This document shows positions 1-49,053 of a stretch of DNA of 49,053 nt, one piece after another. Source of the stretch: Candidatus Nanoarchaeia archaeon. Lineage in GTDB: Archaea > Nanobdellota > Nanobdellia > Pacearchaeales > GW2011-AR1. The stretch covers positions 1-49,053 of the forward strand of contig JBGQNO010000004.1 in assembly GCA_041501125.1 (NCBI GenBank). The letters are read 5' to 3'. Each line of letters starts with the position of its first letter. Within the stretch, counting starts at the first letter, position 1. The position numbers and the translations under genes were made by a program. A model generated the notes under the pieces. That model searched no databases. It was given only the letters and a program-made list of their open reading frames with translations, and was not told the origin of the DNA.

Positions 1-294
1 TCAGAAATAACTGAGAAGTCAAGGATATTCAAGGAAATATTCTCAAAGCTCAAGAGCAAGAAAATTAATGCAAGAATAATTTTGCAGGGCGATGAAAAAG
101 ATATAAAGCTGGTTGAGCAGAAGTTCAGCATAAACGCCGAACAGGCAACAATTCCAGCATCATTCCTGATGGCAGACGACAAGGTAATGTTCCTTTTGTC
201 TGAAAAAATAGATGAAGAGTCAAAGGGCATATGGATAAATTCTGACTTTTTCTCAAATTCTTTGGCAAAGTTAATAAGTAAATCACTTAACTAA
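1..294 (+). CDS. TrmB-family regulator, C-terminal part (gene enters from the left edge)
   Basis: Frame is open from base 1 (SEITEKSRIFKEIF...). The C-terminus (KVMFLL...GIWINSDFFSNSL) parallels that of the TrmB-like protein at 34982-35788 (KEVMFML...GVWLNTEFLANAL). Confidence 0.6.
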   Translation, partial: SEITEKSRIFKEIFSKLKSKKINARIILQGDEKDIKLVEQKFSINAEQATIPASFLMADDKVMFLLSEKIDEESKGIWINSDFFSNSLAKLISKSLN

Positions 295-1578
295 ATCCAG
301 TTCGATAATACTCATGTCATTCATAAATTTGATACACATCTTTTGGAACGCATGGAAGAATGCATTGAAGTCCAAAGTTTGGGACATTCTTGCATAAATC
401 CTGCCCTGTTTGGCATAAATTTTTTTATATTTTTCTTTAAATTTTTTGACAGCCACTTTTAGCGTAACCGGAGGTCCTTTTATCAGAACTTCTTTCTTTT
501 CCTTTAATACAAGGTAAAAGTATGCAAAATCTTTCTCACTGTATTCAAACTCTTTTGCATATATATCCATAGTCTTTTCAGTTTCTCTTAAAAACAAGTT
601 GTAGAACTTAAGCAGCTTGCTTCCTGCAATATCGCCTTTCTGTTTGCTGGTTCTTGCAAGTATCTTGACAAACTTTGCTTTCTTGCGTTCAGCAAGTCTT
701 TTCATTCCTTCTTCGTTTATCTCCTTGACTTTGAAGAATTTCTCATTGGAATTTTTCAAAAAATCCTTGCAATACTGTTTGAATTTGTCGAATGTTGCCT
801 GAGAAAGTGCAGCCAGGGCATTCCTCTCCTTGAATGTCGGATCTACTAAGACAATTGGAGATTCCAGCTTAGCCTCATTAAGATTAAGCATGATTTCTTT
901 CTTGTTTTTCCAGTGCTTGGAAGGATCAAGCACAATCTTCTCGCCAGGTTTTGACTTTGCAATCTCTTCAATGAATCTCATGAAGCTTTTGTAATAACAT
1001 ACAAGCAACTCAATTCCATAGCCTGAAAATCCTCTTATGTAAGACTCGGCGCCATAGCACCCAGATGCATAGACAAATGTTTTGCACAATCTTATCTCAT
1101 CAAGCACTTTTTTGTTCTTCTTTACGCAATTGGCAATATATTTGACATGAAACAACGACAAGTCAGTTATGTTTCTCGCTTCTTTTGGCGATTTGATTTT
1201 GATTACTGGAATTACTTCAAATGTAAGGTTTTCCTTGTCAAAATTCAGATAGTTTCTCGAGCCTTTGACAACTCTTGATTCATATGCCTTGATGTCTTTC
1301 AGCTTTTCCATAAGAGAATTCAAGTATTCTTCTTTGATTTTCCTGTCAAAACTAAGGAAGATGTCAACATCATAATGTTTCTTCCTGATAACAGTCTGCT
1401 TGGCAAAGCTTCCTCCGATGAAAATATCTGCTTTAATTTTATTCTCTTTAAGTTTCTGCTTAAGTTTTTCTAAGAATTCTTTTACTTTTGCATTCAATTT
1501 CTCAGATTCCTGCTTGCTTGGCTTTATTACCTCCAGCTGCTTGGCAAGAATTTCTTTCACTCTTTTGCTTTTTTCCAT
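283..1578 (-). CDS. cca: Archaeal (class I) CCA-adding enzyme
   Basis: GSFAK..DVDIF nucleotidyltransferase motif, YGAESYIRGFSGY and DPTFKERNALAA motifs; 431 aa. Confidence 0.9.
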   Translation of the reverse strand: MEKSKRVKEILAKQLEVIKPSKQESEKLNAKVKEFLEKLKQKLKENKIKADIFIGGSFAKQTVIRKKHYDVDIFLSFDRKIKEEYLNSLMEKLKDIKAYESRVVKGSRNYLNFDKENLTFEVIPVIKIKSPKEARNITDLSLFHVKYIANCVKKNKKVLDEIRLCKTFVYASGCYGAESYIRGFSGYGIELLVCYYKSFMRFIEEIAKSKPGEKIVLDPSKHWKNKKEIMLNLNEAKLESPIVLVDPTFKERNALAALSQATFDKFKQYCKDFLKNSNEKFFKVKEINEEGMKRLAERKKAKFVKILARTSKQKGDIAGSKLLKFYNLFLRETEKTMDIYAKEFEYSEKDFAYFYLVLKEKKEVLIKGPPVTLKVAVKKFKEKYKKIYAKQGRIYARMSQTLDFNAFFHAFQKMCIKFMNDMSIIELDLVK

Positions 1579-1940
1579 TTTTCAAAACTTGTTGCTAAAT
1601 CTATAATATATTTGCCTTCTTCAAGCTTGTATATCAGAGGCCTGTCCTTGTTGAAAAGATTGACGATGTCTATCTCAAACTTTCCAGGTTTTATAACCTT
1701 GACAGTCTCTAAATCAAGTATAACCGGCTGTTCCTCACTAACTCCAATAATCTCCCTTATCTCTTTCTCAACTTTTTCTTTTTCTGCCTGCGGCAGTTCA
1801 ATAAGCTTGTTGCTTTCAGCATTGTTAAGCTGGGCTTCGCTCATGTAAAAGAAAAACCTGTTTCCGCACTTGCAGCCATTTATTATTTCCTTGTCAGCAT
1901 CAGAATAAATCTGTCCGCAGTGCACGCATCGATGTGGCAT
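1557..1940 (-). CDS. oapC: OapC/ArvC (DUF2072) zinc-ribbon protein
   Basis: MPHRCVHCG...GCKCGNRFFFY knuckles and G.YEIDI-like C-terminus; third gene of the GTPase triad. Confidence 0.85.
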   Translation of the reverse strand: MPHRCVHCGQIYSDADKEIINGCKCGNRFFFYMSEAQLNNAESNKLIELPQAEKEKVEKEIREIIGVSEEQPVILDLETVKVIKPGKFEIDIVNLFNKDRPLIYKLEEGKYIIDLATSFEKWKKAKE

Positions 1941-1977
1941 CTTTGAAGAAAGAAAAGAAATATTATAAACTTTGTTG

Positions 1978-2364
1978 TTATCGTTTCAGCATCAGGTCAA
2001 TCTTGCTTGGGTCTTTCTTTATCTCTTTGACGATTGTTGCAGGCCCAATTATAGTGAGGGCATCTCTCTGTCCAATTAATGCTCGTGCAATTCCAAGCCT
2101 CATGCTCTCAAAAAATCCTGCATCACTGTCTGGATTTATTGTCGCAAGCTCAACACCCTTGAAGCCCTTAATCCTGCCGATTAAAGCCATTGTGCTTTGT
2201 ATCAGGCTTGCTTCCTCAACTGAACTCAGCGTGCCCTGAAGGATTATTATCTTGTTGTCAATAATAACGTCAAGAAGTTTCTTGACTCTTTCATTGCTTC
2301 CCAATTTAGCAATATCTTTGTAGCTCATGAATCTTAATGTAAGTTTGTTTTTGCTTTTTGCCAT
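1978..2364 (-). CDS. oapB: OapB/ArvB (DUF2073) protein
   Basis: IIILQGTLSSVEEASLIQSTM and LTIIGPATIVKEIKKDP motifs; lies between the GTPase and the Zn-ribbon gene. Confidence 0.85.
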   Translation of the reverse strand: MAKSKNKLTLRFMSYKDIAKLGSNERVKKLLDVIIDNKIIILQGTLSSVEEASLIQSTMALIGRIKGFKGVELATINPDSDAGFFESMRLGIARALIGQRDALTIIGPATIVKEIKKDPSKIDLMLKR

Positions 2365-3003
2365 TTATACCTTCCTTGACAGCTTGAAAAGAGATTCATA
2401 AAACTCTTCCATGTTCTGTCCTGTCTTTGCTGAAATTCCGATTATGTCGTACTCTGGAAATGCACCTTCCATTTTCTTAAGGTCTGCTTTTCGTAAGTCT
2501 ATCTTGTTTCCAACAAGCAGCACTGGAATATCTCTTGCAACAAGATTTCCTATGATTGTTAAATTGACCTGGCTGTATGGATTCTGCGACGCGTCCAATA
2601 CAATAACTACTGCCTGCACATCCTCAAGCCACTTGATTGATTCAATAACTCCTTGTGTTGCTTCTTTCGCTCTTTTTTGGCTTTCTTTCTTGCCCATGCC
2701 AAATTTCATGAAATCTTCATAGTCTATCTTTGTCGCAATTCCAGGAGTGTCAATCAGCTTAAACATCAGGCTCTTGCCTTTGTTCTTAATCTCAACTTTT
2801 TCCTTGAACTGGACACTTCGTGTTTCATGCGGAATCTTGCTGACCTTTCCGATTTCCTGCCCAGTCCAGTCTTTGCATATCCTGTTCGCTAAGCTGGTTT
2901 TGCCTGCATTCGGAGGCCCATAGAATCCAATTCTTATCTCCCCTTTCTTTCCGAATATGCTTTCAAATATTCTCCTGAAAAAATTCCGCAGTATTTTCAT
3001 CAT
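2365..3003 (-). CDS. oapA: Era-like small GTPase (OapA/ArvA)
   Basis: G1 GPPNAGKT, G3 DTPG, G4 NKID, G5 SAK; context with DUF2073 and DUF2072. Confidence 0.85.
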   Translation of the reverse strand: MMKILRNFFRRIFESIFGKKGEIRIGFYGPPNAGKTSLANRICKDWTGQEIGKVSKIPHETRSVQFKEKVEIKNKGKSLMFKLIDTPGIATKIDYEDFMKFGMGKKESQKRAKEATQGVIESIKWLEDVQAVVIVLDASQNPYSQVNLTIIGNLVARDIPVLLVGNKIDLRKADLKKMEGAFPEYDIIGISAKTGQNMEEFYESLFKLSRKV

Positions 3004-3053
3004 TGTTCTTTATTTTCTTTTGCTTAAAAAGTTTTGTTTTGTTTTTTATATAC

Positions 3054-5645
3054 TTAGTATTGCCTTTGCCCTATTAATTTTGCCCAGATGCTGCCTTCCA
3101 CCTGCATGAAACCATAGCTTATCTGCTCAGATGTCCATCCCTGCTCCTTCAATTGCTTGGCTATATCATTTTTTTGAACATTCTGTATCTTTGACGCACG
3201 TATGAAGTTCATCAAGTTAAACAAGTCTTCCCTCTTTCCTTTAAACAACACTGTTTCATAATTCCTTTTATACCACCATAGCAGCCCGTAAGCAGCTCCA
3301 GCACCAAGCAAAAGTATCAGGATGATAATGAAAACTGCAGTTCCATAATGCTTGCAGTCTTCAGGGCAATTCGTAGTAGTCTCTCCAGGCTCGCATACGC
3401 CATTGATATTGCACTCAACTACAATTGCACCAGCAAGTTGGCTAAATTCCGGCGACATGTAAATCTTCAAGTCATTAAAACTTGCAGCATTGTACTGCAG
3501 AAAATCAATTGTCTGTGCTGAAAGCGTATCAGAAACAATTCCAGAACTTCCATTCATATTCGTCACTGGTTCGCTGAAGCTCGCATCTCCTTCTACTACC
3601 AGGAATGTCTTGATATTCTGTTCTGATTTTGGTGTGATTGTTAATGTTGCAAGAATATCATTCTCAGCGCCTTCATCAAATAATATACTTAGTGTTCTGA
3701 ACTTGACTTTCATGTCAACATTTGCAGTCATCCAATTCGATATAAGCTTTGGATCCGCACTTGCTCCAGCTTCAAGAGCAGAAAGTTTTGCGACATCAAT
3801 CAAATTATAATCTATGTAATAAGGCAGTTCTGATTGATTTGAAATATCGATTGAAACAGGGACTCTTGTGCCAGTCAGTGAATTCAATATTGTAATATAT
3901 TGTGGGTCAGAAGTTGCAGAAGCAAAGCTTGCCCTTGCACTCGTCAGCTTTGCAGCAAGAGTGTCAATTCCAAGGTGTGTTTTAATGGCTGTCTGTTGCC
4001 ATGCAGGCAAGCTTGCAATCTGGTTGTTAATTTTAGTAGAACGTTCTGAATATCTTTGTATAGTCATGTTTGCAGAATCCTTTGCATTTGCGATGCTGAC
4101 ATCGAATTCAGCACTCGATGTTTTGTTTGCAGTGTTTGTGACACTGACCGTGACAGTGTAAGTTCCAGAGTTATTGTAAGTATGAGTTGCTTTGTTTGTC
4201 AAAGTCTGGATTATAGTTCCATCACCAAAATCCCACAAATAACCAAGGGCAGTAAAACTATCTTGCAGCAAAATCTGGAAGTCTGTCGGAGCTTTTAACA
4301 CTGCAACCATCGGATAGAGTCCAATTATCGGTTTGAAAACAGTAACATTAACTTTTGTGCTGTTTAGCAAAGTGTCGCCAGCATAGAGTTTCAAGTCATA
4401 CAATCCAGAAAGTCCGGGTGTTTTAATGCCAAGCGAACTAGCATCAAGCATAACATAGCCAGAACTCAATTTCAATGGATTCAGGATTGCATCATAAATA
4501 TAATTATCTTCGCGAGTTACAGTTGTTTCATATTTTAATGAAACATCATGAACATCAACACTAGTGCTTGTATTTGCGCTAAATCTGACTGGAATTTTGC
4601 ACCCTTTTGTGCAGTTATTATTGTAAACCTGTGTTAAATAATCTGACATTTTAGTATCAATTTCACTAATATCTGCTTCACTTATTGTTCCTACACTGTC
4701 ATAAGTCGGAGTCTTTGCAAAAATATAGAAATCAACACTGGGCTCATTGCTGGGACTTGGATATGTTGATATTCCGCACGGACTGTCGCTCTCAATTCTT
4801 GTTTTATATCCAGTTATATCTTCAGTCGAGCTTAAGCAGACATACATATCACCTGCCTGAACAGGAGAGTCAAGTTCAATTGTGCAGTTAACCAATCCAC
4901 CAGAATCACTTGGCCCTGGCAGGCTGCATGCATCACCAATCTGTGTGCCATCAGCAGTATACAATGACATTGCAAGCATTCCATCACTCCATTCAGTACT
5001 TCCTTTCTTTACCCATGCACCAAGCATGAACTTGCTCGAAGCAGGCAAACTCATCAATTCGCAGTAAGGCTCTTGTCTTATTACAGCATAATCAACAGGT
5101 TCAGAAGAATCAAAGCATCCTGTATTTGAAGAGCATACAAAATTGTCAGTCATTGCAGTTGCCTGCCAGTCTATTACTCCATCATCAAGCAAGTCAATAG
5201 ACACTGGATTCTGGCATGTTCCTTGATTATCAATATCAGCTGTAAATGCAAGACTTGTATAAACTGCGTTTGCCCCTGTTAATTTGAATGCAAGAATCTT
5301 TCCGCCGTCATTCAATGTGAAACTCTTTTCTGTGTCCTGTCCCGAAAGTGTATAATCATTAAAGCAGTTTGTAGGAGTGCAAGTGTAACTTGCCTGATTG
5401 TCATCAAAAATCTGTTTTATTGTCTTGTCAGAAATCACTTCTTTTATATAGCCTGATTTTGTAAAAACTGCTCTGAACTTTCCAGCAGCAAGGTCGCTGT
5501 TTAAGCTTAAATTAACCTGCCCAATCAGAAGCTCGCCACCAGCATAATTCTTATTGATAAAAGAGCCTCTTCCGGCATTTAATCCAAAACATATTGAAAC
5601 TGCCAAAACCAGCAACAATCCAATCAAAACCCCTTTTCTAAACAT
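3054..5645 (-). CDS. Secreted, membrane-anchored PKD-domain surface protein
   Basis: N-terminal signal peptide, PKD motif WDFGDGT...HTYNNSGTYTVTVSV, Cys-rich CNINGVCEPGE..CPEDC, C-terminal TM helix and cytoplasmic tail. Confidence 0.7.
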   Translation of the reverse strand: MFRKGVLIGLLLVLAVSICFGLNAGRGSFINKNYAGGELLIGQVNLSLNSDLAAGKFRAVFTKSGYIKEVISDKTIKQIFDDNQASYTCTPTNCFNDYTLSGQDTEKSFTLNDGGKILAFKLTGANAVYTSLAFTADIDNQGTCQNPVSIDLLDDGVIDWQATAMTDNFVCSSNTGCFDSSEPVDYAVIRQEPYCELMSLPASSKFMLGAWVKKGSTEWSDGMLAMSLYTADGTQIGDACSLPGPSDSGGLVNCTIELDSPVQAGDMYVCLSSTEDITGYKTRIESDSPCGISTYPSPSNEPSVDFYIFAKTPTYDSVGTISEADISEIDTKMSDYLTQVYNNNCTKGCKIPVRFSANTSTSVDVHDVSLKYETTVTREDNYIYDAILNPLKLSSGYVMLDASSLGIKTPGLSGLYDLKLYAGDTLLNSTKVNVTVFKPIIGLYPMVAVLKAPTDFQILLQDSFTALGYLWDFGDGTIIQTLTNKATHTYNNSGTYTVTVSVTNTANKTSSAEFDVSIANAKDSANMTIQRYSERSTKINNQIASLPAWQQTAIKTHLGIDTLAAKLTSARASFASATSDPQYITILNSLTGTRVPVSIDISNQSELPYYIDYNLIDVAKLSALEAGASADPKLISNWMTANVDMKVKFRTLSILFDEGAENDILATLTITPKSEQNIKTFLVVEGDASFSEPVTNMNGSSGIVSDTLSAQTIDFLQYNAASFNDLKIYMSPEFSQLAGAIVVECNINGVCEPGETTTNCPEDCKHYGTAVFIIILILLLGAGAAYGLLWWYKRNYETVLFKGKREDLFNLMNFIRASKIQNVQKNDIAKQLKEQGWTSEQISYGFMQVEGSIWAKLIGQRQY

Positions 5646-5723
5646 GCTTTTCCAAGGGATTTTTTGTTTATAAAACTTTTCAGAAACGACTCGGACAAAA
5701 CATTTATAAGCGCTGTTAATGTC

Positions 5724-5747
5724 ATGTTAATATTATATTAATAACAT
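5724..5747 (+). promoter_or_regulatory. Candidate TA operator (ATGTTA-N12-TAACAT) overlapping the antitoxin start; TATA-like TTTATAAG at about 5703
   Basis: Inverted repeat seen directly; its position is typical of TA autorepression (inference). Confidence 0.45.
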
Positions 5748-5979
5748 GGTAAAAGCAATAGTTGATATAAGCAATGAAGCAAACAGGATACTAAACATAA
5801 TGAAAGCCAAGGAGAATCTTAATGACAAGAGCGATGCTATTAACCTGATTGTAACTTTATATGGAAAAGAAATGATTGAGCCAGAGCTAAGGCCTGAGTT
5901 TATAACTGAGCTTTTAGAAGCGCAGAAAGAGAAGACCGTAAAGATTAAGAATTTCTCATTGCATTATTCTAGGAATTAA
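5746..5979 (+). CDS. Antitoxin (DUF2683-like)
   Basis: 77 aa, MVKAIVDISNEANRILNIMKAK...KSDAI...EPELRPEF; immediately upstream of the RelE-like gene. Confidence 0.7.
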   Translation: MVKAIVDISNEANRILNIMKAKENLNDKSDAINLIVTLYGKEMIEPELRPEFITELLEAQKEKTVKIKNFSLHYSRN

Positions 5980-5980
5980 A

Positions 5981-6244
5981 ATGTATAACCTAGAGGTGAG
6001 AGAGTCTGTTGATAAGACTTTCAGAAAATTATTCAAAAAGGACACGGTTTCTTTTGAATATATCACTAAAAAGATTGAGGAAATACAGGAAAATCCTTAC
6101 CACTTCAAGCCATTAAAAAGCCCGCTGAATGGATTCAGAAGAGTTTATATTGGAAGTTTTGTTCTGGTTTATTCAATCAACGAGCAGACAAAGACAGTGG
6201 TAATTGAGCGATACAAACATCATGACGAGGTTTACAAGGCATAG
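5981..6244 (+). CDS. RelE/ParE-family type II toxin
   Basis: 87 aa basic protein with NPYHFKPLKSPLNGFRRVYIGSFVLVYSI...HHDEVYK, a RelE-like pattern. Confidence 0.85.
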   Translation: MYNLEVRESVDKTFRKLFKKDTVSFEYITKKIEEIQENPYHFKPLKSPLNGFRRVYIGSFVLVYSINEQTKTVVIERYKHHDEVYKA

Positions 6245-6337
6245 ATATTCTCCCACGCCCCACAGAACTACCTTATTTGTCACTCCTTACCAATGACTAA
6301 TAGTAAGCTTTATAAACTTTAAACACCTGTATAAAAT

Positions 6338-8194
6338 ATGATAAATGCATTAAAAAGAGTGTTCAAAACAGCAGGCAAATCTCTAAGCGCCCTAGCCTTA
6401 GCAGGTTCTATGTTAATGCCTTTCACACAAGGCTGCGGCCCAAAATCGCAACCTCATGTAAATCATGCGCCTGTTCTTGATATTCTGGTAGACCAGAATA
6501 CTCCGGTAAACACCTCATTTTCATATGATACAGATGCAACCGACCCTGATTTAGACGTAATAACATACTCAAAAACATCAGGTCCAAGCTGGCTTAATAT
6601 TAACTCAAGCAATGGCATTGTTTCAGGAACACCCTCTGAGACAGATCTTGGCACCAATACTTCTGTAACAATCAAGGCAACAGACGAACACGGACTTTAT
6701 GATGAAAAAAGCTTCAACTTGCTTATTGATTCTCAATACACAAATCAAGCTGGAAAATTGAATTATGTGATTGTTACAAGTAACGCGCTAGCATCAAACT
6801 TCCAACCATTAGCAGACTGGAAAACAAGAAAAGGAGTTTCAACACAAATCCATACAATAGAAGACATTGTTGCAGACAGTACATACAATTCTGCAAGAGA
6901 CGTGCAGGAAAAGATAAGAAGAAAGCTGCAAGACTTAAAAGCAAGCCATCCAGAATTAGAATATGTTTTGTTAGGCGGAGATGTTGAAGTTGTGCCAGTA
7001 AGAGGCGCTTGGGGAAATTGTACTTTGCCATTAACAGATGTTAACATTCCATGCGACCAGTATTTTGGCGATTTAGATGATGGAACAGGAACTTACAACT
7101 GGAATTATAACTGGGATGCTGACAGCGATAATATTTTTGGAGAGTTTGAAGATGATTCTGCATGTGATATGTATTATGAAGTCGCAGTTGGCAGAGCACC
7201 TGTAAATACAACTGCAGAAGTTGACAATTTTGTAAACAAAGTCATGAAATATGAAAAAATGACTGGCTTGACACCTGCAGAAAAACAGAATTATGCAAAA
7301 AGTGTTTTATTCTGCGCTTCTAGGATTGATGCTTCAACAGATGGTGCTGTAGCTAAAGATTGGATAAATCCAAATGTATTTAATTTTACAGGAAATGGCT
7401 ATAATCTTAAAAGGTTGTATGAAACACAATTCAATGCAGGCGAGTTAGAAAATGGTGCAAGCGTCATGTCCGCTTTGAATGCAGGTTATAGCATTGTAAA
7501 CATTGACGGACACGGATATAAGCAAGGAATAAATGTTGGTCCAGATACAATTGGTGTCGGAGGTCCATATGACATACAAACTCTGGCAAACACAAATAGG
7601 CTGTCAGTTCTTTATAGTTTAGGTTGCGAATCAGGAGCTTTTGATAATGAAGAAGCAGGAGATTGTGTTTTGGAGTATTTTATGAACAACACAAACGGAG
7701 GTTCAGTTGCTTGTATTGGCGGAAGCAGGATTGGACTCTATGCTGTTGGTGCTCCAGGCGCAGGAATTTCTTGGAAATATGATAAAGAATTCATTAACTC
7801 AGTTTATAATAAGAATATAGTGAATATCGGAAAAGCATTAGCAGACTCAAAAGAATGCTATATCCCAAACTCTAGAGCACCACCCAGTTTAAACTCTCGT
7901 GATTATAGATGGGTTCAGTTTGTTACAAATCTTCTCGGCGACCCCGAGATGCCGATTTGGACAAATTATAATGGAATACTTGTTCCAAGCCAGGCAGCAA
8001 GAGCAGACTGCACAGAAATTGATATAACTGATGGAACAGCTCCAGTTTCAGGCGCTGATGTTTATGTTGTCCAGGGTTCAAATATATATTCTGCAAGAAC
8101 AGGAACATCAGGCAAGATAATTCTGCCAGTAACAGGCGCAATAAACCAAGTTACGACAATAAAGCAGGATTACGAGCCTGGATTGATTAACTAG
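6338..8194 (+). CDS. C25 (gingipain-like) cysteine peptidase with an N-terminal Ig-like (He_PIG/cadherin-like) domain; probable lipoprotein
   Basis: YVLLGGD, D.YFGDLD, VAVGRAP, catalytic His (DGHG) and Cys (LGCESG), NLLGDP; signal peptide ending TQGC. Confidence 0.85.
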   Translation: MINALKRVFKTAGKSLSALALAGSMLMPFTQGCGPKSQPHVNHAPVLDILVDQNTPVNTSFSYDTDATDPDLDVITYSKTSGPSWLNINSSNGIVSGTPSETDLGTNTSVTIKATDEHGLYDEKSFNLLIDSQYTNQAGKLNYVIVTSNALASNFQPLADWKTRKGVSTQIHTIEDIVADSTYNSARDVQEKIRRKLQDLKASHPELEYVLLGGDVEVVPVRGAWGNCTLPLTDVNIPCDQYFGDLDDGTGTYNWNYNWDADSDNIFGEFEDDSACDMYYEVAVGRAPVNTTAEVDNFVNKVMKYEKMTGLTPAEKQNYAKSVLFCASRIDASTDGAVAKDWINPNVFNFTGNGYNLKRLYETQFNAGELENGASVMSALNAGYSIVNIDGHGYKQGINVGPDTIGVGGPYDIQTLANTNRLSVLYSLGCESGAFDNEEAGDCVLEYFMNNTNGGSVACIGGSRIGLYAVGAPGAGISWKYDKEFINSVYNKNIVNIGKALADSKECYIPNSRAPPSLNSRDYRWVQFVTNLLGDPEMPIWTNYNGILVPSQAARADCTEIDITDGTAPVSGADVYVVQGSNIYSARTGTSGKIILPVTGAINQVTTIKQDYEPGLIN

Positions 8195-8199
8195 ATTTC

Positions 8200-8236
8200 T
8201 AGAATTAATGTTAAAACGTTTTTACCCTTCTGGGTG
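8200..8236 (-). repeat. Dispersed element, right-end copy R1 (inverted orientation)
   Basis: Reverse complement is CACCCAGAAGGGTAAAAACGTTTTAACATTAATTCTA, which aligns without gaps to 25568-25604. Confidence 0.75.
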
Positions 8237-8291
8237 GTGGTTGTAATTATGCATTTTCTTGTGCAATAAATATTTAACACTTAAAAGAACA

Positions 8292-8340
8292 GATTGCCCC
8301 TGTAACCTCGCAAGGTGAAGCATTGTTTACATTAATTCTA
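8292..8340 (+). repeat. Dispersed element, right-end copy R2
   Basis: GATTGCCCCTGTAACCTCGCAAGGT matches 34773-34797 at 24/25 positions; ends in CATTAATTCTA like the other copies. Confidence 0.75.
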
Positions 8341-8344
8341 ATTC

Positions 8345-11257
8345 TTATCTTCTCATCGCATAGAACACAACCAATCCAGCTATTGTCACCATCAGGCTCC
8401 AGAAATTAAAGAATGGAATTTCTGTCGCTGCAAAGCATGAAACTTCTGCCGGGCCCGGGCCCCCAACACATCCTTGCATTGAACCAATGGCAGTGTATGT
8501 TATTGTTTTAATTCCCCTGTTACATGTTCCTTCTGTGATAGAATAACTGCATGTGCCAATAGTTGTAGTTACTCCATTTACTATTTCTATCTCTTCTGCA
8601 CCAGCCTGGCATTCATTGTAAGTAGAATTCCAGACACATAAGCATCTCGTAAATATACAATCAGCGCCAGTGCATGTAGTCCCGCATATAATTCCAGCTG
8701 CTGCTGGAATTTCCTTTATGCTTGCTTCTGCAATTGCAGAATTAAAGTTATTGCAGTCTTCTTCATTCTCATATCCATTCAAGCCTCCGCATCTCACAAT
8801 TCCTGATTTCACGCAGGTATTGATATTATGGTTAGTAGAAGTATCAAGTACATTGAAGCATGTCTGGTCATTTGGACAACAAGTTTTGTCTACTCCATTA
8901 AATGTCCTGAGGCAATTGTCCTTGCTTGATTCTCCAGTGTCAGTCCAGGATGAAGTTGTTTGAGTCTGCTCGCATTTGCCTCCGCATAAACCATAATTAA
9001 ACATGCATTCCTGTGTACATGATAATGTTCCAGGCTCATGCCCTTTTGATTCGCATGTTTGCCCACTCAGATTCTGAACTTTTGCTCCATTAGGACAAGG
9101 CTGTATTGAAGGATTGCACCCAGGATCGCACTCTTCGCCTTTGCTAGTGTCAACAATTCCATTATAATTACAGAATTTTGCTCCGCTTCCTGGAATTGGT
9201 TTACAATCCAAGGTAACATCATCCCATCTACAACAACTACCACTTCCAGAATTTTCACATGCGTTACTATCAATAAACCCTCCGCAATTCACGCTAGAGC
9301 AATTCTTCCTGCATTGCGGAGTTGCTGAGACATTAAATATGCAGCACGGACTTAAGCAATTATCATGCGACAAAATACTGCAGTCAGCAATTGTAGCGCA
9401 TGTAATTCCCCCGCTCACAAACACCAAAGGCAGCCAGTCGCCGTATGGCTCACTAATCTTTATACCAGCTGGAATTCCTGGCATTTGTGGCAAGTTAGTA
9501 TCTCCAATTTTATCTCCAGCCACTCGTCCGCCATTTCCATTGTCAACTCCAGTATAATTGCTCCAGAAATTTCCTCCAATGCAATTCCCATTGACAATAT
9601 TTGTCACTCCATTGCATGTCCTCGTTGTATTCCAGATATTTCCTCCTGCAATCAAGTCGTCATAAGCATTTTTCGAATTGTTAAGGAAGTTATTAAAAAT
9701 AAGGCTGTTCGAGCCAGAACCAATATTAATCCCACGCCCGCTATTATTTTCTACAACGTTTCTTTTAATAATATTGCTATTGCTGTAACTCAACCAAATC
9801 CCATCACCGCGATTGTTTTTGATATTATTCTTATCTATTATGTTATTACCACTCCAATAAAAATATATTCCTTTATTATTATAATTCACAGTATTGTCAT
9901 AAACTAAATTGTATTTTGCTCCATCTCCCATGAAAATTCCTTCTAATCCATTATCATTTATAACATTCTGCTGTATCGTATTATTGAAACCATTTTTAAG
10001 AACAATTCCATTGTAAGAATTGTTAGCAATTGAATTAGAGATTATGATAGATGAATTTAAATTTGCCATCCAGACTCCAAAAACAAATCCAGAAATATCG
10101 CAGTTCTTTATCGTTACATTCTTTCTATTTGTTATATTTATCCCAATACTAAGACCATTGCCTGTTATGTTATGCCCTGCGCAGTCAAGAACAACATTAT
10201 TTGCAGCAATATTTAATCCGTTTGAACAATCATCCAAATCTCTGTTTAAAGTAGTGCTTTTAATTATATTTGAACCACAGTCAATTCCTACAAGAGGAAA
10301 ATAATCTCCGTGATAAGGTGTCTGGGTGTCTCCAATTCCATAATTCTCTGTTCCGACTTCAATGCCAGTATAGTCATTCCAGAAATTTCCTCCTAGACAT
10401 CTTCCGCCCATAATATTTGCTCCACGGCTGCAATCCACAGAAGCAAGATTCCATTTGGTTCCGCTGCTCTCATCGTGATAAACATTTCGCGGGTTGTTGA
10501 ACAAGTTGTTGTAAAACAGATTGTTTGTTGGCCAACTTATGTACATACCTACTTCTTGCAGCATATCTAAACCGTAAGTGTTGTATTTTATAATGTTTGA
10601 AGAAATGTCATTTTGCCCTACTGCGCCCTCCATTTTAATCCCTCTTGTATTTTTAGTTATCTTATTTTCCTTTATGAGATTATTATTGGAACCAGTCTCA
10701 AAATAAATCCCTTCTGAGTTATTTACTATTGTGTTTCGGGTTATATTGTTTGATGTCTTGCCTGGAGCATCCCCAAAATAAATGCCAGCCCCCTTATTAT
10801 TTTTTATAATATTCAAATCAAAAACATTATATCTCAAGTTGTCAGTTCCACTCTTTAATTCAATTCCCCAATGTTCATTATTGTTTATTGTATTGCTGGA
10901 AATCAGGCTGTTATCAGTGCTGTCAAGAACTATTCCGTAACTGCTATTTCTAACAGTATTTGAAGAAATGGTTATATTGTCACCCCAGACAACCTGTATT
11001 CCAATTACGAACCCGGTTATATCACAATTTTTAATTGTTATGCCGGATTGTCCGTGTATGTATATTCCATTTCCACTTCCAGCTCCCGCAATTTTGTGTC
11101 CTGCACAATCAAGATATATGCTATTTCCTGCTAGTTCAACGCCTTCATTTAAGTCAGTTGATAATGTTTTGCTAGAATAAAAAGTCACACCAAGAACACT
11201 GCTTGCCAGAATAGAAATGCTTAATAGAACTACTGCAAACAAAACCCCTTTTTTCAT
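8345..11257 (-). CDS. Surface protein with two NosD/CASH beta-helix modules, a Cys-rich stalk and a C-terminal IPFF-TM-RR anchor
   Basis: Two LDCAGH.I.G.G starts, I..N.I..N repeats, two WN..C...NI..G.C.GGNFW..Y.G caps; signal peptide. Confidence 0.8.
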   Translation of the reverse strand: MKKGVLFAVVLLSISILASSVLGVTFYSSKTLSTDLNEGVELAGNSIYLDCAGHKIAGAGSGNGIYIHGQSGITIKNCDITGFVIGIQVVWGDNITISSNTVRNSSYGIVLDSTDNSLISSNTINNNEHWGIELKSGTDNLRYNVFDLNIIKNNKGAGIYFGDAPGKTSNNITRNTIVNNSEGIYFETGSNNNLIKENKITKNTRGIKMEGAVGQNDISSNIIKYNTYGLDMLQEVGMYISWPTNNLFYNNLFNNPRNVYHDESSGTKWNLASVDCSRGANIMGGRCLGGNFWNDYTGIEVGTENYGIGDTQTPYHGDYFPLVGIDCGSNIIKSTTLNRDLDDCSNGLNIAANNVVLDCAGHNITGNGLSIGINITNRKNVTIKNCDISGFVFGVWMANLNSSIIISNSIANNSYNGIVLKNGFNNTIQQNVINDNGLEGIFMGDGAKYNLVYDNTVNYNNKGIYFYWSGNNIIDKNNIKNNRGDGIWLSYSNSNIIKRNVVENNSGRGINIGSGSNSLIFNNFLNNSKNAYDDLIAGGNIWNTTRTCNGVTNIVNGNCIGGNFWSNYTGVDNGNGGRVAGDKIGDTNLPQMPGIPAGIKISEPYGDWLPLVFVSGGITCATIADCSILSHDNCLSPCCIFNVSATPQCRKNCSSVNCGGFIDSNACENSGSGSCCRWDDVTLDCKPIPGSGAKFCNYNGIVDTSKGEECDPGCNPSIQPCPNGAKVQNLSGQTCESKGHEPGTLSCTQECMFNYGLCGGKCEQTQTTSSWTDTGESSKDNCLRTFNGVDKTCCPNDQTCFNVLDTSTNHNINTCVKSGIVRCGGLNGYENEEDCNNFNSAIAEASIKEIPAAAGIICGTTCTGADCIFTRCLCVWNSTYNECQAGAEEIEIVNGVTTTIGTCSYSITEGTCNRGIKTITYTAIGSMQGCVGGPGPAEVSCFAATEIPFFNFWSLMVTIAGLVVFYAMRR

Positions 11258-11297
11258 TCCTTTACAATACTTTGCGCATTTATAAATTTTTATTTTC

Positions 11298-12722
11298 CTA
11301 CCCTTTCATCACTGCAATCGGCCTTAATCTCGCGACAAGATTGCCGATTCCGACTTCATGAGAAACTCTAACAACTTCATCAATATCTTTGTATGCCTGC
11401 GGCGCTTCTTCAGCAAGTCCTTTTACACTGCGAGTGGCTATTTCAATCCCTTTTTCTTTCAACTCCTGCTTTATATCCTCGCCGCGCATTTCCCGCAATG
11501 CCTGGCTTCTGCTTTCTGCCCTGCCTGCGCCGTGAGCTGTTGACGCAAAACTTAGCTCTTCTGCTTTTTTTGTGCCAACAAGAACATAACTTGAGGTCCC
11601 CATGCTTCCTGGAATAAGAACAGGCTGTCCAACTTTTCTGTACTCTTTCGGTATCTCGGTTCTGCCAGGCCCGAAACTTCGTGTAGCGCCTTTTCTATGA
11701 ATACAAAGCATTTTTTTCTTGCCATCAATTTCATATTCCTCAAACTTTGCAATATTATGGCATACATCATAAACAACTTCTGCCTTGAATTCAGGGAATA
11801 CACGTTTCATTGTCTCTCTGACTTGATGCGTTATAATCTGCTTGTTGCAGAAAGCAAAATTCGCAGCAGCGCTCATTGCTGAAAAATACTCTTTTCCAAG
11901 CTTTGAATTTATCGGCGCATTTATCAATTCCCTGTCAGGCAGGTTTGCAAATCCGTATTCTTTTTCCATTGCAACTATATAGTCGCTTGCAACCTGATGT
12001 CCAAGCCCTCTTGAGCCGCAATGTATCATAATAGTTATCTGTCCTTTCTCAAGTCCGAAAACTTTTGCAATCTCTTTATCAAAGATTTCATCAACTACTT
12101 GTATTTCAAGAAAATGATTTCCACTTCCAAGGCTTCCAATCTGTGGCGTGCCTCTTGCAATCGCCCTCGAAGAAACAAATTCAGCTTTTGCCTCTTTCAT
12201 CCTGCCATTTTCTTCTGTAAATTCCGCGTCTGCCTTGGTTCCATAGCCATTCTTGATTGCCCAGTCAATTCCCTGCTCAAGAATTTCTTTAAGCTGCTCC
12301 TTGTTTATTTTCAAGGCCGCGCCTTCGCCAACTCCTGAAGGAACATCCCTGAAAAGAGAATCAATTATTTTTTTCTTCTCGCCAGCATTGTCAATATCTT
12401 CTTTTTTTAAATTAGTCCTCAGCAGCCTGACGCTGCAGTTTATATCATAACCAATCTGTCCAGGCGATATTACTCCCTTTTCCAAATCATAAGCAGCCAC
12501 ACCACCAATACATGCGCCATAACCCATGTGGGCATCGGGCAACACAACTATATTTTTAACTACTCCTGGAAGCATGGACATATTTTTTGCTTGCTCTAAT
12601 GTTTTGTCCCTTTTTATTAAATCCATTAACTTTTCAGAAGCAAAAATTAGAATAGGAACATTCATCTTCCCAGTTCTCTCTATTTTCCACGTAAAATCAT
12701 TTACCTTCTCAACTTCAACCAT
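11298..12722 (-). CDS. rtcB: RNA ligase RtcB (tRNA-splicing ligase)
   Basis: PDAH.GYG, GYDINC, GSGNHFLE, HCGSRGLGH, HRKGATR, PGSMG, HGAGR, EEAP.AYK motifs; no intein. Confidence 0.97.
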   Translation of the reverse strand: MVEVEKVNDFTWKIERTGKMNVPILIFASEKLMDLIKRDKTLEQAKNMSMLPGVVKNIVVLPDAHMGYGACIGGVAAYDLEKGVISPGQIGYDINCSVRLLRTNLKKEDIDNAGEKKKIIDSLFRDVPSGVGEGAALKINKEQLKEILEQGIDWAIKNGYGTKADAEFTEENGRMKEAKAEFVSSRAIARGTPQIGSLGSGNHFLEIQVVDEIFDKEIAKVFGLEKGQITIMIHCGSRGLGHQVASDYIVAMEKEYGFANLPDRELINAPINSKLGKEYFSAMSAAANFAFCNKQIITHQVRETMKRVFPEFKAEVVYDVCHNIAKFEEYEIDGKKKMLCIHRKGATRSFGPGRTEIPKEYRKVGQPVLIPGSMGTSSYVLVGTKKAEELSFASTAHGAGRAESRSQALREMRGEDIKQELKEKGIEIATRSVKGLAEEAPQAYKDIDEVVRVSHEVGIGNLVARLRPIAVMKG

Positions 12723-13618
12723 TTTAGCTTCTCTCTATTATTTAATAAATTATGACTTATTAACCTTTTCACTTCTCTTTGCTTGTTTACATTAAGCTCA
12801 AAATAAATTGTTCCGATACCATTTCTTCTTTTGCCGATTCTTGATTCAAGATTATATAAATTATTTAAAGTTTTTTGCAATTTTATTAAATTCTCTTCTT
12901 TATTTGAAAATATTCTTACAACCCCGTTACTCTTTCCAATAACTGCTTTTTGTTTTAATAAATATCTCACAAATTCTTTTTGCTTATTTCTTTTTGCAGG
13001 AAATTTCCAATAATAGTCCATAAAATCATTCATTATGAGGTCTAATTTTTGCTTCTTTGATGGATGTAAAAGTCCTATTTTGTCCTTAAAATTTGAGATA
13101 TTTGCTTTTCCGTATATGTACAATGAATAAATATCCCTCGTGGATCGCTTTGTAACCTTGCAACTAATTCCTAACTTCTTGAGAGAATCCCTCACTTGAT
13201 ATATGCCTGTTTCATTAACGCAATCTGCACCAATATGCCTATTTTGATGATGTTTACAGGTAACCCAGCCCTCGCAATCAAAGTAAGCTCTCAGCCATAT
13301 TTTCAAAAGGTTTTTATTTAATTTTGGCATTCTCCATTCCCAGGAGTAAAACGAACCGAATTCATTTGTTAATTTTTCATAAATTTCCTTTGAACCAAGT
13401 CTGCATCTTTGTCCCTCAATTAGGTATGGTTTAATGCCAAAGTAATCATTAAATTTTCTTTGGAAATCCTTCAATAATACCAAACTTGTATTTCTTAATC
13501 CCATCATGTAATATTTATGTTTTTGTGTCGGTGGATTTTTAATAACATAACCGTCTGCGCAGAGATAGGCATGAACAGCAGCAAGGTTTTCATCAAATCT
13601 CATGTAATCATAAGGCAT
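12701..13618 (-). CDS. Free-standing LAGLIDADG (intein DOD-type) homing endonuclease
   Basis: Two motifs, LAAVHAYLCADG and WLRAYFDCEG, plus a block-H-like IGLLHPSKKQKL; no intein splicing termini. Confidence 0.85.
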   Translation of the reverse strand: MPYDYMRFDENLAAVHAYLCADGYVIKNPPTQKHKYYMMGLRNTSLVLLKDFQRKFNDYFGIKPYLIEGQRCRLGSKEIYEKLTNEFGSFYSWEWRMPKLNKNLLKIWLRAYFDCEGWVTCKHHQNRHIGADCVNETGIYQVRDSLKKLGISCKVTKRSTRDIYSLYIYGKANISNFKDKIGLLHPSKKQKLDLIMNDFMDYYWKFPAKRNKQKEFVRYLLKQKAVIGKSNGVVRIFSNKEENLIKLQKTLNNLYNLESRIGKRRNGIGTIYFELNVNKQREVKRLISHNLLNNREKLKWLKLRR

Positions 13619-13666
13619 TTGCTTATTTTATACCTTATGTTTATCTGGTAAATAGTAACATCTTAA

Positions 13667-13692
13667 AAAATATTTCTTTCAAGGAATATTTT
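13667..13692. promoter_or_regulatory. Imperfect inverted repeat between the divergent endonuclease and pdaD genes
   Basis: AAAATATTTC-N6-GGAATATTTT (9/10 complementary); AT-rich, so it could be chance. Confidence 0.25.
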
Positions 13693-13763
13693 ACTCTGGA
13701 GTTACCAAAAATTATAATAAACTTTAAAAACTTCGTTTGTGAGTTAATTTCAAGTGACCATAA

Positions 13764-14405
13764 ATGATTCCAAAGAAAGTTTTCTTTACAAAAGGCGTTG
13801 GAATACACAAGGACAAGCTCGCAAGCTTTGAGCTTGCTCTGAGAGATGCAGGCATAGAAAAATGCAACCTGGTTTATGTGTCAAGCATTTTTCCTCCAGG
13901 ATGTGAGATTGTTTCTAAAGAAGAGGGTGTAAAACTTTTAAAACCCGGGCAAATAACATTCTGCGTCATGGCAAAAAATGAGACAAACGAGCCTAATCGT
14001 CTGATAGCAAGTGCAATCGGATTGGCTGTCCCAACCGACAAGAACACTTATGGATATTTGTCAGAGCATCATACTTTTGGTGAGACATCAAAAAAAGCAG
14101 GCGAATACGCAGAGGACTTGGCAGCGACAATGCTTGCAACCACCCTTGGAATTCCTTTTGAATCTGACAGAGCATGGGAAGAGCGCGAGCAGGTATACAA
14201 AGCAAGTGGAAAAATATTCAAGACAACAAATATCTGCCAGTCAGATGAAGGGCATAAAGACGGACTTTGGACAACAGTGATTGCAGTCGCTGTTTTTGCT
14301 GAGGATACAACGTCAAATATAATTCCACACCCACAAAGCCAAACAGTTCTTCCTCTGCCGGATGATTCTAACCATCATTCTGTTGGCATTAACGGCAAGA
14401 AATAA
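13764..14405 (+). CDS. pdaD: Pyruvoyl-dependent arginine decarboxylase
   Basis: [22 protein letters not shown] self-cleavage site; GYLSEHH motif. Confidence 0.92.
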
Positions 14406-14419
14406 ATTTGTGTTTACAA

Positions 14420-15025
14420 CTATTTTTCATTTAATATTTTCTTCAGTTCTTTTTTAAACTTACCCATTTTTGGAAAACCAGTATATTGAATTGCATTTAA
14501 GCCTGCTTTTCTGGCATTCTCTATGTTGGGCAAATAATCATCAATGAACAGTAATTCTTCGGGTTTGATCTTTATTTCACGGACAAGCTTGTAGAATATG
14601 TCGCCTTCTGATTTCTTGCCGCAGAAATCAAATGATGTGAAAACCTTCTTGAAATCCTTGAAAGTGCCTGACTTTAAATTTGCATCAAAATGTTCTTCAT
14701 TAGTATCTGTAAATCCATAGAGCTCATACTTTTGCTTTAAACTTCTTATAAGCTTTAGCAATTCTTTATTTAATACCTTGTTTTTTATATATCTTGCCTT
14801 GTAGAAATCCACAATCTCATTAATATTTTCATTTGGAAATATATGCTGAAGGTAAGGTTTAACGCTTTTGCATTCAGCATTGGTTTTTATGTAAACTTCT
14901 TCAAGTTCTTTGTTGCCTTTTGCGAGTATACTTTTTCTATACTTTTTAATGAAGCCATGATCAACTCTGTGCCAGTCAGTCTTAAAGACAACATTTCCAA
15001 AGTCAAAGATTATTGCTTTTATCAT
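14420..15025 (-). CDS. HAD-superfamily phosphatase
   Basis: MIKAIIFDFGNV motif I and FIDD motif IV; start refined to the ATG at 15025. Confidence 0.85.
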   Translation of the reverse strand: MIKAIIFDFGNVVFKTDWHRVDHGFIKKYRKSILAKGNKELEEVYIKTNAECKSVKPYLQHIFPNENINEIVDFYKARYIKNKVLNKELLKLIRSLKQKYELYGFTDTNEEHFDANLKSGTFKDFKKVFTSFDFCGKKSEGDIFYKLVREIKIKPEELLFIDDYLPNIENARKAGLNAIQYTGFPKMGKFKKELKKILNEK

Positions 15026-15033
15026 ACTGTTCT

Positions 15034-15435
15034 TCAAACATCCACAACTACCTGGCAAACCCACATGTCTTTTTCATGCCTGACAAACATTTCATTGTAT
15101 GTTACTGCCTTGACATCAGTCATAACTTTGTAGTTTTTTGAACTATCCCCTGAAAGTTCAGCCTCAAGTAAACCATTTTTAATTTTTACTTTTGCTGAGG
15201 CAACAAAGAAACTTTTTGTATCTAACAAGAACAAAAGCTCCTCAAGAAAATTATACAGCAGGCTCTCCTTATCATTTCCCTTTACTTTGATTTTCTCTTT
15301 GATTTTTCTGGCAACCTTTCCTTTATACATCACATTAAACATTGCCAGGGCAGAATTTACAAATGCCTTGTCCAAAGTCTTTCCAAAAGCCTGGAACTTT
15401 GCATCTGCTGTATGCTCAAGAAATTTGAATTTCAT
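15034..15435 (-). CDS. Archease (RtcB activator)
   Basis: FKFLEHTADAKF...DVKAVTYNEM...VVVDV. Confidence 0.95.
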   Translation of the reverse strand: MKFKFLEHTADAKFQAFGKTLDKAFVNSALAMFNVMYKGKVARKIKEKIKVKGNDKESLLYNFLEELLFLLDTKSFFVASAKVKIKNGLLEAELSGDSSKNYKVMTDVKAVTYNEMFVRHEKDMWVCQVVVDV

Positions 15436-15510
15436 ATTACAAACAATCCATGAGACTTTTTATACTTTCTTAGAGAAAAGCTTAATAACTTGCTTATCAA
15501 ACTTTTTTTT

Positions 15511-15885
15511 ATGGAAAAATGCCTGGAAAAATTGATTGGTTCAATCTGGCATTTAGCCTTAAATCGTGGAAGAGAACATCCAGAATCTTATATTTCTGAA
15601 GAAACAATAATCGAAGACGATATTCTTTACAACTGCAGTTATTACGAATTTATATGCGATCTTGGCAATGTTATTCATGGCATTGGCGATATAAGAATTT
15701 GTGTTATGGGCGATGACGATACTGTTTCCATTAAAGTTTACAAAGGAAGAGAATGGAATTCTCCAAAAGATTTAGTATTCTGCTACCTAAGAAGAGAAGA
15801 CATGGCTCCAGAATTAATAAAACATGAAGAAGGAGATTGGGAACAAATTGTTCTGGATTGTGCACACGATATTAACAATAATTAG
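15511..15885 (+). CDS. Hypothetical acidic protein
   Basis: Fills the gap between archease and the pilus cluster; ATG at 15511; no recognised motif. Confidence 0.5.
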   Translation: MEKCLEKLIGSIWHLALNRGREHPESYISEETIIEDDILYNCSYYEFICDLGNVIHGIGDIRICVMGDDDTVSIKVYKGREWNSPKDLVFCYLRREDMAPELIKHEEGDWEQIVLDCAHDINNN

Positions 15886-15904
15886 GTTTCTTAGTAACCA
15901 ATGA

Positions 15905-16345
15905 TTATTCTTTCCACATAAAAATTCTGATTTTCTTTGGAGAAAATTCAGTCAGTGTAGCAGAAACAATTCTCTCTTCTGAGAAAACTTCAGCATTTGG
16001 CTGGTAAAATCCGCAGACTTCTGTGGCATTGCACACCCTGCATGTAAAGTCAAAGCCAGGAAAACTGCTCTTTATCCTTTCGTCTATGAAGCTTTTGATG
16101 TTTGTTTTCAGGTTTTCATTAGTGTCACAGTCTCCCTCATTGTTAAGTATAACTGCGCGAAGCGCAGGATCATCCTTCATCTCGTCAAGTATGCTTCCCT
16201 GCCATTGCAGTATGTTCTCAGAACTGCTTGGTTTCTGTATTCCTTGGGCATACATCAAAAGCATGAAAGTAAATATCAATGATATGGAAATCGCAGCTTC
16301 AAAAATCTTCACAATTCCTTTTTTGTTTTCCATCATCATCACCAT
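15905..16345 (-). CDS. Pilin-like protein (class III signal peptide)
   Basis: NKKG|IVKIFEAAISISLIF followed by a hydrophobic helix; last gene of the pilus cluster. Confidence 0.65.
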   Translation of the reverse strand: MVMMMENKKGIVKIFEAAISISLIFTFMLLMYAQGIQKPSSSENILQWQGSILDEMKDDPALRAVILNNEGDCDTNENLKTNIKSFIDERIKSSFPGFDFTCRVCNATEVCGFYQPNAEVFSEERIVSATLTEFSPKKIRIFMWKE

Positions 16346-17037
16346 GCAGAAATCCTCATTATGTCATAAGTTGAACTGCCGTCTTTATAAATAATTTCGA
16401 TAGGCACATCCTTTGAATACACCGGCCTTCCAAGAGGAACTCTTCTTGACATATCGATTATAATATTGCCTGTATCATCAATAACCTTTACTCCAAAATC
16501 ATAATTTGTAACTCCAAGTTCCTGCCTTAAGCCAGCATAGCTAGAATAATACCTTCCATTCAAAGCATAAAGCGAATTGTTTGAAACCACGCTTAGTTCT
16601 CTCAACGGGCCTTTCTCCACATCAGTGTCTTGTAATGAAAGGCAACCAGCACCATCTTTGCTCGGCTCGCCAAACTCATCAGAAAAATAAATGTAAACAT
16701 AATAAAAGTTTGTTGTGCTTGCTATATCTCTTTTATTGACACATATCCCGCCTGCATCAAATGAATCTATAATACTTTTATTTTCATCCTTGACAATAAA
16801 GTTAATTCCTATATCATTATTTAAACAGAAGCAACTCTGTGTTACTTGTGGAATCTTCACACTGTAAAACGAAAGGTTAGTGTTTACATTATCCATTATT
16901 GAATTCTCAATTGCATTCAAACCTATCTCGCTTGACTTGAATGATGGCTTGAACAAGAATAGTATAAGAACTACAAATGTTGTGAACAATGCGAACGAGA
17001 TGATAAACTCAATGTGACTCTGCCCTCTTTTATTCAT
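16339..17037 (-). CDS. Pilin-like protein (class III signal peptide)
   Basis: MNKRG|QSHIEFIISFALF; start refined to 17037. Confidence 0.7.
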   Translation of the reverse strand: MNKRGQSHIEFIISFALFTTFVVLILFLFKPSFKSSEIGLNAIENSIMDNVNTNLSFYSVKIPQVTQSCFCLNNDIGINFIVKDENKSIIDSFDAGGICVNKRDIASTTNFYYVYIYFSDEFGEPSKDGAGCLSLQDTDVEKGPLRELSVVSNNSLYALNGRYYSSYAGLRQELGVTNYDFGVKVIDDTGNIIIDMSRRVPLGRPVYSKDVPIEIIYKDGSSTYDIMRISAW

Positions 17038-17075
17038 TTTAACCCAAGGTAAAATCAATATTTAAATTTTCGTGC

Positions 17076-17882
17076 CTACCCAAAGAATATGTTCGCAATC
17101 GAATATATCAGCAAAGCCAGCACAATGGTTATGAACGAGTGCTTTATGCCTGCGCGTATCTCGCCTTCTGCAAGCTTTCCAATCACAAGCCCTGAGAAAA
17201 ATCCCTGCACCATAAGCAGGTAGAACAAGGGCTGTGTAATCTTTTCTGCGCTGAATGACGCGCTTTTTGCAATGCTTGCTGTCAATGGAATTATCTTGAA
17301 CTGCATTACCAACACAATAACAACAAAAATCATAAATATTATATATCCCTGGACTACAAGATTGGATATTGCCGATTTCCTTTCTTTTTTCAATTTCTCT
17401 ACTTCATTTACAGAGTTAGCCACAGATTCCAAAATTTCTTCAATGTCTCCGCCCGCCCTGTCAGCCTCGCTTATCAGCGAGATTGCTTTCTTAATCACGC
17501 TGCCTTTTGCATTATTGGCAAAAGTCTGCAGTGCCTGCTTGACTGGAATTCCGATGGCAACCTGGTTTGCAAGCTTTTGCACATACGGTGTCAGAGTTCC
17601 ATAGTCCTGGTTCTTGACATTTATTATGCTTATGCTGATTGGAGTTCCAGCCTTGACATTTTCAACAATATTCCTTATGAATTCAAGGAACTTCTCATTG
17701 TTCTCTTTTTCAATGCTGCTTTCAGACATAAGCGCAATAACAAATGGCAGCGCAAATATTATCACGCTGAGCAGTATTAATAGCAGGAAGATTTTCTGTC
17801 CCATGAAAAGCAGTAAGTCAAGCAGTAAAACTAAAAGTGCAACTGCAGTTGTTATTACACTTGTTCTTGTTACGAGTTTCAT
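17076..17882 (-). CDS. Type IV pilus platform protein (T2SS F/TadC-like)
   Basis: FLEFIRNIVENVKAG and ADRAGGDIEEILESVA motifs; multiple TM helices. Confidence 0.88.
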   Translation of the reverse strand: MKLVTRTSVITTAVALLVLLLDLLLFMGQKIFLLLILLSVIIFALPFVIALMSESSIEKENNEKFLEFIRNIVENVKAGTPISISIINVKNQDYGTLTPYVQKLANQVAIGIPVKQALQTFANNAKGSVIKKAISLISEADRAGGDIEEILESVANSVNEVEKLKKERKSAISNLVVQGYIIFMIFVVIVLVMQFKIIPLTASIAKSASFSAEKITQPLFYLLMVQGFFSGLVIGKLAEGEIRAGIKHSFITIVLALLIYSIANIFFG

Positions 17883-17883
17883 T

Positions 17884-25651: not shown

Positions 25652-27316
25652 ATGAAAGAGGTTATTGTCAATTTTCTTGCAAAGCATATCAACCTGGATA
25701 AAGAACTGATATCCAATGCACTGGAGATTCCACCGGATTCCAGTCTCGGTGACTATGCATTCCCGTGCTTTGTTCTGGCCAAGGTCATGAGGAGAAGTCC
25801 AGTCGATATAGCTACTTTGCTTGCTGGCGAGCTCGGAGCAAAACTTCCTAAGGAAATATCCGGAACAAATGCCAATGGCCCGTATCTGAACTTCTTTGTC
25901 AATAAGAAAATTTTCCTTGAGAACACAATAAACACAATCTTGAAGGAAAAAGAGAAATTCGGATGCTGCAAGCTTGGTAAGGGAAAGAAAGTACTAATCG
26001 AGCACACAAGCCTAAACCCAAACTCAGACCCTCACGTTGGCAGGATAAGAAACTCGCTCATAGGAGACTGCATCTCAAGAATTATGAAATTCCACGGCTT
26101 CGATGTTGAAACTCACTTTTATGTTAATGATGTCAGCAAGCAGGTAGCGATGCTTGTCCTTAAATGCAAGGCAAATGAAAAATTTTCTGATTTGCTGAAA
26201 AGATATGTTGAGGTTACAAAAGAAATGGAGAAAAAACCAGAGCTTGAGAAGCAAGTATTCGGGCTGCTTGAAAAATTCGAGAAGAATGACAAGCCAACAC
26301 AGGAAAAATTCAGGAAGATTGTCAAGATAGCAGTAACCGGTCAGCAGAAAATCCTCGCCAGGCTTGGAATTAATTTTGACAAGTTTGACTATGAGTCAGA
26401 TTATATTTCTGAAGGAGAAAAGATTCTCAAGGCTCTTGATAACACCGGAAAACTCTTTACTGATGAAGAGAACCGCAAGGTGCTTGATGAAAAGGGCTTT
26501 GGTTTGGAGCAGAAAATGAAAGTGCCTGTTTTTGTCCTGACAAGAAGCGATGGCACCGGGCTGTATGCTTTAAGAGACATTGCTTATACAATACACAAAT
26601 TAAGCCTTGCTCCAAGAAATATTCTTGTGCTTGGCGAGGACCAAAAGCTTTACTTTGAGCAGGTAAAGGCAGCCTTGAAGATTCTTAACTACAATTCTCC
26701 TGAAATTGTTCATTATTCCTATGTGCTCATACAAACAAAGGAAGGTCCAGCCAAGATGTCAACCCGAAAAGGTGAGCTTGTCCTGATGTCTGATTTTATG
26801 AAAGAAGCAACAGAAAAAGCAGCGTCTGAGATTAAAAAGAGAAAAACAAAGGGAAATGCCAAGAAAATTGCCAATGGTGCCATAAAATTTGCAATGTTAA
26901 GGAATGACCCAAACAAGAATATAGTGTTTGACTGGGATACTGCATTGAACTTTGAAGGCGAATCCGGCCCTTACCTGCAATATAGCTATGCTCGAGCATC
27001 AAGCATAATGAAAAAAGCAAAGTCCAAGATGCCTGGAAAAATAAAGGTCATCAGTCTTTGTGAGAAAGAAGTCGAACTTGCCAAGAAACTGGCAGAGTTT
27101 CCAACACTAGCTGAACAAGTCTATGTAAAAATGGACCCTAGCCTGCTGGCAAACTATGTTTTCAAGCTTTCTCAAGTCTTTAACGAGTTCTATCATGCCT
27201 GTCCTGTCATTAAAAGTCAGGAAAAAAAGCAAAGAATTGGGGTTGTCCAGGCGTTCTTGTATATCCAAAAGCTAGCTCTTGGATTATTAGGCATAGAAGT
27301 TATGGAAGAAATGTAG
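25652..27316 (+). CDS. argS: Arginyl-tRNA synthetase
   Basis: GDYAFPCF, GPYLNF, HVGR (HIGH variant), KMSTRKG, FEGESGPYLQYSYARASSI, DALR domain; start refined to the ATG at 25652. Confidence 0.97.
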   Translation: MKEVIVNFLAKHINLDKELISNALEIPPDSSLGDYAFPCFVLAKVMRRSPVDIATLLAGELGAKLPKEISGTNANGPYLNFFVNKKIFLENTINTILKEKEKFGCCKLGKGKKVLIEHTSLNPNSDPHVGRIRNSLIGDCISRIMKFHGFDVETHFYVNDVSKQVAMLVLKCKANEKFSDLLKRYVEVTKEMEKKPELEKQVFGLLEKFEKNDKPTQEKFRKIVKIAVTGQQKILARLGINFDKFDYESDYISEGEKILKALDNTGKLFTDEENRKVLDEKGFGLEQKMKVPVFVLTRSDGTGLYALRDIAYTIHKLSLAPRNILVLGEDQKLYFEQVKAALKILNYNSPEIVHYSYVLIQTKEGPAKMSTRKGELVLMSDFMKEATEKAASEIKKRKTKGNAKKIANGAIKFAMLRNDPNKNIVFDWDTALNFEGESGPYLQYSYARASSIMKKAKSKMPGKIKVISLCEKEVELAKKLAEFPTLAEQVYVKMDPSLLANYVFKLSQVFNEFYHACPVIKSQEKKQRIGVVQAFLYIQKLALGLLGIEVMEEM

Positions 27317-27556
27317 TGTGAAATATATTCTATAAAGTGTATATTACAGTGTATATATTAAACAATATAGTTAATTATTGGGCTCATTAGTGTTAATAAG
27401 CCGTATAAGTGCCAAATACACACGCAATAGCCTTTTTTGTTGTAACTCAATGATTTCTTGGTTTTAATTTATAAACTTAACCCTTACTTAGACAAACCTT
27501 ATAAACCAGAAAACCGGTGTAAGAATGCTTACTTTCAAAAGTAAGAGGAGGATAGA

Positions 27557-27598
27557 ATGGCAAAACCAAAAGATCCAGCTCAACCACCAGCAGCTTAA
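27557..27598 (+). CDS. Candidate 13-aa small protein MAKPKDPAQPPAA (not in the ORF track)
   Basis: AGGAGG Shine-Dalgarno 5 nt before the ATG, TTATAAA box at 27499, flanking hairpins and a downstream T-tract. Confidence 0.55.
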   Translation: MAKPKDPAQPPAA

Positions 27599-27709
27599 AA
27601 CTGCGTGATAGACTGAATCCAGTCGATTATACTTTTTCTTTATTTTTCTTATTTTTTACCTATATTGTGCTAAAGTAAATATTTTTAACCTACCAGTCTA
27701 TATTTTGAG

Positions 27710-29029
27710 ATGCCAAAGTCAGTTTATTTTGAAACTTATGGATGCTCAGCAAACCAGAACAATACTGAAATAATACAAGGCTTGTTAGTTAAAGCAGGCT
27801 ACAATCTAGCTAAGAATTCTGAAAAAGCTGATTTTATAGTTATTAACTCATGCATTGTCAAAGGACCAACTGAAAATAGGATTAAATCCAGAATAAACGA
27901 ACTTTCCTCGCTTGGCAAGCAAATTATTGTTGCAGGTTGCATGCCAGATGTCAGAAAATCAGAGCTAAGCAAGTTAAATGTCAAACTTCTTGGAACAAAG
28001 AGCATTAAGTCTATAGTCAAACTTCTTGAGTCAGATTCTAAAGAGCTATTTAATAACAAAGAGATTAAGCTTGACAACTGCAAAATAAGCAGAAACCCGT
28101 GCGTCTCTATCACCCAAATCTCAGAAGGCTGTCTTGGAAACTGCTCTTATTGCGCAACCAGGTTAGCCAAAGGAAACCTTTTCTCATTCCCAGAACAAGA
28201 AATTCTGGCAAGCATTGAACACGACTTAACTAAAGGAGCTAAAGAAATCTGGGTGACAAGCCAGGACAATGCAATTTATGGCATTGATAAAGGCAAACCT
28301 AGACTTGCTGAGTTGTTAAACAAGATAATCAGTCTGCCTTATGAGTTTATGTTGAGAATAGGAATGCTTAATCCAAAAGCAACATCTGAAATCAAGGAAC
28401 AGCTGGCAGAAATAATGAAAAATCCAAAAGTTTACAAATTCCTGCATATTCCAGTTCAGTCAGGCTCAAACAAAATCCTCAAAGCCATGAACAGGAACTA
28501 TACAAAAGAGGATTTTGTTGAGTTAATTAAATTCTTTAAACAGCAGCTTCCGGAAATTTCCATTGCAACAGACATAATTGTAGGTTTTCCTGGCGAGTCT
28601 GAGGAAGATTTCAAGGAAACTTCCAGTTTAATAAAAGAAATCAAGCCAGATTTCATTAATGTAAGCAGATTCTGGCCAATGCAAGGCACTGAAGCAGCCA
28701 GAATGAAACAGATTCCAGCAGAAATCATGGGACAACGAGCAATAGAAATACTCAGGCTTTACAAATCTCAGCTTGACAATCAAAGCTGGACTGGCAAAAA
28801 AGAAAAATGCCTAATCAATTTGAAAAACAAGCGAGGCTTCTTTGCTAGAAATTCAAACTACAAAAGAATCTTGGTTGAAAATGCCCAGCAGTCGGATTTG
28901 GGAAAATTTGTTGACATTGAGGTTACAGGAACTCTGAAAAACTATTTGAGGGGAAAAATCTTAAGATTAAAAAAATCCCTTAAACCACTCACCAACTTTT
29001 ATTGCCCAGCCAGTAAATCCAAGTCTTAA
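27710..29029 (+). CDS. tRNA methylthiotransferase, MtaB/CDKAL1-like (t6A37 to ms2t6A)
   Basis: UPF0004 N-terminus (TYGCSAN, INSC.VK, VAGC), radical SAM GCLGNCSYC, DIIVGFPGE, C-terminal TRAM-like domain. Confidence 0.88.
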   Translation: MPKSVYFETYGCSANQNNTEIIQGLLVKAGYNLAKNSEKADFIVINSCIVKGPTENRIKSRINELSSLGKQIIVAGCMPDVRKSELSKLNVKLLGTKSIKSIVKLLESDSKELFNNKEIKLDNCKISRNPCVSITQISEGCLGNCSYCATRLAKGNLFSFPEQEILASIEHDLTKGAKEIWVTSQDNAIYGIDKGKPRLAELLNKIISLPYEFMLRIGMLNPKATSEIKEQLAEIMKNPKVYKFLHIPVQSGSNKILKAMNRNYTKEDFVELIKFFKQQLPEISIATDIIVGFPGESEEDFKETSSLIKEIKPDFINVSRFWPMQGTEAARMKQIPAEIMGQRAIEILRLYKSQLDNQSWTGKKEKCLINLKNKRGFFARNSNYKRILVENAQQSDLGKFVDIEVTGTLKNYLRGKILRLKKSLKPLTNFYCPASKSKS

Positions 29030-32000
29030 ACACAACCCATTTGTGCAATAATGCCCTGTAGGGCATTTGACATTTTCACCCAGTGCAACACTGCCTTGGC
29101 AATACCACTCTTTTAGCGTGCCGTCTTTGTTGCAGCCATCTGTACTTGTCTCTGTTGTACCGTCTGCCTTTACCACTATTGTGCTGCCTTTCACAAGATA
29201 GTTCTTTCCATTGTCGCTATCTTGACATGTTGCAGTTATATTCTGTGGCGTGGCAACACAAGCACCATCATTGCAGGAATAACCTTGCGGACAAATGTAA
29301 ATATTGTTTATACAACTTTTTCCATCAGCACTGCAAGATTTCTCATTTAGGCGTATCACCGAAGGATTCTGTGAATCAGGCAAACATATATCTGGGGCAT
29401 CTTCGCCCGGACTTATGCATGTCCCTTTAACATAATAATTTATGCCACCATCGCTGTCCTTGCATGTTGGTGTAACTTGCTGGGCTGGCGCACTCAAACA
29501 TTTTCCATCCTGGCATCCATACTGACAAGTATAAGCCTCTGATCTTAATATTCCAGCAGGATCTCCAACTGCTCCACAAAACCACTCTCTCAAAAGAACA
29601 TCAGACTGGCAAAAATCAGATTCAGTACGCCCAGGAATTGTTATAGTTCCCTTGATATTATAATTCTTACCTTCATCAGTATCAGCACAAGTTGGCTGTA
29701 CTGTTTGTTTCAAACAAGCACCATCACTGCATCCATAAGGACAAGCATAAACTTGTTTGAATATATCAGTTAGCAAACTGCAAACACCATCAGAAGCATC
29801 ATTCTCCTCAACGTAATACTCCATTAAATTATTACTGTCTGCACAGTAGTCTGTCACACAATTACTTCCCATGCAAGCAACTCCTTTAACCTCATAATTA
29901 ATTCCACCATCAGATTCCTTGCAGTTTATTGTCTGGTTTTGTACAGCTTGAATACATGCGCCATTCTCGCACTTATAACCGCTTGGACAACTTACAATCT
30001 CTCTTAACCAAGTCGTAGAATTAACACAATAAAACTCTCTTAATTTACTTGTATCATCACACATATCAGAATTGCTTCCTGCTACTGGCGGCTTGCAATC
30101 TCCACAAATTCCGTAGACGCTTCCTCGTTTTAAGTAATCTCTGCCATTGTCAGTATCAGTGCATGTTATGTTTGATATTGTTTTAGGCAAGCAAACTCCA
30201 TTTTTACATCCATTTGTACATTTATACTTTAAAATATTAAGCTTATTTGCATCGCAATAACCTTCTCCTAGCCATTCACTAGAAGGCGTTTCATCCCAAG
30301 TTGTTGGGTCTAAACACTTGTCTTTATTTGACACAAAAGTTCCATTATATATCCCTGAGAAATTTCCTTGAGTATAATAGTTAATTCCACCGTCGCTGTC
30401 AGTGCATGTCGTTGTCTGGTTTGCGACTTGAACGCAGGCACCATCCACGCAATTTCCAGGGCAAGTGTATTTTATACTGGCTGATTGATTATTTGAGCAA
30501 TAATACTCATTCACCATAAATCCTTTGTCTCTTTCCCAAGAACAGAAATCTATTTTGGTAATATTATTGACTGTTGTGTTTCCTTTCAAAAAGAAATTTT
30601 TTCCATTGTCAGTATCAGTACATGTCATATTTGTAACATTAGTTACAATTTCCTTTATACAAATGCCATTCTCACAAGTCTCATCACTTGCGCACTTAAT
30701 CCAAGCTCCATTTTGGCAAACTAAGCTTTTATTTATTGAGCAGCTTCCAGATAAAATAGTTTTGTTGCAAATGGCCAGGTGCGTGTTTCCACTGAGGAAC
30801 GGACAACCAACCATATTGTCATTTCCACATACATTGCTTGTGCAAAATTCTGTAGGAAACTGATAAGTTTCAGTACAGTTTTTTGGAGCTAACTTCTCGC
30901 AGTTGTAACAACCTGTGTGCTGGGGATCGTGCATAAACATTGGCCAAGCCATATTAGAAGGATCGTAATCTACTTGTAAGTTAAATATATATAATTTACC
31001 GAATTGATAAGAACACCCAGGATCACATTTAAGAGGAGAAGTCATAACAGCTAAATCAGTTTTGCCATCATTGTCAACATCTTCTATTACTATCTCTTTA
31101 ACAAAATCTACATCGCTCTGTGTAGGAATTATAATTTTCTCCTGTAATGAACCATCAAAATTAAAAATCCAGATATTTGAAGATTTCCCTTCCCAGAAGC
31201 GAGGCCTACTTCCTAAAATAATCTCTTGTGTTCCATCATTGTCTATATCTCCTGCAACAAGTGTTCTACCACTTTCATATATTGATTGGCCGTAGTCAAT
31301 CTCAAAACGACGATTCAGATTTCCTTCTATATCAAAGATAGCAATTGAATCCCTTTCTACCGCCCAAGTTCCAATTTGAGAAGCGACAATATAAAACTTA
31401 TTATCTTGTTCAAGAAGAATTACTCTGTTAGTAATATAACCAAAAGTATTAAATTCATTTAAGATTTCTCCAGAAGAATCAAGAACATAAATCTTAGAAA
31501 CATAAGAGTTCGCATCTGCATAAGACCTATTTAAGTCAATATAATCAAAAAATAGGATAAATTCTTTTTCATTATCATTATTTATATCTCCCGATATTAA
31601 AAAGTCCTGATAAATCTGCGGCTGCACCTTCTGTATAGAATTGAAATCAAAAATAAGAGAAGAGTTTAATAATTCTCCAGAAGAATCATATTTTTCTAAT
31701 TGAATTTTATTTTCATTGATATTCCCGGAGATAAGTGCGATATACTTTACTAATCCAACCATCTCATTTGTGAGTATCAAAGGGCGAATATAAAATCCAT
31801 ATCTGTAGTCATTAGGGTTGAATGAGTCTGTATTAATATTTGCAAAAGGCTTCGAAAAAATAGTAGTTAAGAGGTTTCCAGAATAGTCAAAAAACTTAAA
31901 ACTTGATGCGATATTTTTAATCGTACTAAGTATATCTCCCTTCCATTCATCTCTTAAATATTCTCCTAAAATTCTTTCACTAGAAGGAAAAATAAAAGGA

Positions 32001-34684
32001 TTTATATCTTGACTACTCCAGTATTCGGAAAATTCAGGATATAGTGAAATATAAGGCCATTTTTGTTTATAATTTAGATTTTCATCAAAAACCCCCAATG
32101 AACTATAGCATCTGCCAGGCACACCGTCATTTACTGTTTCATTTACTGTTCGAATGAATGCTAATAACTTGTTTTTTGAATTTAATGAGATAATAGAATT
32201 ACCAAACAAAAACCCTCCACAATCCCCATTTTTAAAATCAAGAATCTTGTATAACCCGGAAGGTTTCCAAATTTCAATTACATTTTTAGAAATATACCAC
32301 CCTCCTCCCAAAGCAATCGATTTATCTGAATTAAATATAATTTCTTTATCTTGATCATCATTTATATCTGCAACAGACAATGAAATTGGGGCTTTGAAAG
32401 TTATGGTATGATATACTCCTACTCCCTCTCTTAATCGCTTAAAAATTATGACTTTTAAGGGAACACTTTCTACAGCCTTGCCAGTTTTTGTATATGCCTC
32501 AATTTTTAACTCGTATGAATCGTCTTCAAAAGAATCCACGTTTACACTTCCTATTTCTCCACTTTTTAAGGGTTCGGAAGATGCATGAACTGTCTGCCAG
32601 TCTTCTCCTATTTTTCTCATTTTTAATTCATATCTTGCATACTCCCCATTGTCAACAGAACCTAAAATTTTCTCTGTAGGCTGTATCATATAATTTTCTT
32701 CATTTCCTGCTTGTGTAATATAAAAGTTTTTTATTTCAAAAATTATTGTGTCTTTAAACTTTATTCCCTTGCTGTTTTGCACTTCAAGTTGTAATATAAC
32801 TTGGCCGTTATCAAAAAGAGTAGTGTCCAAATTATATAACTGTGTCCCAGAGGGTTGTGTATCCGAACTAGTAATTATTTCTCTCCAGCCTCTTTCTAAA
32901 TGTTCTAGATAAAGAGTATATTTAGAAAAATTACTTACATTGATTATAGCATCTAAACTAATAACTCCAGAAACTTTTGATTCAACAGGCAATATTTCAA
33001 CTTTCCCCGATCCTTCTAACTCTACAGCCCCAAAAACATCAGTCCTTCCATAACCTTGTGTTGTTACAGGTTCATTGATATCAACAGCAGTATTCCTCAA
33101 AGCAGCTTTGATTTCTTCCGGCGTCCAGTCAGGTTTTTTCTGTTTAAGCAAAGCAGCAGCTCCTGCAACATGCGGTGTTGCCATGCTTGTTCCTGAAATT
33201 GCAACATGCTTGTCGTCTAAACACTGGTAACTTGCCCACGGCTTGTTTGAAGATTGTGCAGCACAAATATTAACACCCGGTGCAGTAACATCTGGCTTAA
33301 CTATTGCTCTTTCATTTCCCTCGCTGTCTGTCCAGATTACAGGTCCTCTTGAACTAAAACTTGCAATCTTATCTTGCTTATCTGTAGCACCAACAGTTAT
33401 TGCTTTCCTTGCTGTTCCTGGACTTCCAATTGTATTCTCTCCAGGCCCAGAATTTCCAGCAGCAATAACTGCAACAACACCAGCATCAACAGCATTATCA
33501 ATTGCTTGGCTTGGTGCATCATCAGGATTTCCATAACCTCCAAGACTCATTGAAATTATATCAACATGGTCTGAGAAATTTCCATCTTGATTGGGGTCAA
33601 CAGCTCTTTCTATTCCTGCAATTACTCCCTCAAAAGAACCACTACCACCAGCGTCTAAAACTTTGTAAGCATAAAGTTTAGCATCAGGCGCAACACCCTT
33701 TAGTGTTCCGTTTCCCGCCGCTGTTGCAGCAACATGTGTTCCGTGTCCCATGTCATCCATAGGATCAGCATCATTATTAATAAAATCCCAGCCACCAACA
33801 ACCTTGCAACCAGCTCCAAAACATCCTCCTAAATCCGGATGTGTGTAGTCAACTCCAGTATCAATAATCGCAATGCTAATTCCTTTTCCTGTCAAACAAT
33901 CTTTTCCAGAACTTGCACACGAGTTTCCCTCGCTGTCTAACAACCAGACATCATCAGCATTAATCAAAGGAACAGAATCCATCAACATTGCTTTAACTTC
34001 GTAATTAGGCTGAACACTTTTCACTCCATCAACTTTCTCAATTTCTTTTGCTTCTTCTGCTGAAATGTTTAAGGCAACACCATTAAACACTTTTTCATAG
34101 TCATTTAAAACTTTTAATTCGCTGTTGTCTATTGCATGTCCTGTAATTTTACTCAAAAATCCAGATATCGCGCTGCCAGTTATTTTCTCACTTTTTAATT
34201 TAGCAAGCTTGCTCTTTATTCTCTCTTTTACATCTTCATGATTTTTCTTAAGCTCTTTTTCATAATCTTTTACTTCATCTGCAATATCTTCAGGCATAAT
34301 TTTAATATATTTAGTATATGTTCCTGCAACTTTTGTTCCCACTTTATATAGCGGCGCTGCTTTGGCCTTTTCAACATAATTCTTGTTCTTTTCTGCTTCT
34401 TGTTTTAATTCTGCTTCCTTAACAACAAGTGGCGCATCCTCAAACTCAACAATATAACCTTGAAACTTAGGTGTTTCAGCCCCAGTGATGCTTTGTGATA
34501 CAAACATTCCCATTCCTCCATCTGTAACAGAAGTTATTACTCCTTCTTGCCCCAAAACCATTCCAGGTGTAACTTGTCCTATTGTTTGTTGGTTTTCATT
34601 TTTATCAGTAACTAATGCGTAAGTTAAACTTACACACAATATTAACAACATAAATGATATAAGAAACACACTCCTTTTTTGCAT
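28967..34684 (-). CDS. Large secreted S8 subtilase with I9-like prodomain, FG-GAP-like propeller and seven Cys-rich repeats
   Basis: Catalytic triad IIDTG / HGTHVA / GTSMATPH; DIN.D.D.E repeats; CxD[ST]DxG repeats. Confidence 0.92.
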   Translation of the reverse strand: MQKRSVFLISFMLLILCVSLTYALVTDKNENQQTIGQVTPGMVLGQEGVITSVTDGGMGMFVSQSITGAETPKFQGYIVEFEDAPLVVKEAELKQEAEKNKNYVEKAKAAPLYKVGTKVAGTYTKYIKIMPEDIADEVKDYEKELKKNHEDVKERIKSKLAKLKSEKITGSAISGFLSKITGHAIDNSELKVLNDYEKVFNGVALNISAEEAKEIEKVDGVKSVQPNYEVKAMLMDSVPLINADDVWLLDSEGNSCASSGKDCLTGKGISIAIIDTGVDYTHPDLGGCFGAGCKVVGGWDFINNDADPMDDMGHGTHVAATAAGNGTLKGVAPDAKLYAYKVLDAGGSGSFEGVIAGIERAVDPNQDGNFSDHVDIISMSLGGYGNPDDAPSQAIDNAVDAGVVAVIAAGNSGPGENTIGSPGTARKAITVGATDKQDKIASFSSRGPVIWTDSEGNERAIVKPDVTAPGVNICAAQSSNKPWASYQCLDDKHVAISGTSMATPHVAGAAALLKQKKPDWTPEEIKAALRNTAVDINEPVTTQGYGRTDVFGAVELEGSGKVEILPVESKVSGVISLDAIINVSNFSKYTLYLEHLERGWREIITSSDTQPSGTQLYNLDTTLFDNGQVILQLEVQNSKGIKFKDTIIFEIKNFYITQAGNEENYMIQPTEKILGSVDNGEYARYELKMRKIGEDWQTVHASSEPLKSGEIGSVNVDSFEDDSYELKIEAYTKTGKAVESVPLKVIIFKRLREGVGVYHTITFKAPISLSVADINDDQDKEIIFNSDKSIALGGGWYISKNVIEIWKPSGLYKILDFKNGDCGGFLFGNSIISLNSKNKLLAFIRTVNETVNDGVPGRCYSSLGVFDENLNYKQKWPYISLYPEFSEYWSSQDINPFIFPSSERILGEYLRDEWKGDILSTIKNIASSFKFFDYSGNLLTTIFSKPFANINTDSFNPNDYRYGFYIRPLILTNEMVGLVKYIALISGNINENKIQLEKYDSSGELLNSSLIFDFNSIQKVQPQIYQDFLISGDINNDNEKEFILFFDYIDLNRSYADANSYVSKIYVLDSSGEILNEFNTFGYITNRVILLEQDNKFYIVASQIGTWAVERDSIAIFDIEGNLNRRFEIDYGQSIYESGRTLVAGDIDNDGTQEIILGSRPRFWEGKSSNIWIFNFDGSLQEKIIIPTQSDVDFVKEIVIEDVDNDGKTDLAVMTSPLKCDPGCSYQFGKLYIFNLQVDYDPSNMAWPMFMHDPQHTGCYNCEKLAPKNCTETYQFPTEFCTSNVCGNDNMVGCPFLSGNTHLAICNKTILSGSCSINKSLVCQNGAWIKCASDETCENGICIKEIVTNVTNMTCTDTDNGKNFFLKGNTTVNNITKIDFCSWERDKGFMVNEYYCSNNQSASIKYTCPGNCVDGACVQVANQTTTCTDSDGGINYYTQGNFSGIYNGTFVSNKDKCLDPTTWDETPSSEWLGEGYCDANKLNILKYKCTNGCKNGVCLPKTISNITCTDTDNGRDYLKRGSVYGICGDCKPPVAGSNSDMCDDTSKLREFYCVNSTTWLREIVSCPSGYKCENGACIQAVQNQTINCKESDGGINYEVKGVACMGSNCVTDYCADSNNLMEYYVEENDASDGVCSLLTDIFKQVYACPYGCSDGACLKQTVQPTCADTDEGKNYNIKGTITIPGRTESDFCQSDVLLREWFCGAVGDPAGILRSEAYTCQYGCQDGKCLSAPAQQVTPTCKDSDGGINYYVKGTCISPGEDAPDICLPDSQNPSVIRLNEKSCSADGKSCINNIYICPQGYSCNDGACVATPQNITATCQDSDNGKNYLVKGSTIVVKADGTTETSTDGCNKDGTLKEWYCQGSVALGENVKCPTGHYCTNGLCLRLGFTGWAIKVGEWFKGFF

Positions 34685-34721
34685 ATACTCTTATGATTAT
34701 GCAGATTAAAAACTTTTTGTA

Positions 34722-34886
34722 TATTAATAACAAAACTTCTTTAACGCTTCCTCAGCAATTCATCTGCTTGATGATTGCCCGTGTAACCTCGCAAGGTCTT
34801 TGTTTGCCGCAGCGAGAAAGCCCACAGTGAAACGAGGAGCTTCACAGCAAGAGCAAATCAAAGATTATGTTTCAGCATTAATTCTT
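34722..34886 (+). repeat. Dispersed element copy (165 bp)
   Basis: Left end TATTAATAACAAAACTTC..ACGCTT..TCAGC, core GATTGCCCGTGTAACCTCGCAAGGT, right end CATTAATTCT; shares CACAGCAAGAG..AAAGATTA with the 25359 copy. Confidence 0.7.
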
Positions 34887-34981
34887 AGAATCTCAATTAG
34901 CAAACAAACAATAAAAGAAAGCTAATAATAGCTAAACCTTGTTTATCTCGGCTTCCTCTTTTTTTAAATTTGAGCAGCTAG

Positions 34982-35788
34982 TTACTTGACAGCTCTGAGT
35001 TTTCCCCAGGCAGATTCAAACATCTGTCCCAGCGCATTGGCAAGGAACTCTGTATTCAGCCAAACACCAATATCGTAGTTTGGATGTACCTTGTCATCAT
35101 CGAGCAGCATGAACATTACTTCTTTGCCGTCAATGATTACAAATCTTGCCTTGATGTCAGTTACACTTTTCAGTTCTGCTATCTTTGCAAGCTCTTTGGC
35201 AACTTTCTGGTTGTTTGCTGTAACAGGCGCAGCGATTCTTATCTTCACTCCGCGTTTCTTTGCAGCTTTCAACGAGTTTGCTAAAGATTCCATCTTCCTG
35301 TTCAATCCTTCTTCAGTTGTCATTATTGTCACAGACTTCTGGGCATTCCTTACCATCATATCAAGATGGTTGTACATGTTCTGCCTTCCCCTTAAGCTTC
35401 CGCTTAATTCGCTTGGCTCAATATACTTTATGCCGTTTGTGAACAATGTTGCAAGTTCAGTTATCACATCCTCTTCCTTAAGGTGTTCAAGCCTTTTTGT
35501 CTTTTCCTGCGCATCTCTCACAAGATTTTTCTTGACTCTTTCAATTACTTCTTCTGGTTTCAAAGCCATGAATTTGATTGGCTTTCCCAGTTTCATCAAG
35601 ATGAACCCCTTTTTCTCAAGACTTTCTAGAATGTCGTAGGTTCTGCTTCTTGGCACGTCGCTGATATTGCTCAACTCGCCAGCTGTTGATACACCTCTGG
35701 AGAGCAGTGCAGTCCATACTCTGGCCTCATATAAGTTCAGGTCAAAGATTTTTCTTAGCCTACTCAAAAATTCTTCTTTCACTATCAT
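34982..35788 (-). CDS. TrmB-family transcriptional regulator
   Basis: LNLYEARVWTALL...SNISDVPRSRTYDILESLEKKGF HTH. Confidence 0.92.
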   Translation of the reverse strand: MIVKEEFLSRLRKIFDLNLYEARVWTALLSRGVSTAGELSNISDVPRSRTYDILESLEKKGFILMKLGKPIKFMALKPEEVIERVKKNLVRDAQEKTKRLEHLKEEDVITELATLFTNGIKYIEPSELSGSLRGRQNMYNHLDMMVRNAQKSVTIMTTEEGLNRKMESLANSLKAAKKRGVKIRIAAPVTANNQKVAKELAKIAELKSVTDIKARFVIIDGKEVMFMLLDDDKVHPNYDIGVWLNTEFLANALGQMFESAWGKLRAVK

Positions 35789-35843
35789 TTTCGAACCTTA
35801 GTTTTATTATGATGGAGTGATATTTAAACCTTTCTTCACTGCG

Positions 35844-38621
35844 TTATATTCTTTCAAAAACTATCTCTACATCCTCATCTTTCACTTTTATGACAGTTCC
35901 GTGAAGTTTTTCCGTCGTGAAACTGACTGATTTAGAATTTGTTCTTTCCTTGATTATTCCAGTCACTTTTTCAAGCTTTTTGATTAGTCCCTTGCTCACA
36001 GCAACAGAAAGTTTGATTTTGTCGTCTTTCACAAGTCCTTTCTTCTTCCTTTCAGCCTGCACAGCTCTGCTTATCTCGCGTGCAAAACCTTCAGCCTCTA
36101 GTTCTGGAGTCATCTTGGTATCAAATAAAATGCTTGTTTCTCCAGATTCCTTGAATGCTACTTGCTTGACATTCAACTGCCTGCCAATTATATCAGAAAA
36201 CTTTTCAAGTTCTTTTGTATTCTTGCACAAAATACTTGCTTTAGCCAGGGGCCATCTTAATCCTATCTTTCCAGCATCTCTGGCTGCCAATCCTTTTTCA
36301 ATTATTTCAAAAACAACATCAAAATTCTCTTCAAGCTTCTTGTCAATCATTTTCTCATCAACTTTAGGCCAGTCTGAAAGATGAACTGAGCGCTTTTCAA
36401 ATTCATTATGTATAACTTCAGTAATATTTGGAGTATATGGAGCAAGTAATTTTGAAATACAGTAAAGAATATCTCTAACAACTTGTTTTACATTCTTGTC
36501 TTCCCTGTCTCTTATAATTTTAATATACTTTCTTGAAAAATCATTTGAGACAAAATCAATTATGGGTTTTAATGCTTTGTCAATGTTAAATTTTTCCAGA
36601 TTTTCTGTAGATGTTTTGACAATAGAGTTTAATCTTGACAAAATCCATTTATCTTCAATTTCCTGCTTGCCTTTCTCATTATTGTTTAGTTGTTTGTAAT
36701 ACTGGCAGGTATTCCACAATATATTTAGGAATGGCAAAACATCAGACTTAACCATGCTAACTGAAAATCTTTTAGGCTCTCCGATATCATAAATGCAGAA
36801 TTGCATTCTTGTTGCATCCATTCCAACTTCGTCAAGAACTTTGTTAGGGTCAAGAATATTGCCTTTGCTTTTTGACATTTTCTCGCCTTTCTCATCTACA
36901 AGATGTCCTGCGCAAATTACATTTTTGTAAGTAACATTGTCAAAAAGAATAGTTCCAAGAACATGCAGTGTATAAAACCATCCTCGTGTCTGGTCAATAG
37001 CTTCAGCAATAAAATCATATGGAAATCTTTTTTCAAACTCGGCTTTATTTTCAAATGGATAATGAAATTGCGCGAATGGCGCAGAGCCCGAGTCATACCA
37101 ACAGTCAATAACATCCGGAACTCTTGACATCTCGTTTTTGCATTTGGGGCATTTTAATTTAACACTGTCAATCCAAGGCTTGTGCAAGTCAATTTCGTTG
37201 TCATTTAATTTTTTAACAGACTTTTTCCTTAATTCTTCCACACTTCCAATTATCTCTTCATTTCCGCATTTGCATCTCCATATTGGCAGCGGAGTTCCCC
37301 AGAATTTTTTCCTTGAAAGCGCCCAGTCTTTTACATTTTTGAGCCATTCACCAAATCTTCCTTCTTTTATATGCTCAGGAACCCAGTTAATTTTTTCATT
37401 AAGCTCAAGCAGTCTCTCTTTGTATTTTGTAACTTTAATGAACCATGATTTAATTGCATAATACATTAAAGGAGTGTCGCATCTCCAGCAGAAAGGATAG
37501 TCGTGCTCATATTTTAAAACTTTGAACAGTTTTCCTTCTTTATCCAGCCTGTTCATTATTTCTTTGTCAGCGTCTTTGATGAACTTTCCAGCATATTCAG
37601 GAACATCTTTTGTAAATCTCCCAGTTTCATCAATCGGCTGTACAAATGGCAAATTGCATGACTTGCATACCTCAAAATCTACTTCGCCAAACGCAGGCGC
37701 CATGTGTACTATTCCAGTACCCTCTTCTATTGTAACAAAATTTCCGCTGATTATTACAAAAGCCTTCATCTCTTTGAAGTACGGGAACAACGATTCATAT
37801 TTCTGTCCAACAAGCTCTTTGCCCTTTACTGTTTTGATAATCTTTGGATTGTCAAAAAATTTATGCGCAAGTTCTTTTGCAACAATATACGTTTCCTTGT
37901 CTTTGATGTAAGCATAATCTAAGTCTGGATTTACTGCAATTGCAAGATTGCTTGGCAGTGTCCATGGAGTAGTTGTCCATACAAGAAGATATTCATCTTT
38001 GTTTTTCAGCTTGAATTTTACAACAACAGAATCTTCTTTTATTTTTTTATAACCCTGGGCTACTTCATGGCTTGACAAAGGTGTTTCGCATCTCGGACAG
38101 AACGGAACAACTTTGTGGTCTTCGTATAAAAGTTTCTTGTCATAAAGTTGCTTCAGGCTCCACCATATGCTCTCAATATAGTCATTGTTGAGTGTAATGT
38201 AAGGATGTTCAAGATCAATCCAGTAACCCATTCTCTCAGTTGACTTGTTCCAGTCCTTGATGTATGAGAACACGCTTTCTCTGCATTCATTTATGAATTT
38301 TGATTCTCCAAATTTTAGAATATCTTTTTTGCTGTTAAGCTTAAGCTTCTTTTCAATCTGAACTTCAACAGGCAAGCCATGGCAGTCCCATCCAGCTTTT
38401 CTAGGCACATTATATCCTTGCATGTACTTGAATTTATTTATAATATCCTTAAATGTGCGAACCTCAAGATGGTGCAGTGCTGGAGGAGCATTAGCTGTCG
38501 GTGGTCCTTCAAGAAAACTAAACAGCTTCTTTCTTGTTTTATCATCAGACACTGCTTTCTGAATGTCTTTCTTGCTGGTTATTTTGCCGGCTTTTTCCTC
38601 AATCTCCTTAAAGTTATACAT
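35844..38621 (-). CDS. ileS: Isoleucyl-tRNA synthetase (IleRS2-like)
   Basis: EGPPTAN..ALHH, GWDCHGLPVE, WTTTPWTLPSN, GTGIVH.AP, KMSKS. Confidence 0.97.
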   Translation of the reverse strand: MYNFKEIEEKAGKITSKKDIQKAVSDDKTRKKLFSFLEGPPTANAPPALHHLEVRTFKDIINKFKYMQGYNVPRKAGWDCHGLPVEVQIEKKLKLNSKKDILKFGESKFINECRESVFSYIKDWNKSTERMGYWIDLEHPYITLNNDYIESIWWSLKQLYDKKLLYEDHKVVPFCPRCETPLSSHEVAQGYKKIKEDSVVVKFKLKNKDEYLLVWTTTPWTLPSNLAIAVNPDLDYAYIKDKETYIVAKELAHKFFDNPKIIKTVKGKELVGQKYESLFPYFKEMKAFVIISGNFVTIEEGTGIVHMAPAFGEVDFEVCKSCNLPFVQPIDETGRFTKDVPEYAGKFIKDADKEIMNRLDKEGKLFKVLKYEHDYPFCWRCDTPLMYYAIKSWFIKVTKYKERLLELNEKINWVPEHIKEGRFGEWLKNVKDWALSRKKFWGTPLPIWRCKCGNEEIIGSVEELRKKSVKKLNDNEIDLHKPWIDSVKLKCPKCKNEMSRVPDVIDCWYDSGSAPFAQFHYPFENKAEFEKRFPYDFIAEAIDQTRGWFYTLHVLGTILFDNVTYKNVICAGHLVDEKGEKMSKSKGNILDPNKVLDEVGMDATRMQFCIYDIGEPKRFSVSMVKSDVLPFLNILWNTCQYYKQLNNNEKGKQEIEDKWILSRLNSIVKTSTENLEKFNIDKALKPIIDFVSNDFSRKYIKIIRDREDKNVKQVVRDILYCISKLLAPYTPNITEVIHNEFEKRSVHLSDWPKVDEKMIDKKLEENFDVVFEIIEKGLAARDAGKIGLRWPLAKASILCKNTKELEKFSDIIGRQLNVKQVAFKESGETSILFDTKMTPELEAEGFAREISRAVQAERKKKGLVKDDKIKLSVAVSKGLIKKLEKVTGIIKERTNSKSVSFTTEKLHGTVIKVKDEDVEIVFERI

Positions 38622-38652
38622 TTCCCTACTATGAATGCCTCGTTTTTAAAAC

Positions 38653-39354
38653 TTATTTAACCCTAAAGTTCTCCAAGAACTCGTGTTCAAGAAAATGCAG
38701 CTCGCCTGGAATAATGAAGCAGAATGGTTTCTTTATGCCCTCTTTTGTTAATTTTTTGATATCTCCATAAATAATACTTGCTTTTTCTGTGCCCATGTTA
38801 GAACACACAATAATTTCTTTTACATTCAAGCTCTCCTGCAGTTGCTTCAAGGCGTCCTCGAACTCAAGCCCGATATCAACCAGGATTAATGAATGAGCTT
38901 TTATTGATTGATTTTCTTTTACAATGTCAGCAAAACTCTTGGGTTTATGCTCTGGGGTCCATTTTGGCAGGCTTGTTGTCTTGCCAAACTTGTACATCTG
39001 CAGTCCTGTCTCTGCAATTGCATCATAGATGCTGGCTGCATAAACAATTTTGTATTGCACTTTTTGTTCAATGCACTCCTGCAGCAAGGCGATATGAGTT
39101 GTCGCAAACAAAGGCGAGCCATAAACAAGTAATGCAATGTCTTTCTTCTTGGCTTCTTCAACCAGCTTCGAAGTCTCAACATCTTCTCTTCCAAGTTTCT
39201 TGATTTTCTTGCCAATTATTTTTTCAATTTCTTCAAGCTTGTACGGAAAATCAACAGTGTATCCTTCCAGGTAGCATTCGCATTTCTTTGCAAGTTCAAT
39301 GCCTTCAAGGCTGATGCCTTTCTGGTTCAAGCCAAGTCCGATTAAATATAGCAT
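38653..39354 (-). CDS. dph5: Diphthine synthase
   Basis: MLYLIGLGL, YLEGYT, LLVYGSPLFATTH, GLQ.YKFGKTTSLP, CFIIPGELH. Confidence 0.92.
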   Translation of the reverse strand: MLYLIGLGLNQKGISLEGIELAKKCECYLEGYTVDFPYKLEEIEKIIGKKIKKLGREDVETSKLVEEAKKKDIALLVYGSPLFATTHIALLQECIEQKVQYKIVYAASIYDAIAETGLQMYKFGKTTSLPKWTPEHKPKSFADIVKENQSIKAHSLILVDIGLEFEDALKQLQESLNVKEIIVCSNMGTEKASIIYGDIKKLTKEGIKKPFCFIIPGELHFLEHEFLENFRVK

Positions 39355-39429
39355 AATCCAGTTTAGAAACTCAAGTTTTAAACCTTGCGCCTCGGAAAGA
39401 TTTAAGAATTATAATGTAGTTATGCAGTT

Positions 39430-39870
39430 ATGAAAAAGAGTGTATGGATAATTATTGCTGTGGTTATCATTGCAATCGCAGTGTTCTTGTATGTTCAGGA
39501 TCGTCAAAAGACAGAAGCAAACTGCGCCAAGGAAGGCGAACAGTTTTCTGTTGTTTACAAAGACCAGTATCCAGAAAAATGCTGCTCAGGTTTGACAGAG
39601 TGGGAATCTGGATTTGATTCAAGAATCGCAATAGGAAACAATTGTTTTGACACTGGTTTGCTGAAAGGAAGCCCTGTCGGAACATGCATAAATTGCGGAG
39701 ATGGTGTTTGCGGCGATAAAGAAAATGTTTGCAACTGTCCTCAGGACTGTCAAAATGCTAGCCACTCGACATACAAGACTGTTCAGGATTTCTGCAACAT
39801 AGCCTATCAAAATTACTGCAATGAAGAGAAAAAGAACTCAACTCTTTGCAAACTTTGCAGCCTTGTTTAA
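39430..39870 (+). CDS. Membrane-anchored Cys-rich hypothetical protein
   Basis: N-terminal TM helix; CCSGL and CGDGVC...EN.CNCP.DC motifs. Confidence 0.7.
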   Translation: MKKSVWIIIAVVIIAIAVFLYVQDRQKTEANCAKEGEQFSVVYKDQYPEKCCSGLTEWESGFDSRIAIGNNCFDTGLLKGSPVGTCINCGDGVCGDKENVCNCPQDCQNASHSTYKTVQDFCNIAYQNYCNEEKKNSTLCKLCSLV

Positions 39871-40367
39871 TAAACAATCGCAACCGTAACATATTTTATC
39901 TGGCTGAACCTTATCTTGCCGTCTGAAATCAAATTATTGTCTCCCTTGACTATGAAGTATTTTCCTTCAGTGTCGTTTCCGATTTCAACCACTCTATGCA
40001 CAATGAGATTATTGAAAGATTCATAAGTAACAATGTCGCCAACCTGAATGTCATTGTCATTTCTTGGAACTATCCTGATGCCATTTGCACCAGAGTCAAT
40101 TATTGGTACCATGCTTTTAGTCGAAGCATAATCTGAAAGGCTTGCATTTTTCAAATAAATTACAATCCTGTCATTGTACACTTCAATATCATTTTGAGAA
40201 ATCCTGTCAGCAGGTATGCTGTTTGTATTGTAATGCAATACTCCTGATGGAAGCTCTGTGCTTATGCTCGAACCAGTCAGATAATCAGAACTCAATACTC
40301 CAAATTCAAACACCAGGGCAAGAACAGCAATAACCAAAGCCCATTTCCAAATCCACTCAGTTTCCAT
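39867..40367 (-). CDS. S26 signal peptidase I-like protein (Sec11 type)
   Basis: TKSM.P, GDIV.Y, IVHRV, KGDNN motifs. Confidence 0.85.
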   Translation of the reverse strand: METEWIWKWALVIAVLALVFEFGVLSSDYLTGSSISTELPSGVLHYNTNSIPADRISQNDIEVYNDRIVIYLKNASLSDYASTKSMVPIIDSGANGIRIVPRNDNDIQVGDIVTYESFNNLIVHRVVEIGNDTEGKYFIVKGDNNLISDGKIRFSQIKYVTVAIVY

Positions 40368-40426
40368 CTAAACTTTATCAAATGGTTATATATAAATTTT
40401 TCTTTTGTAACTACTACTTAGTTTCT

Positions 40427-40672
40427 TCAAGCTCTTCTTGCGGACATGTAAGAAACAATTGCCATATATACAAGGCTTAGCGCAACAATTTCGTTTTTCA
40501 ATATCAAAAATGCAGCGCTTCCGACACATGATAATAGGACTACAAGCTTGAACCATCTTTGTCCGTCATGAAGCTCTTCTTTTGTCAGCCATGCTATGAG
40601 CAGGCCAACAGGAATCGCTGTCAGTAAAGTGAAAACAACAAGCAAATTAGTCAACATACAATTTTTAAACAT
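40427..40672 (-). CDS. Small membrane protein
   Basis: Three hydrophobic segments; the true start may be the ATG at 40657. Confidence 0.55.
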   Translation of the reverse strand: MFKNCMLTNLLVVFTLLTAIPVGLLIAWLTKEELHDGQRWFKLVVLLSCVGSAAFLILKNEIVALSLVYMAIVSYMSARRA

Positions 40673-40690
40673 CTATTGTTTAAAAAACTA

Positions 40691-41461
40691 ATGAAATTCA
40701 AAATACTTGCCAGCAAAAACGACATCGCAGGCAGAAATATCGCAGCAGAACTTGAAAAACTCGGACTTGGTGCAAAAATAGTTCATCTGGAAACAGATTC
40801 TATTCATGCAGAGAATATTGACAAGCAGATTTTTGGAGACATTTTTATTTTTATTTCAAAACATAAATCAGAGCAAAAGAGTAAGACACTGACAGTCCAT
40901 GCTCCTGGAAACTGGAGACAGGCAGATTTTGGAGGACAGCCAGGAAAAGCCAGTCTTACAACTTCATTTTTCCTTAAGCATCTTTTTTTAATTCTAAACA
41001 AGCAAGCTGAAGGCTCTGGATATCAAGTTTCTATGGAAGTTACTCATCACGGCCCATACATGGAACGACCTTGTTGTTTTATTGAAATCGGCTCTGGCGA
41101 AGAACAATGGCAGGATAAAAATGCAGCAAAGATAATTGCCCAGTCCGTACAACAGGCAATTTCAACAGACATAGGTGTTGGATGGATTTCTGCAATCGCA
41201 ATAGGCGGACCTCACTACTGCCCTAATTTCAACAAAGTCCAGCTTTCAGAAAAATACGCACTTGGACATATAATTCCAGAATACTCTTTGCCATTAACAA
41301 AAGAAATGCTCAAAGAAGCAATTGACAAAACACTTCCTCAGCCAGAGCTCGCAATACTTGACTGGAAAGGGCTCGGCAAAGCTGAACAAAGGCAGGAAAT
41401 CATCAAGATGCTTGAGCAGTCAGGATTAAAATACATAAGAACAGACAAAGCCAGGGAATAA
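40691..41461 (+). CDS. dtdA: Archaeal D-aminoacyl-tRNA deacylase (DTD2)
   Basis: SKHKS, LTVHAPGN, EVTHHGP, FIEIGS, GGPHY motifs. Confidence 0.92.
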   Translation: MKFKILASKNDIAGRNIAAELEKLGLGAKIVHLETDSIHAENIDKQIFGDIFIFISKHKSEQKSKTLTVHAPGNWRQADFGGQPGKASLTTSFFLKHLFLILNKQAEGSGYQVSMEVTHHGPYMERPCCFIEIGSGEEQWQDKNAAKIIAQSVQQAISTDIGVGWISAIAIGGPHYCPNFNKVQLSEKYALGHIIPEYSLPLTKEMLKEAIDKTLPQPELAILDWKGLGKAEQRQEIIKMLEQSGLKYIRTDKARE

Positions 41462-41478
41462 TGAGAAGAGTTTTTTAT

Positions 41479-41565
41479 TATTAATAACAAATCTTCAAAT
41501 GCTTACTCAACAAACATGCCACCCCTGTAACCTCTCAATGTAAAAACGTTTAAACATTAATTCTA
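41479..41565 (+). repeat. Dispersed element, minimal copy (87 bp)
   Basis: TATTAATAACAAATCTTC..GCTT..TCAAC-AAACATGCC..CCCCTGTAACCTC..GTAAAAACGTTTAAACATTAATTCTA. Confidence 0.75.
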
Positions 41566-41589
41566 TAACTCCAGAATCAAAACTTCTTG

Positions 41590-41967
41590 TTACTCCAGCA
41601 GGAAGTTTTCATTTATATCCTTTGAATTTGCGATTATGTCTGTAACAGTCACAATGCCGACAAGCTTTCCATCTCTGGTAATAGGCAGTCGTTTTATCTT
41701 GCTGTCTGCCATTATCTCCGCAGCCCTGTCAATTGTCTCACTATCTTCTGCTGTTATCACATTCTTGCTCATTATCTTTTCAATTTTCTCCTTTGTCCTT
41801 CTGATGTTTTTTAGAATATCGCGCTCAGTCACAATGCCTGAAACTTTGCTGCCAGTTATCACAACAAGGCATCCTATTTCCTCTTTTGACATTATGTCTG
41901 CAGCTTCCTTGACAGTTATGCCAGGACTTACAACCTTGACATCATGCATAATATCCAATATCTTCAT
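41590..41967 (-). CDS. CBS-domain protein
   Basis: Two CBS repeats (GIVTERDI; IKRLPI..GKLVGIVT.TDI). Confidence 0.92.
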   Translation of the reverse strand: MKILDIMHDVKVVSPGITVKEAADIMSKEEIGCLVVITGSKVSGIVTERDILKNIRRTKEKIEKIMSKNVITAEDSETIDRAAEIMADSKIKRLPITRDGKLVGIVTVTDIIANSKDINENFLLE

Positions 41968-42011
41968 GCAAGTTAAAATTAAAACAAGATTTTAAACCTT
42001 GTGCTTTTGAC

Positions 42012-43247
42012 TTACTCATACCTTAAAGCTTCGACAGGATTAAGCTTGGACGCGCTATATGCTGGAATTGCTCCGAATGCCATTCCCAATGCTACAGAAA
42101 ATGCAATTGCAAACAAGGACAAACCCATGCTTATCGAGATAGTCAGGTTGCCTGTTGCTCCAAGACTTATTCCTATATAAGGGACTATGGCTGCAATCAC
42201 AAATGCGAATGCAACCCCAAACAATCCTCCAACAAGTCCGAGCAGTCCTGAATTAAAAAGAAAAATTAAAAGAATATCCTCATTCCTTGCGCCAATAGCC
42301 TTCATCACTCCAATATCACGTGTCTTCTCCAGGACAGATGTGAACATTGTATTTGCAACACCTATTCCTCCAACTAATAACGAGACGCCGGCGATAATGC
42401 CTAAGAATAATGTCAGCCCGCCTGTTACTGCACTAAATTTTTGTTGCAGTGCTGCAGCAGAAGTTATTGAAAAATCTTCCCTATCCTTTGTTACATGATG
42501 AGAATTTATCAGAGCATCTTCTATGGCAGCACTTGTTTCATTAATATGCTCGGCATCTTCAACTTTCACACTTATAGAAGAGTACTCATTAGAGTTCAGT
42601 GTAGAAGTGCTGCTTAAGACATCTCTGGCATCTTTTGTTGGCATTATTACAGAACGGTCAGAGCTTCCAAATCCGCTTGAAGATGCAAGGATTCCTACAA
42701 CCCTGAATGGCTTTCCATTTATTGTTACCAGCGACCCGGCACTCAATGCAGTTCTGAAAGTAGAATGTGCTACACCATATCCGATTATGACCACTCTTGT
42801 TTCTCCTGAACCGATATACCTTCCAGCCTCAAGACTTGCTGTCACAAACTCCTTGATCAATGCAGGCTCATCCCCCTGGATTGATAATGAAACATTTTGG
42901 CTCTGATAAGTGACTGTAACTCTTCCGCTTACAATCCCTTCTGTATATTTTACTCCTGGCACTAATTTCAGTGCCTGGATATCCTTGTCAGTCAGTGGCT
43001 TGACATTAGTAGTTAGTTCCCCACTGCCCTCGCCCATTGCCCGCATTGAGCCCGAGCTTATTGTTATTATATCCTGCCCCAAGCCCTGAATTTGGGAGCT
43101 GACATTCTGCTGCAGTCCGTGTCCTAATGAAATAATTGCAACCACTGCCGCCACCCCGATAAATATACCAACTATTGTAAGCCAGCTTCTCAGCCTGCTG
43201 TGCAGAAGCATATTTAATGAAAGTTTTAAAATTTTAGAGAGTTTCAT
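42012..43247 (-). CDS. MacB/FtsX-type ABC transporter permease
   Basis: RSWLTIVGIFIGVAAVV; GGIGVANTM..SVLEKTRDIGVMKAIGA; PVEALRYE. Confidence 0.93.
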   Translation of the reverse strand: MKLSKILKLSLNMLLHSRLRSWLTIVGIFIGVAAVVAIISLGHGLQQNVSSQIQGLGQDIITISSGSMRAMGEGSGELTTNVKPLTDKDIQALKLVPGVKYTEGIVSGRVTVTYQSQNVSLSIQGDEPALIKEFVTASLEAGRYIGSGETRVVIIGYGVAHSTFRTALSAGSLVTINGKPFRVVGILASSSGFGSSDRSVIMPTKDARDVLSSTSTLNSNEYSSISVKVEDAEHINETSAAIEDALINSHHVTKDREDFSITSAAALQQKFSAVTGGLTLFLGIIAGVSLLVGGIGVANTMFTSVLEKTRDIGVMKAIGARNEDILLIFLFNSGLLGLVGGLFGVAFAFVIAAIVPYIGISLGATGNLTISISMGLSLFAIAFSVALGMAFGAIPAYSASKLNPVEALRYE

Positions 43248-43255
43248 GGCAACTA

Positions 43256-44206
43256 CTACTGCTGCTCTTTCCTGAATTTTTTATAAATTAGAATTACTGC
43301 TGCACCAATAATAACACCTATTACAAGATATCCCATAGTTGAGGAGCTGGAGCTTATAGTCCTTGAACCGCTGTATTGCATGTTGCCGTTTGACATGCTG
43401 TTTGCACTTCCCGAGACTATAGAAGTGATAGGCACTATTTTCTCCACATTGTTCCTTACACCTGCTGTGTCTGTATAAGATATGAGCATTTTCAATTCGT
43501 GCAGGCTTTTGGTAAGAACTATAGGAAAAGTTACAGTCGTGAAATCTCCTTGTGCAAGGTTTCCAATCACTGATGACTTGGTTCCAGTCATGTTAAGGGA
43601 GTTCTGTGGTTCAATAGAGATGATTACTGCTGTTGCAGAATTGTCTCCGGTATTTACAATGGCAAAAGAGGTTCCAGTGCTTGAAGAATCCTGGGCAACC
43701 ACATCAAAATCAGTCTTTGTTTTTGCGATTTCTATTGACAGGCTGTAAACATTTCCAGAGCCAGTATCTTTATTTGCTATAATCTTAAGTTTCAGCACAC
43801 TCTGTCCTACAGGAGCATTATCAGCGACTTTAACCCTGTATTTAAGTATAACCTGACTTGAATCGTATGTCTGATCCACCCTGTAACTATTGATAGTTCC
43901 GTAAATTAAACCATAATCCCTCACAAGCGAGTCATTTGCATAAAAAGGGTACTCTGGAATAAGTTCAAACTGCACATCTTTGGCATCGCTCTGTCCCACG
44001 TTCTGCACTTTAATCCACACATCAAACCAGTCACCAGCATTTACAGGATAAGGCTCATACTTCAGGGTCTGCACAACAAGATTGCTATTTGTATTGCTCG
44101 TGCTGCTTGTTTCATTATAATTTACTTCATACATTCCTGCACAAACAAATGGGCTTAGAATTGCAAAACACAGGATAACAAGCATAAATTCATTAACAAG
44201 CTTCAT
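43256..44206 (-). CDS. COG1361-like (S-layer domain) membrane-anchored protein
   Basis: PYPVNAGD.FDVWIKVQNVG, N.GDNSA, IGNL..GD, C-terminal TM helix; sits within the ABC operon. Confidence 0.75.
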   Translation of the reverse strand: MKLVNEFMLVILCFAILSPFVCAGMYEVNYNETSSTSNTNSNLVVQTLKYEPYPVNAGDWFDVWIKVQNVGQSDAKDVQFELIPEYPFYANDSLVRDYGLIYGTINSYRVDQTYDSSQVILKYRVKVADNAPVGQSVLKLKIIANKDTGSGNVYSLSIEIAKTKTDFDVVAQDSSSTGTSFAIVNTGDNSATAVIISIEPQNSLNMTGTKSSVIGNLAQGDFTTVTFPIVLTKSLHELKMLISYTDTAGVRNNVEKIVPITSIVSGSANSMSNGNMQYSGSRTISSSSSTMGYLVIGVIIGAAVILIYKKFRKEQQ

Positions 44207-44886
44207 TTTCCACTCCTTACAATCTTACCATCCGCCAACTTTATAACCCTTTCACCATAATTAGCCAAATCCAAGTCGTGGGTAATCAGCACAACAGTCT
44301 TTCCATTCTCATTAAGATTTTCGAACAAATTCATAATCTCTTTTCCAGTCTTGCTGTCAAGATTCCCTGTGGGCTCATCTGCAAGAATTACCTCAGGATT
44401 ATTTGCCAAAGCCCTCGCAATAGCAACTCTTTGCTGCTGCCCTCCAGACAATTCATGTGGCTTGTGATTCATCCTGTCTCCCAGTCCTACAAGTTCCAAA
44501 ACTTTTGTTGCTTTTTCCATCGCATTATCTGTGTCTTGGAATTCCATTGGAAGCATTACATTTTCGAGTGCAGTCAGTGTAGAGATAAGATTGAACTGCT
44601 GGAACACAAATCCAATTTTTTTTCCTCTGATTTCCGCCAAGTCAGATTCATGCAGTTTGGAAATGTCCTTGCCATCAAGATAAATTATACCCTTGCTTGG
44701 CACATCCAGGGCACCAACCATATTCATCATAGTACTCTTTCCACTTCCGGAATGTCCGGTTATTGCAACAAACTCCCCGGATTTTATAGAAATATCAACT
44801 CCGCGTAATGCCTCCACTTTTATATCCCCAACCTGATAGACTTTCCAGACATTATCCAAATGAATAACCGGAGATGAATGACTCAT
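44203..44886 (-). CDS. ABC transporter ATP-binding protein (LolD/MacB type)
   Basis: GHSGSGKST, LSGGQQQRVAIARAL, ILADEPTGNLD. Confidence 0.96.
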   Translation of the reverse strand: MSHSSPVIHLDNVWKVYQVGDIKVEALRGVDISIKSGEFVAITGHSGSGKSTMMNMVGALDVPSKGIIYLDGKDISKLHESDLAEIRGKKIGFVFQQFNLISTLTALENVMLPMEFQDTDNAMEKATKVLELVGLGDRMNHKPHELSGGQQQRVAIARALANNPEVILADEPTGNLDSKTGKEIMNLFENLNENGKTVVLITHDLDLANYGERVIKLADGKIVRSGK

Positions 44887-44907
44887 GTCCAGAAAATAAC
44901 ACCATTA

Positions 44908-44948
44908 TTTATAAATCCGATGGAAGATTAATCCATACCTTTTATAAA
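44908..44948. promoter_or_regulatory. Divergent promoter with two TTTATAAA boxes flanking the inverted repeat ATGGA-N7-TCCAT
   Basis: Boxes at 44908-44915 and 44941-44948; inverted repeat at 44920-44936. Confidence 0.5.
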
Positions 44949-44969
44949 GATATAAACTATATTTTGACA

Positions 44970-45659
44970 ATGAGAATGCCTCCAGAATCATTGCCATTTA
45001 TGCATTACGGCTTGGCGATAGAATCAGTTTATTCTTTAATTGTTGTAGTCGCCTGCTTGCTTATATACTTTGAAACAAGAGAACTTTATAATTTGACATC
45101 TTATAAGGGCATTAAATATTTCAGGAATACATTTTTATTTTTTGGAATAACCTACTTTATACGATTTTGTCTGAGCTGGGTATCGACTTTAAGAATTAAT
45201 CCTGTGTTGTTCAATCTATTCGGGCTCTTTGAATTTTCATTATTTATTATGGTTTATACAAGTTCAATGGCCCTGATATACTGCATTTACAGTATCTTTT
45301 GGAAAGGACTTGAGAAATACAGATTCAGCAATGTTTACTTATTCCATGCATTGGCATTGCTGATTGCATTCCTGACTGTAATCAGAGTAATGCCATCATT
45401 ATTTTTAATTTTCCAGTCAATCTTATTCCTGGTTTTGATAATTGTAAGTTACATAAAATATAAGCATTCAAAACATGATGGAAGATTTGCTAAGCTTTAC
45501 CTCATCTACTTTTTGATATTTGCACTGTGGATTGTAAGTAGTATAATGGCATTTGTGCTCTTTATAGCTCCTATCCTTGGATTAGTGATATATATTATTT
45601 CAATAGCATTATTCCTGGTAATCTTGTTCAGGGTCATCAGAAAATTGAAGGGTAAGTGA
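44970..45659 (+). CDS. Polytopic (about 7 TM) membrane protein, possible sensor
   Basis: About seven hydrophobic helices; start refined to 44970. Confidence 0.7.
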   Translation: MRMPPESLPFMHYGLAIESVYSLIVVVACLLIYFETRELYNLTSYKGIKYFRNTFLFFGITYFIRFCLSWVSTLRINPVLFNLFGLFEFSLFIMVYTSSMALIYCIYSIFWKGLEKYRFSNVYLFHALALLIAFLTVIRVMPSLFLIFQSILFLVLIIVSYIKYKHSKHDGRFAKLYLIYFLIFALWIVSSIMAFVLFIAPILGLVIYIISIALFLVILFRVIRKLKGK

Positions 45660-45663
45660 CAAA

Positions 45664-45936
45664 ATGGTAAAAAAGAGAGGGAAACTTGAAGTAATCTATG
45701 ACATTCTCAATCTAATCAAAAAGAACCAGAACTCTATAAGATTTACCCCATTATTGAGGCATGCAAATCTTTCCACAAAAAGGTTCAGGGAATATCTATC
45801 CGAGTTACTAGAAAAAGGGTTTGTAAGAGAAGTCAATACCGAGAAAGGGAAAGTTATTACTCTGACTGATAGGGGCTTCAATTATATCGAGAGATACAGG
45901 GCAATAACCTCATTCATAGAAGACTTTAGCTTATAA
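45664..45936 (+). CDS. Winged helix-turn-helix protein
   Basis: KRGKLEVIYDIL...RHANLSTKRFREYLSELLEKGFV...ITLTDRG. Confidence 0.88.
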   Translation: MVKKRGKLEVIYDILNLIKKNQNSIRFTPLLRHANLSTKRFREYLSELLEKGFVREVNTEKGKVITLTDRGFNYIERYRAITSFIEDFSL

Positions 45937-45938
45937 TA

Positions 45939-46943
45939 TTAAAAATTTAAACTTTTGAGCTTTTTTCTTAGGTTCAGAAAATCAAATTTGTTTATCAAAG
46001 TATCCTTCAATCCATAAGTTTTTGGCTTTGCCACGTATTCCATGAATCCCACGGCTTTCTTGCCATTAGCCTCTGCTTGGACAGGTCCTTCCCAGTAGTT
46101 TATGACACCAAAGTTCATTTCGCAATCTTTGATGAAAGGTTTTGTCCTAATCTTGAACTCGCCAACTTGAATTTCCCACTCAAGGTTATACGTGATTCCA
46201 GTTCTTTCACTTGTCCAGCCTTTGTCAAGAGATTTGAACTTTGGAGTAAAATCCTTCTGCTTTCCATCGGGATAGCTGACAGTTGCAAATCTTTTTCCTT
46301 TGTAGTCAAAGCACACAATTTCTATCTTGCCAGGAAGTTGAATTGAAAACCATAGCCAGAAATCCCTTGTAAATCCAAAATCACTCCACTGCCTGTCATG
46401 CCAAGCTTTTCCTTTTACTTTTTCTGCTCCAACATAGCCTTTGGCATCCATGTCAGTGTATGAATAGTAGTATGTCGATTTGTTGCCCAAGTCAATATAC
46501 CCTGTTTTATTTTCCAAAATTGGCTTCTTCCTGGGTTTAAGGAAAAGGTCAAAGAATTTTGTTCGCACCCTGAAGTTCTTTCCTATCTCTGCTGTCTCAT
46601 AATCAACAAACTCTTTTCTTAAGGGATAAAAGTAATCTATCATCAGTCTTTTTGTTTTTGCACTCTCATCATCCACGAGCACGAACGGCAGAATTTCTTT
46701 CTCGACTTTTCCAGTTATCAAGTCAAATAAAATGCTGTGCGAGAAAAATACAGTCTTTCCAGGAAACTTCAGAAAGCTTGTATTTGCCTTATCTTTGTTG
46801 ACTCTGAACAAACAAGTCATGAAAGCATACTTCTTCTTTCCTTGAAGAAATCCGTTGTAATACCACCATTCAACTGCCGCGCCATTATGCACAAGCTCGT
46901 CCTTTGGAAGACTGATGCCTTTAGCCTCTTTTCTCATAAACAT
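45939..46943 (-). CDS. AttH/CrtC-like lipocalin-type double-barrel protein
   Basis: EWWYYNG, TYYYSYT, AWHDRQW, WLWFSIQL, YWEGPV, GFMEY motifs; no signal peptide. Confidence 0.8.
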   Translation of the reverse strand: MFMRKEAKGISLPKDELVHNGAAVEWWYYNGFLQGKKKYAFMTCLFRVNKDKANTSFLKFPGKTVFFSHSILFDLITGKVEKEILPFVLVDDESAKTKRLMIDYFYPLRKEFVDYETAEIGKNFRVRTKFFDLFLKPRKKPILENKTGYIDLGNKSTYYYSYTDMDAKGYVGAEKVKGKAWHDRQWSDFGFTRDFWLWFSIQLPGKIEIVCFDYKGKRFATVSYPDGKQKDFTPKFKSLDKGWTSERTGITYNLEWEIQVGEFKIRTKPFIKDCEMNFGVINYWEGPVQAEANGKKAVGFMEYVAKPKTYGLKDTLINKFDFLNLRKKLKSLNF

Positions 46944-47011
46944 AAAAGTGAATGGTGATATAAAAACCTTATTCACTAAATCTTTATAAATTGCTTAAGC
47001 ATCTTGTGAGC

Positions 47012-47959
47012 ATGAGGTGGTATAATCCTTTCAGTCATGAGGATAAAAAGCATGCGCTTTCTACAGAAGCTGTAAGTTTCTCGTACAATGAACAGCAGGT
47101 TCTTCATGATGTTACATTAAATATCAAGGCAGGCACTATAACTGCAATAATCGGAAAATCCGGCTCTGGAAAATCAACATTCCTTAAGCTTGTTGCAGGC
47201 ATCATCGCAAGCAAATATGGCGGCAAGATACAAATTTTTGGCAATCCAAAAATGCTGGAGAAGCACGAGCTTGGCTTCGTGCCGCAGGATATCGCACTGA
47301 TTCCAGACCTGTCAGTAATTGACAATATCAAAATCGCAGGTTTGATTCTGGGACTGTCGGAAAAGCAAGCCATAGAAAAAGCCATGGAATTAATGAAGAT
47401 GCTGAAGATTGAAGAAAACATTAACAAGAAGCCAACAGAACTTTCCGGAGGCCAGAAGGTCAGGCTTAATATTATCCTGTCCTTGTTGCATGAGCCAAGG
47501 ATTGTCATTCTTGATGAGCCTTTTGTTGGCTTGGACTTCCTGAATAGAAGAATTGTGTGGCATTTTCTTGAATCTTTGAGAAAGAAAGGTCTTGCCGTTG
47601 TTTTGACATCGCATCTGCTCACAGAAACACAGGAGCATGCAGACCGTCTGATAATTTTGAAAGAGGGAAGAACATTTTTCTCAGGAAAATTCGAGTCTCT
47701 GAAGGAGAAACTTGAAATCAAATATGTCATGGAAGTGCGCTTTACTTATCTTTCGATGGAAAATTTTGTCAAAGTCAAGAAATACTGCGATTACAAGGAT
47801 ATTAAAATAATTGACAGATGGGAGCGCTACCTGATGTTTGCAATAAAGAATGAAAACATTCGGGATACACTGACAAAATTATTTGACAAGCTCAAGCTTC
47901 AGTACACTATAGTAGGCTTCAGGGAGCCAAATCTCGACGAAATTTTCATGAAAGCATAA
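47012..47959 (+). CDS. ABC-2 type transporter ATP-binding protein
   Basis: GKSGSGKST, LSGGQKVR, ILDEP, LTSH, EPNLDEIF. Confidence 0.93.
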   Translation: MRWYNPFSHEDKKHALSTEAVSFSYNEQQVLHDVTLNIKAGTITAIIGKSGSGKSTFLKLVAGIIASKYGGKIQIFGNPKMLEKHELGFVPQDIALIPDLSVIDNIKIAGLILGLSEKQAIEKAMELMKMLKIEENINKKPTELSGGQKVRLNIILSLLHEPRIVILDEPFVGLDFLNRRIVWHFLESLRKKGLAVVLTSHLLTETQEHADRLIILKEGRTFFSGKFESLKEKLEIKYVMEVRFTYLSMENFVKVKKYCDYKDIKIIDRWERYLMFAIKNENIRDTLTKLFDKLKLQYTIVGFREPNLDEIFMKA

Positions 47960-47965
47960 AACAAA

Positions 47966-49053
47966 ATGACAAACCCAATTGCATCAACCAGCAGGAAATT
48001 CTATGGATTTCTGAAGAAAGATATTCTGCTTATGACAAGAAGAAAGAAATACCTTTACCTGATGATATTGATTCCTTTGCTGATTGGACTGATTTTTCTG
48101 TTCTTCCTGAATCCTTCACCAAGAGACGTTAAAATTGGTGTATGTGATTATGATGGAACTGAGAATTCGCATGCATCAGTTTCTAATCTGCCGGGCTTTG
48201 TTACAACATTCCTGCCGATTGAGAACTGCACCCAGAATTTAATCTCCCAAATCAAATCCAAAAAACTTTCTCTCGGAATAGAGATTCCAAAAGGATTCTC
48301 GCAGAATCTTACAAACCTTAAGCAGGCAAAGCTTATTGTCTATTATGATAATATGGATATTGCATTTGCAAATCTCGTGGACTGGAAAGTCGATTCAGCG
48401 CTCCAGCCTTATGAAAGAAATGTTATCAACAACCTTAACTCTGAGATAAAAAGCCGGGTTTCTGCAATCCGTTCAGGCGTTGACATTGTTCTTGCTGCAG
48501 CGCAAGGCTCGCAGACAGCTGCTCAAATTCAGCAGGTCGATTCTAACTTAAAAACTATTGAGGAGATAGACACAGAATTTATCCTTAATCCGATATATAC
48601 TGAGAAGCAGCCTGTCTATGCACAGGCAGAAACAAAAGACATTGGAATTGCATTTGTATTTCCAATAGTTGCAATATTCGTTGTTCTTATGCTCTCGTCA
48701 TCCTCATTGATATATGACAGGAAATCAAACTTTTTAGTCAGGGTAAAGTCATCAACTTCTCCAATAGTCTACCTGCTTGCAAAGCTTGTATTCTTTTTCC
48801 TTATCACAGCAATAAACTTCATTATCATATTGCTACTCTTCATTATGTATGGAGCAAATTACGCGCTTTCATTTCCGCATATAATAAATCTTCTCGCATT
48901 CATCTCTGTGACTAACACATTGCTTGGAATGATTATTGGACTTATCTCAGACAACGAAGGCATAGCAATATTGTTTTCCTTTGTAGTATCATTTCCATTC
49001 ATGCTCTTGTCAGGAATTTTCTACCCAACCCAGACAATGCCTGTCCTTGTGCA
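47966..49053 (+). CDS. ABC-2 type permease (runs off the right edge; absent from the ORF track)
   Basis: Open frame MTNPIASTSRKFYGFLKKDILLM...FPFMLLSGIFYP, a typical ABC-2 permease motif. Confidence 0.88.
   Translation, partial: MTNPIASTSRKFYGFLKKDILLMTRRKKYLYLMILIPLLIGLIFLFFLNPSPRDVKIGVCDYDGTENSHASVSNLPGFVTTFLPIENCTQNLISQIKSKKLSLGIEIPKGFSQNLTNLKQAKLIVYYDNMDIAFANLVDWKVDSALQPYERNVINNLNSEIKSRVSAIRSGVDIVLAAAQGSQTAAQIQQVDSNLKTIEEIDTEFILNPIYTEKQPVYAQAETKDIGIAFVFPIVAIFVVLMLSSSSLIYDRKSNFLVRVKSSTSPIVYLLAKLVFFFLITAINFIIILLLFIMYGANYALSFPHIINLLAFISVTNTLLGMIIGLISDNEGIAILFSFVVSFPFMLLSGIFYPTQTMPVLV

Follow-up and report, generated by a model that had tools for sequence, protein, structure and literature searches.

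A short modular family of intergenic repeats with a conserved hairpin in a Pacearchaeota-like archaeon

Repeat elements and neighbouring genes in the window

The window analysed was a 49,053-nucleotide stretch of contig JBGQNO010000004.1 (assembly GCA_041501125.1) from a Candidatus Nanoarchaeia archaeon, a tiny-genome DPANN host that is Pacearchaeota-like. The first-pass annotation had grouped six intergenic loci of this stretch into one family of elements. The coordinates and hairpin positions that it gave were correct on checking, and five of the loci were retained. The core unit of the elements was a right (R) module of ~45 nt, running from TTGCCCCTGT through a 4-bp hairpin (ACCY-N4-RGGT) to AAAWCGTTTTAACATTAAT(TCT).

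Two R modules formed an inverted doublet between a C25-peptidase gene (6338-8194) and a NosD-like gene (8345-11257, minus strand). The first (8200-8246, minus strand; nhmmer 8203-8237; covariance model 8204-8246, 43.8 bits) had the hairpin ACCC-TTCT-GGGT (8224-8235) and a terminus, TAGAATTAATG, that abutted the stop codon of the peptidase gene. The second (8283-8340, plus strand; nhmmer 8294-8337; covariance model 53.3 bits) consisted of TTGCCCCTGT, the hairpin ACCT-CGCA-AGGT (8305-8316) and GAAGCATTGTTTACATTAATTCTA, and stopped 4 nt short of the stop codon of the NosD-like gene.

The long copy, on the plus strand, was preceded by an optional outer module G (GGCTCGCTGATGCTCGCC, 25336-25353) and comprised the left (L) module ATTAATGCATAAAACTTTCAGACGCTTAATCAGCCATTCCTTTGCTT (25364-25410; nhmmer L, E 7e-13), a set of inner modules (25411-25559) and an R module (25560-25604; nhmmer and covariance model) with the hairpin ACCC-AGAT-GGGT (25569-25580) and the end CCATTAATTCTA. 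The inner modules occurred elsewhere in the genome (blastn matches in C5, C6, C3, C1, C12 and C8) and resembled the trailer behind tRNA genes (tRNA 3' flanks). The likely ATG of argS (25652) lay ~48 nt downstream of this R module; the argS ORF in the program-made list starts at TTG 25631.

In the next copy, also on the plus strand, an L module (34723-34770; nhmmer L, E 2e-8) abutted the TATA region of an S8-protease gene (28967-34684, minus strand), 38 nt from its ATG. It was followed by the middle part and an R prefix (34771-34797; pattern match, 1 mismatch) with the hairpin ACCT-CGCA-AGGT (34786-34797), an insert of 65 nt (34798-34862) and the R end TATGTTTCAGCATTAATTCTT (34863-34886). Both the hairpin and the insert had been noted at first pass; the insert can now be assigned to a tRNA-trailer module (CTTTGTTTGCCGCAGCGAG...CAAGAGCAAATCAAAGAT), like the modules in the interior of the long copy, and the same arrangement was found in a second copy at C5 27622. 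Finally, a short full element with degenerate L and R (41479-41565, plus strand; nhmmer and covariance model) filled the convergent DtdA/CBS spacer. Its hairpin was broken (ACCT/ATGT), and an orthologous copy was present in the related contig L032.

The sixth locus, 22959-22987, was not retained as a copy of the family. It adjoins an archaeal SRP RNA gene (22994-23257, minus strand; Rfam RF01857, E 7e-15), whose 74.4 bits fall below the gathering score of 96.5 and whose 5' and 3' ends pair as GUGCAGACU/AGUCUGCAC. The motif itself (22959-22993, minus strand, reading ...GAGTTTTTGTTATTAATTCTA) is L-end-like only, consisting of T5 and ATTAATTCT, and was not detected by the left-module HMM. Since it lies directly behind the 3' end of the SRP RNA, it is probably the oligo-T terminator of that gene.

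Copy number and module structure

A genome-wide search and a covariance model had been proposed at first pass, and both extended the family. In the 625-kb assembly, the R module was present in 42 non-redundant copies (43 nhmmer HMM matches; ~67 per Mb), compared with no match in five shuffled genomes, and the covariance model gave 39 matches. The whole set was intergenic, with no copy inside a predicted ORF, and ~23% of the intergenic DNA was made up of dispersed repeats. Within the window, CATTAATTCT (≤1 mismatch) occurred 21 times, compared with 9.8 ± 3.3 in shuffles. The family had no match in Rfam, plasmids, phages or viral contigs, and no account of REP/BIME/MITE-like repeats for this archaeal group was found in the literature. 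It is a real and undescribed family of short, modular, non-coding intergenic elements with a small conserved hairpin, in about forty copies.

About 25 copies consisted of the R module without other modules, and in 17 it was joined to an L module of the form ATTAATG-A-run...GACGCTTAAGCAACCATTCAT. Composite elements of 87-250 bp comprised L, a middle piece (TTGCTTGATGA) and R, with optional outer GCTCGC and tRNA-trailer modules. The latter, the unit trailing many tRNA genes of this genome, was embedded in two elements, and module G preceded the ATTAAT end in ~9 intergenic copies. As claimed earlier, the termini were imperfect inverted repeats (ATTAATG + A-run / T-run + CATTAAT, often AGAATTAATG...CATTAATTCT), with oligo-T runs facing outward at both ends; read in the mRNA sense, the T-runs of R were short and variable (T2-T5). 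The R module also carried an A4-CG-T4 dyad, and a TAAAACGTTTTA dyad adjoined the hairpin.

Conservation of the hairpin

Over 60 copies from this genome and its relatives, 230 of 239 stem positions were Watson-Crick. The main stems were ACCC/GGGT (34 copies) and ACCT/AGGT (16 copies), around 16 different loop sequences. In a separate count, 22 copies closed the stem with C-G and 13 with U-A; mixed closing pairs numbered 2-3, compared with ~17 expected for two halves read as duplex DNA independently of each other. Hairpin cells were paired in 97%, compared with 91% in shuffles. The compensatory exchange of ACCT/AGGT for ACCC/GGGT was real and went further than first described, with double changes at three of the four pairs (one each at two non-closing pairs). 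The distance of 24 nt from the hairpin to the ...CATTAATTCTA terminus was confirmed in the copies at 8292 and 25359. The 4-bp hairpin is under selection, and part of the covariation between subtypes comes from the common descent of subfamilies. Seven departures from Watson-Crick pairing were of the transition type, and six of these would form G.T if read on the R-to-L strand, an asymmetry that is only suggestive (p = 0.125); two other departures (C.T and A.G) pair on neither strand. Only the 4-bp hairpin was recovered by alifold, and whole elements folded no better than shuffles. The core of the first-pass description stands: the family is modular, intergenic and undescribed, its ends are inverted, and its hairpin covaries.

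Orientation and distribution among spacers

Orientation relative to local GC skew was the same in 36 of the 42 copies (Fisher p = 1.8e-4), GC skew being assumed to mark the direction of replication in this host. In convergent and divergent spacers, which are neutral as to gene direction, 17/20 copies followed the skew (p = 0.003), as did 12/14 in convergent spacers only. The 11 non-tied contigs all agreed (p = 0.001), and in related contigs 15 of 18 did so. The orientation also matched the strand carrying most genes.

Convergent spacers were occupied more often (13/49) than other spacers (27/336; p = 4e-4), and six copies lay in divergent spacers. Of the 42 R ends, 32 faced the 3' end of a gene (43.5% in the background, p = 3e-5), usually at a distance of 3-40 nt from its stop codon, and ten faced promoters.

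Comparison with relatives and signals of mobility

Related metagenome contigs (72-83% nucleotide identity) carried elements in the same spacers, showing that the family has been in place since before the related species split. Of 12 pairs compared, 11 had a best paralogue (80-89%) that was more similar than the orthologue (56-77%), and hairpin subtypes differed. The copies are old (paralogues at most 93% identical), so no recent mobility was seen. A search of relatives for empty sites and target duplications, also proposed at first pass, yielded a few presence/absence sites (C3 18341|18394 and C11 ~16080) without target duplications. At C2 ~14930 a remnant of the element was left, and one orthologous spacer without the element measured 11 nt in G000 compared with 200 nt in L039. 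One unit of insertion or deletion in relatives was bounded by GCTCGC modules and not by the terminal inverted repeats (TIRs). Inverted doublets were found at 8200-8340 in the window and at L042 1-90. At C7 31187-32104, two left modules flanked a gene, and relatives have one element at this position; the repeats therefore take part in rearrangements, as the earlier idea of recombination sites that move surface-protein genes would have it, but the gene concerned encodes a conserved hypothetical protein and not a surface protein.

The earlier remark that no transposase lies nearby held for the whole assembly (88% complete), in which no Y1/HUH, DDE or TnpB transposase, and none of the IS240, rve or DDE_Tnp_1 types, was found. 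Target-site duplications were absent at 14 full copies, as was any longer element with identical ends. The suggested IS630-type TA duplication found no support, the flanks AGA|ATTAAT...ATTAAT|TCT being inverted and not direct repeats. One intact candidate empty target, AGAATTAATTCT, was present in the genome. Y1 transposases (PF01797) occurred in 47/151 sister genera (31%); the R-like module was absent from those with Y1 genes, so no enzyme could be linked to the repeats.

Interpretation

Among the four identities offered at first pass without a choice between them, the REP/HUH-like one fits best, in view of the skew orientation, the lack of target duplication, the selected hairpin and the frequency of Y1 genes in the taxonomic family. 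We tentatively favour the reading that the family is an archaeal counterpart of REP/BIME-type (and BOX-like) repeats: lineage-specific, non-coding, non-autonomous, mosaic and coupled to single-stranded DNA handling during replication. The replication fork is suggested because orientation tracks the GC-skew strand and not the neighbouring genes. The hairpin would fold when the nucleic acid is single-stranded, and the G-rich (R-to-L) strand is the most probable one to carry it. Cutting, copying and recombination of the elements may take place, or may formerly have taken place, on single-stranded DNA at the fork. They would require an enzyme that recognises the hairpin and is supplied in trans, for which an IS200-type Y1/HUH enzyme is the best candidate; hairpin-guided, lagging-strand-coupled systems of this kind are known in IS200/IS605 and REP (PMC6006769). 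Mosaic modules and subtype swapping at fixed sites would follow from many rounds of cutting and rejoining at the hairpin, and selection would leave copies only at harmless sites, behind stop codons and between convergent genes. The enrichment in convergent spacers is the distribution typical of tolerated selfish repeats. Against this reading stand the 4-bp stem, far shorter than REP or IS200/IS605 hairpins, the single hairpin per unit where one at each end would be expected, inverted-repeat ends that HUH elements do not need, the absent GTAG/CGTC tag, the age of the copies and the lack of a Y1/HUH gene in the assembly, as well as the assumption about skew, the p value of the wobble asymmetry and the share of ancestry in the covariation.

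It is unlikely that the elements are gene-end cassettes acting in RNA, that is, 3'-UTR or terminator modules that stop or stabilise converging and tandem transcripts and spread by recombination and not transposition. The bias of R ends toward gene 3' ends and the convergent enrichment agree with such a role; however, strand polarity, gene co-orientation and convergent enrichment together reproduce the 3'-end association, and a UTR role does not predict that copies in convergent spacers follow the skew. The outward oligo-T runs, the A4-CG-T4 dyad and the T5 + ATTAATTCT motif, exactly at the expected terminator position behind the SRP RNA gene, are set against T-runs in R that are short and variable and folding that is no better than in shuffles. 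Occupied sites are conserved across species, tRNA-trailer modules, which are co-transcribed with tRNAs, lie inside two elements, and the wobble departures point to the strand that runs in the direction of the upstream gene; yet some copies sit in divergent spacers or point toward promoters, and the element is missing from some orthologous spacers.

Classical MITEs, which would have arisen by deletion from a DDE-type insertion sequence and be moved in trans via AGAATTAATG/CATTAATTCT terminal inverted repeats, are improbable. The size, non-coding nature, intergenic location and copy number of the elements would suit MITEs, as would the inverted termini of 7-10 bp, presence/absence among related species and the very high MITE density of a Woesearchaeal genome (PMC11602168). 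Because ATTAAT is palindromic, the 'TIR' could also conceal the duplication of an ATTAAT, TTAA or AT target. However, no target duplication was recognisable, AGAATTAATTCT was the single intact empty target, neither a matching transposase nor a longer element with these ends was found, a left end is missing from over half of the R modules, an indel unit in relatives ends at GCTCGC modules, and cut-and-paste DDE elements are not expected to show strand polarity.

The suggestion of a modular, structured ncRNA family is weak, with no Rfam match even at E ≤ 1 and conserved structure ending at 4 bp. It is also quite improbable that each element is a small RNA gene transcribed on its own, from a promoter in one of the ATTAAT/A-rich ends to an oligo-T terminator at the opposite end: the selected hairpin with free loops, outward T-runs like the SRP RNA terminator and co-orientation with the strand holding most genes would fit, but the promoters of this genome (TTTATAAA/TTTAAA boxes ~25 nt before starts) are absent from the element ends, non-hairpin sequence is swapped between orthologues, and copies consisting of R alone are without the supposed terminator or promoter. 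Polar chromosomal protein-binding sites with KOPS/Ter-like logic, which a host protein such as one of the genome's two XerA-like recombinases would read in replication, segregation or dimer resolution, are very improbable, since the skew bias, conserved occupancy and TAAAACGTTTTA dyad are outweighed by a pairing constraint that argues for a single-stranded fold over duplex reading, by gain and loss among close species, and by known sites being normally short and not restricted to spacers.

Comparison with known systems

In a MITE-Tracker census of archaeal genomes, a Woesearchaeal genome was among the densest, with 105 elements per Mb compared with ~67 R modules here; the census is without anatomy, hairpin, polarity or comparative data (PMC11602168). 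Its elements are likewise short, TIR-flanked and intergenic, but most copies here lack the TIR and TSD by which MITE-Tracker assigns membership.

IS200/IS605 elements and their miniature derivatives (PATEs) share a small subterminal hairpin whose distance to the end is fixed (24 nt), the lack of target duplication and an orientation biased with the replication strand, and Y1 transposases are frequent in the host's archaeal family. The present elements differ in having one hairpin per unit and inverted-repeat termini, and no conserved target tetranucleotide was identified; the assembly lacks TnpA/TnpB, and TnpA-bearing genomes lack R-like ends.

BOX elements of Streptococcus pneumoniae (boxA-boxB(n)-boxC), together with Correia, RUP and ERIC as further modular, MITE-like repeats, are also intergenic, with conserved, partly inverted-symmetric ends and variable inner modules. 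BOX elements have long stable folds; we know of no dedicated transposase for them and of no report of replication-strand polarity. The archaeal family differs in host, sequence, strand polarity and the lack of a long stable fold.

From the REP/BIME/REPINs of proteobacteria, which are mobilised by RAYT, a Y1 HUH enzyme, the family is set apart by its stem of 4 bp compared with 10-15 bp, the missing tag, inverted ATTAAT termini, rare doublets, strongly strand-polar orientation and the lack of a RAYT gene, RAYT classes being reported in bacteria only (PMC6006769). It shares with them a high copy number of extragenic repeats, a hairpin kept by compensatory changes, singlets with occasional inverted doublets, mosaics with other motifs, enrichment behind genes and between convergent genes, lineage-specific sequence and long vertical persistence without target duplication.

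Architecture and copy number of the repeat family

The assembly comprised 625 kb in 16 contigs, of which the window is the whole of contig C4, with 38% GC and was 88% complete, with ~12% of the genome missing. Pfam matches to TrmB and the archaeal D-aminoacyl-tRNA deacylase identified it as archaeal, and its small size and homologues bearing the names of Pacearchaeota/Nanoarchaeota assigned it to the DPANN archaea. The coding share was ~90% of the genome, based on crude longest-ORF calls. DPANN archaea have among the most compact genomes known; here, dispersed repeats made up roughly one quarter of the intergenic DNA and the R/L family alone contributed a copy about every 15 kb.

The family is real. 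In five of the six loci listed in the first-pass annotation (8200, 8292, 25359, 34722 and 41479), the right end reads ...CATTAATTCT(A), the left end ATTAAT(G/A)-A-run...ACGCTT, or both. The decamer was enriched in the window, with 21 matches at ≤1 mismatch compared to 9.8 ± 3.3 in shuffles. Genome-wide, the iterated nhmmer profile of the R module (the right-hand unit of ~45 nt carrying the hairpin) gave 43 matches, one of them a contig-end overlap duplicate, and none in five shuffled genomes. A covariance model gave 39 matches, and the profile of the L module (the left-hand unit) gave 22, of which 21 were at E ≤ 1e-4. No profile match fell inside a predicted ORF, and no coding potential was found in the elements.

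The canonical full element is ~95 bp, as exemplified by C7 14491-14586: ATTAATGTAAAAATTTCTGAGACGCTTAAGCAACCATTCATTTACTTGAGGATTGCCCCTGTAACCTCGCAAGGTAAAATCATTTGAACATTAAT. An L module was present upstream of 17 R modules and missing from 25, and four L modules were solitary. The proposed inverted termini (ATTAATG + A-run and T-run + CATTAAT) are imperfect repeats, and just these 17 of 42 R modules have an L partner. The end pair AGAATTAATG...CATTAATTCT was present in about one third of full copies, and T4-T6 runs pointed outward at both element ends. In ~9 copies, including window 25336-25353, the outer module GGCTCGCTGATGCTCGCC lay upstream of the ATTAAT end.

The sixth listed copy, at 22959, was not a member. 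It consisted of just the motif GTTTTTGTTATTAATTCTA (minus strand) immediately behind the 3' end of an archaeal SRP RNA gene at 22994-23257 (minus strand; Rfam 74.4 bits, E 7e-15, below the gathering score of 96.5). A TTTAAATA box precedes this gene by 24 nt, and a T4...T5 + ATTAATTCT stretch follows it. The 65-nt insert described for the 34722 copy is present (+), but it is a tRNA-trailer module, and so is the interior of the element at 25359. The trailer module (TGTTTGTT.GCCGCAG...CAAGAG.AAATCAAA) occurs at 24560-24623 on the minus strand, in the 3' flank of tRNA-Thr (24624-24696), with further window copies at 34798-34862 and 25411-25559. It is conserved downstream of at least 10 tRNA genes of the genome, and in two L-R elements it is embedded directly behind the hairpin. 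Internal repeats, with up to 10 self-matches, were also seen at 9421-10530 within a 970-aa NosD/beta-helix gene.

Covariation and folding of the hairpin

The hairpin coordinates (8305-8316 and 25569-25580) and the 24-nt spacing to the terminus were correct as first annotated, and the covariation held across the family. Over 37 R modules, the ACCY-N4-RGGT cells were paired in 97.3% of cases compared to 90.8 ± 1.0 in column shuffles, and pairing reached at most 49% when the helix was slid off register. Among the closing pairs, C-G (22 copies) outnumbered U-A (13), and two further pairs showed one independent double change each. With 18 copies from related contigs added, 230/239 cells were Watson-Crick, with two main stems and 16 loop sequences. 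Independent recognition of the two half-sites in duplex DNA would predict ~17 mixed copies among 37, and only 2-3 were seen; the constraint therefore lies in pairing between bases of the same strand. Of the seven transition-type departures, six read C.A along the L-to-R strand, equivalent to G.T along the R-to-L strand, and the seventh was the reverse (p = 0.125), an asymmetry which hints that the strand that folds is the G-rich R-to-L strand.

Alifold recovered solely the 4-bp hairpin; a conserved hairpin was present in the R module alone, and nothing was recovered in the L module. Full elements folded no better than shuffles (z from -1.0 to +0.7), and no covariation was detected between the two similar termini. 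Several further structures were considered and rejected. Second helices (AAGCAA/TTGCTT, GCAACC/GGATTGC and GYATG/CATRC) occurred in subsets only, with inconsistent support, and symmetric covariation of the dyad TAAAACGTTTTA was limited to one subtype. A K-turn/L7Ae site was dismissed because the GA.AG tandem is absent beside the stem, a C/D-box sRNA because TGATGA lies mid-element and a correctly spaced CTGA is lacking, as is any CTGA in most copies, and an H/ACA RNA because there is no pocket. Searching the window with Rfam covariance models at E ≤ 1 matched only tRNA and SRP RNA.

Genomic distribution and strand polarity

In 32 of 42 copies, against a background of 43.5% (p = 3e-5), the R end pointed toward a gene's 3' end, in most cases with the stop codon 3-40 nt away. 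The L end was without such a bias and never came closer than 38 nt to a start codon, leaving space for a promoter. The TATA boxes of this genome are TTTATAAA/TTTAAA, ~25 nt upstream of gene, tRNA and SRP RNA starts, so transcripts are mostly leaderless; given these boxes, ATTAAT was rejected as a promoter. Occupied spacers numbered 13/49 for convergent, 21/237 for tandem and 6/99 for divergent genes.

Orientation followed base composition. Within the 20 kb around each copy, the C-rich strand coincided with the L-to-R strand for 36 of 42 copies. Skew-positive regions contained six copies, all of them minus-strand, and skew-negative regions 36, of which 30 were plus-strand (Fisher p = 1.8e-4), with replication direction inferred from GC skew only. 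The majority orientation matched the skew in 11/11 non-tied contigs (p = 0.001). Of the 20 copies in convergent or divergent spacers, in which gene direction is neutral, 17 still followed the skew (p = 0.003).

A serious rival explanation is that the repeats act at transcript ends, which is compatible with a REP-like origin. It is favoured by the T-run + ATTAAT motif that likewise follows the SRP RNA gene and by the tRNA-trailer modules embedded in two elements. However, it leaves unexplained both the polarity in convergent spacers and the copies in divergent ones. The polarity, together with co-orientation of most genes with the same strand and the convergent enrichment, reproduces the 3'-end association, and polarity was therefore treated as primary.

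Turnover in related genomes

The covariance model gave no matches in 150 other genera of the GTDB family. Those genera are ~50% identical at the protein level and not syntenic, so that no empty-site information could be drawn from them. A strict pattern had no matches in 185,579 species genomes and viral contigs, and blastn had none in plasmids and phages. Related copies came from a metagenome scan, which yielded 13 syntenic contigs (Ga0315288/289/291; 72-83% nucleotide identity) with 18 R modules, a comparative set of ~81 kb that may represent two or three related populations.

Most of these R modules occupied the orthologous spacer in the same orientation. Window 41522 corresponded to L032, C7 27552 to L030, C3 26532 and 19026 to L031, C11 18866 to L035/L039, C2 16471 to L034/L042 and C6 23005 to L037 (all L numbers here and below denoting related metagenome contigs unless stated). 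In 11 of 12 pairs the identity to the orthologue (56-77%) was below that to the best same-genome paralogue (80-89%), and the prefix and hairpin subtypes differed between orthologous sites. The copies were thus not merely inherited and mutated; they are replaced or converted in place. Paralogues were at most ~93% identical, and no recent burst has therefore occurred.

Presence/absence differences were also found. Three related contigs had an R module compared to a 52-bp spacer in this genome. L039 carried a ~200-nt composite (outer modules, L and R) between the stop codon and the next TATA box compared to 11 nt here, and L042 an inverted R doublet compared to a ~15-nt R-end remnant. At C7 31187-32104, a gene for a conserved hypothetical protein of 177 aa is bracketed by a solo L module and a full element, and L036/L040 have a single element only. 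The protein has no Pfam domain and is of uniform length, with 55-68% identity, across Pacearchaeota/Nanoarchaeota. The difference represents a deletion or else an insertion, through L-module recombination.

The target duplication proposed for the termini was not borne out: none was seen at the turnover junctions, and the flanks of 14 full copies (AAGA on the left, TCTT on the right) were inverted, not direct. A duplication may possibly be hidden within the palindrome ATTAAT. The palindromic empty target AGAATTAATTCT was rejected, as it had only one exact site in the genome.

Two further observations concern joints at the repeats. L031 5105-5310 and L038 3330-3540 are identical for ~130 nt through the R module and then ~90% identical in the adjoining gene, which suggests a recombination breakpoint at the element. 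Contig ends of the assembly share 141-bp overlaps (e.g. C5 1-141 and C13 15520-15660), and several of these ends lie within repeat copies, indicating that the repeats break the assembly.

Search for a mobilising enzyme

In the 88%-complete assembly, Y1_Tnp (PF01797) was absent and DDE_Tnp_IS240, rve and DDE_Tnp_1 (PF13610, PF00665 and PF01609) had no matches; for the TnpB C-terminal domain there were just two sub-threshold zinc-ribbon matches. No long inverted pair enclosing ORFs was found in the assembly, nor any transposase among ten ORFs from the unmatched parts of L032, L040 and L041, three of the 13 related contigs. Y1 transposases of the IS200 type were present in 47/151 genera of the GTDB family, at up to 11 copies per genome (e.g. 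the sister-genus loci L045-L050). For Archaea, the IS200 subclass only has been reported, and RAYTs have not (PMC6006769).

A perfect 23-bp inverted repeat, GCGACAGAAAATTTTCCACAGCA, was noted at C8 7480-7502 and 10767-10789. It was rejected as a transposon, as it encloses 3.3 kb without credible ORFs; the stretch is probably a large rRNA gene and the repeat its processing stem.

Implications

If the family consists of REP-like ssDNA elements, the range of repeat systems that are hairpin-guided and replication-coupled would widen to Archaea, a domain in which no RAYT-type enzyme is known, and replication direction in uncultured archaea could be approached through the repeats. As gene-end signals, they would define transcript ending in this lineage. 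Under either reading, the repeats mark spacer turnover, assembly breaks and at least one gene-scale rearrangement, which gives them a use in strain typing and in the interpretation of MAGs from the clade.

The boldest form of the REP-like reading is that this is the first such system of Archaea, made up of strand-polar hairpin elements processed as ssDNA at the replication fork in a DPANN archaeon without a recognisable transposase; we regard this as rather unlikely. If so, one implication would be that a hairpin-specific ssDNA enzyme awaits description or that the unassembled 12% encodes a domesticated, single-copy Y1 enzyme; the alternative would be a replication-linked host function in which the repeats serve as polar chromosome marks. 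Under either implication, module exchange at the hairpin would be a built-in recombination mechanism, reshaping spacers and relocating genes.

Comparison with known systems

No description of the family was found in the literature on DPANN MITEs, Pacearchaeota intergenic repeats and archaeal REP/RAYT. A MITE-Tracker census lists a Woesearchaeal genome among the densest in MITEs, with the elements not described (PMC11602168).

The readings as a classical MITE and as an sRNA gene are weaker. Terminal inverted repeats, as in a TIR-type MITE, are present in imperfect form, but no target-site duplication was detected in the 14 full copies and no autonomous IS combining the family's ends with a transposase was found in the 88%-complete assembly. 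In integrons, paired R''/R' and L''/L' boxes fold the whole attC site and the sites form arrays beside IntI, whereas here the copies are dispersed among core genes. An attC-like terminal pairing was rejected by eye: across 20 copies, the bases adjoining ATTAAT at the two ends can pair with each other only about half the time, and they do not covary.

REP/BIME and IS200/IS605-type systems are processed as ssDNA on the lagging-strand template (PMC6006769). As in REP/REPIN-RAYT systems, a short extragenic palindrome is kept by compensatory substitutions, although the stem is only 4 bp. The cognate Y1 HUH gene, usually REP-flanked in those systems, has no PF01797 counterpart in the assembly, and in place of the GTAG or CGTC tag at the 5' palindrome foot, the foot reads TGTA-ACC, CTTAC-ACC or CCACC-ACC. 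PATEs derived from IS200/IS605 have same-strand subterminal hairpins at both ends, whereas here only the R module has one; they share with this family the lack of a target-site duplication and a replication orientation bias, here 36/42 copies following the skew from which replication was inferred.

By analogy, the family can be said to work like REP/BIME and IS200/IS605-type systems, and we do not file it as a member because of its 4-bp stem, single hairpin per unit and inverted termini, with no tag and no enzyme found. The analogy is drawn from a hairpin under selection with constant spacing to an end, no target duplication, orientation tied to skew, enrichment where insertion is harmless, long persistence with in-place exchange of subtypes, and mosaic joints at the hairpin foot.

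Follow-up and report, generated by a model that had tools for sequence, protein, structure and literature searches.

Why does a free-standing gene for an intein-type LAGLIDADG protein lie directly against the start of an rtcB gene that itself has no intein? The question is raised by the 49,053-nt window analyzed here (the whole stretch of DNA, from a DPANN archaeon), which we compared with about 190 related loci. The reading that we prefer, with a probability of about 0.72, is that of a mobile homing-endonuclease cassette directed against the P-D-x-H-x-G-Y-G codons of rtcB; its target, cleavage activity, immunity and promoter function are putative and deduced from sequence comparisons.

The rtcB gene at 11298-12722 (-) encodes a 474-aa RNA 3'-phosphate ligase without intein or intron, and its match to PF01139 covers positions 1-426 of 426; it had been called intein-less in a preliminary description of this locus, and the domain is indeed complete and uninterrupted. 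The homing-endonuclease gene (HEG) at 12701-13618 (-) is a free-standing, double-motif LAGLIDADG gene (open reading frame list and Pfam), with two candidate starts. The ATG at 13618 yields 305 aa, while the ATG at 13603 yields a 300-aa protein that agrees with almost all homologues and is probably the true start. The 3' end of the HEG (…KWLKLRR, followed by the stop) and the start of rtcB (MVEVEK…) share exactly the 22 nt described earlier (12701-12722, -). An overlap of this size (-22) recurs in 9 of 12 ‘type I’ loci, the lineage to which the window belongs, and possibly couples translation of the two genes. The HEG is also, as previously noted, AT-richer than rtcB (GC 0.308 vs. 0.415; window, 0.378). 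Archease, the usual immediate upstream neighbor of rtcB, is encoded at 15034-15435 (-) and no longer adjoins the cassette; a HAD hydrolase gene (14420-15064, -) and a PvlArgDC gene (13764-14405, +) lie between them, and the surroundings are rearranged.

The 305-aa protein matches LAGLIDADG_3 (PF14528) in two stretches (Pfam, E 1.9e-18), and neither Pfam nor NCBIfam detected a Hint or intein splicing domain in it, which bears out the earlier assignment as a free-standing intein-type endonuclease lacking a splicing domain. With its own start and stop, no Hint blocks and an uninterrupted RtcB beside it, the gene is not an intein. Motif 1 is LAAVHAYLCADGYV, with the catalytic D22 at 13553-13555, and motif 2 is WLRAYFDCEGWV, with E116 at 13271-13273, each motif closing on one acidic metal-binding residue in the manner of LAGLIDADG enzymes. 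D22 and D114 do not vary among 46 homologues, at least 90% of which have E116; the open reading frame in the window is intact and has all invariant residues of the family. The AF2 model (pLDDT 92.5) shows a pseudo-dimeric alpha-beta-beta-alpha-beta-beta-alpha fold with a beta-sheet DNA saddle. Its best Foldseek matches (E 3e-11 to 1e-7) include PI-PfuI (E 3e-11), I-DmoI (TM 0.72-0.77) and the TliVMA and PI-TkoII inteins, with weaker matches to WhiA and LAGLIDADG maturases (bI3 maturase at lower rank). Together these features point to an active-type, free-standing LAGLIDADG homing endonuclease gene whose product would cleave DNA.

Residues ~200-305 (12704-13021, -) form a family-specific C-terminal domain of ~100 aa with an alpha/beta structure (alpha-beta-alpha-beta-beta-alpha-alpha, pLDDT >84 in the AF2 model) and a conserved NGxGTxYxEL hairpin. 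Distant relatives (E 1e-17 to 1e-25, mostly 200-280 aa) align only to profile positions ~5-194. The preliminary description saw in this region an extra, degenerate LAGLIDADG-like fold. The extra domain stands and the likeness is doubtful: a LAGLIDADG_2 match is sub-threshold (Pfam, E 0.012), and profile-profile comparison with the two core halves found no similarity (hhalign probability <2%) that would support a third LAGLIDADG half. The domain is presumed to be an additional DNA-binding module.

The family consists of ~300-aa proteins, conserved in length and sequence, that are spread across several phyla of the DPANN. Judged by its gene neighborhoods, it is specific for the rtcB locus: all 9 strong matches in the window’s order adjoin the 5' end of rtcB, and nearly all of 79 species-genome loci adjoin the gene, the exceptions running into a contig end. 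Both orientations occur, mostly as archease-HEG-rtcB, with a divergent head-to-head arrangement in some clades. The HEG was found in 9 of 151 genomes of the order (RtcB, 139 of 151) and in 15 of 401 genomes of a phylum sample (3-7% overall), and in five genera (g7, g11, g17, g20, g78) some members have it and others lack it, a patchiness that mis-binning of MAGs (e.g., G042, G048) could inflate, as it could apparent transfer. Such sporadic presence at one conserved position among close relatives is the distribution associated with intronless homing. Damaged copies, as expected for the cycle of a selfish gene, are also present: G141 is interrupted by a TGA stop and L089 by an insertion of 1.8 kb, and L130, L140 and L144 have frameshifts or deletions. 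HEG remnants were also sought upstream of rtcB genes that lack a HEG, by searching six-frame pieces with an HMM, and the result was not significant (best E 0.069).

HEG-linked rtcB alleles have a mosaic structure. When rtcB pairs were matched on identity over residues 100-474 (mean 76%), residues 1-60 were 51% identical in HEG+/HEG- pairs vs. 68% in -/- and +/+ pairs, with the gap closing at ~residue 70, although the pairs, like the alleles counted below, are phylogenetically non-independent. HEG+ N-termini are closest to other HEG+ N-termini, and changes of HEG state number 18 on a tree of the C-terminal part vs. 5 on a tree of the N-terminal part. Both the identity difference and the tree counts have the form of a co-conversion tract. 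This suggests that the foreign-looking 5' segment of HEG+ rtcB alleles is a replacement 5' end that travels with the HEG. In the window this type I haplotype occupies 12519-12722 (-; codons 1-68), and linkage in type I fades only at ~residue 90, so the boundary is less sharp than in type II.

The convergence point falls within the codons for the conserved RtcB active-site motif. The canonical HEG-less version of codons P62-G74 is PDAHQGYGFPIGG, and canonical codons 58-78 include CCNGAYGCNCAYCAAGGNTAYGGNTTYCCNATHGGNGG; the resident version in the window, at 12501-12539 (-), is PDAHMGYGACIGG, deviating at M66, A70 and C71. DAHQGYGF[PSC] was found in none of 35 intron-less HEG+ alleles vs. 25 of 37 HEG- alleles (again non-independent counts), so that resident alleles differ from apparently sensitive ones inside the putative target, as in homing systems. 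All type I alleles are changed at residues 69-71, while in type II relatives the motif reads D-M-H-V. The resident P62-G74 site is presumably resistant to cleavage.

What had happened to the displaced 5' ends could be traced upstream of the HEG. Approximately 27-47 nt 5' of the HEG start, on the HEG strand, lies a junction motif encoding P-D-K-H-K-V (CCAGATAAACATAAGGTA, 13631-13648, -), which is what remains of the left half of the putative rtcB target (native, CCNGAYGCNCAYCAAGGNTAY) and is exclusive to HEG+ loci, the window included; it was found in none of the endonuclease-free rtcB loci fetched. In 13 related loci rtcB 5' remnants precede this motif. Two of these (G141 and L142) have a native-type fragment spanning codons 5-65 that ends in PD[K/stop]HKV, and in 11 further loci codons 1 to 18-37 survive, either next to this motif or fused with it. 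The decayed native ends terminate at codon 66-67, within the junction motif; in the window the 18-nt motif is the sole trace of the displaced 5' end. A TATA-like box (TATAAAAT, 13625-13632, -) is located at -29 to -22 relative to the ATG at 13603, and TATTTAAA or AATTTATATA follows the junction motif as its equivalent in most related loci. This element is probably the promoter of a leaderless HEG mRNA. Given the remnants and the junction motif, a simple intergenic insertion between archease and rtcB was dropped in favor of insertion inside rtcB with replacement of its 5' end.

From the haplotype boundaries, the remnants and the intron positions discussed below, we infer a target at P62-C71. 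The mobile unit would comprise the junction motif and TATA box, the HEG, and replacement rtcB codons 1 to ~68, and would sit within rtcB at the P-D-x-H-x-G-Y-G-F-P codons. In the proposed cycle, the endonuclease would cut a HEG-less rtcB in the DNA for roughly D63-P71, and the HEG+ allele would serve as repair template, so that the HEG and the linked rtcB 5' segment are copied into the recipient, whose native 5' end would be pushed upstream and then decay. The resident allele would escape cutting because its site is altered, through M66/A70/C71 in the window (type I), D-M-H-V in type II relatives, and a bulge-helix-bulge (BHB) mini-intron splitting the site in deeper lineages. The preliminary description had proposed cleavage of cognate rtcB alleles by the endonuclease, which would spread along with an allele that resists cutting. 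The comparative data strongly favor this intronless homing because of the patchy distribution, the HEG-linked 5' haplotype, the displaced native remnants and the degenerate copies.

The same data can be set against domestication, in which a LAGLIDADG protein from an ancient insertion would have acquired a host function and been inherited mostly vertically with many losses, for example as a DNA-binding regulator of an rtcB/archease operon, acting on the junction motif where this overlaps the TATA box of the HEG. A conserved target-like motif over the HEG promoter would suit such a regulator; I-TevI autorepression works through a target-like motif over its own promoter. The 22-nt overlap suggests co-expression with rtcB, the head-to-head layout of some clades is typical of regulators, and the conserved length and sequence of the family across several DPANN phyla would also fit. 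Purifying selection on the HEG is as strong as on the presumably essential RtcB (dN/dS 0.10-0.15 vs. 0.09-0.12); all sampled copies are old (dS ≥1, saturated; nearest homologue 92% identical), and no recent HEG transfer was seen among them. Strong purifying selection and the lack of a recent transfer in the sample leave room for a benefit to the host. However, the gene occurs in few genomes and varies within genera, pseudogenized copies exist, the HEG-linked haplotype breaks at active-site codons and has left displaced 5' remnants, and linked rtcB alleles seem to avoid, rather than keep, the canonical site. WhiA, which likewise combines a free-standing LAGLIDADG fold with an extra C-terminal domain, as do LAGLIDADG maturases, lacks catalytic residues and is universal in its clade, whereas the HEG is sporadic and has kept its catalytic acidic residues. 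Domestication as a regulator or maturase, the second proposal of the preliminary description, is less likely than intronless homing, and we regard it as unlikely overall.

That description had located the homing target elsewhere, at the intein site SPGGVGYDIN/C, with the resident GQIG/CS variant conferring resistance. It reported SPGQIGYDINCS at about 12432-12467 (-), and this is exact; no intein is present in this insertion region. Its statement that some archaeal RtcBs have an intein at GYDIN/C also holds within the same order (G141, G136, G084, G022, G135), and both inteins and a second group of mini-inserts are concentrated at GY/D/I/N/C in relatives, marking a homing hot spot. Six of 8 type I alleles, moreover, have G[QE]IG, which is nearly absent where the HEG is missing, and the type I haplotype reaches ~residue 90. 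The GQIG part of the proposed variant is thus linked to the type I HEG lineage, but it is not universal in type I and therefore looks like hitch-hiking or a compensatory change, while CS is the majority state in endonuclease-free relatives. Several HEG+ alleles, of type I (L072) as well as type II, retain the consensus GGVGYDINC (G061, G074, L072), residues 91-100 show no HEG-linked divergence, and codons 66-67, rather than 97, mark where the remnants and the junction motif stop; residues 69-71, in contrast, are altered throughout type I. When the protein was compared by BLAST with six RtcBs of the order that contain inteins, no relationship to their endonuclease domains was detectable (E>1), and recent derivation from an RtcB intein was rejected on this basis; the NCBIfam RtcB-intein model shows weak similarity (E 2.5e-4), and RFC and IF-2 inteins match at least as well. 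An intein-site target is accordingly very unlikely, and the putative target at P62-C71 lies ~30 codons upstream of GYDINC.

In deeper lineages, inserts of 18-41 nt interrupt rtcB at four positions within the same 10 nt of the putative target. All four positions, represented by 53 alleles, show BHB geometry (a 4-bp central helix with two flanking 3-nt bulges), and the BHB rule of cutting after the second bulge nucleotide restores D-x-H-x-G-Y-G-F-P in most alleles. Geometry and a conserved in-frame product are those of archaeal BHB introns, and the inserts are predicted to be spliced mini-introns. Translational bypassing or a split, two-subunit RtcB appears less likely than splicing because at each of the four positions the geometry brings back the reading frame together with the conserved Tyr codon. 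Of 26 genomes, 24 have no canonical rtcB other than the interrupted one. In the phylum sample introns were found in 10 of 15 HEG+ vs. 16 of 386 HEG- genomes (odds ratio 46, p = 5e-10); outside the window’s order, 10 of 12 HEG+ genomes have one. The pattern of collaborative homing is therefore seen in relatives and not in the window, whose rtcB has no insert.

This association could instead reflect an RNA-level, maturase-like helper for BHB substrates (the mini-intron of rtcB pre-mRNA or tRNA introns) that does not cut DNA. LAGLIDADG maturases exist, bI3 maturase is among the lower-ranked structural matches, and the HEG is found in the company of archease and rtcB, both genes of tRNA splicing. 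Yet introns are missing from the window and from at least 35 other HEG+ alleles, 16 genomes with an intron have no HEG, and such a helper leaves the mosaic haplotype and the remnants unexplained. BHB splicing is established to require only EndA and a ligase (PMC5829648). We consider this explanation extremely unlikely. A decaying, inactive remnant of a past invasion, its reading frame intact by chance, would agree with the degenerate relatives, the absence of recent transfers and the rearranged surroundings in the window, but is hardly credible for an intact, confidently modeled protein with every invariant residue in a family with dN/dS far below 1.

Returning to the mobile cassette, a broader and more tentative proposal, to which we give slightly less than even odds, is that selfish elements contend in DPANN archaea over the active-site codons of rtcB. 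Free-standing LAGLIDADG cassettes would replace the 5' end of the gene, and BHB mini-introns would have arisen repeatedly, at four positions in a stretch of 10 nt, as a form of ‘immunity’ that interrupts the endonuclease site. Collaborative homing would then have an archaeal counterpart with protein-dependent splicing, from which archaeal introns that carry endonucleases could plausibly have developed; in the intron-bearing lineages RtcB would have to ligate its own pre-mRNA, creating a self-dependent expression loop.

Intronless, trans and collaborative homing have been described in other systems (PMC2988022, PMC2790892, PMC6083498). I-DmoI, I-Tsp061I (both encoded in rRNA introns), PI-PfuI, PI-TkoII and TliVMA, which lead the structural matches of the model, have the same monomeric, double-motif LAGLIDADG_3 core with one catalytic acid per motif, whereas the HEG in the window lies outside any intron or intein, has its own promoter-like element, and adds the family-specific ~100-aa C-terminal domain. 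For T4 SegF/SegG and MobE the HEG likewise adjoins, rather than lies within, the targeted frame (PMC2988022, PMC2790892). Spread by double-strand-break repair, flanking co-conversion, a resident allele protected by polymorphism and patchiness are shared, at least putatively for rtcB. In contrast to these GIY-YIG or HNH enzymes of phages, the enzyme here is a LAGLIDADG protein on a cellular archaeal chromosome, and the cassette supplies the entire new 5' end, with a fragment of the displaced gene left behind.

A parallel for gene-end replacement is the Allomyces macrogynus mitochondrial atp6 hybrid, in which, reportedly (Paquin, Laforest and Lang, 1994), an endonuclease ORF and a foreign gene end displaced the native end. 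Both cases combine a mobile endonuclease ORF and a replacement terminus with a native terminus that decays nearby. The rtcB case is a mirror image (5' rather than 3'), and concerns an archaeal chromosome and a LAGLIDADG enzyme whose large family numbers hundreds of members. The collaborative homing of F-CphI and psbA, said to have been reported by Zeng, Bonocora and Shub in 2009, is matched in the deeper lineages by an ORF-less intron in the putative site of an adjacent free-standing HEG, the two being statistically associated. In cyanophage psbA, free-standing F-CphI is paired with an ORF-less, self-splicing group I intron (PMC6083498), whereas the rtcB introns would be protein-spliced BHB mini-introns of 18-41 nt at four alternative positions, and the allele in the window is intron-less.

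We found no prior description of an rtcB-linked HEG system in the literature searched. If confirmed, it would be the first free-standing LAGLIDADG homing system to be documented, as far as we know, in the cellular chromosomes of archaea, and homing by gene-end replacement would operate in DPANN archaea, between whose lineages recombination is hard to observe. It would also provide a testable model for the union of archaeal introns and endonuclease genes, and, for use in enzyme discovery, a natural meganuclease family that has an additional DNA-binding domain and whose target of ~25-30 bp can be predicted. Confirmed BHB mini-introns in the codons for the conserved RtcB active-site motif would make RtcB necessary for its own synthesis in the lineages that have them, and rtcB would join cbf5, the main well-documented spliced archaeal mRNA (PMC2738675). 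Finally, annotations in DPANN MAGs such as “hypothetical protein”, “Replication factor C small subunit” and split-rtcB calls can be corrected.

The window's free-standing homing endonuclease gene (HEG; 12701-13618, minus strand; 305 aa) overlaps rtcB (11298-12722, minus strand; 474 aa) by 22 nt. Pfam LAGLIDADG_3 matches the endonuclease in two stretches (E 1.9e-18), no Hint splicing domain was found in it by domain search, and PF01139 spans RtcB end to end, with no intein found in that protein. This agrees with the preliminary description of an endonuclease without a splicing domain overlapping an intein-less rtcB, as do the AT-richness of the HEG (GC 0.308 vs 0.415 in rtcB and 0.378 in the window) and the rtcB motif SPGQIGYDINCS, at exactly 12432-12467. 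The source genome is a 625-kb, 88% complete DPANN assembly.

A word-indexed search recovered 379 homologues (~300 aa, 53-92% identity), all from Nano-, Pace- or Woesearchaeota-type MAGs, and an HMM run against 1.84 billion cluster representatives returned 54 clusters at E ≤ 1e-30. Distant relatives (E 1e-17 to 1e-25) are mostly 200-280 aa long and match core positions 5-194 alone, so the C-terminal domain (~200-305) is family-specific. The extra domain noticed earlier is present, but its proposed LAGLIDADG-like nature is conjectural: Pfam gives one sub-threshold match, and hhalign probability against the two core halves is below 2%. In a 46-sequence alignment, H16, Y18, L19, C20, D22, G23, Y24 and V25 of motif 1 and W108, D114, C115 and W118 of motif 2 are near-invariant, and 90% or more of the sequences have E116. 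The confident AlphaFold model (pLDDT 92.5) has structural matches in PI-PfuI, TliVMA and PI-TkoII, all archaeal intein endonucleases, and in I-DmoI, an intron-encoded enzyme (TM 0.72-0.77).

RtcB occurs in 139 of the 151 species genomes of the order, and a strong HEG homologue in 9. The HEG is found in 15 of 401 genomes in a phylum sample and at 79 loci among 185,579 species genomes (labelled Nano-, Woese-, Pace-, Micr-, Aenigmat- and Iainarchaeota), counts that are not phylogenetically independent and that MAG binning errors could affect. Genomes with and without it coexist in five genera (g7, g11, g17, g20, g78). In nearly every locus where the contig permits a check, it lies at the rtcB 5' end, immediately upstream in the same orientation or head-to-head with rtcB; archease usually flanks it on the side away from rtcB, and directly adjoins rtcB in many HEG-less relatives. 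Two genomes of family f4 (G042, contig C12; G048, contig C4) encode RtcBs 68-69% identical over their whole length to that of the window (family f1), vs 46-50% for other f4 genomes, which suggests either that the whole gene moved along with the cassette or that contigs were mis-binned. Within the window's family, 14 genomes in the order survey (G027, G043, G065, G067, G073, G078, G086, G089, G091, G100, G102, G109, G121, G139) have no canonical RtcB and hold a divergent RtcB-like protein only (open frame ~350-450 aa, 33-37% identity), which could be a ligase replacement.

The rtcB alleles linked to the HEG are mosaic. Within genera, the RtcB of HEG-bearing species resembles that of HEG-less congeners along most of its length, the N-terminus excepted. 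In genus g17, HEG-bearing species share 43-49% identity with HEG-less congeners over residues 1-50, whereas the latter share 66-80% with one another; for residues 51-100 the ranges are 82-86% and 86-96%. Among 72 alleles, in pairs matched on identity over residues 100-474 (mean 76%), residues 1-60 are 51% identical if one partner is HEG+ and 68% if both or neither are; this gap vanishes at around residue 70. The best matches of HEG+ N-termini are other HEG+ alleles, and a tree of residues 75-474 requires no fewer than 18 changes in HEG presence, one of residues 1-67 (67 columns) only 5.

Two linked rtcB haplotypes follow the two endonuclease clades nearest the window. Type I, that of the window, has the N-terminus MVE.KKINDF.WKIEK… and the motif GYG-AC-IGG, and, in 9 of 12 loci, a 22-nt overlap of HEG stop and rtcB start; type II has YKEKLKKI..YELPKEG… and D-M-H-V-GYGFP, with no fixed overlap. 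The consensus of HEG-less alleles is PDAHQGYGFPIGG. Counted over alleles that are not phylogenetically independent, DAHQGYGF[PSC] is kept in 25 of 37 HEG-less alleles vs none of the 35 intron-less HEG+ alleles, and residues 69-71 are altered in every type I allele. Three genomes without the HEG (G048, G034, G052) have a haplotype of type I or II, as expected after loss of the endonuclease gene. Degenerate HEG copies occur in G141 (in-frame TGA), in L130, L140 and L144 (frameshifts or deletions) and in L089, where a type I-like gene (4259-6043) is split by a ~1.8-kb insertion between residues 258 and 255-305. At L076 (1379-2530), the rtcB 3' of a type I HEG aligns over residues 1-34 and 138-474 alone; apparently lacking the whole metal-binding N-terminal region, it is perhaps a broken allele, or else an artefact of assembly.

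Displaced rtcB 5' ends lie upstream of the HEG. In G141 (locus L052), archease is followed by a 62-codon ORF, the TGA-containing HEG and then rtcB, which bears an intein and has a type II N-terminus. The short ORF represents the native 5' end of rtcB, as typical of the genus, and terminates at …LPD-K-H-K-V. L142 has the same arrangement. Nearly all type I and II loci carry a junction motif, CCNGATAAACATAAGGTA, followed by a TATA-like TATTTAAA, ~42 nt 5' of the endonuclease ATG; deeper clades have related forms, and among 191 loci the motif is confined to those with the HEG. Recognisable rtcB codons immediately precede it in 13 loci, comprising codons 1 to 18-37 in 11 of these and 5-65 or 9-65 in L142 and L052. 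In the window, the junction motif (13631-13648), followed by the TATA-like box TATAAAAT (13625-13632), is all that remains of the displaced end. From the remnants and the motif, the element is placed within rtcB, at codons 65-68. Translation from the annotated ATG (13618) would begin with five residues (MPYDY) missing in nearly all homologues; ATG 13603 corresponds to their start, and its distance from the junction motif and TATA-like box fits the conserved spacing. The position of this box suggests a leaderless mRNA from ATG 13603.

In deeper clades, inserts of 18-41 nt (mini-introns) interrupt rtcB between the H-x-G and G-F-P codons, at four points in a 10-nt stretch (following H65, within codon 66, within the Y68 codon and following Y68). 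Folding with RNAfold, the exon-exon helix (e.g., CCUGAUGGG/CCCAUCGG) closes a canonical bulge-helix-bulge (BHB) motif. Under the standard BHB rule, in which two 3-nt bulges flank a central helix of 4 bp and the cut follows the second nucleotide of a bulge, predicted splicing recovers the reading frame and D-x-H-x-G-Y-G-F-P in most of 53 distinct alleles; in the remainder automatic scoring picked the wrong splice alternative, and L134 is a false positive without an insert. Searching the 401 phylum genomes with a strict DNA pattern detects inserts in 26, and with the reversed control pattern in none. Of the 15 HEG+ genomes, 10 carry one, as do 16 of the 386 without the HEG (odds ratio 46, p = 5e-10; the genomes are not phylogenetically independent). 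Since the interrupted gene is the sole canonical rtcB in 24 of the 26, its expression would have to go through insert removal; the studied archaeal pre-mRNA intron in the literature we found is that of cbf5 (PMC2738675, PMC5829648). A second cluster of inserts (23-30 nt) lies in the G-Y-D-I-N-C codons, the intein homing site, variously after Y, D or I (L110:4605-4720, L135:4389-4510, L143:917-1030); that of L110 is compatible with a BHB motif with GGUU/GACU as its central helix. It may be a more general rule that mini-introns mark the targets of endonucleases.

Every line of evidence points to the DNA for roughly D63-P71 of RtcB (12510-12536 in the window, in the resident altered form) as the putative region of recognition and cleavage. 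The element would bring a new copy of rtcB codons 1 to ~68, placed downstream of itself, and the displaced old 5' end would decay upstream. Such 5' replacement resembles the Allomyces atp6 case, reportedly a gene-end replacement. The behaviour of the endonuclease fits the intronless homing of free-standing phage endonucleases (PMC2988022, PMC2790892), and the intron-bearing lineages fit collaborative homing (PMC6083498). Domestication, for instance for autoregulation or for regulation of rtcB via the target-like motif over the putative promoter, is retained as a rival because purifying selection on the endonuclease is strong (dN/dS 0.10-0.15 vs 0.09-0.12 for RtcB in the closest pairs, with dS already at least 1) and species representatives show no recent near-identical transfer; we consider it improbable.

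The comparative evidence supports the general mechanism of the preliminary description, in which the endonuclease would cut cognate rtcB and spread with a resistant allele. The target named there, GYDINC, is not supported: remnants stop at codons 66-67, residues 91-100 carry no HEG-linked signal, and the protein has no detectable relationship to local RtcB intein endonucleases. Nor is the GQIG/CS variant supported as the resistance determinant: GGVGYDINC is present in some HEG+ alleles, among them L072 of type I, and CS is common among HEG-less relatives. G[QE]IG does show linkage to type I, being present in 6 of 8 alleles of that type, whose haplotype fades only at around residue 90, but it is best read as a hitch-hiking or compensatory change.

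RtcB inteins of ~470-510 aa occupy GYDIN|C (codon 97/98) in six genomes (G141, G136, G084, G022, G135, G122), and a second site at about codon 396 is used in the same order (G030, G255). Intein and free-standing endonuclease occur together in G141, L081, L083, L098, L138 and G487. The window's own genome holds four further free-standing LAGLIDADG genes (C1:132536-132739, C7:3191-3412 and C2:36757-36981, minus strand; C6:10156-10377, plus strand; loci L002, L003, L004 and L006), whose open frames span 203, 216, 324 and 382 aa; counted from the first plausible start, the 382-aa frame probably encodes ~270 aa. One is found two genes 5' of the RFC small subunit gene, another near RNase HII and SMC, and another overlaps the end of an apparent ribosomal protein L11 gene (sequence judged by eye). 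These could be similar cassettes against other intein-prone genes.

Follow-up and report, generated by a model that had tools for sequence, protein, structure and literature searches.

A predicted Shine-Dalgarno-led mini-gene for a 13-residue peptide between argS and mtaB in a small-genome DPANN archaeon

Introduction

In bacteria, very short open reading frames (sORFs) are constituents of leader-peptide attenuators, such as trpL, hisL, pheL, and mgtL, and of dual-function RNAs, such as SgrS/SgrT and RNAIII/hld. In archaea, Ribo-seq and peptidomics have yielded catalogues of sORF-encoded proteins for Haloferax volcanii (PMC10117724) and Methanosarcina mazei (PMC11456600), and for many of the M. 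mazei sORFs, conservation limited to the genus has been reported (PMC11456600). One of the small RNAs of M. mazei, sRNA154, is reported to carry an sORF of 20 aa (PMC11456600).

The DNA analyzed here, called the window, is an entire 49-kb contig (49,053 nt) of a 625-kb genome that is 88% complete, and its host is a small-genome DPANN archaeon of the Pacearchaeota type, the records of its MtaB relatives being labelled Pacearchaeota, Nanoarchaeota, or just 'archaeon'. The spacer between argS and mtaB in this window holds a putative mini-gene with a Shine-Dalgarno (SD) sequence and a 13-codon ORF. Like the catalogued archaeal sORFs, it is intergenic and unannotated, has its own expression signals, is limited to a genus, and encodes no domain; unlike most of them, it is far shorter (12–13 aa) and known from sequence alone, and its host is an uncultured DPANN archaeon in whose mainly leaderless genome it is SD-led. 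With dual-function sRNAs it has in common a predicted transcript of roughly 110 nt, terminal hairpins, a very short ORF, and a nucleotide conservation that exceeds that of the peptide, but no base-pairing target was found for it in the genome, it is SD-led rather than leaderless, and the ORF occupies most of the unstructured body. As in bacterial attenuators, an ORF of 13–17 codons with an SD is closely followed by a hairpin and a T tract, and a gene in the same orientation lies downstream; in contrast to them, the unit has neither conserved regulatory codons nor a conserved antiterminator, the host is an archaeon, and the downstream mtaB appears self-promoted and leaderless, with sister lineages that lack the unit having an unchanged mtaB.

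Organization of the locus

The spacer comprises 393 nt (27317–27709), and both flanking genes lie on the plus strand. The original prediction, made from the letters of the DNA, described a self-contained transcription unit for a Pro/Lys/Ala peptide upstream of a gene for an MtaB-like enzyme. Reading the sequence directly, we found all of its features in place, and the domain content of the downstream product (below) is that of an MtaB-like protein, which the source records name as an ms2t6A enzyme. The features of the region are listed here by coordinates in the window.

25631–27316, plus strand: arginyl-tRNA synthetase gene argS (Pfam Arg_tRNA_synt_N, tRNA-synt_1d, DALR_1)
27433–27438, plus strand: T6 tract of argS (read from sequence)
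27489–27509, plus strand: promoter, A-rich BRE-like stretch and TATA box TTATAAAC at 27499–27506 (genome-trained position weight matrix, PWM)
27527, plus strand: predicted transcription start, +/- 2 nt (deduced from how far the TATA box lies from the start in leaderless genes of this genome)
27528–27545, plus strand: 5'-terminal hairpin, CTTACTT (27528–27534) and AAGTAAG (27539–27545), loop TCAA
27546–27551, plus strand: SD sequence AGGAGG, directly 3' of the 5' stem (complementary to the 16S 3' end)
27557–27598, plus strand: sORF MAKPKDPAQPPAA and TAA (ATG at 27557, TAA at 27596–27598)
27605–27630, plus strand: 3' hairpin GTGAT-A-GACTG-AATC-CAGTC-G-ATTAT (fold prediction)
27633–27657, plus strand: oligo-T terminator tract T5, T3, T5, T2, T6 (read from sequence)
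27672–27692, plus strand: mtaB's own promoter, TATA-like ATTTTTAA at 27681–27688 (PWM score 6.7)
27710–29029, plus strand: mtaB, MtaB/CDKAL1-type methylthiotransferase (Pfam UPF0004, Radical_SAM, TRAM)

The predicted leader of the mini-gene measures 30 nt; the 5' hairpin begins one base after the predicted +1, and the SD is separated from the ATG by the 5-nt spacer ATAGA. The ORF would encode a 13-aa peptide, (M)AKPKDPAQPPAA. In the 3' hairpin, the core pairing of GACTG (27611–15) with CAGTC (27620–24) is extended by GTGAT/ATTAT, and a 600-nt scan found a single terminator-like site, that of the mini-gene itself, where 0.2 were expected. CCA is used for all four Pro residues and AAA for both Lys residues, as originally pointed out; this is a weak observation because CCA and AAA are already the commonest Pro and Lys codons of the genome (42% and 61%, respectively).

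There is no credible longer or antisense ORF in any frame of 27317–27709, and an overlapping 27-aa frame (MLTFKS...), the sole competitor of the sORF, was rejected, since its start is not conserved and a 2-nt insertion in two related loci (L075 and L076) breaks it. A tRNA search with ARAGORN placed no tRNA in the spacer, its sole match being a tRNA-Thr elsewhere. Rfam 15, applied to the whole window at the gathering score, returned only a tRNA at 24624–24696, and at E<=10 the region 27250–27760 gave one chance-level match of 13 bits against a gathering score of 100. Inspection by eye revealed no proper pair of C and D boxes.

Several further elements lie around the unit. A second TATA-like box, TTTATAAAC, is located at 27469–27477, 30 nt upstream of the TATA box of the mini-gene; it is kept in the closest relatives and has a PWM score below 5. 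Just after the argS stop, at 27320–27360, there is an AT-rich imperfect palindrome with GTATAT-type repeats in it, whose position is kept in all relatives (e.g., GTATACTGGAAAGTATAT in L036) and which could be an argS 3' end structure or a binding site. On the other side, the 3' end of mtaB shares 63 nt with a 1905-aa ORF on the minus strand (28967–34684), whose product has an S8 subtilase domain, an I9 propeptide, and FG-GAP repeats. A large gene on the minus strand of L033, truncated where the contig ends, also begins inside the 3' end of mtaB, while in L034–L036, L038, L039, and L076 mtaB is followed by a TrmB-like gene, with one gene between them in L039. It is therefore probable that the giant protease gene was inserted into a conserved neighborhood, mtaB-trmB-ileS.

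Expression signals in the context of the genome

The 3' end of the 16S rRNA in this genome reads ...GGATCACCTCCT (...CACCTCCT-3' as RNA), i.e., CCTCCT or CCUCCU, and AGGAGG is therefore a perfect SD. Among 456 long ORFs, the motif TTTAWAAA forms a sharp peak at -29 to -22 from the ATG, and just 14 of the 456 leaders contain GGAGG, from which it follows that the genome is mainly leaderless. A promoter PWM was trained on these 456 leaderless long genes and run over the spacer, where the plus strand has two matches only, at 27489–27509 and 27672–27692. The promoter of the mini-gene scores 7.5, above the 99.9th percentile of genome positions and higher than 85% of gene promoters. The second match implies a +1 at 27710, which is the A of the mtaB ATG, and mtaB would thus be leaderless. 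With two matches, the mini-unit and mtaB appear to be separately promoted, and the 5' hairpin falls at the very start of the predicted RNA.

An SD followed by an ATG counts for little by itself. Crude intergenic DNA totalling about 95 kb contains GGAGG with an ATG 4–9 nt downstream 15 times against 7.7 +/- 2.4 in dinucleotide shuffles, so that about half of such intergenic pairs are expected by chance. In a genome-wide ranking of GGAGG+ATG ORFs of 5–100 aa by the promoter score of a 10–50 nt leader, the 13-aa ORF takes the 8th place. The ORFs of this kind with strong promoters and leaders of 20–44 nt include those for L7Ae, acidic stalk P1, treble-clef zinc-finger and zinc-ribbon proteins, DUF5679, and small membrane proteins, and multi-T-tract terminators follow most of the top-ranked small genes. 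A promoter with a short leader and GGAGG marks small, presumably highly expressed genes in this genome, and by its signals the mini-gene fits this class. It resembles the other members in its TTTATAAAC-type TATA box, its GGAGG leader within the range of 20–44 nt, and its multi-T-tract terminator, whereas they encode proteins of 40–97 aa with recognizable folds or membrane helices and it encodes 13 residues and carries an extra hairpin at each end. That the peptide may be abundant, as originally proposed, is suggested by signal strength only.

A second SD-led micro-ORF was seen in the genome on the minus strand of contig C10 (about 13606–13660): MCNCGCEKKKKKRK, 14 aa and rich in Cys and Lys, with GGAGG 5 nt upstream, a T-rich terminator, and a modest promoter score of 3.3. 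A similar Cys-rich poly-Lys sORF of 21 aa, MGCCCCGNEKPKIKKKPKKKK, stands after an SD in locus L048 (around 1511) of genus G221, which belongs to the same family. Besides the mini-gene, this genome offers at least one further candidate, MCNCGCEKKKKKRK, from the same recipe.

Conservation within a genus-level clade

Closer relatives of MtaB were drawn from a large protein collection, their contigs were retrieved, and the argS-mtaB spacers were compared. In the MtaB tree, nine related loci group together as a single clade (support 100/100), and all nine have argS, spacer, and mtaB in this order, with an SD-led sORF in the spacer. Conservation of an sORF upstream of mtaB, which the original prediction proposed to look for in relatives, thus extends through this clade, in which SD, ATG, stop, and frame are kept. 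The variants are as follows.

Window, L033, L034: AGGAGG, 5 nt to ATG, peptide MAKPKDPAQPPAA
L075, L076: AGGAGG, 7 nt to ATG, peptide MAKPQDPVKPAA
L036, L037, L038: GGGAGG, 5 nt to ATG, peptide MGDKKKDPAAPAA
L035: TGGAGG, 5 nt to ATG, long form, peptide MARKNKEIKPVQQPAEQPVQPEAAESDVEE
L039: AGGAGG, 6 nt to ATG, 34-aa relative of the L035 form

The short forms measure 12–13 aa and the long forms (L035/L039) 30–34 aa. In all nine loci GGAGGA is kept 5–7 nt before the ATG, and promoter, SD, ATG, and stop are intact; the promoter stretch CTTATAAACCA is kept in L033, L034, L075, and L076 and in L036–L038. Four indel events within the ORF have lengths of 3, 3, 3, and 12 nt, for which the chance of all being in frame is about (1/3)^4 = 0.012, and indels of other lengths are confined to sequence outside the ORF, those in the SD-ATG spacer being 2 nt and 1 nt. 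An alignment of 148 nt between the units of the window and L036 shows 84% identity (score 161 vs 28 +/- 6 when shuffled), while the remaining spacer gives no significant alignment (64 vs 53 +/- 7 when shuffled) and identity at the four-fold degenerate sites in argS and mtaB is 51–57%.

The 5' hairpin is invariant in L033, L034, L075, and L076, and its stem is kept in L036–L038 because the A->G change there turns one A-U pair into G.U. In L075 and L076, G27605->A converts a G.U pair of the 3' stem into A-U. The relatives have a hairpin in the same place before the T tract, of other sequence, and the T-tract stretch CTTTTTCTTTATTTTT is kept in all variants. In L039, the short unit survives only as a relic of its 3' end (z about 8.6), beside an intact long unit, and no locus is therefore devoid of an intact unit. 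Aligned with each other, the short and long forms score 50.5 vs 29.9 +/- 4.8 when shuffled, with most of the score coming from the SD-ATG-GCA segment; that they are homologous is probable but unproven, and the 30/34-aa form of L035/L039 is probably paralogous.

A 130-nt stretch is 100% identical between the window and L033/L034, which is no proof of selection because these genomes are recombination mosaics with other 200-nt runs of 100% identity. In argS, the middle third (window 26000–26950) has about 45–55% DNA identity to L033/L034, whereas both ends of the gene and the spacer have about 90%; in the ArgRS tree, the window groups with L075/L076, apart from L033/L034, and the MtaB tree differs. 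The pattern resembles a mosaic produced by recombination inside this aminoacyl-tRNA synthetase gene. The spacers have also taken up what look like small mobile or MITE-like insertions, namely extra segments of about 100 nt in L038 (about 1880–1990) and L039 (about 2640–2700), which bear the inverted repeats CTCAAGAAC...GTTCTTGAC and are absent from near-identical spacers (L036 vs L038).

Limits of the family

Beyond the clade, conservation of the sORF upstream of mtaB ends. The relatives in GTDB are of other genera only, with MtaB at most 56% identical, and no comparable sORF lies upstream of mtaB in the 22 family- and order-level loci, which are 22 of the 40 relatives searched (E<=1e-76) and carry mtaB without it. 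It is likewise absent from all three sister loci, whose MtaB is 56–59% identical. In these sisters, argS and mtaB are separated by a 45-nt gap (L040), an SFM1-like gene, or a 159-aa ORF, and mtaB has the same short TATA-bearing upstream region. The possibility that the mini-gene is a remnant of a longer gene was rejected, since the 159-aa protein that fills the spacer in L041 and L042 is unrelated. When 401 genomes of the order were searched with the pattern GGAGGAYN{2,3}AATGGSA, 37 of them had matches, against 6 control matches, and these were ordinary SD-led genes only, with no related peptide. A profile of the long form, run against 1.84 billion representative proteins, recovered nothing but its own two source sequences, and an MtaB scan of metagenome contigs yielded only a paralogue of 26% identity. 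By these searches, the mini-unit is a clade-restricted addition to a variable spacer and no conserved companion of mtaB.

Alternative explanations

Given the place of the unit directly upstream of mtaB on the same strand, the original prediction left open that the sORF is a leader peptide that senses Lys/Pro decoding, and it is conceivable that such an attenuator tunes read-through into mtaB by decoding of Lys(UUU) and Pro. Only 6 nt separate the stop codon from the extended terminator stem, and a terminating ribosome would thus cover the 5' arm of the stem; in L036 and L035/L039 the terminator stem extends into the end of the ORF. We know of no archaeal precedent for such an arrangement, and intrinsic termination in archaea proceeds mainly by oligo-T rather than hairpins. 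Against attenuation, mtaB has a strong promoter of its own at the exact leaderless distance, and outgroups without the unit have an equal mtaB layout, the L040 gap being 45 nt. The idea also fails because neither the Lys codons nor Pro-Pro are conserved: the Lys codons are AAA AAA in the window and AAG AAG AAA in L036, those of L075 (AAA, AAA) come with Lys5->Gln and Gln9->Lys (one Lys->Gln is also found in L076), and Pro-Pro is lost in both the L036 and the L075/L076 groups. The proposed alternative pairing GATCCAG/CTGAATC does exist, but it forms only 6 of 7 pairs, the central one being a C.A mismatch; neither the MFE fold nor the centroid fold contains it, and L036, L035, and L039 have not conserved it. 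An attenuator is therefore very unlikely, and nothing points to regulation of mtaB by the mini-unit. What stands of the original interpretation is the self-contained unit, with its own promoter, SD, and terminator kept in relatives and a separately promoted mtaB whose +1 falls exactly on its ATG. The neighborhood invites one more link, in which the radical-SAM methylthiotransferase next to it would act on the peptide as a substrate or RiPP-like precursor, much as RimO acts on an Asp of ribosomal protein S12. 'K/Q-D-P' is indeed common to the short forms; however, an equivalent Asp-Pro is missing from the long forms, the enzyme is built like a standard tRNA methylthiotransferase and is found without the sORF in sister lineages and throughout the order, and protease, transporter, and peptide-recognition domains are absent nearby, which makes this the least credible of the readings, with hardly any probability.

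A different question is whether the peptide or the RNA is what selection keeps. Over the 39 nt compared between the window and L075/L076, the ORF has three non-synonymous and no synonymous substitutions and a codon deletion (too few sites for dN/dS), while a single substitution is seen in the 5' leader and another in the 59-nt 3' part, and all that is common to the three short forms is 'DP' and a C-terminal 'PAA'. The blocks AAAGATCCAGCT and CACCAGCAGCTTAA are identical between the window and L036, third codon positions included, where four-fold sites of the neighboring genes are about 55% identical, and this indicates constraint on RNA or codon choice, not on protein alone. The peptide is thus fast-evolving, and the RNA signals are better kept. 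The functional product might accordingly be the RNA or the act of translation, i.e., a regulatory or dual-function RNA in which the peptide sequence is largely irrelevant and the 5' hairpin-SD module and the conserved blocks in a CA-rich unstructured body would matter; the ORF interior is the fastest-changing part between close relatives, the predicted transcript folds somewhat better than its shuffles (z = -2.7), and dual-function sRNAs with 20-aa sORFs are described in Methanosarcina mazei (PMC11456600). We consider this unlikely, although a serious contender. SD, ATG, stop, and frame are all kept and the indels respect the frame, no Rfam family matches, the long variants have no 5' hairpin and fold no better than shuffles, and the genome holds no antisense match of at least 13 nt to the transcript; antisense 11–12-mers number 57 against about 29 in a uniform-composition estimate, which is of the order of chance. 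Sequestration of the SD by the ORF-internal AUCCAGCUC was also considered and rejected, since the 7 of 9 pairs in the window meet an uncompensated GGAU->GGAC in L075 and L036. Translation of the sORF, for its part, has indirect but coherent support in a perfect SD within a mainly leaderless genome, the conserved ATG and stop, the in-frame indels, and the membership in the class of SD-led small genes. Should the unit nevertheless be a translation-dependent RNA device or a dual-function sRNA and not primarily a protein gene, a minority view with about one part in its favor to several against, selection would keep the promoter, the 5' hairpin-SD, the terminator, and a short CA-rich body that can be translated, with the peptide left to drift, and the RNA could possibly serve as a ribosome-engaging decoy or sensor, or as a regulator through the conserved nucleotide blocks; it would then be the first such element described in reduced, host-dependent archaea. 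Finally, the unit may be a decaying or neutral lineage-specific remnant, such as a truncated copy of the 30–34-aa form, with no present function. Its confinement to one genus-level clade, an ORF length that varies from 12 to 34 aa, the deletion of the short unit in L039, a near-neutral rate of peptide change, and a spacer that is an insertion hot spot would all agree with decay, but the unit is 84% identical where neutral sites are at about 55% and the flanking spacer cannot be aligned, and with promoter, SD, ATG, and stop undamaged in each of the nine loci, none of which lacks an intact unit, we hold neutrality to be improbable.

A proposed mini-gene and its significance

It is probable, in our judgment, that the locus is an independently transcribed, SD-led, and translated mini-gene of a genus-restricted, fast-evolving sORF family. 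The signals are present in the sequence and agree with models derived from this genome itself, and they are conserved, as are the reading frame and the start and stop codons; from these, we infer that the mini-gene is transcribed and translated. The BRE/TATA promoter would direct synthesis of a monocistronic mRNA of roughly 110 nt from about 27527, whose first 18 nt would form a stem-loop that probably guards the 5' end and leaves the SD single-stranded right behind it. AGGAGG would pair with CCUCCU of the 16S rRNA, and translation would begin at the ATG at 27557 to give a hydrophilic product of 13 residues, rich in Pro, Ala, and Lys and surely unstructured. The transcript would end at the hairpin and oligo-T, 50 nt before mtaB, which would be transcribed separately as a leaderless mRNA. 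In this mini-gene, the peptide, with 'DP', the C-terminal 'PAA', and otherwise its composition, rather than the act of translating it, would be the product that matters.

DPANN genomes are tiny, about 0.6 Mb here, and every element that they retain is expected to be useful. With no cultures of these organisms and with gene callers that skip ORFs under about 30 codons, hardly anything has been explored of their small proteomes and small RNAs. An ORF of 12–13 codons could nonetheless be recognized in this case, owing to the genome's promoter and SD models, its leaderless background, and metagenomic relatives for comparison. The tempting link of the mini-gene to the control of tRNA modification is removed as unsupported. 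What emerges from its signals and relatives is an archaeal sORF that is unusually short, with a clean signal set and a narrow distribution in an unexplored group, and which suggests that micro-genes of these organisms can be young, clade-restricted, and fast evolving.
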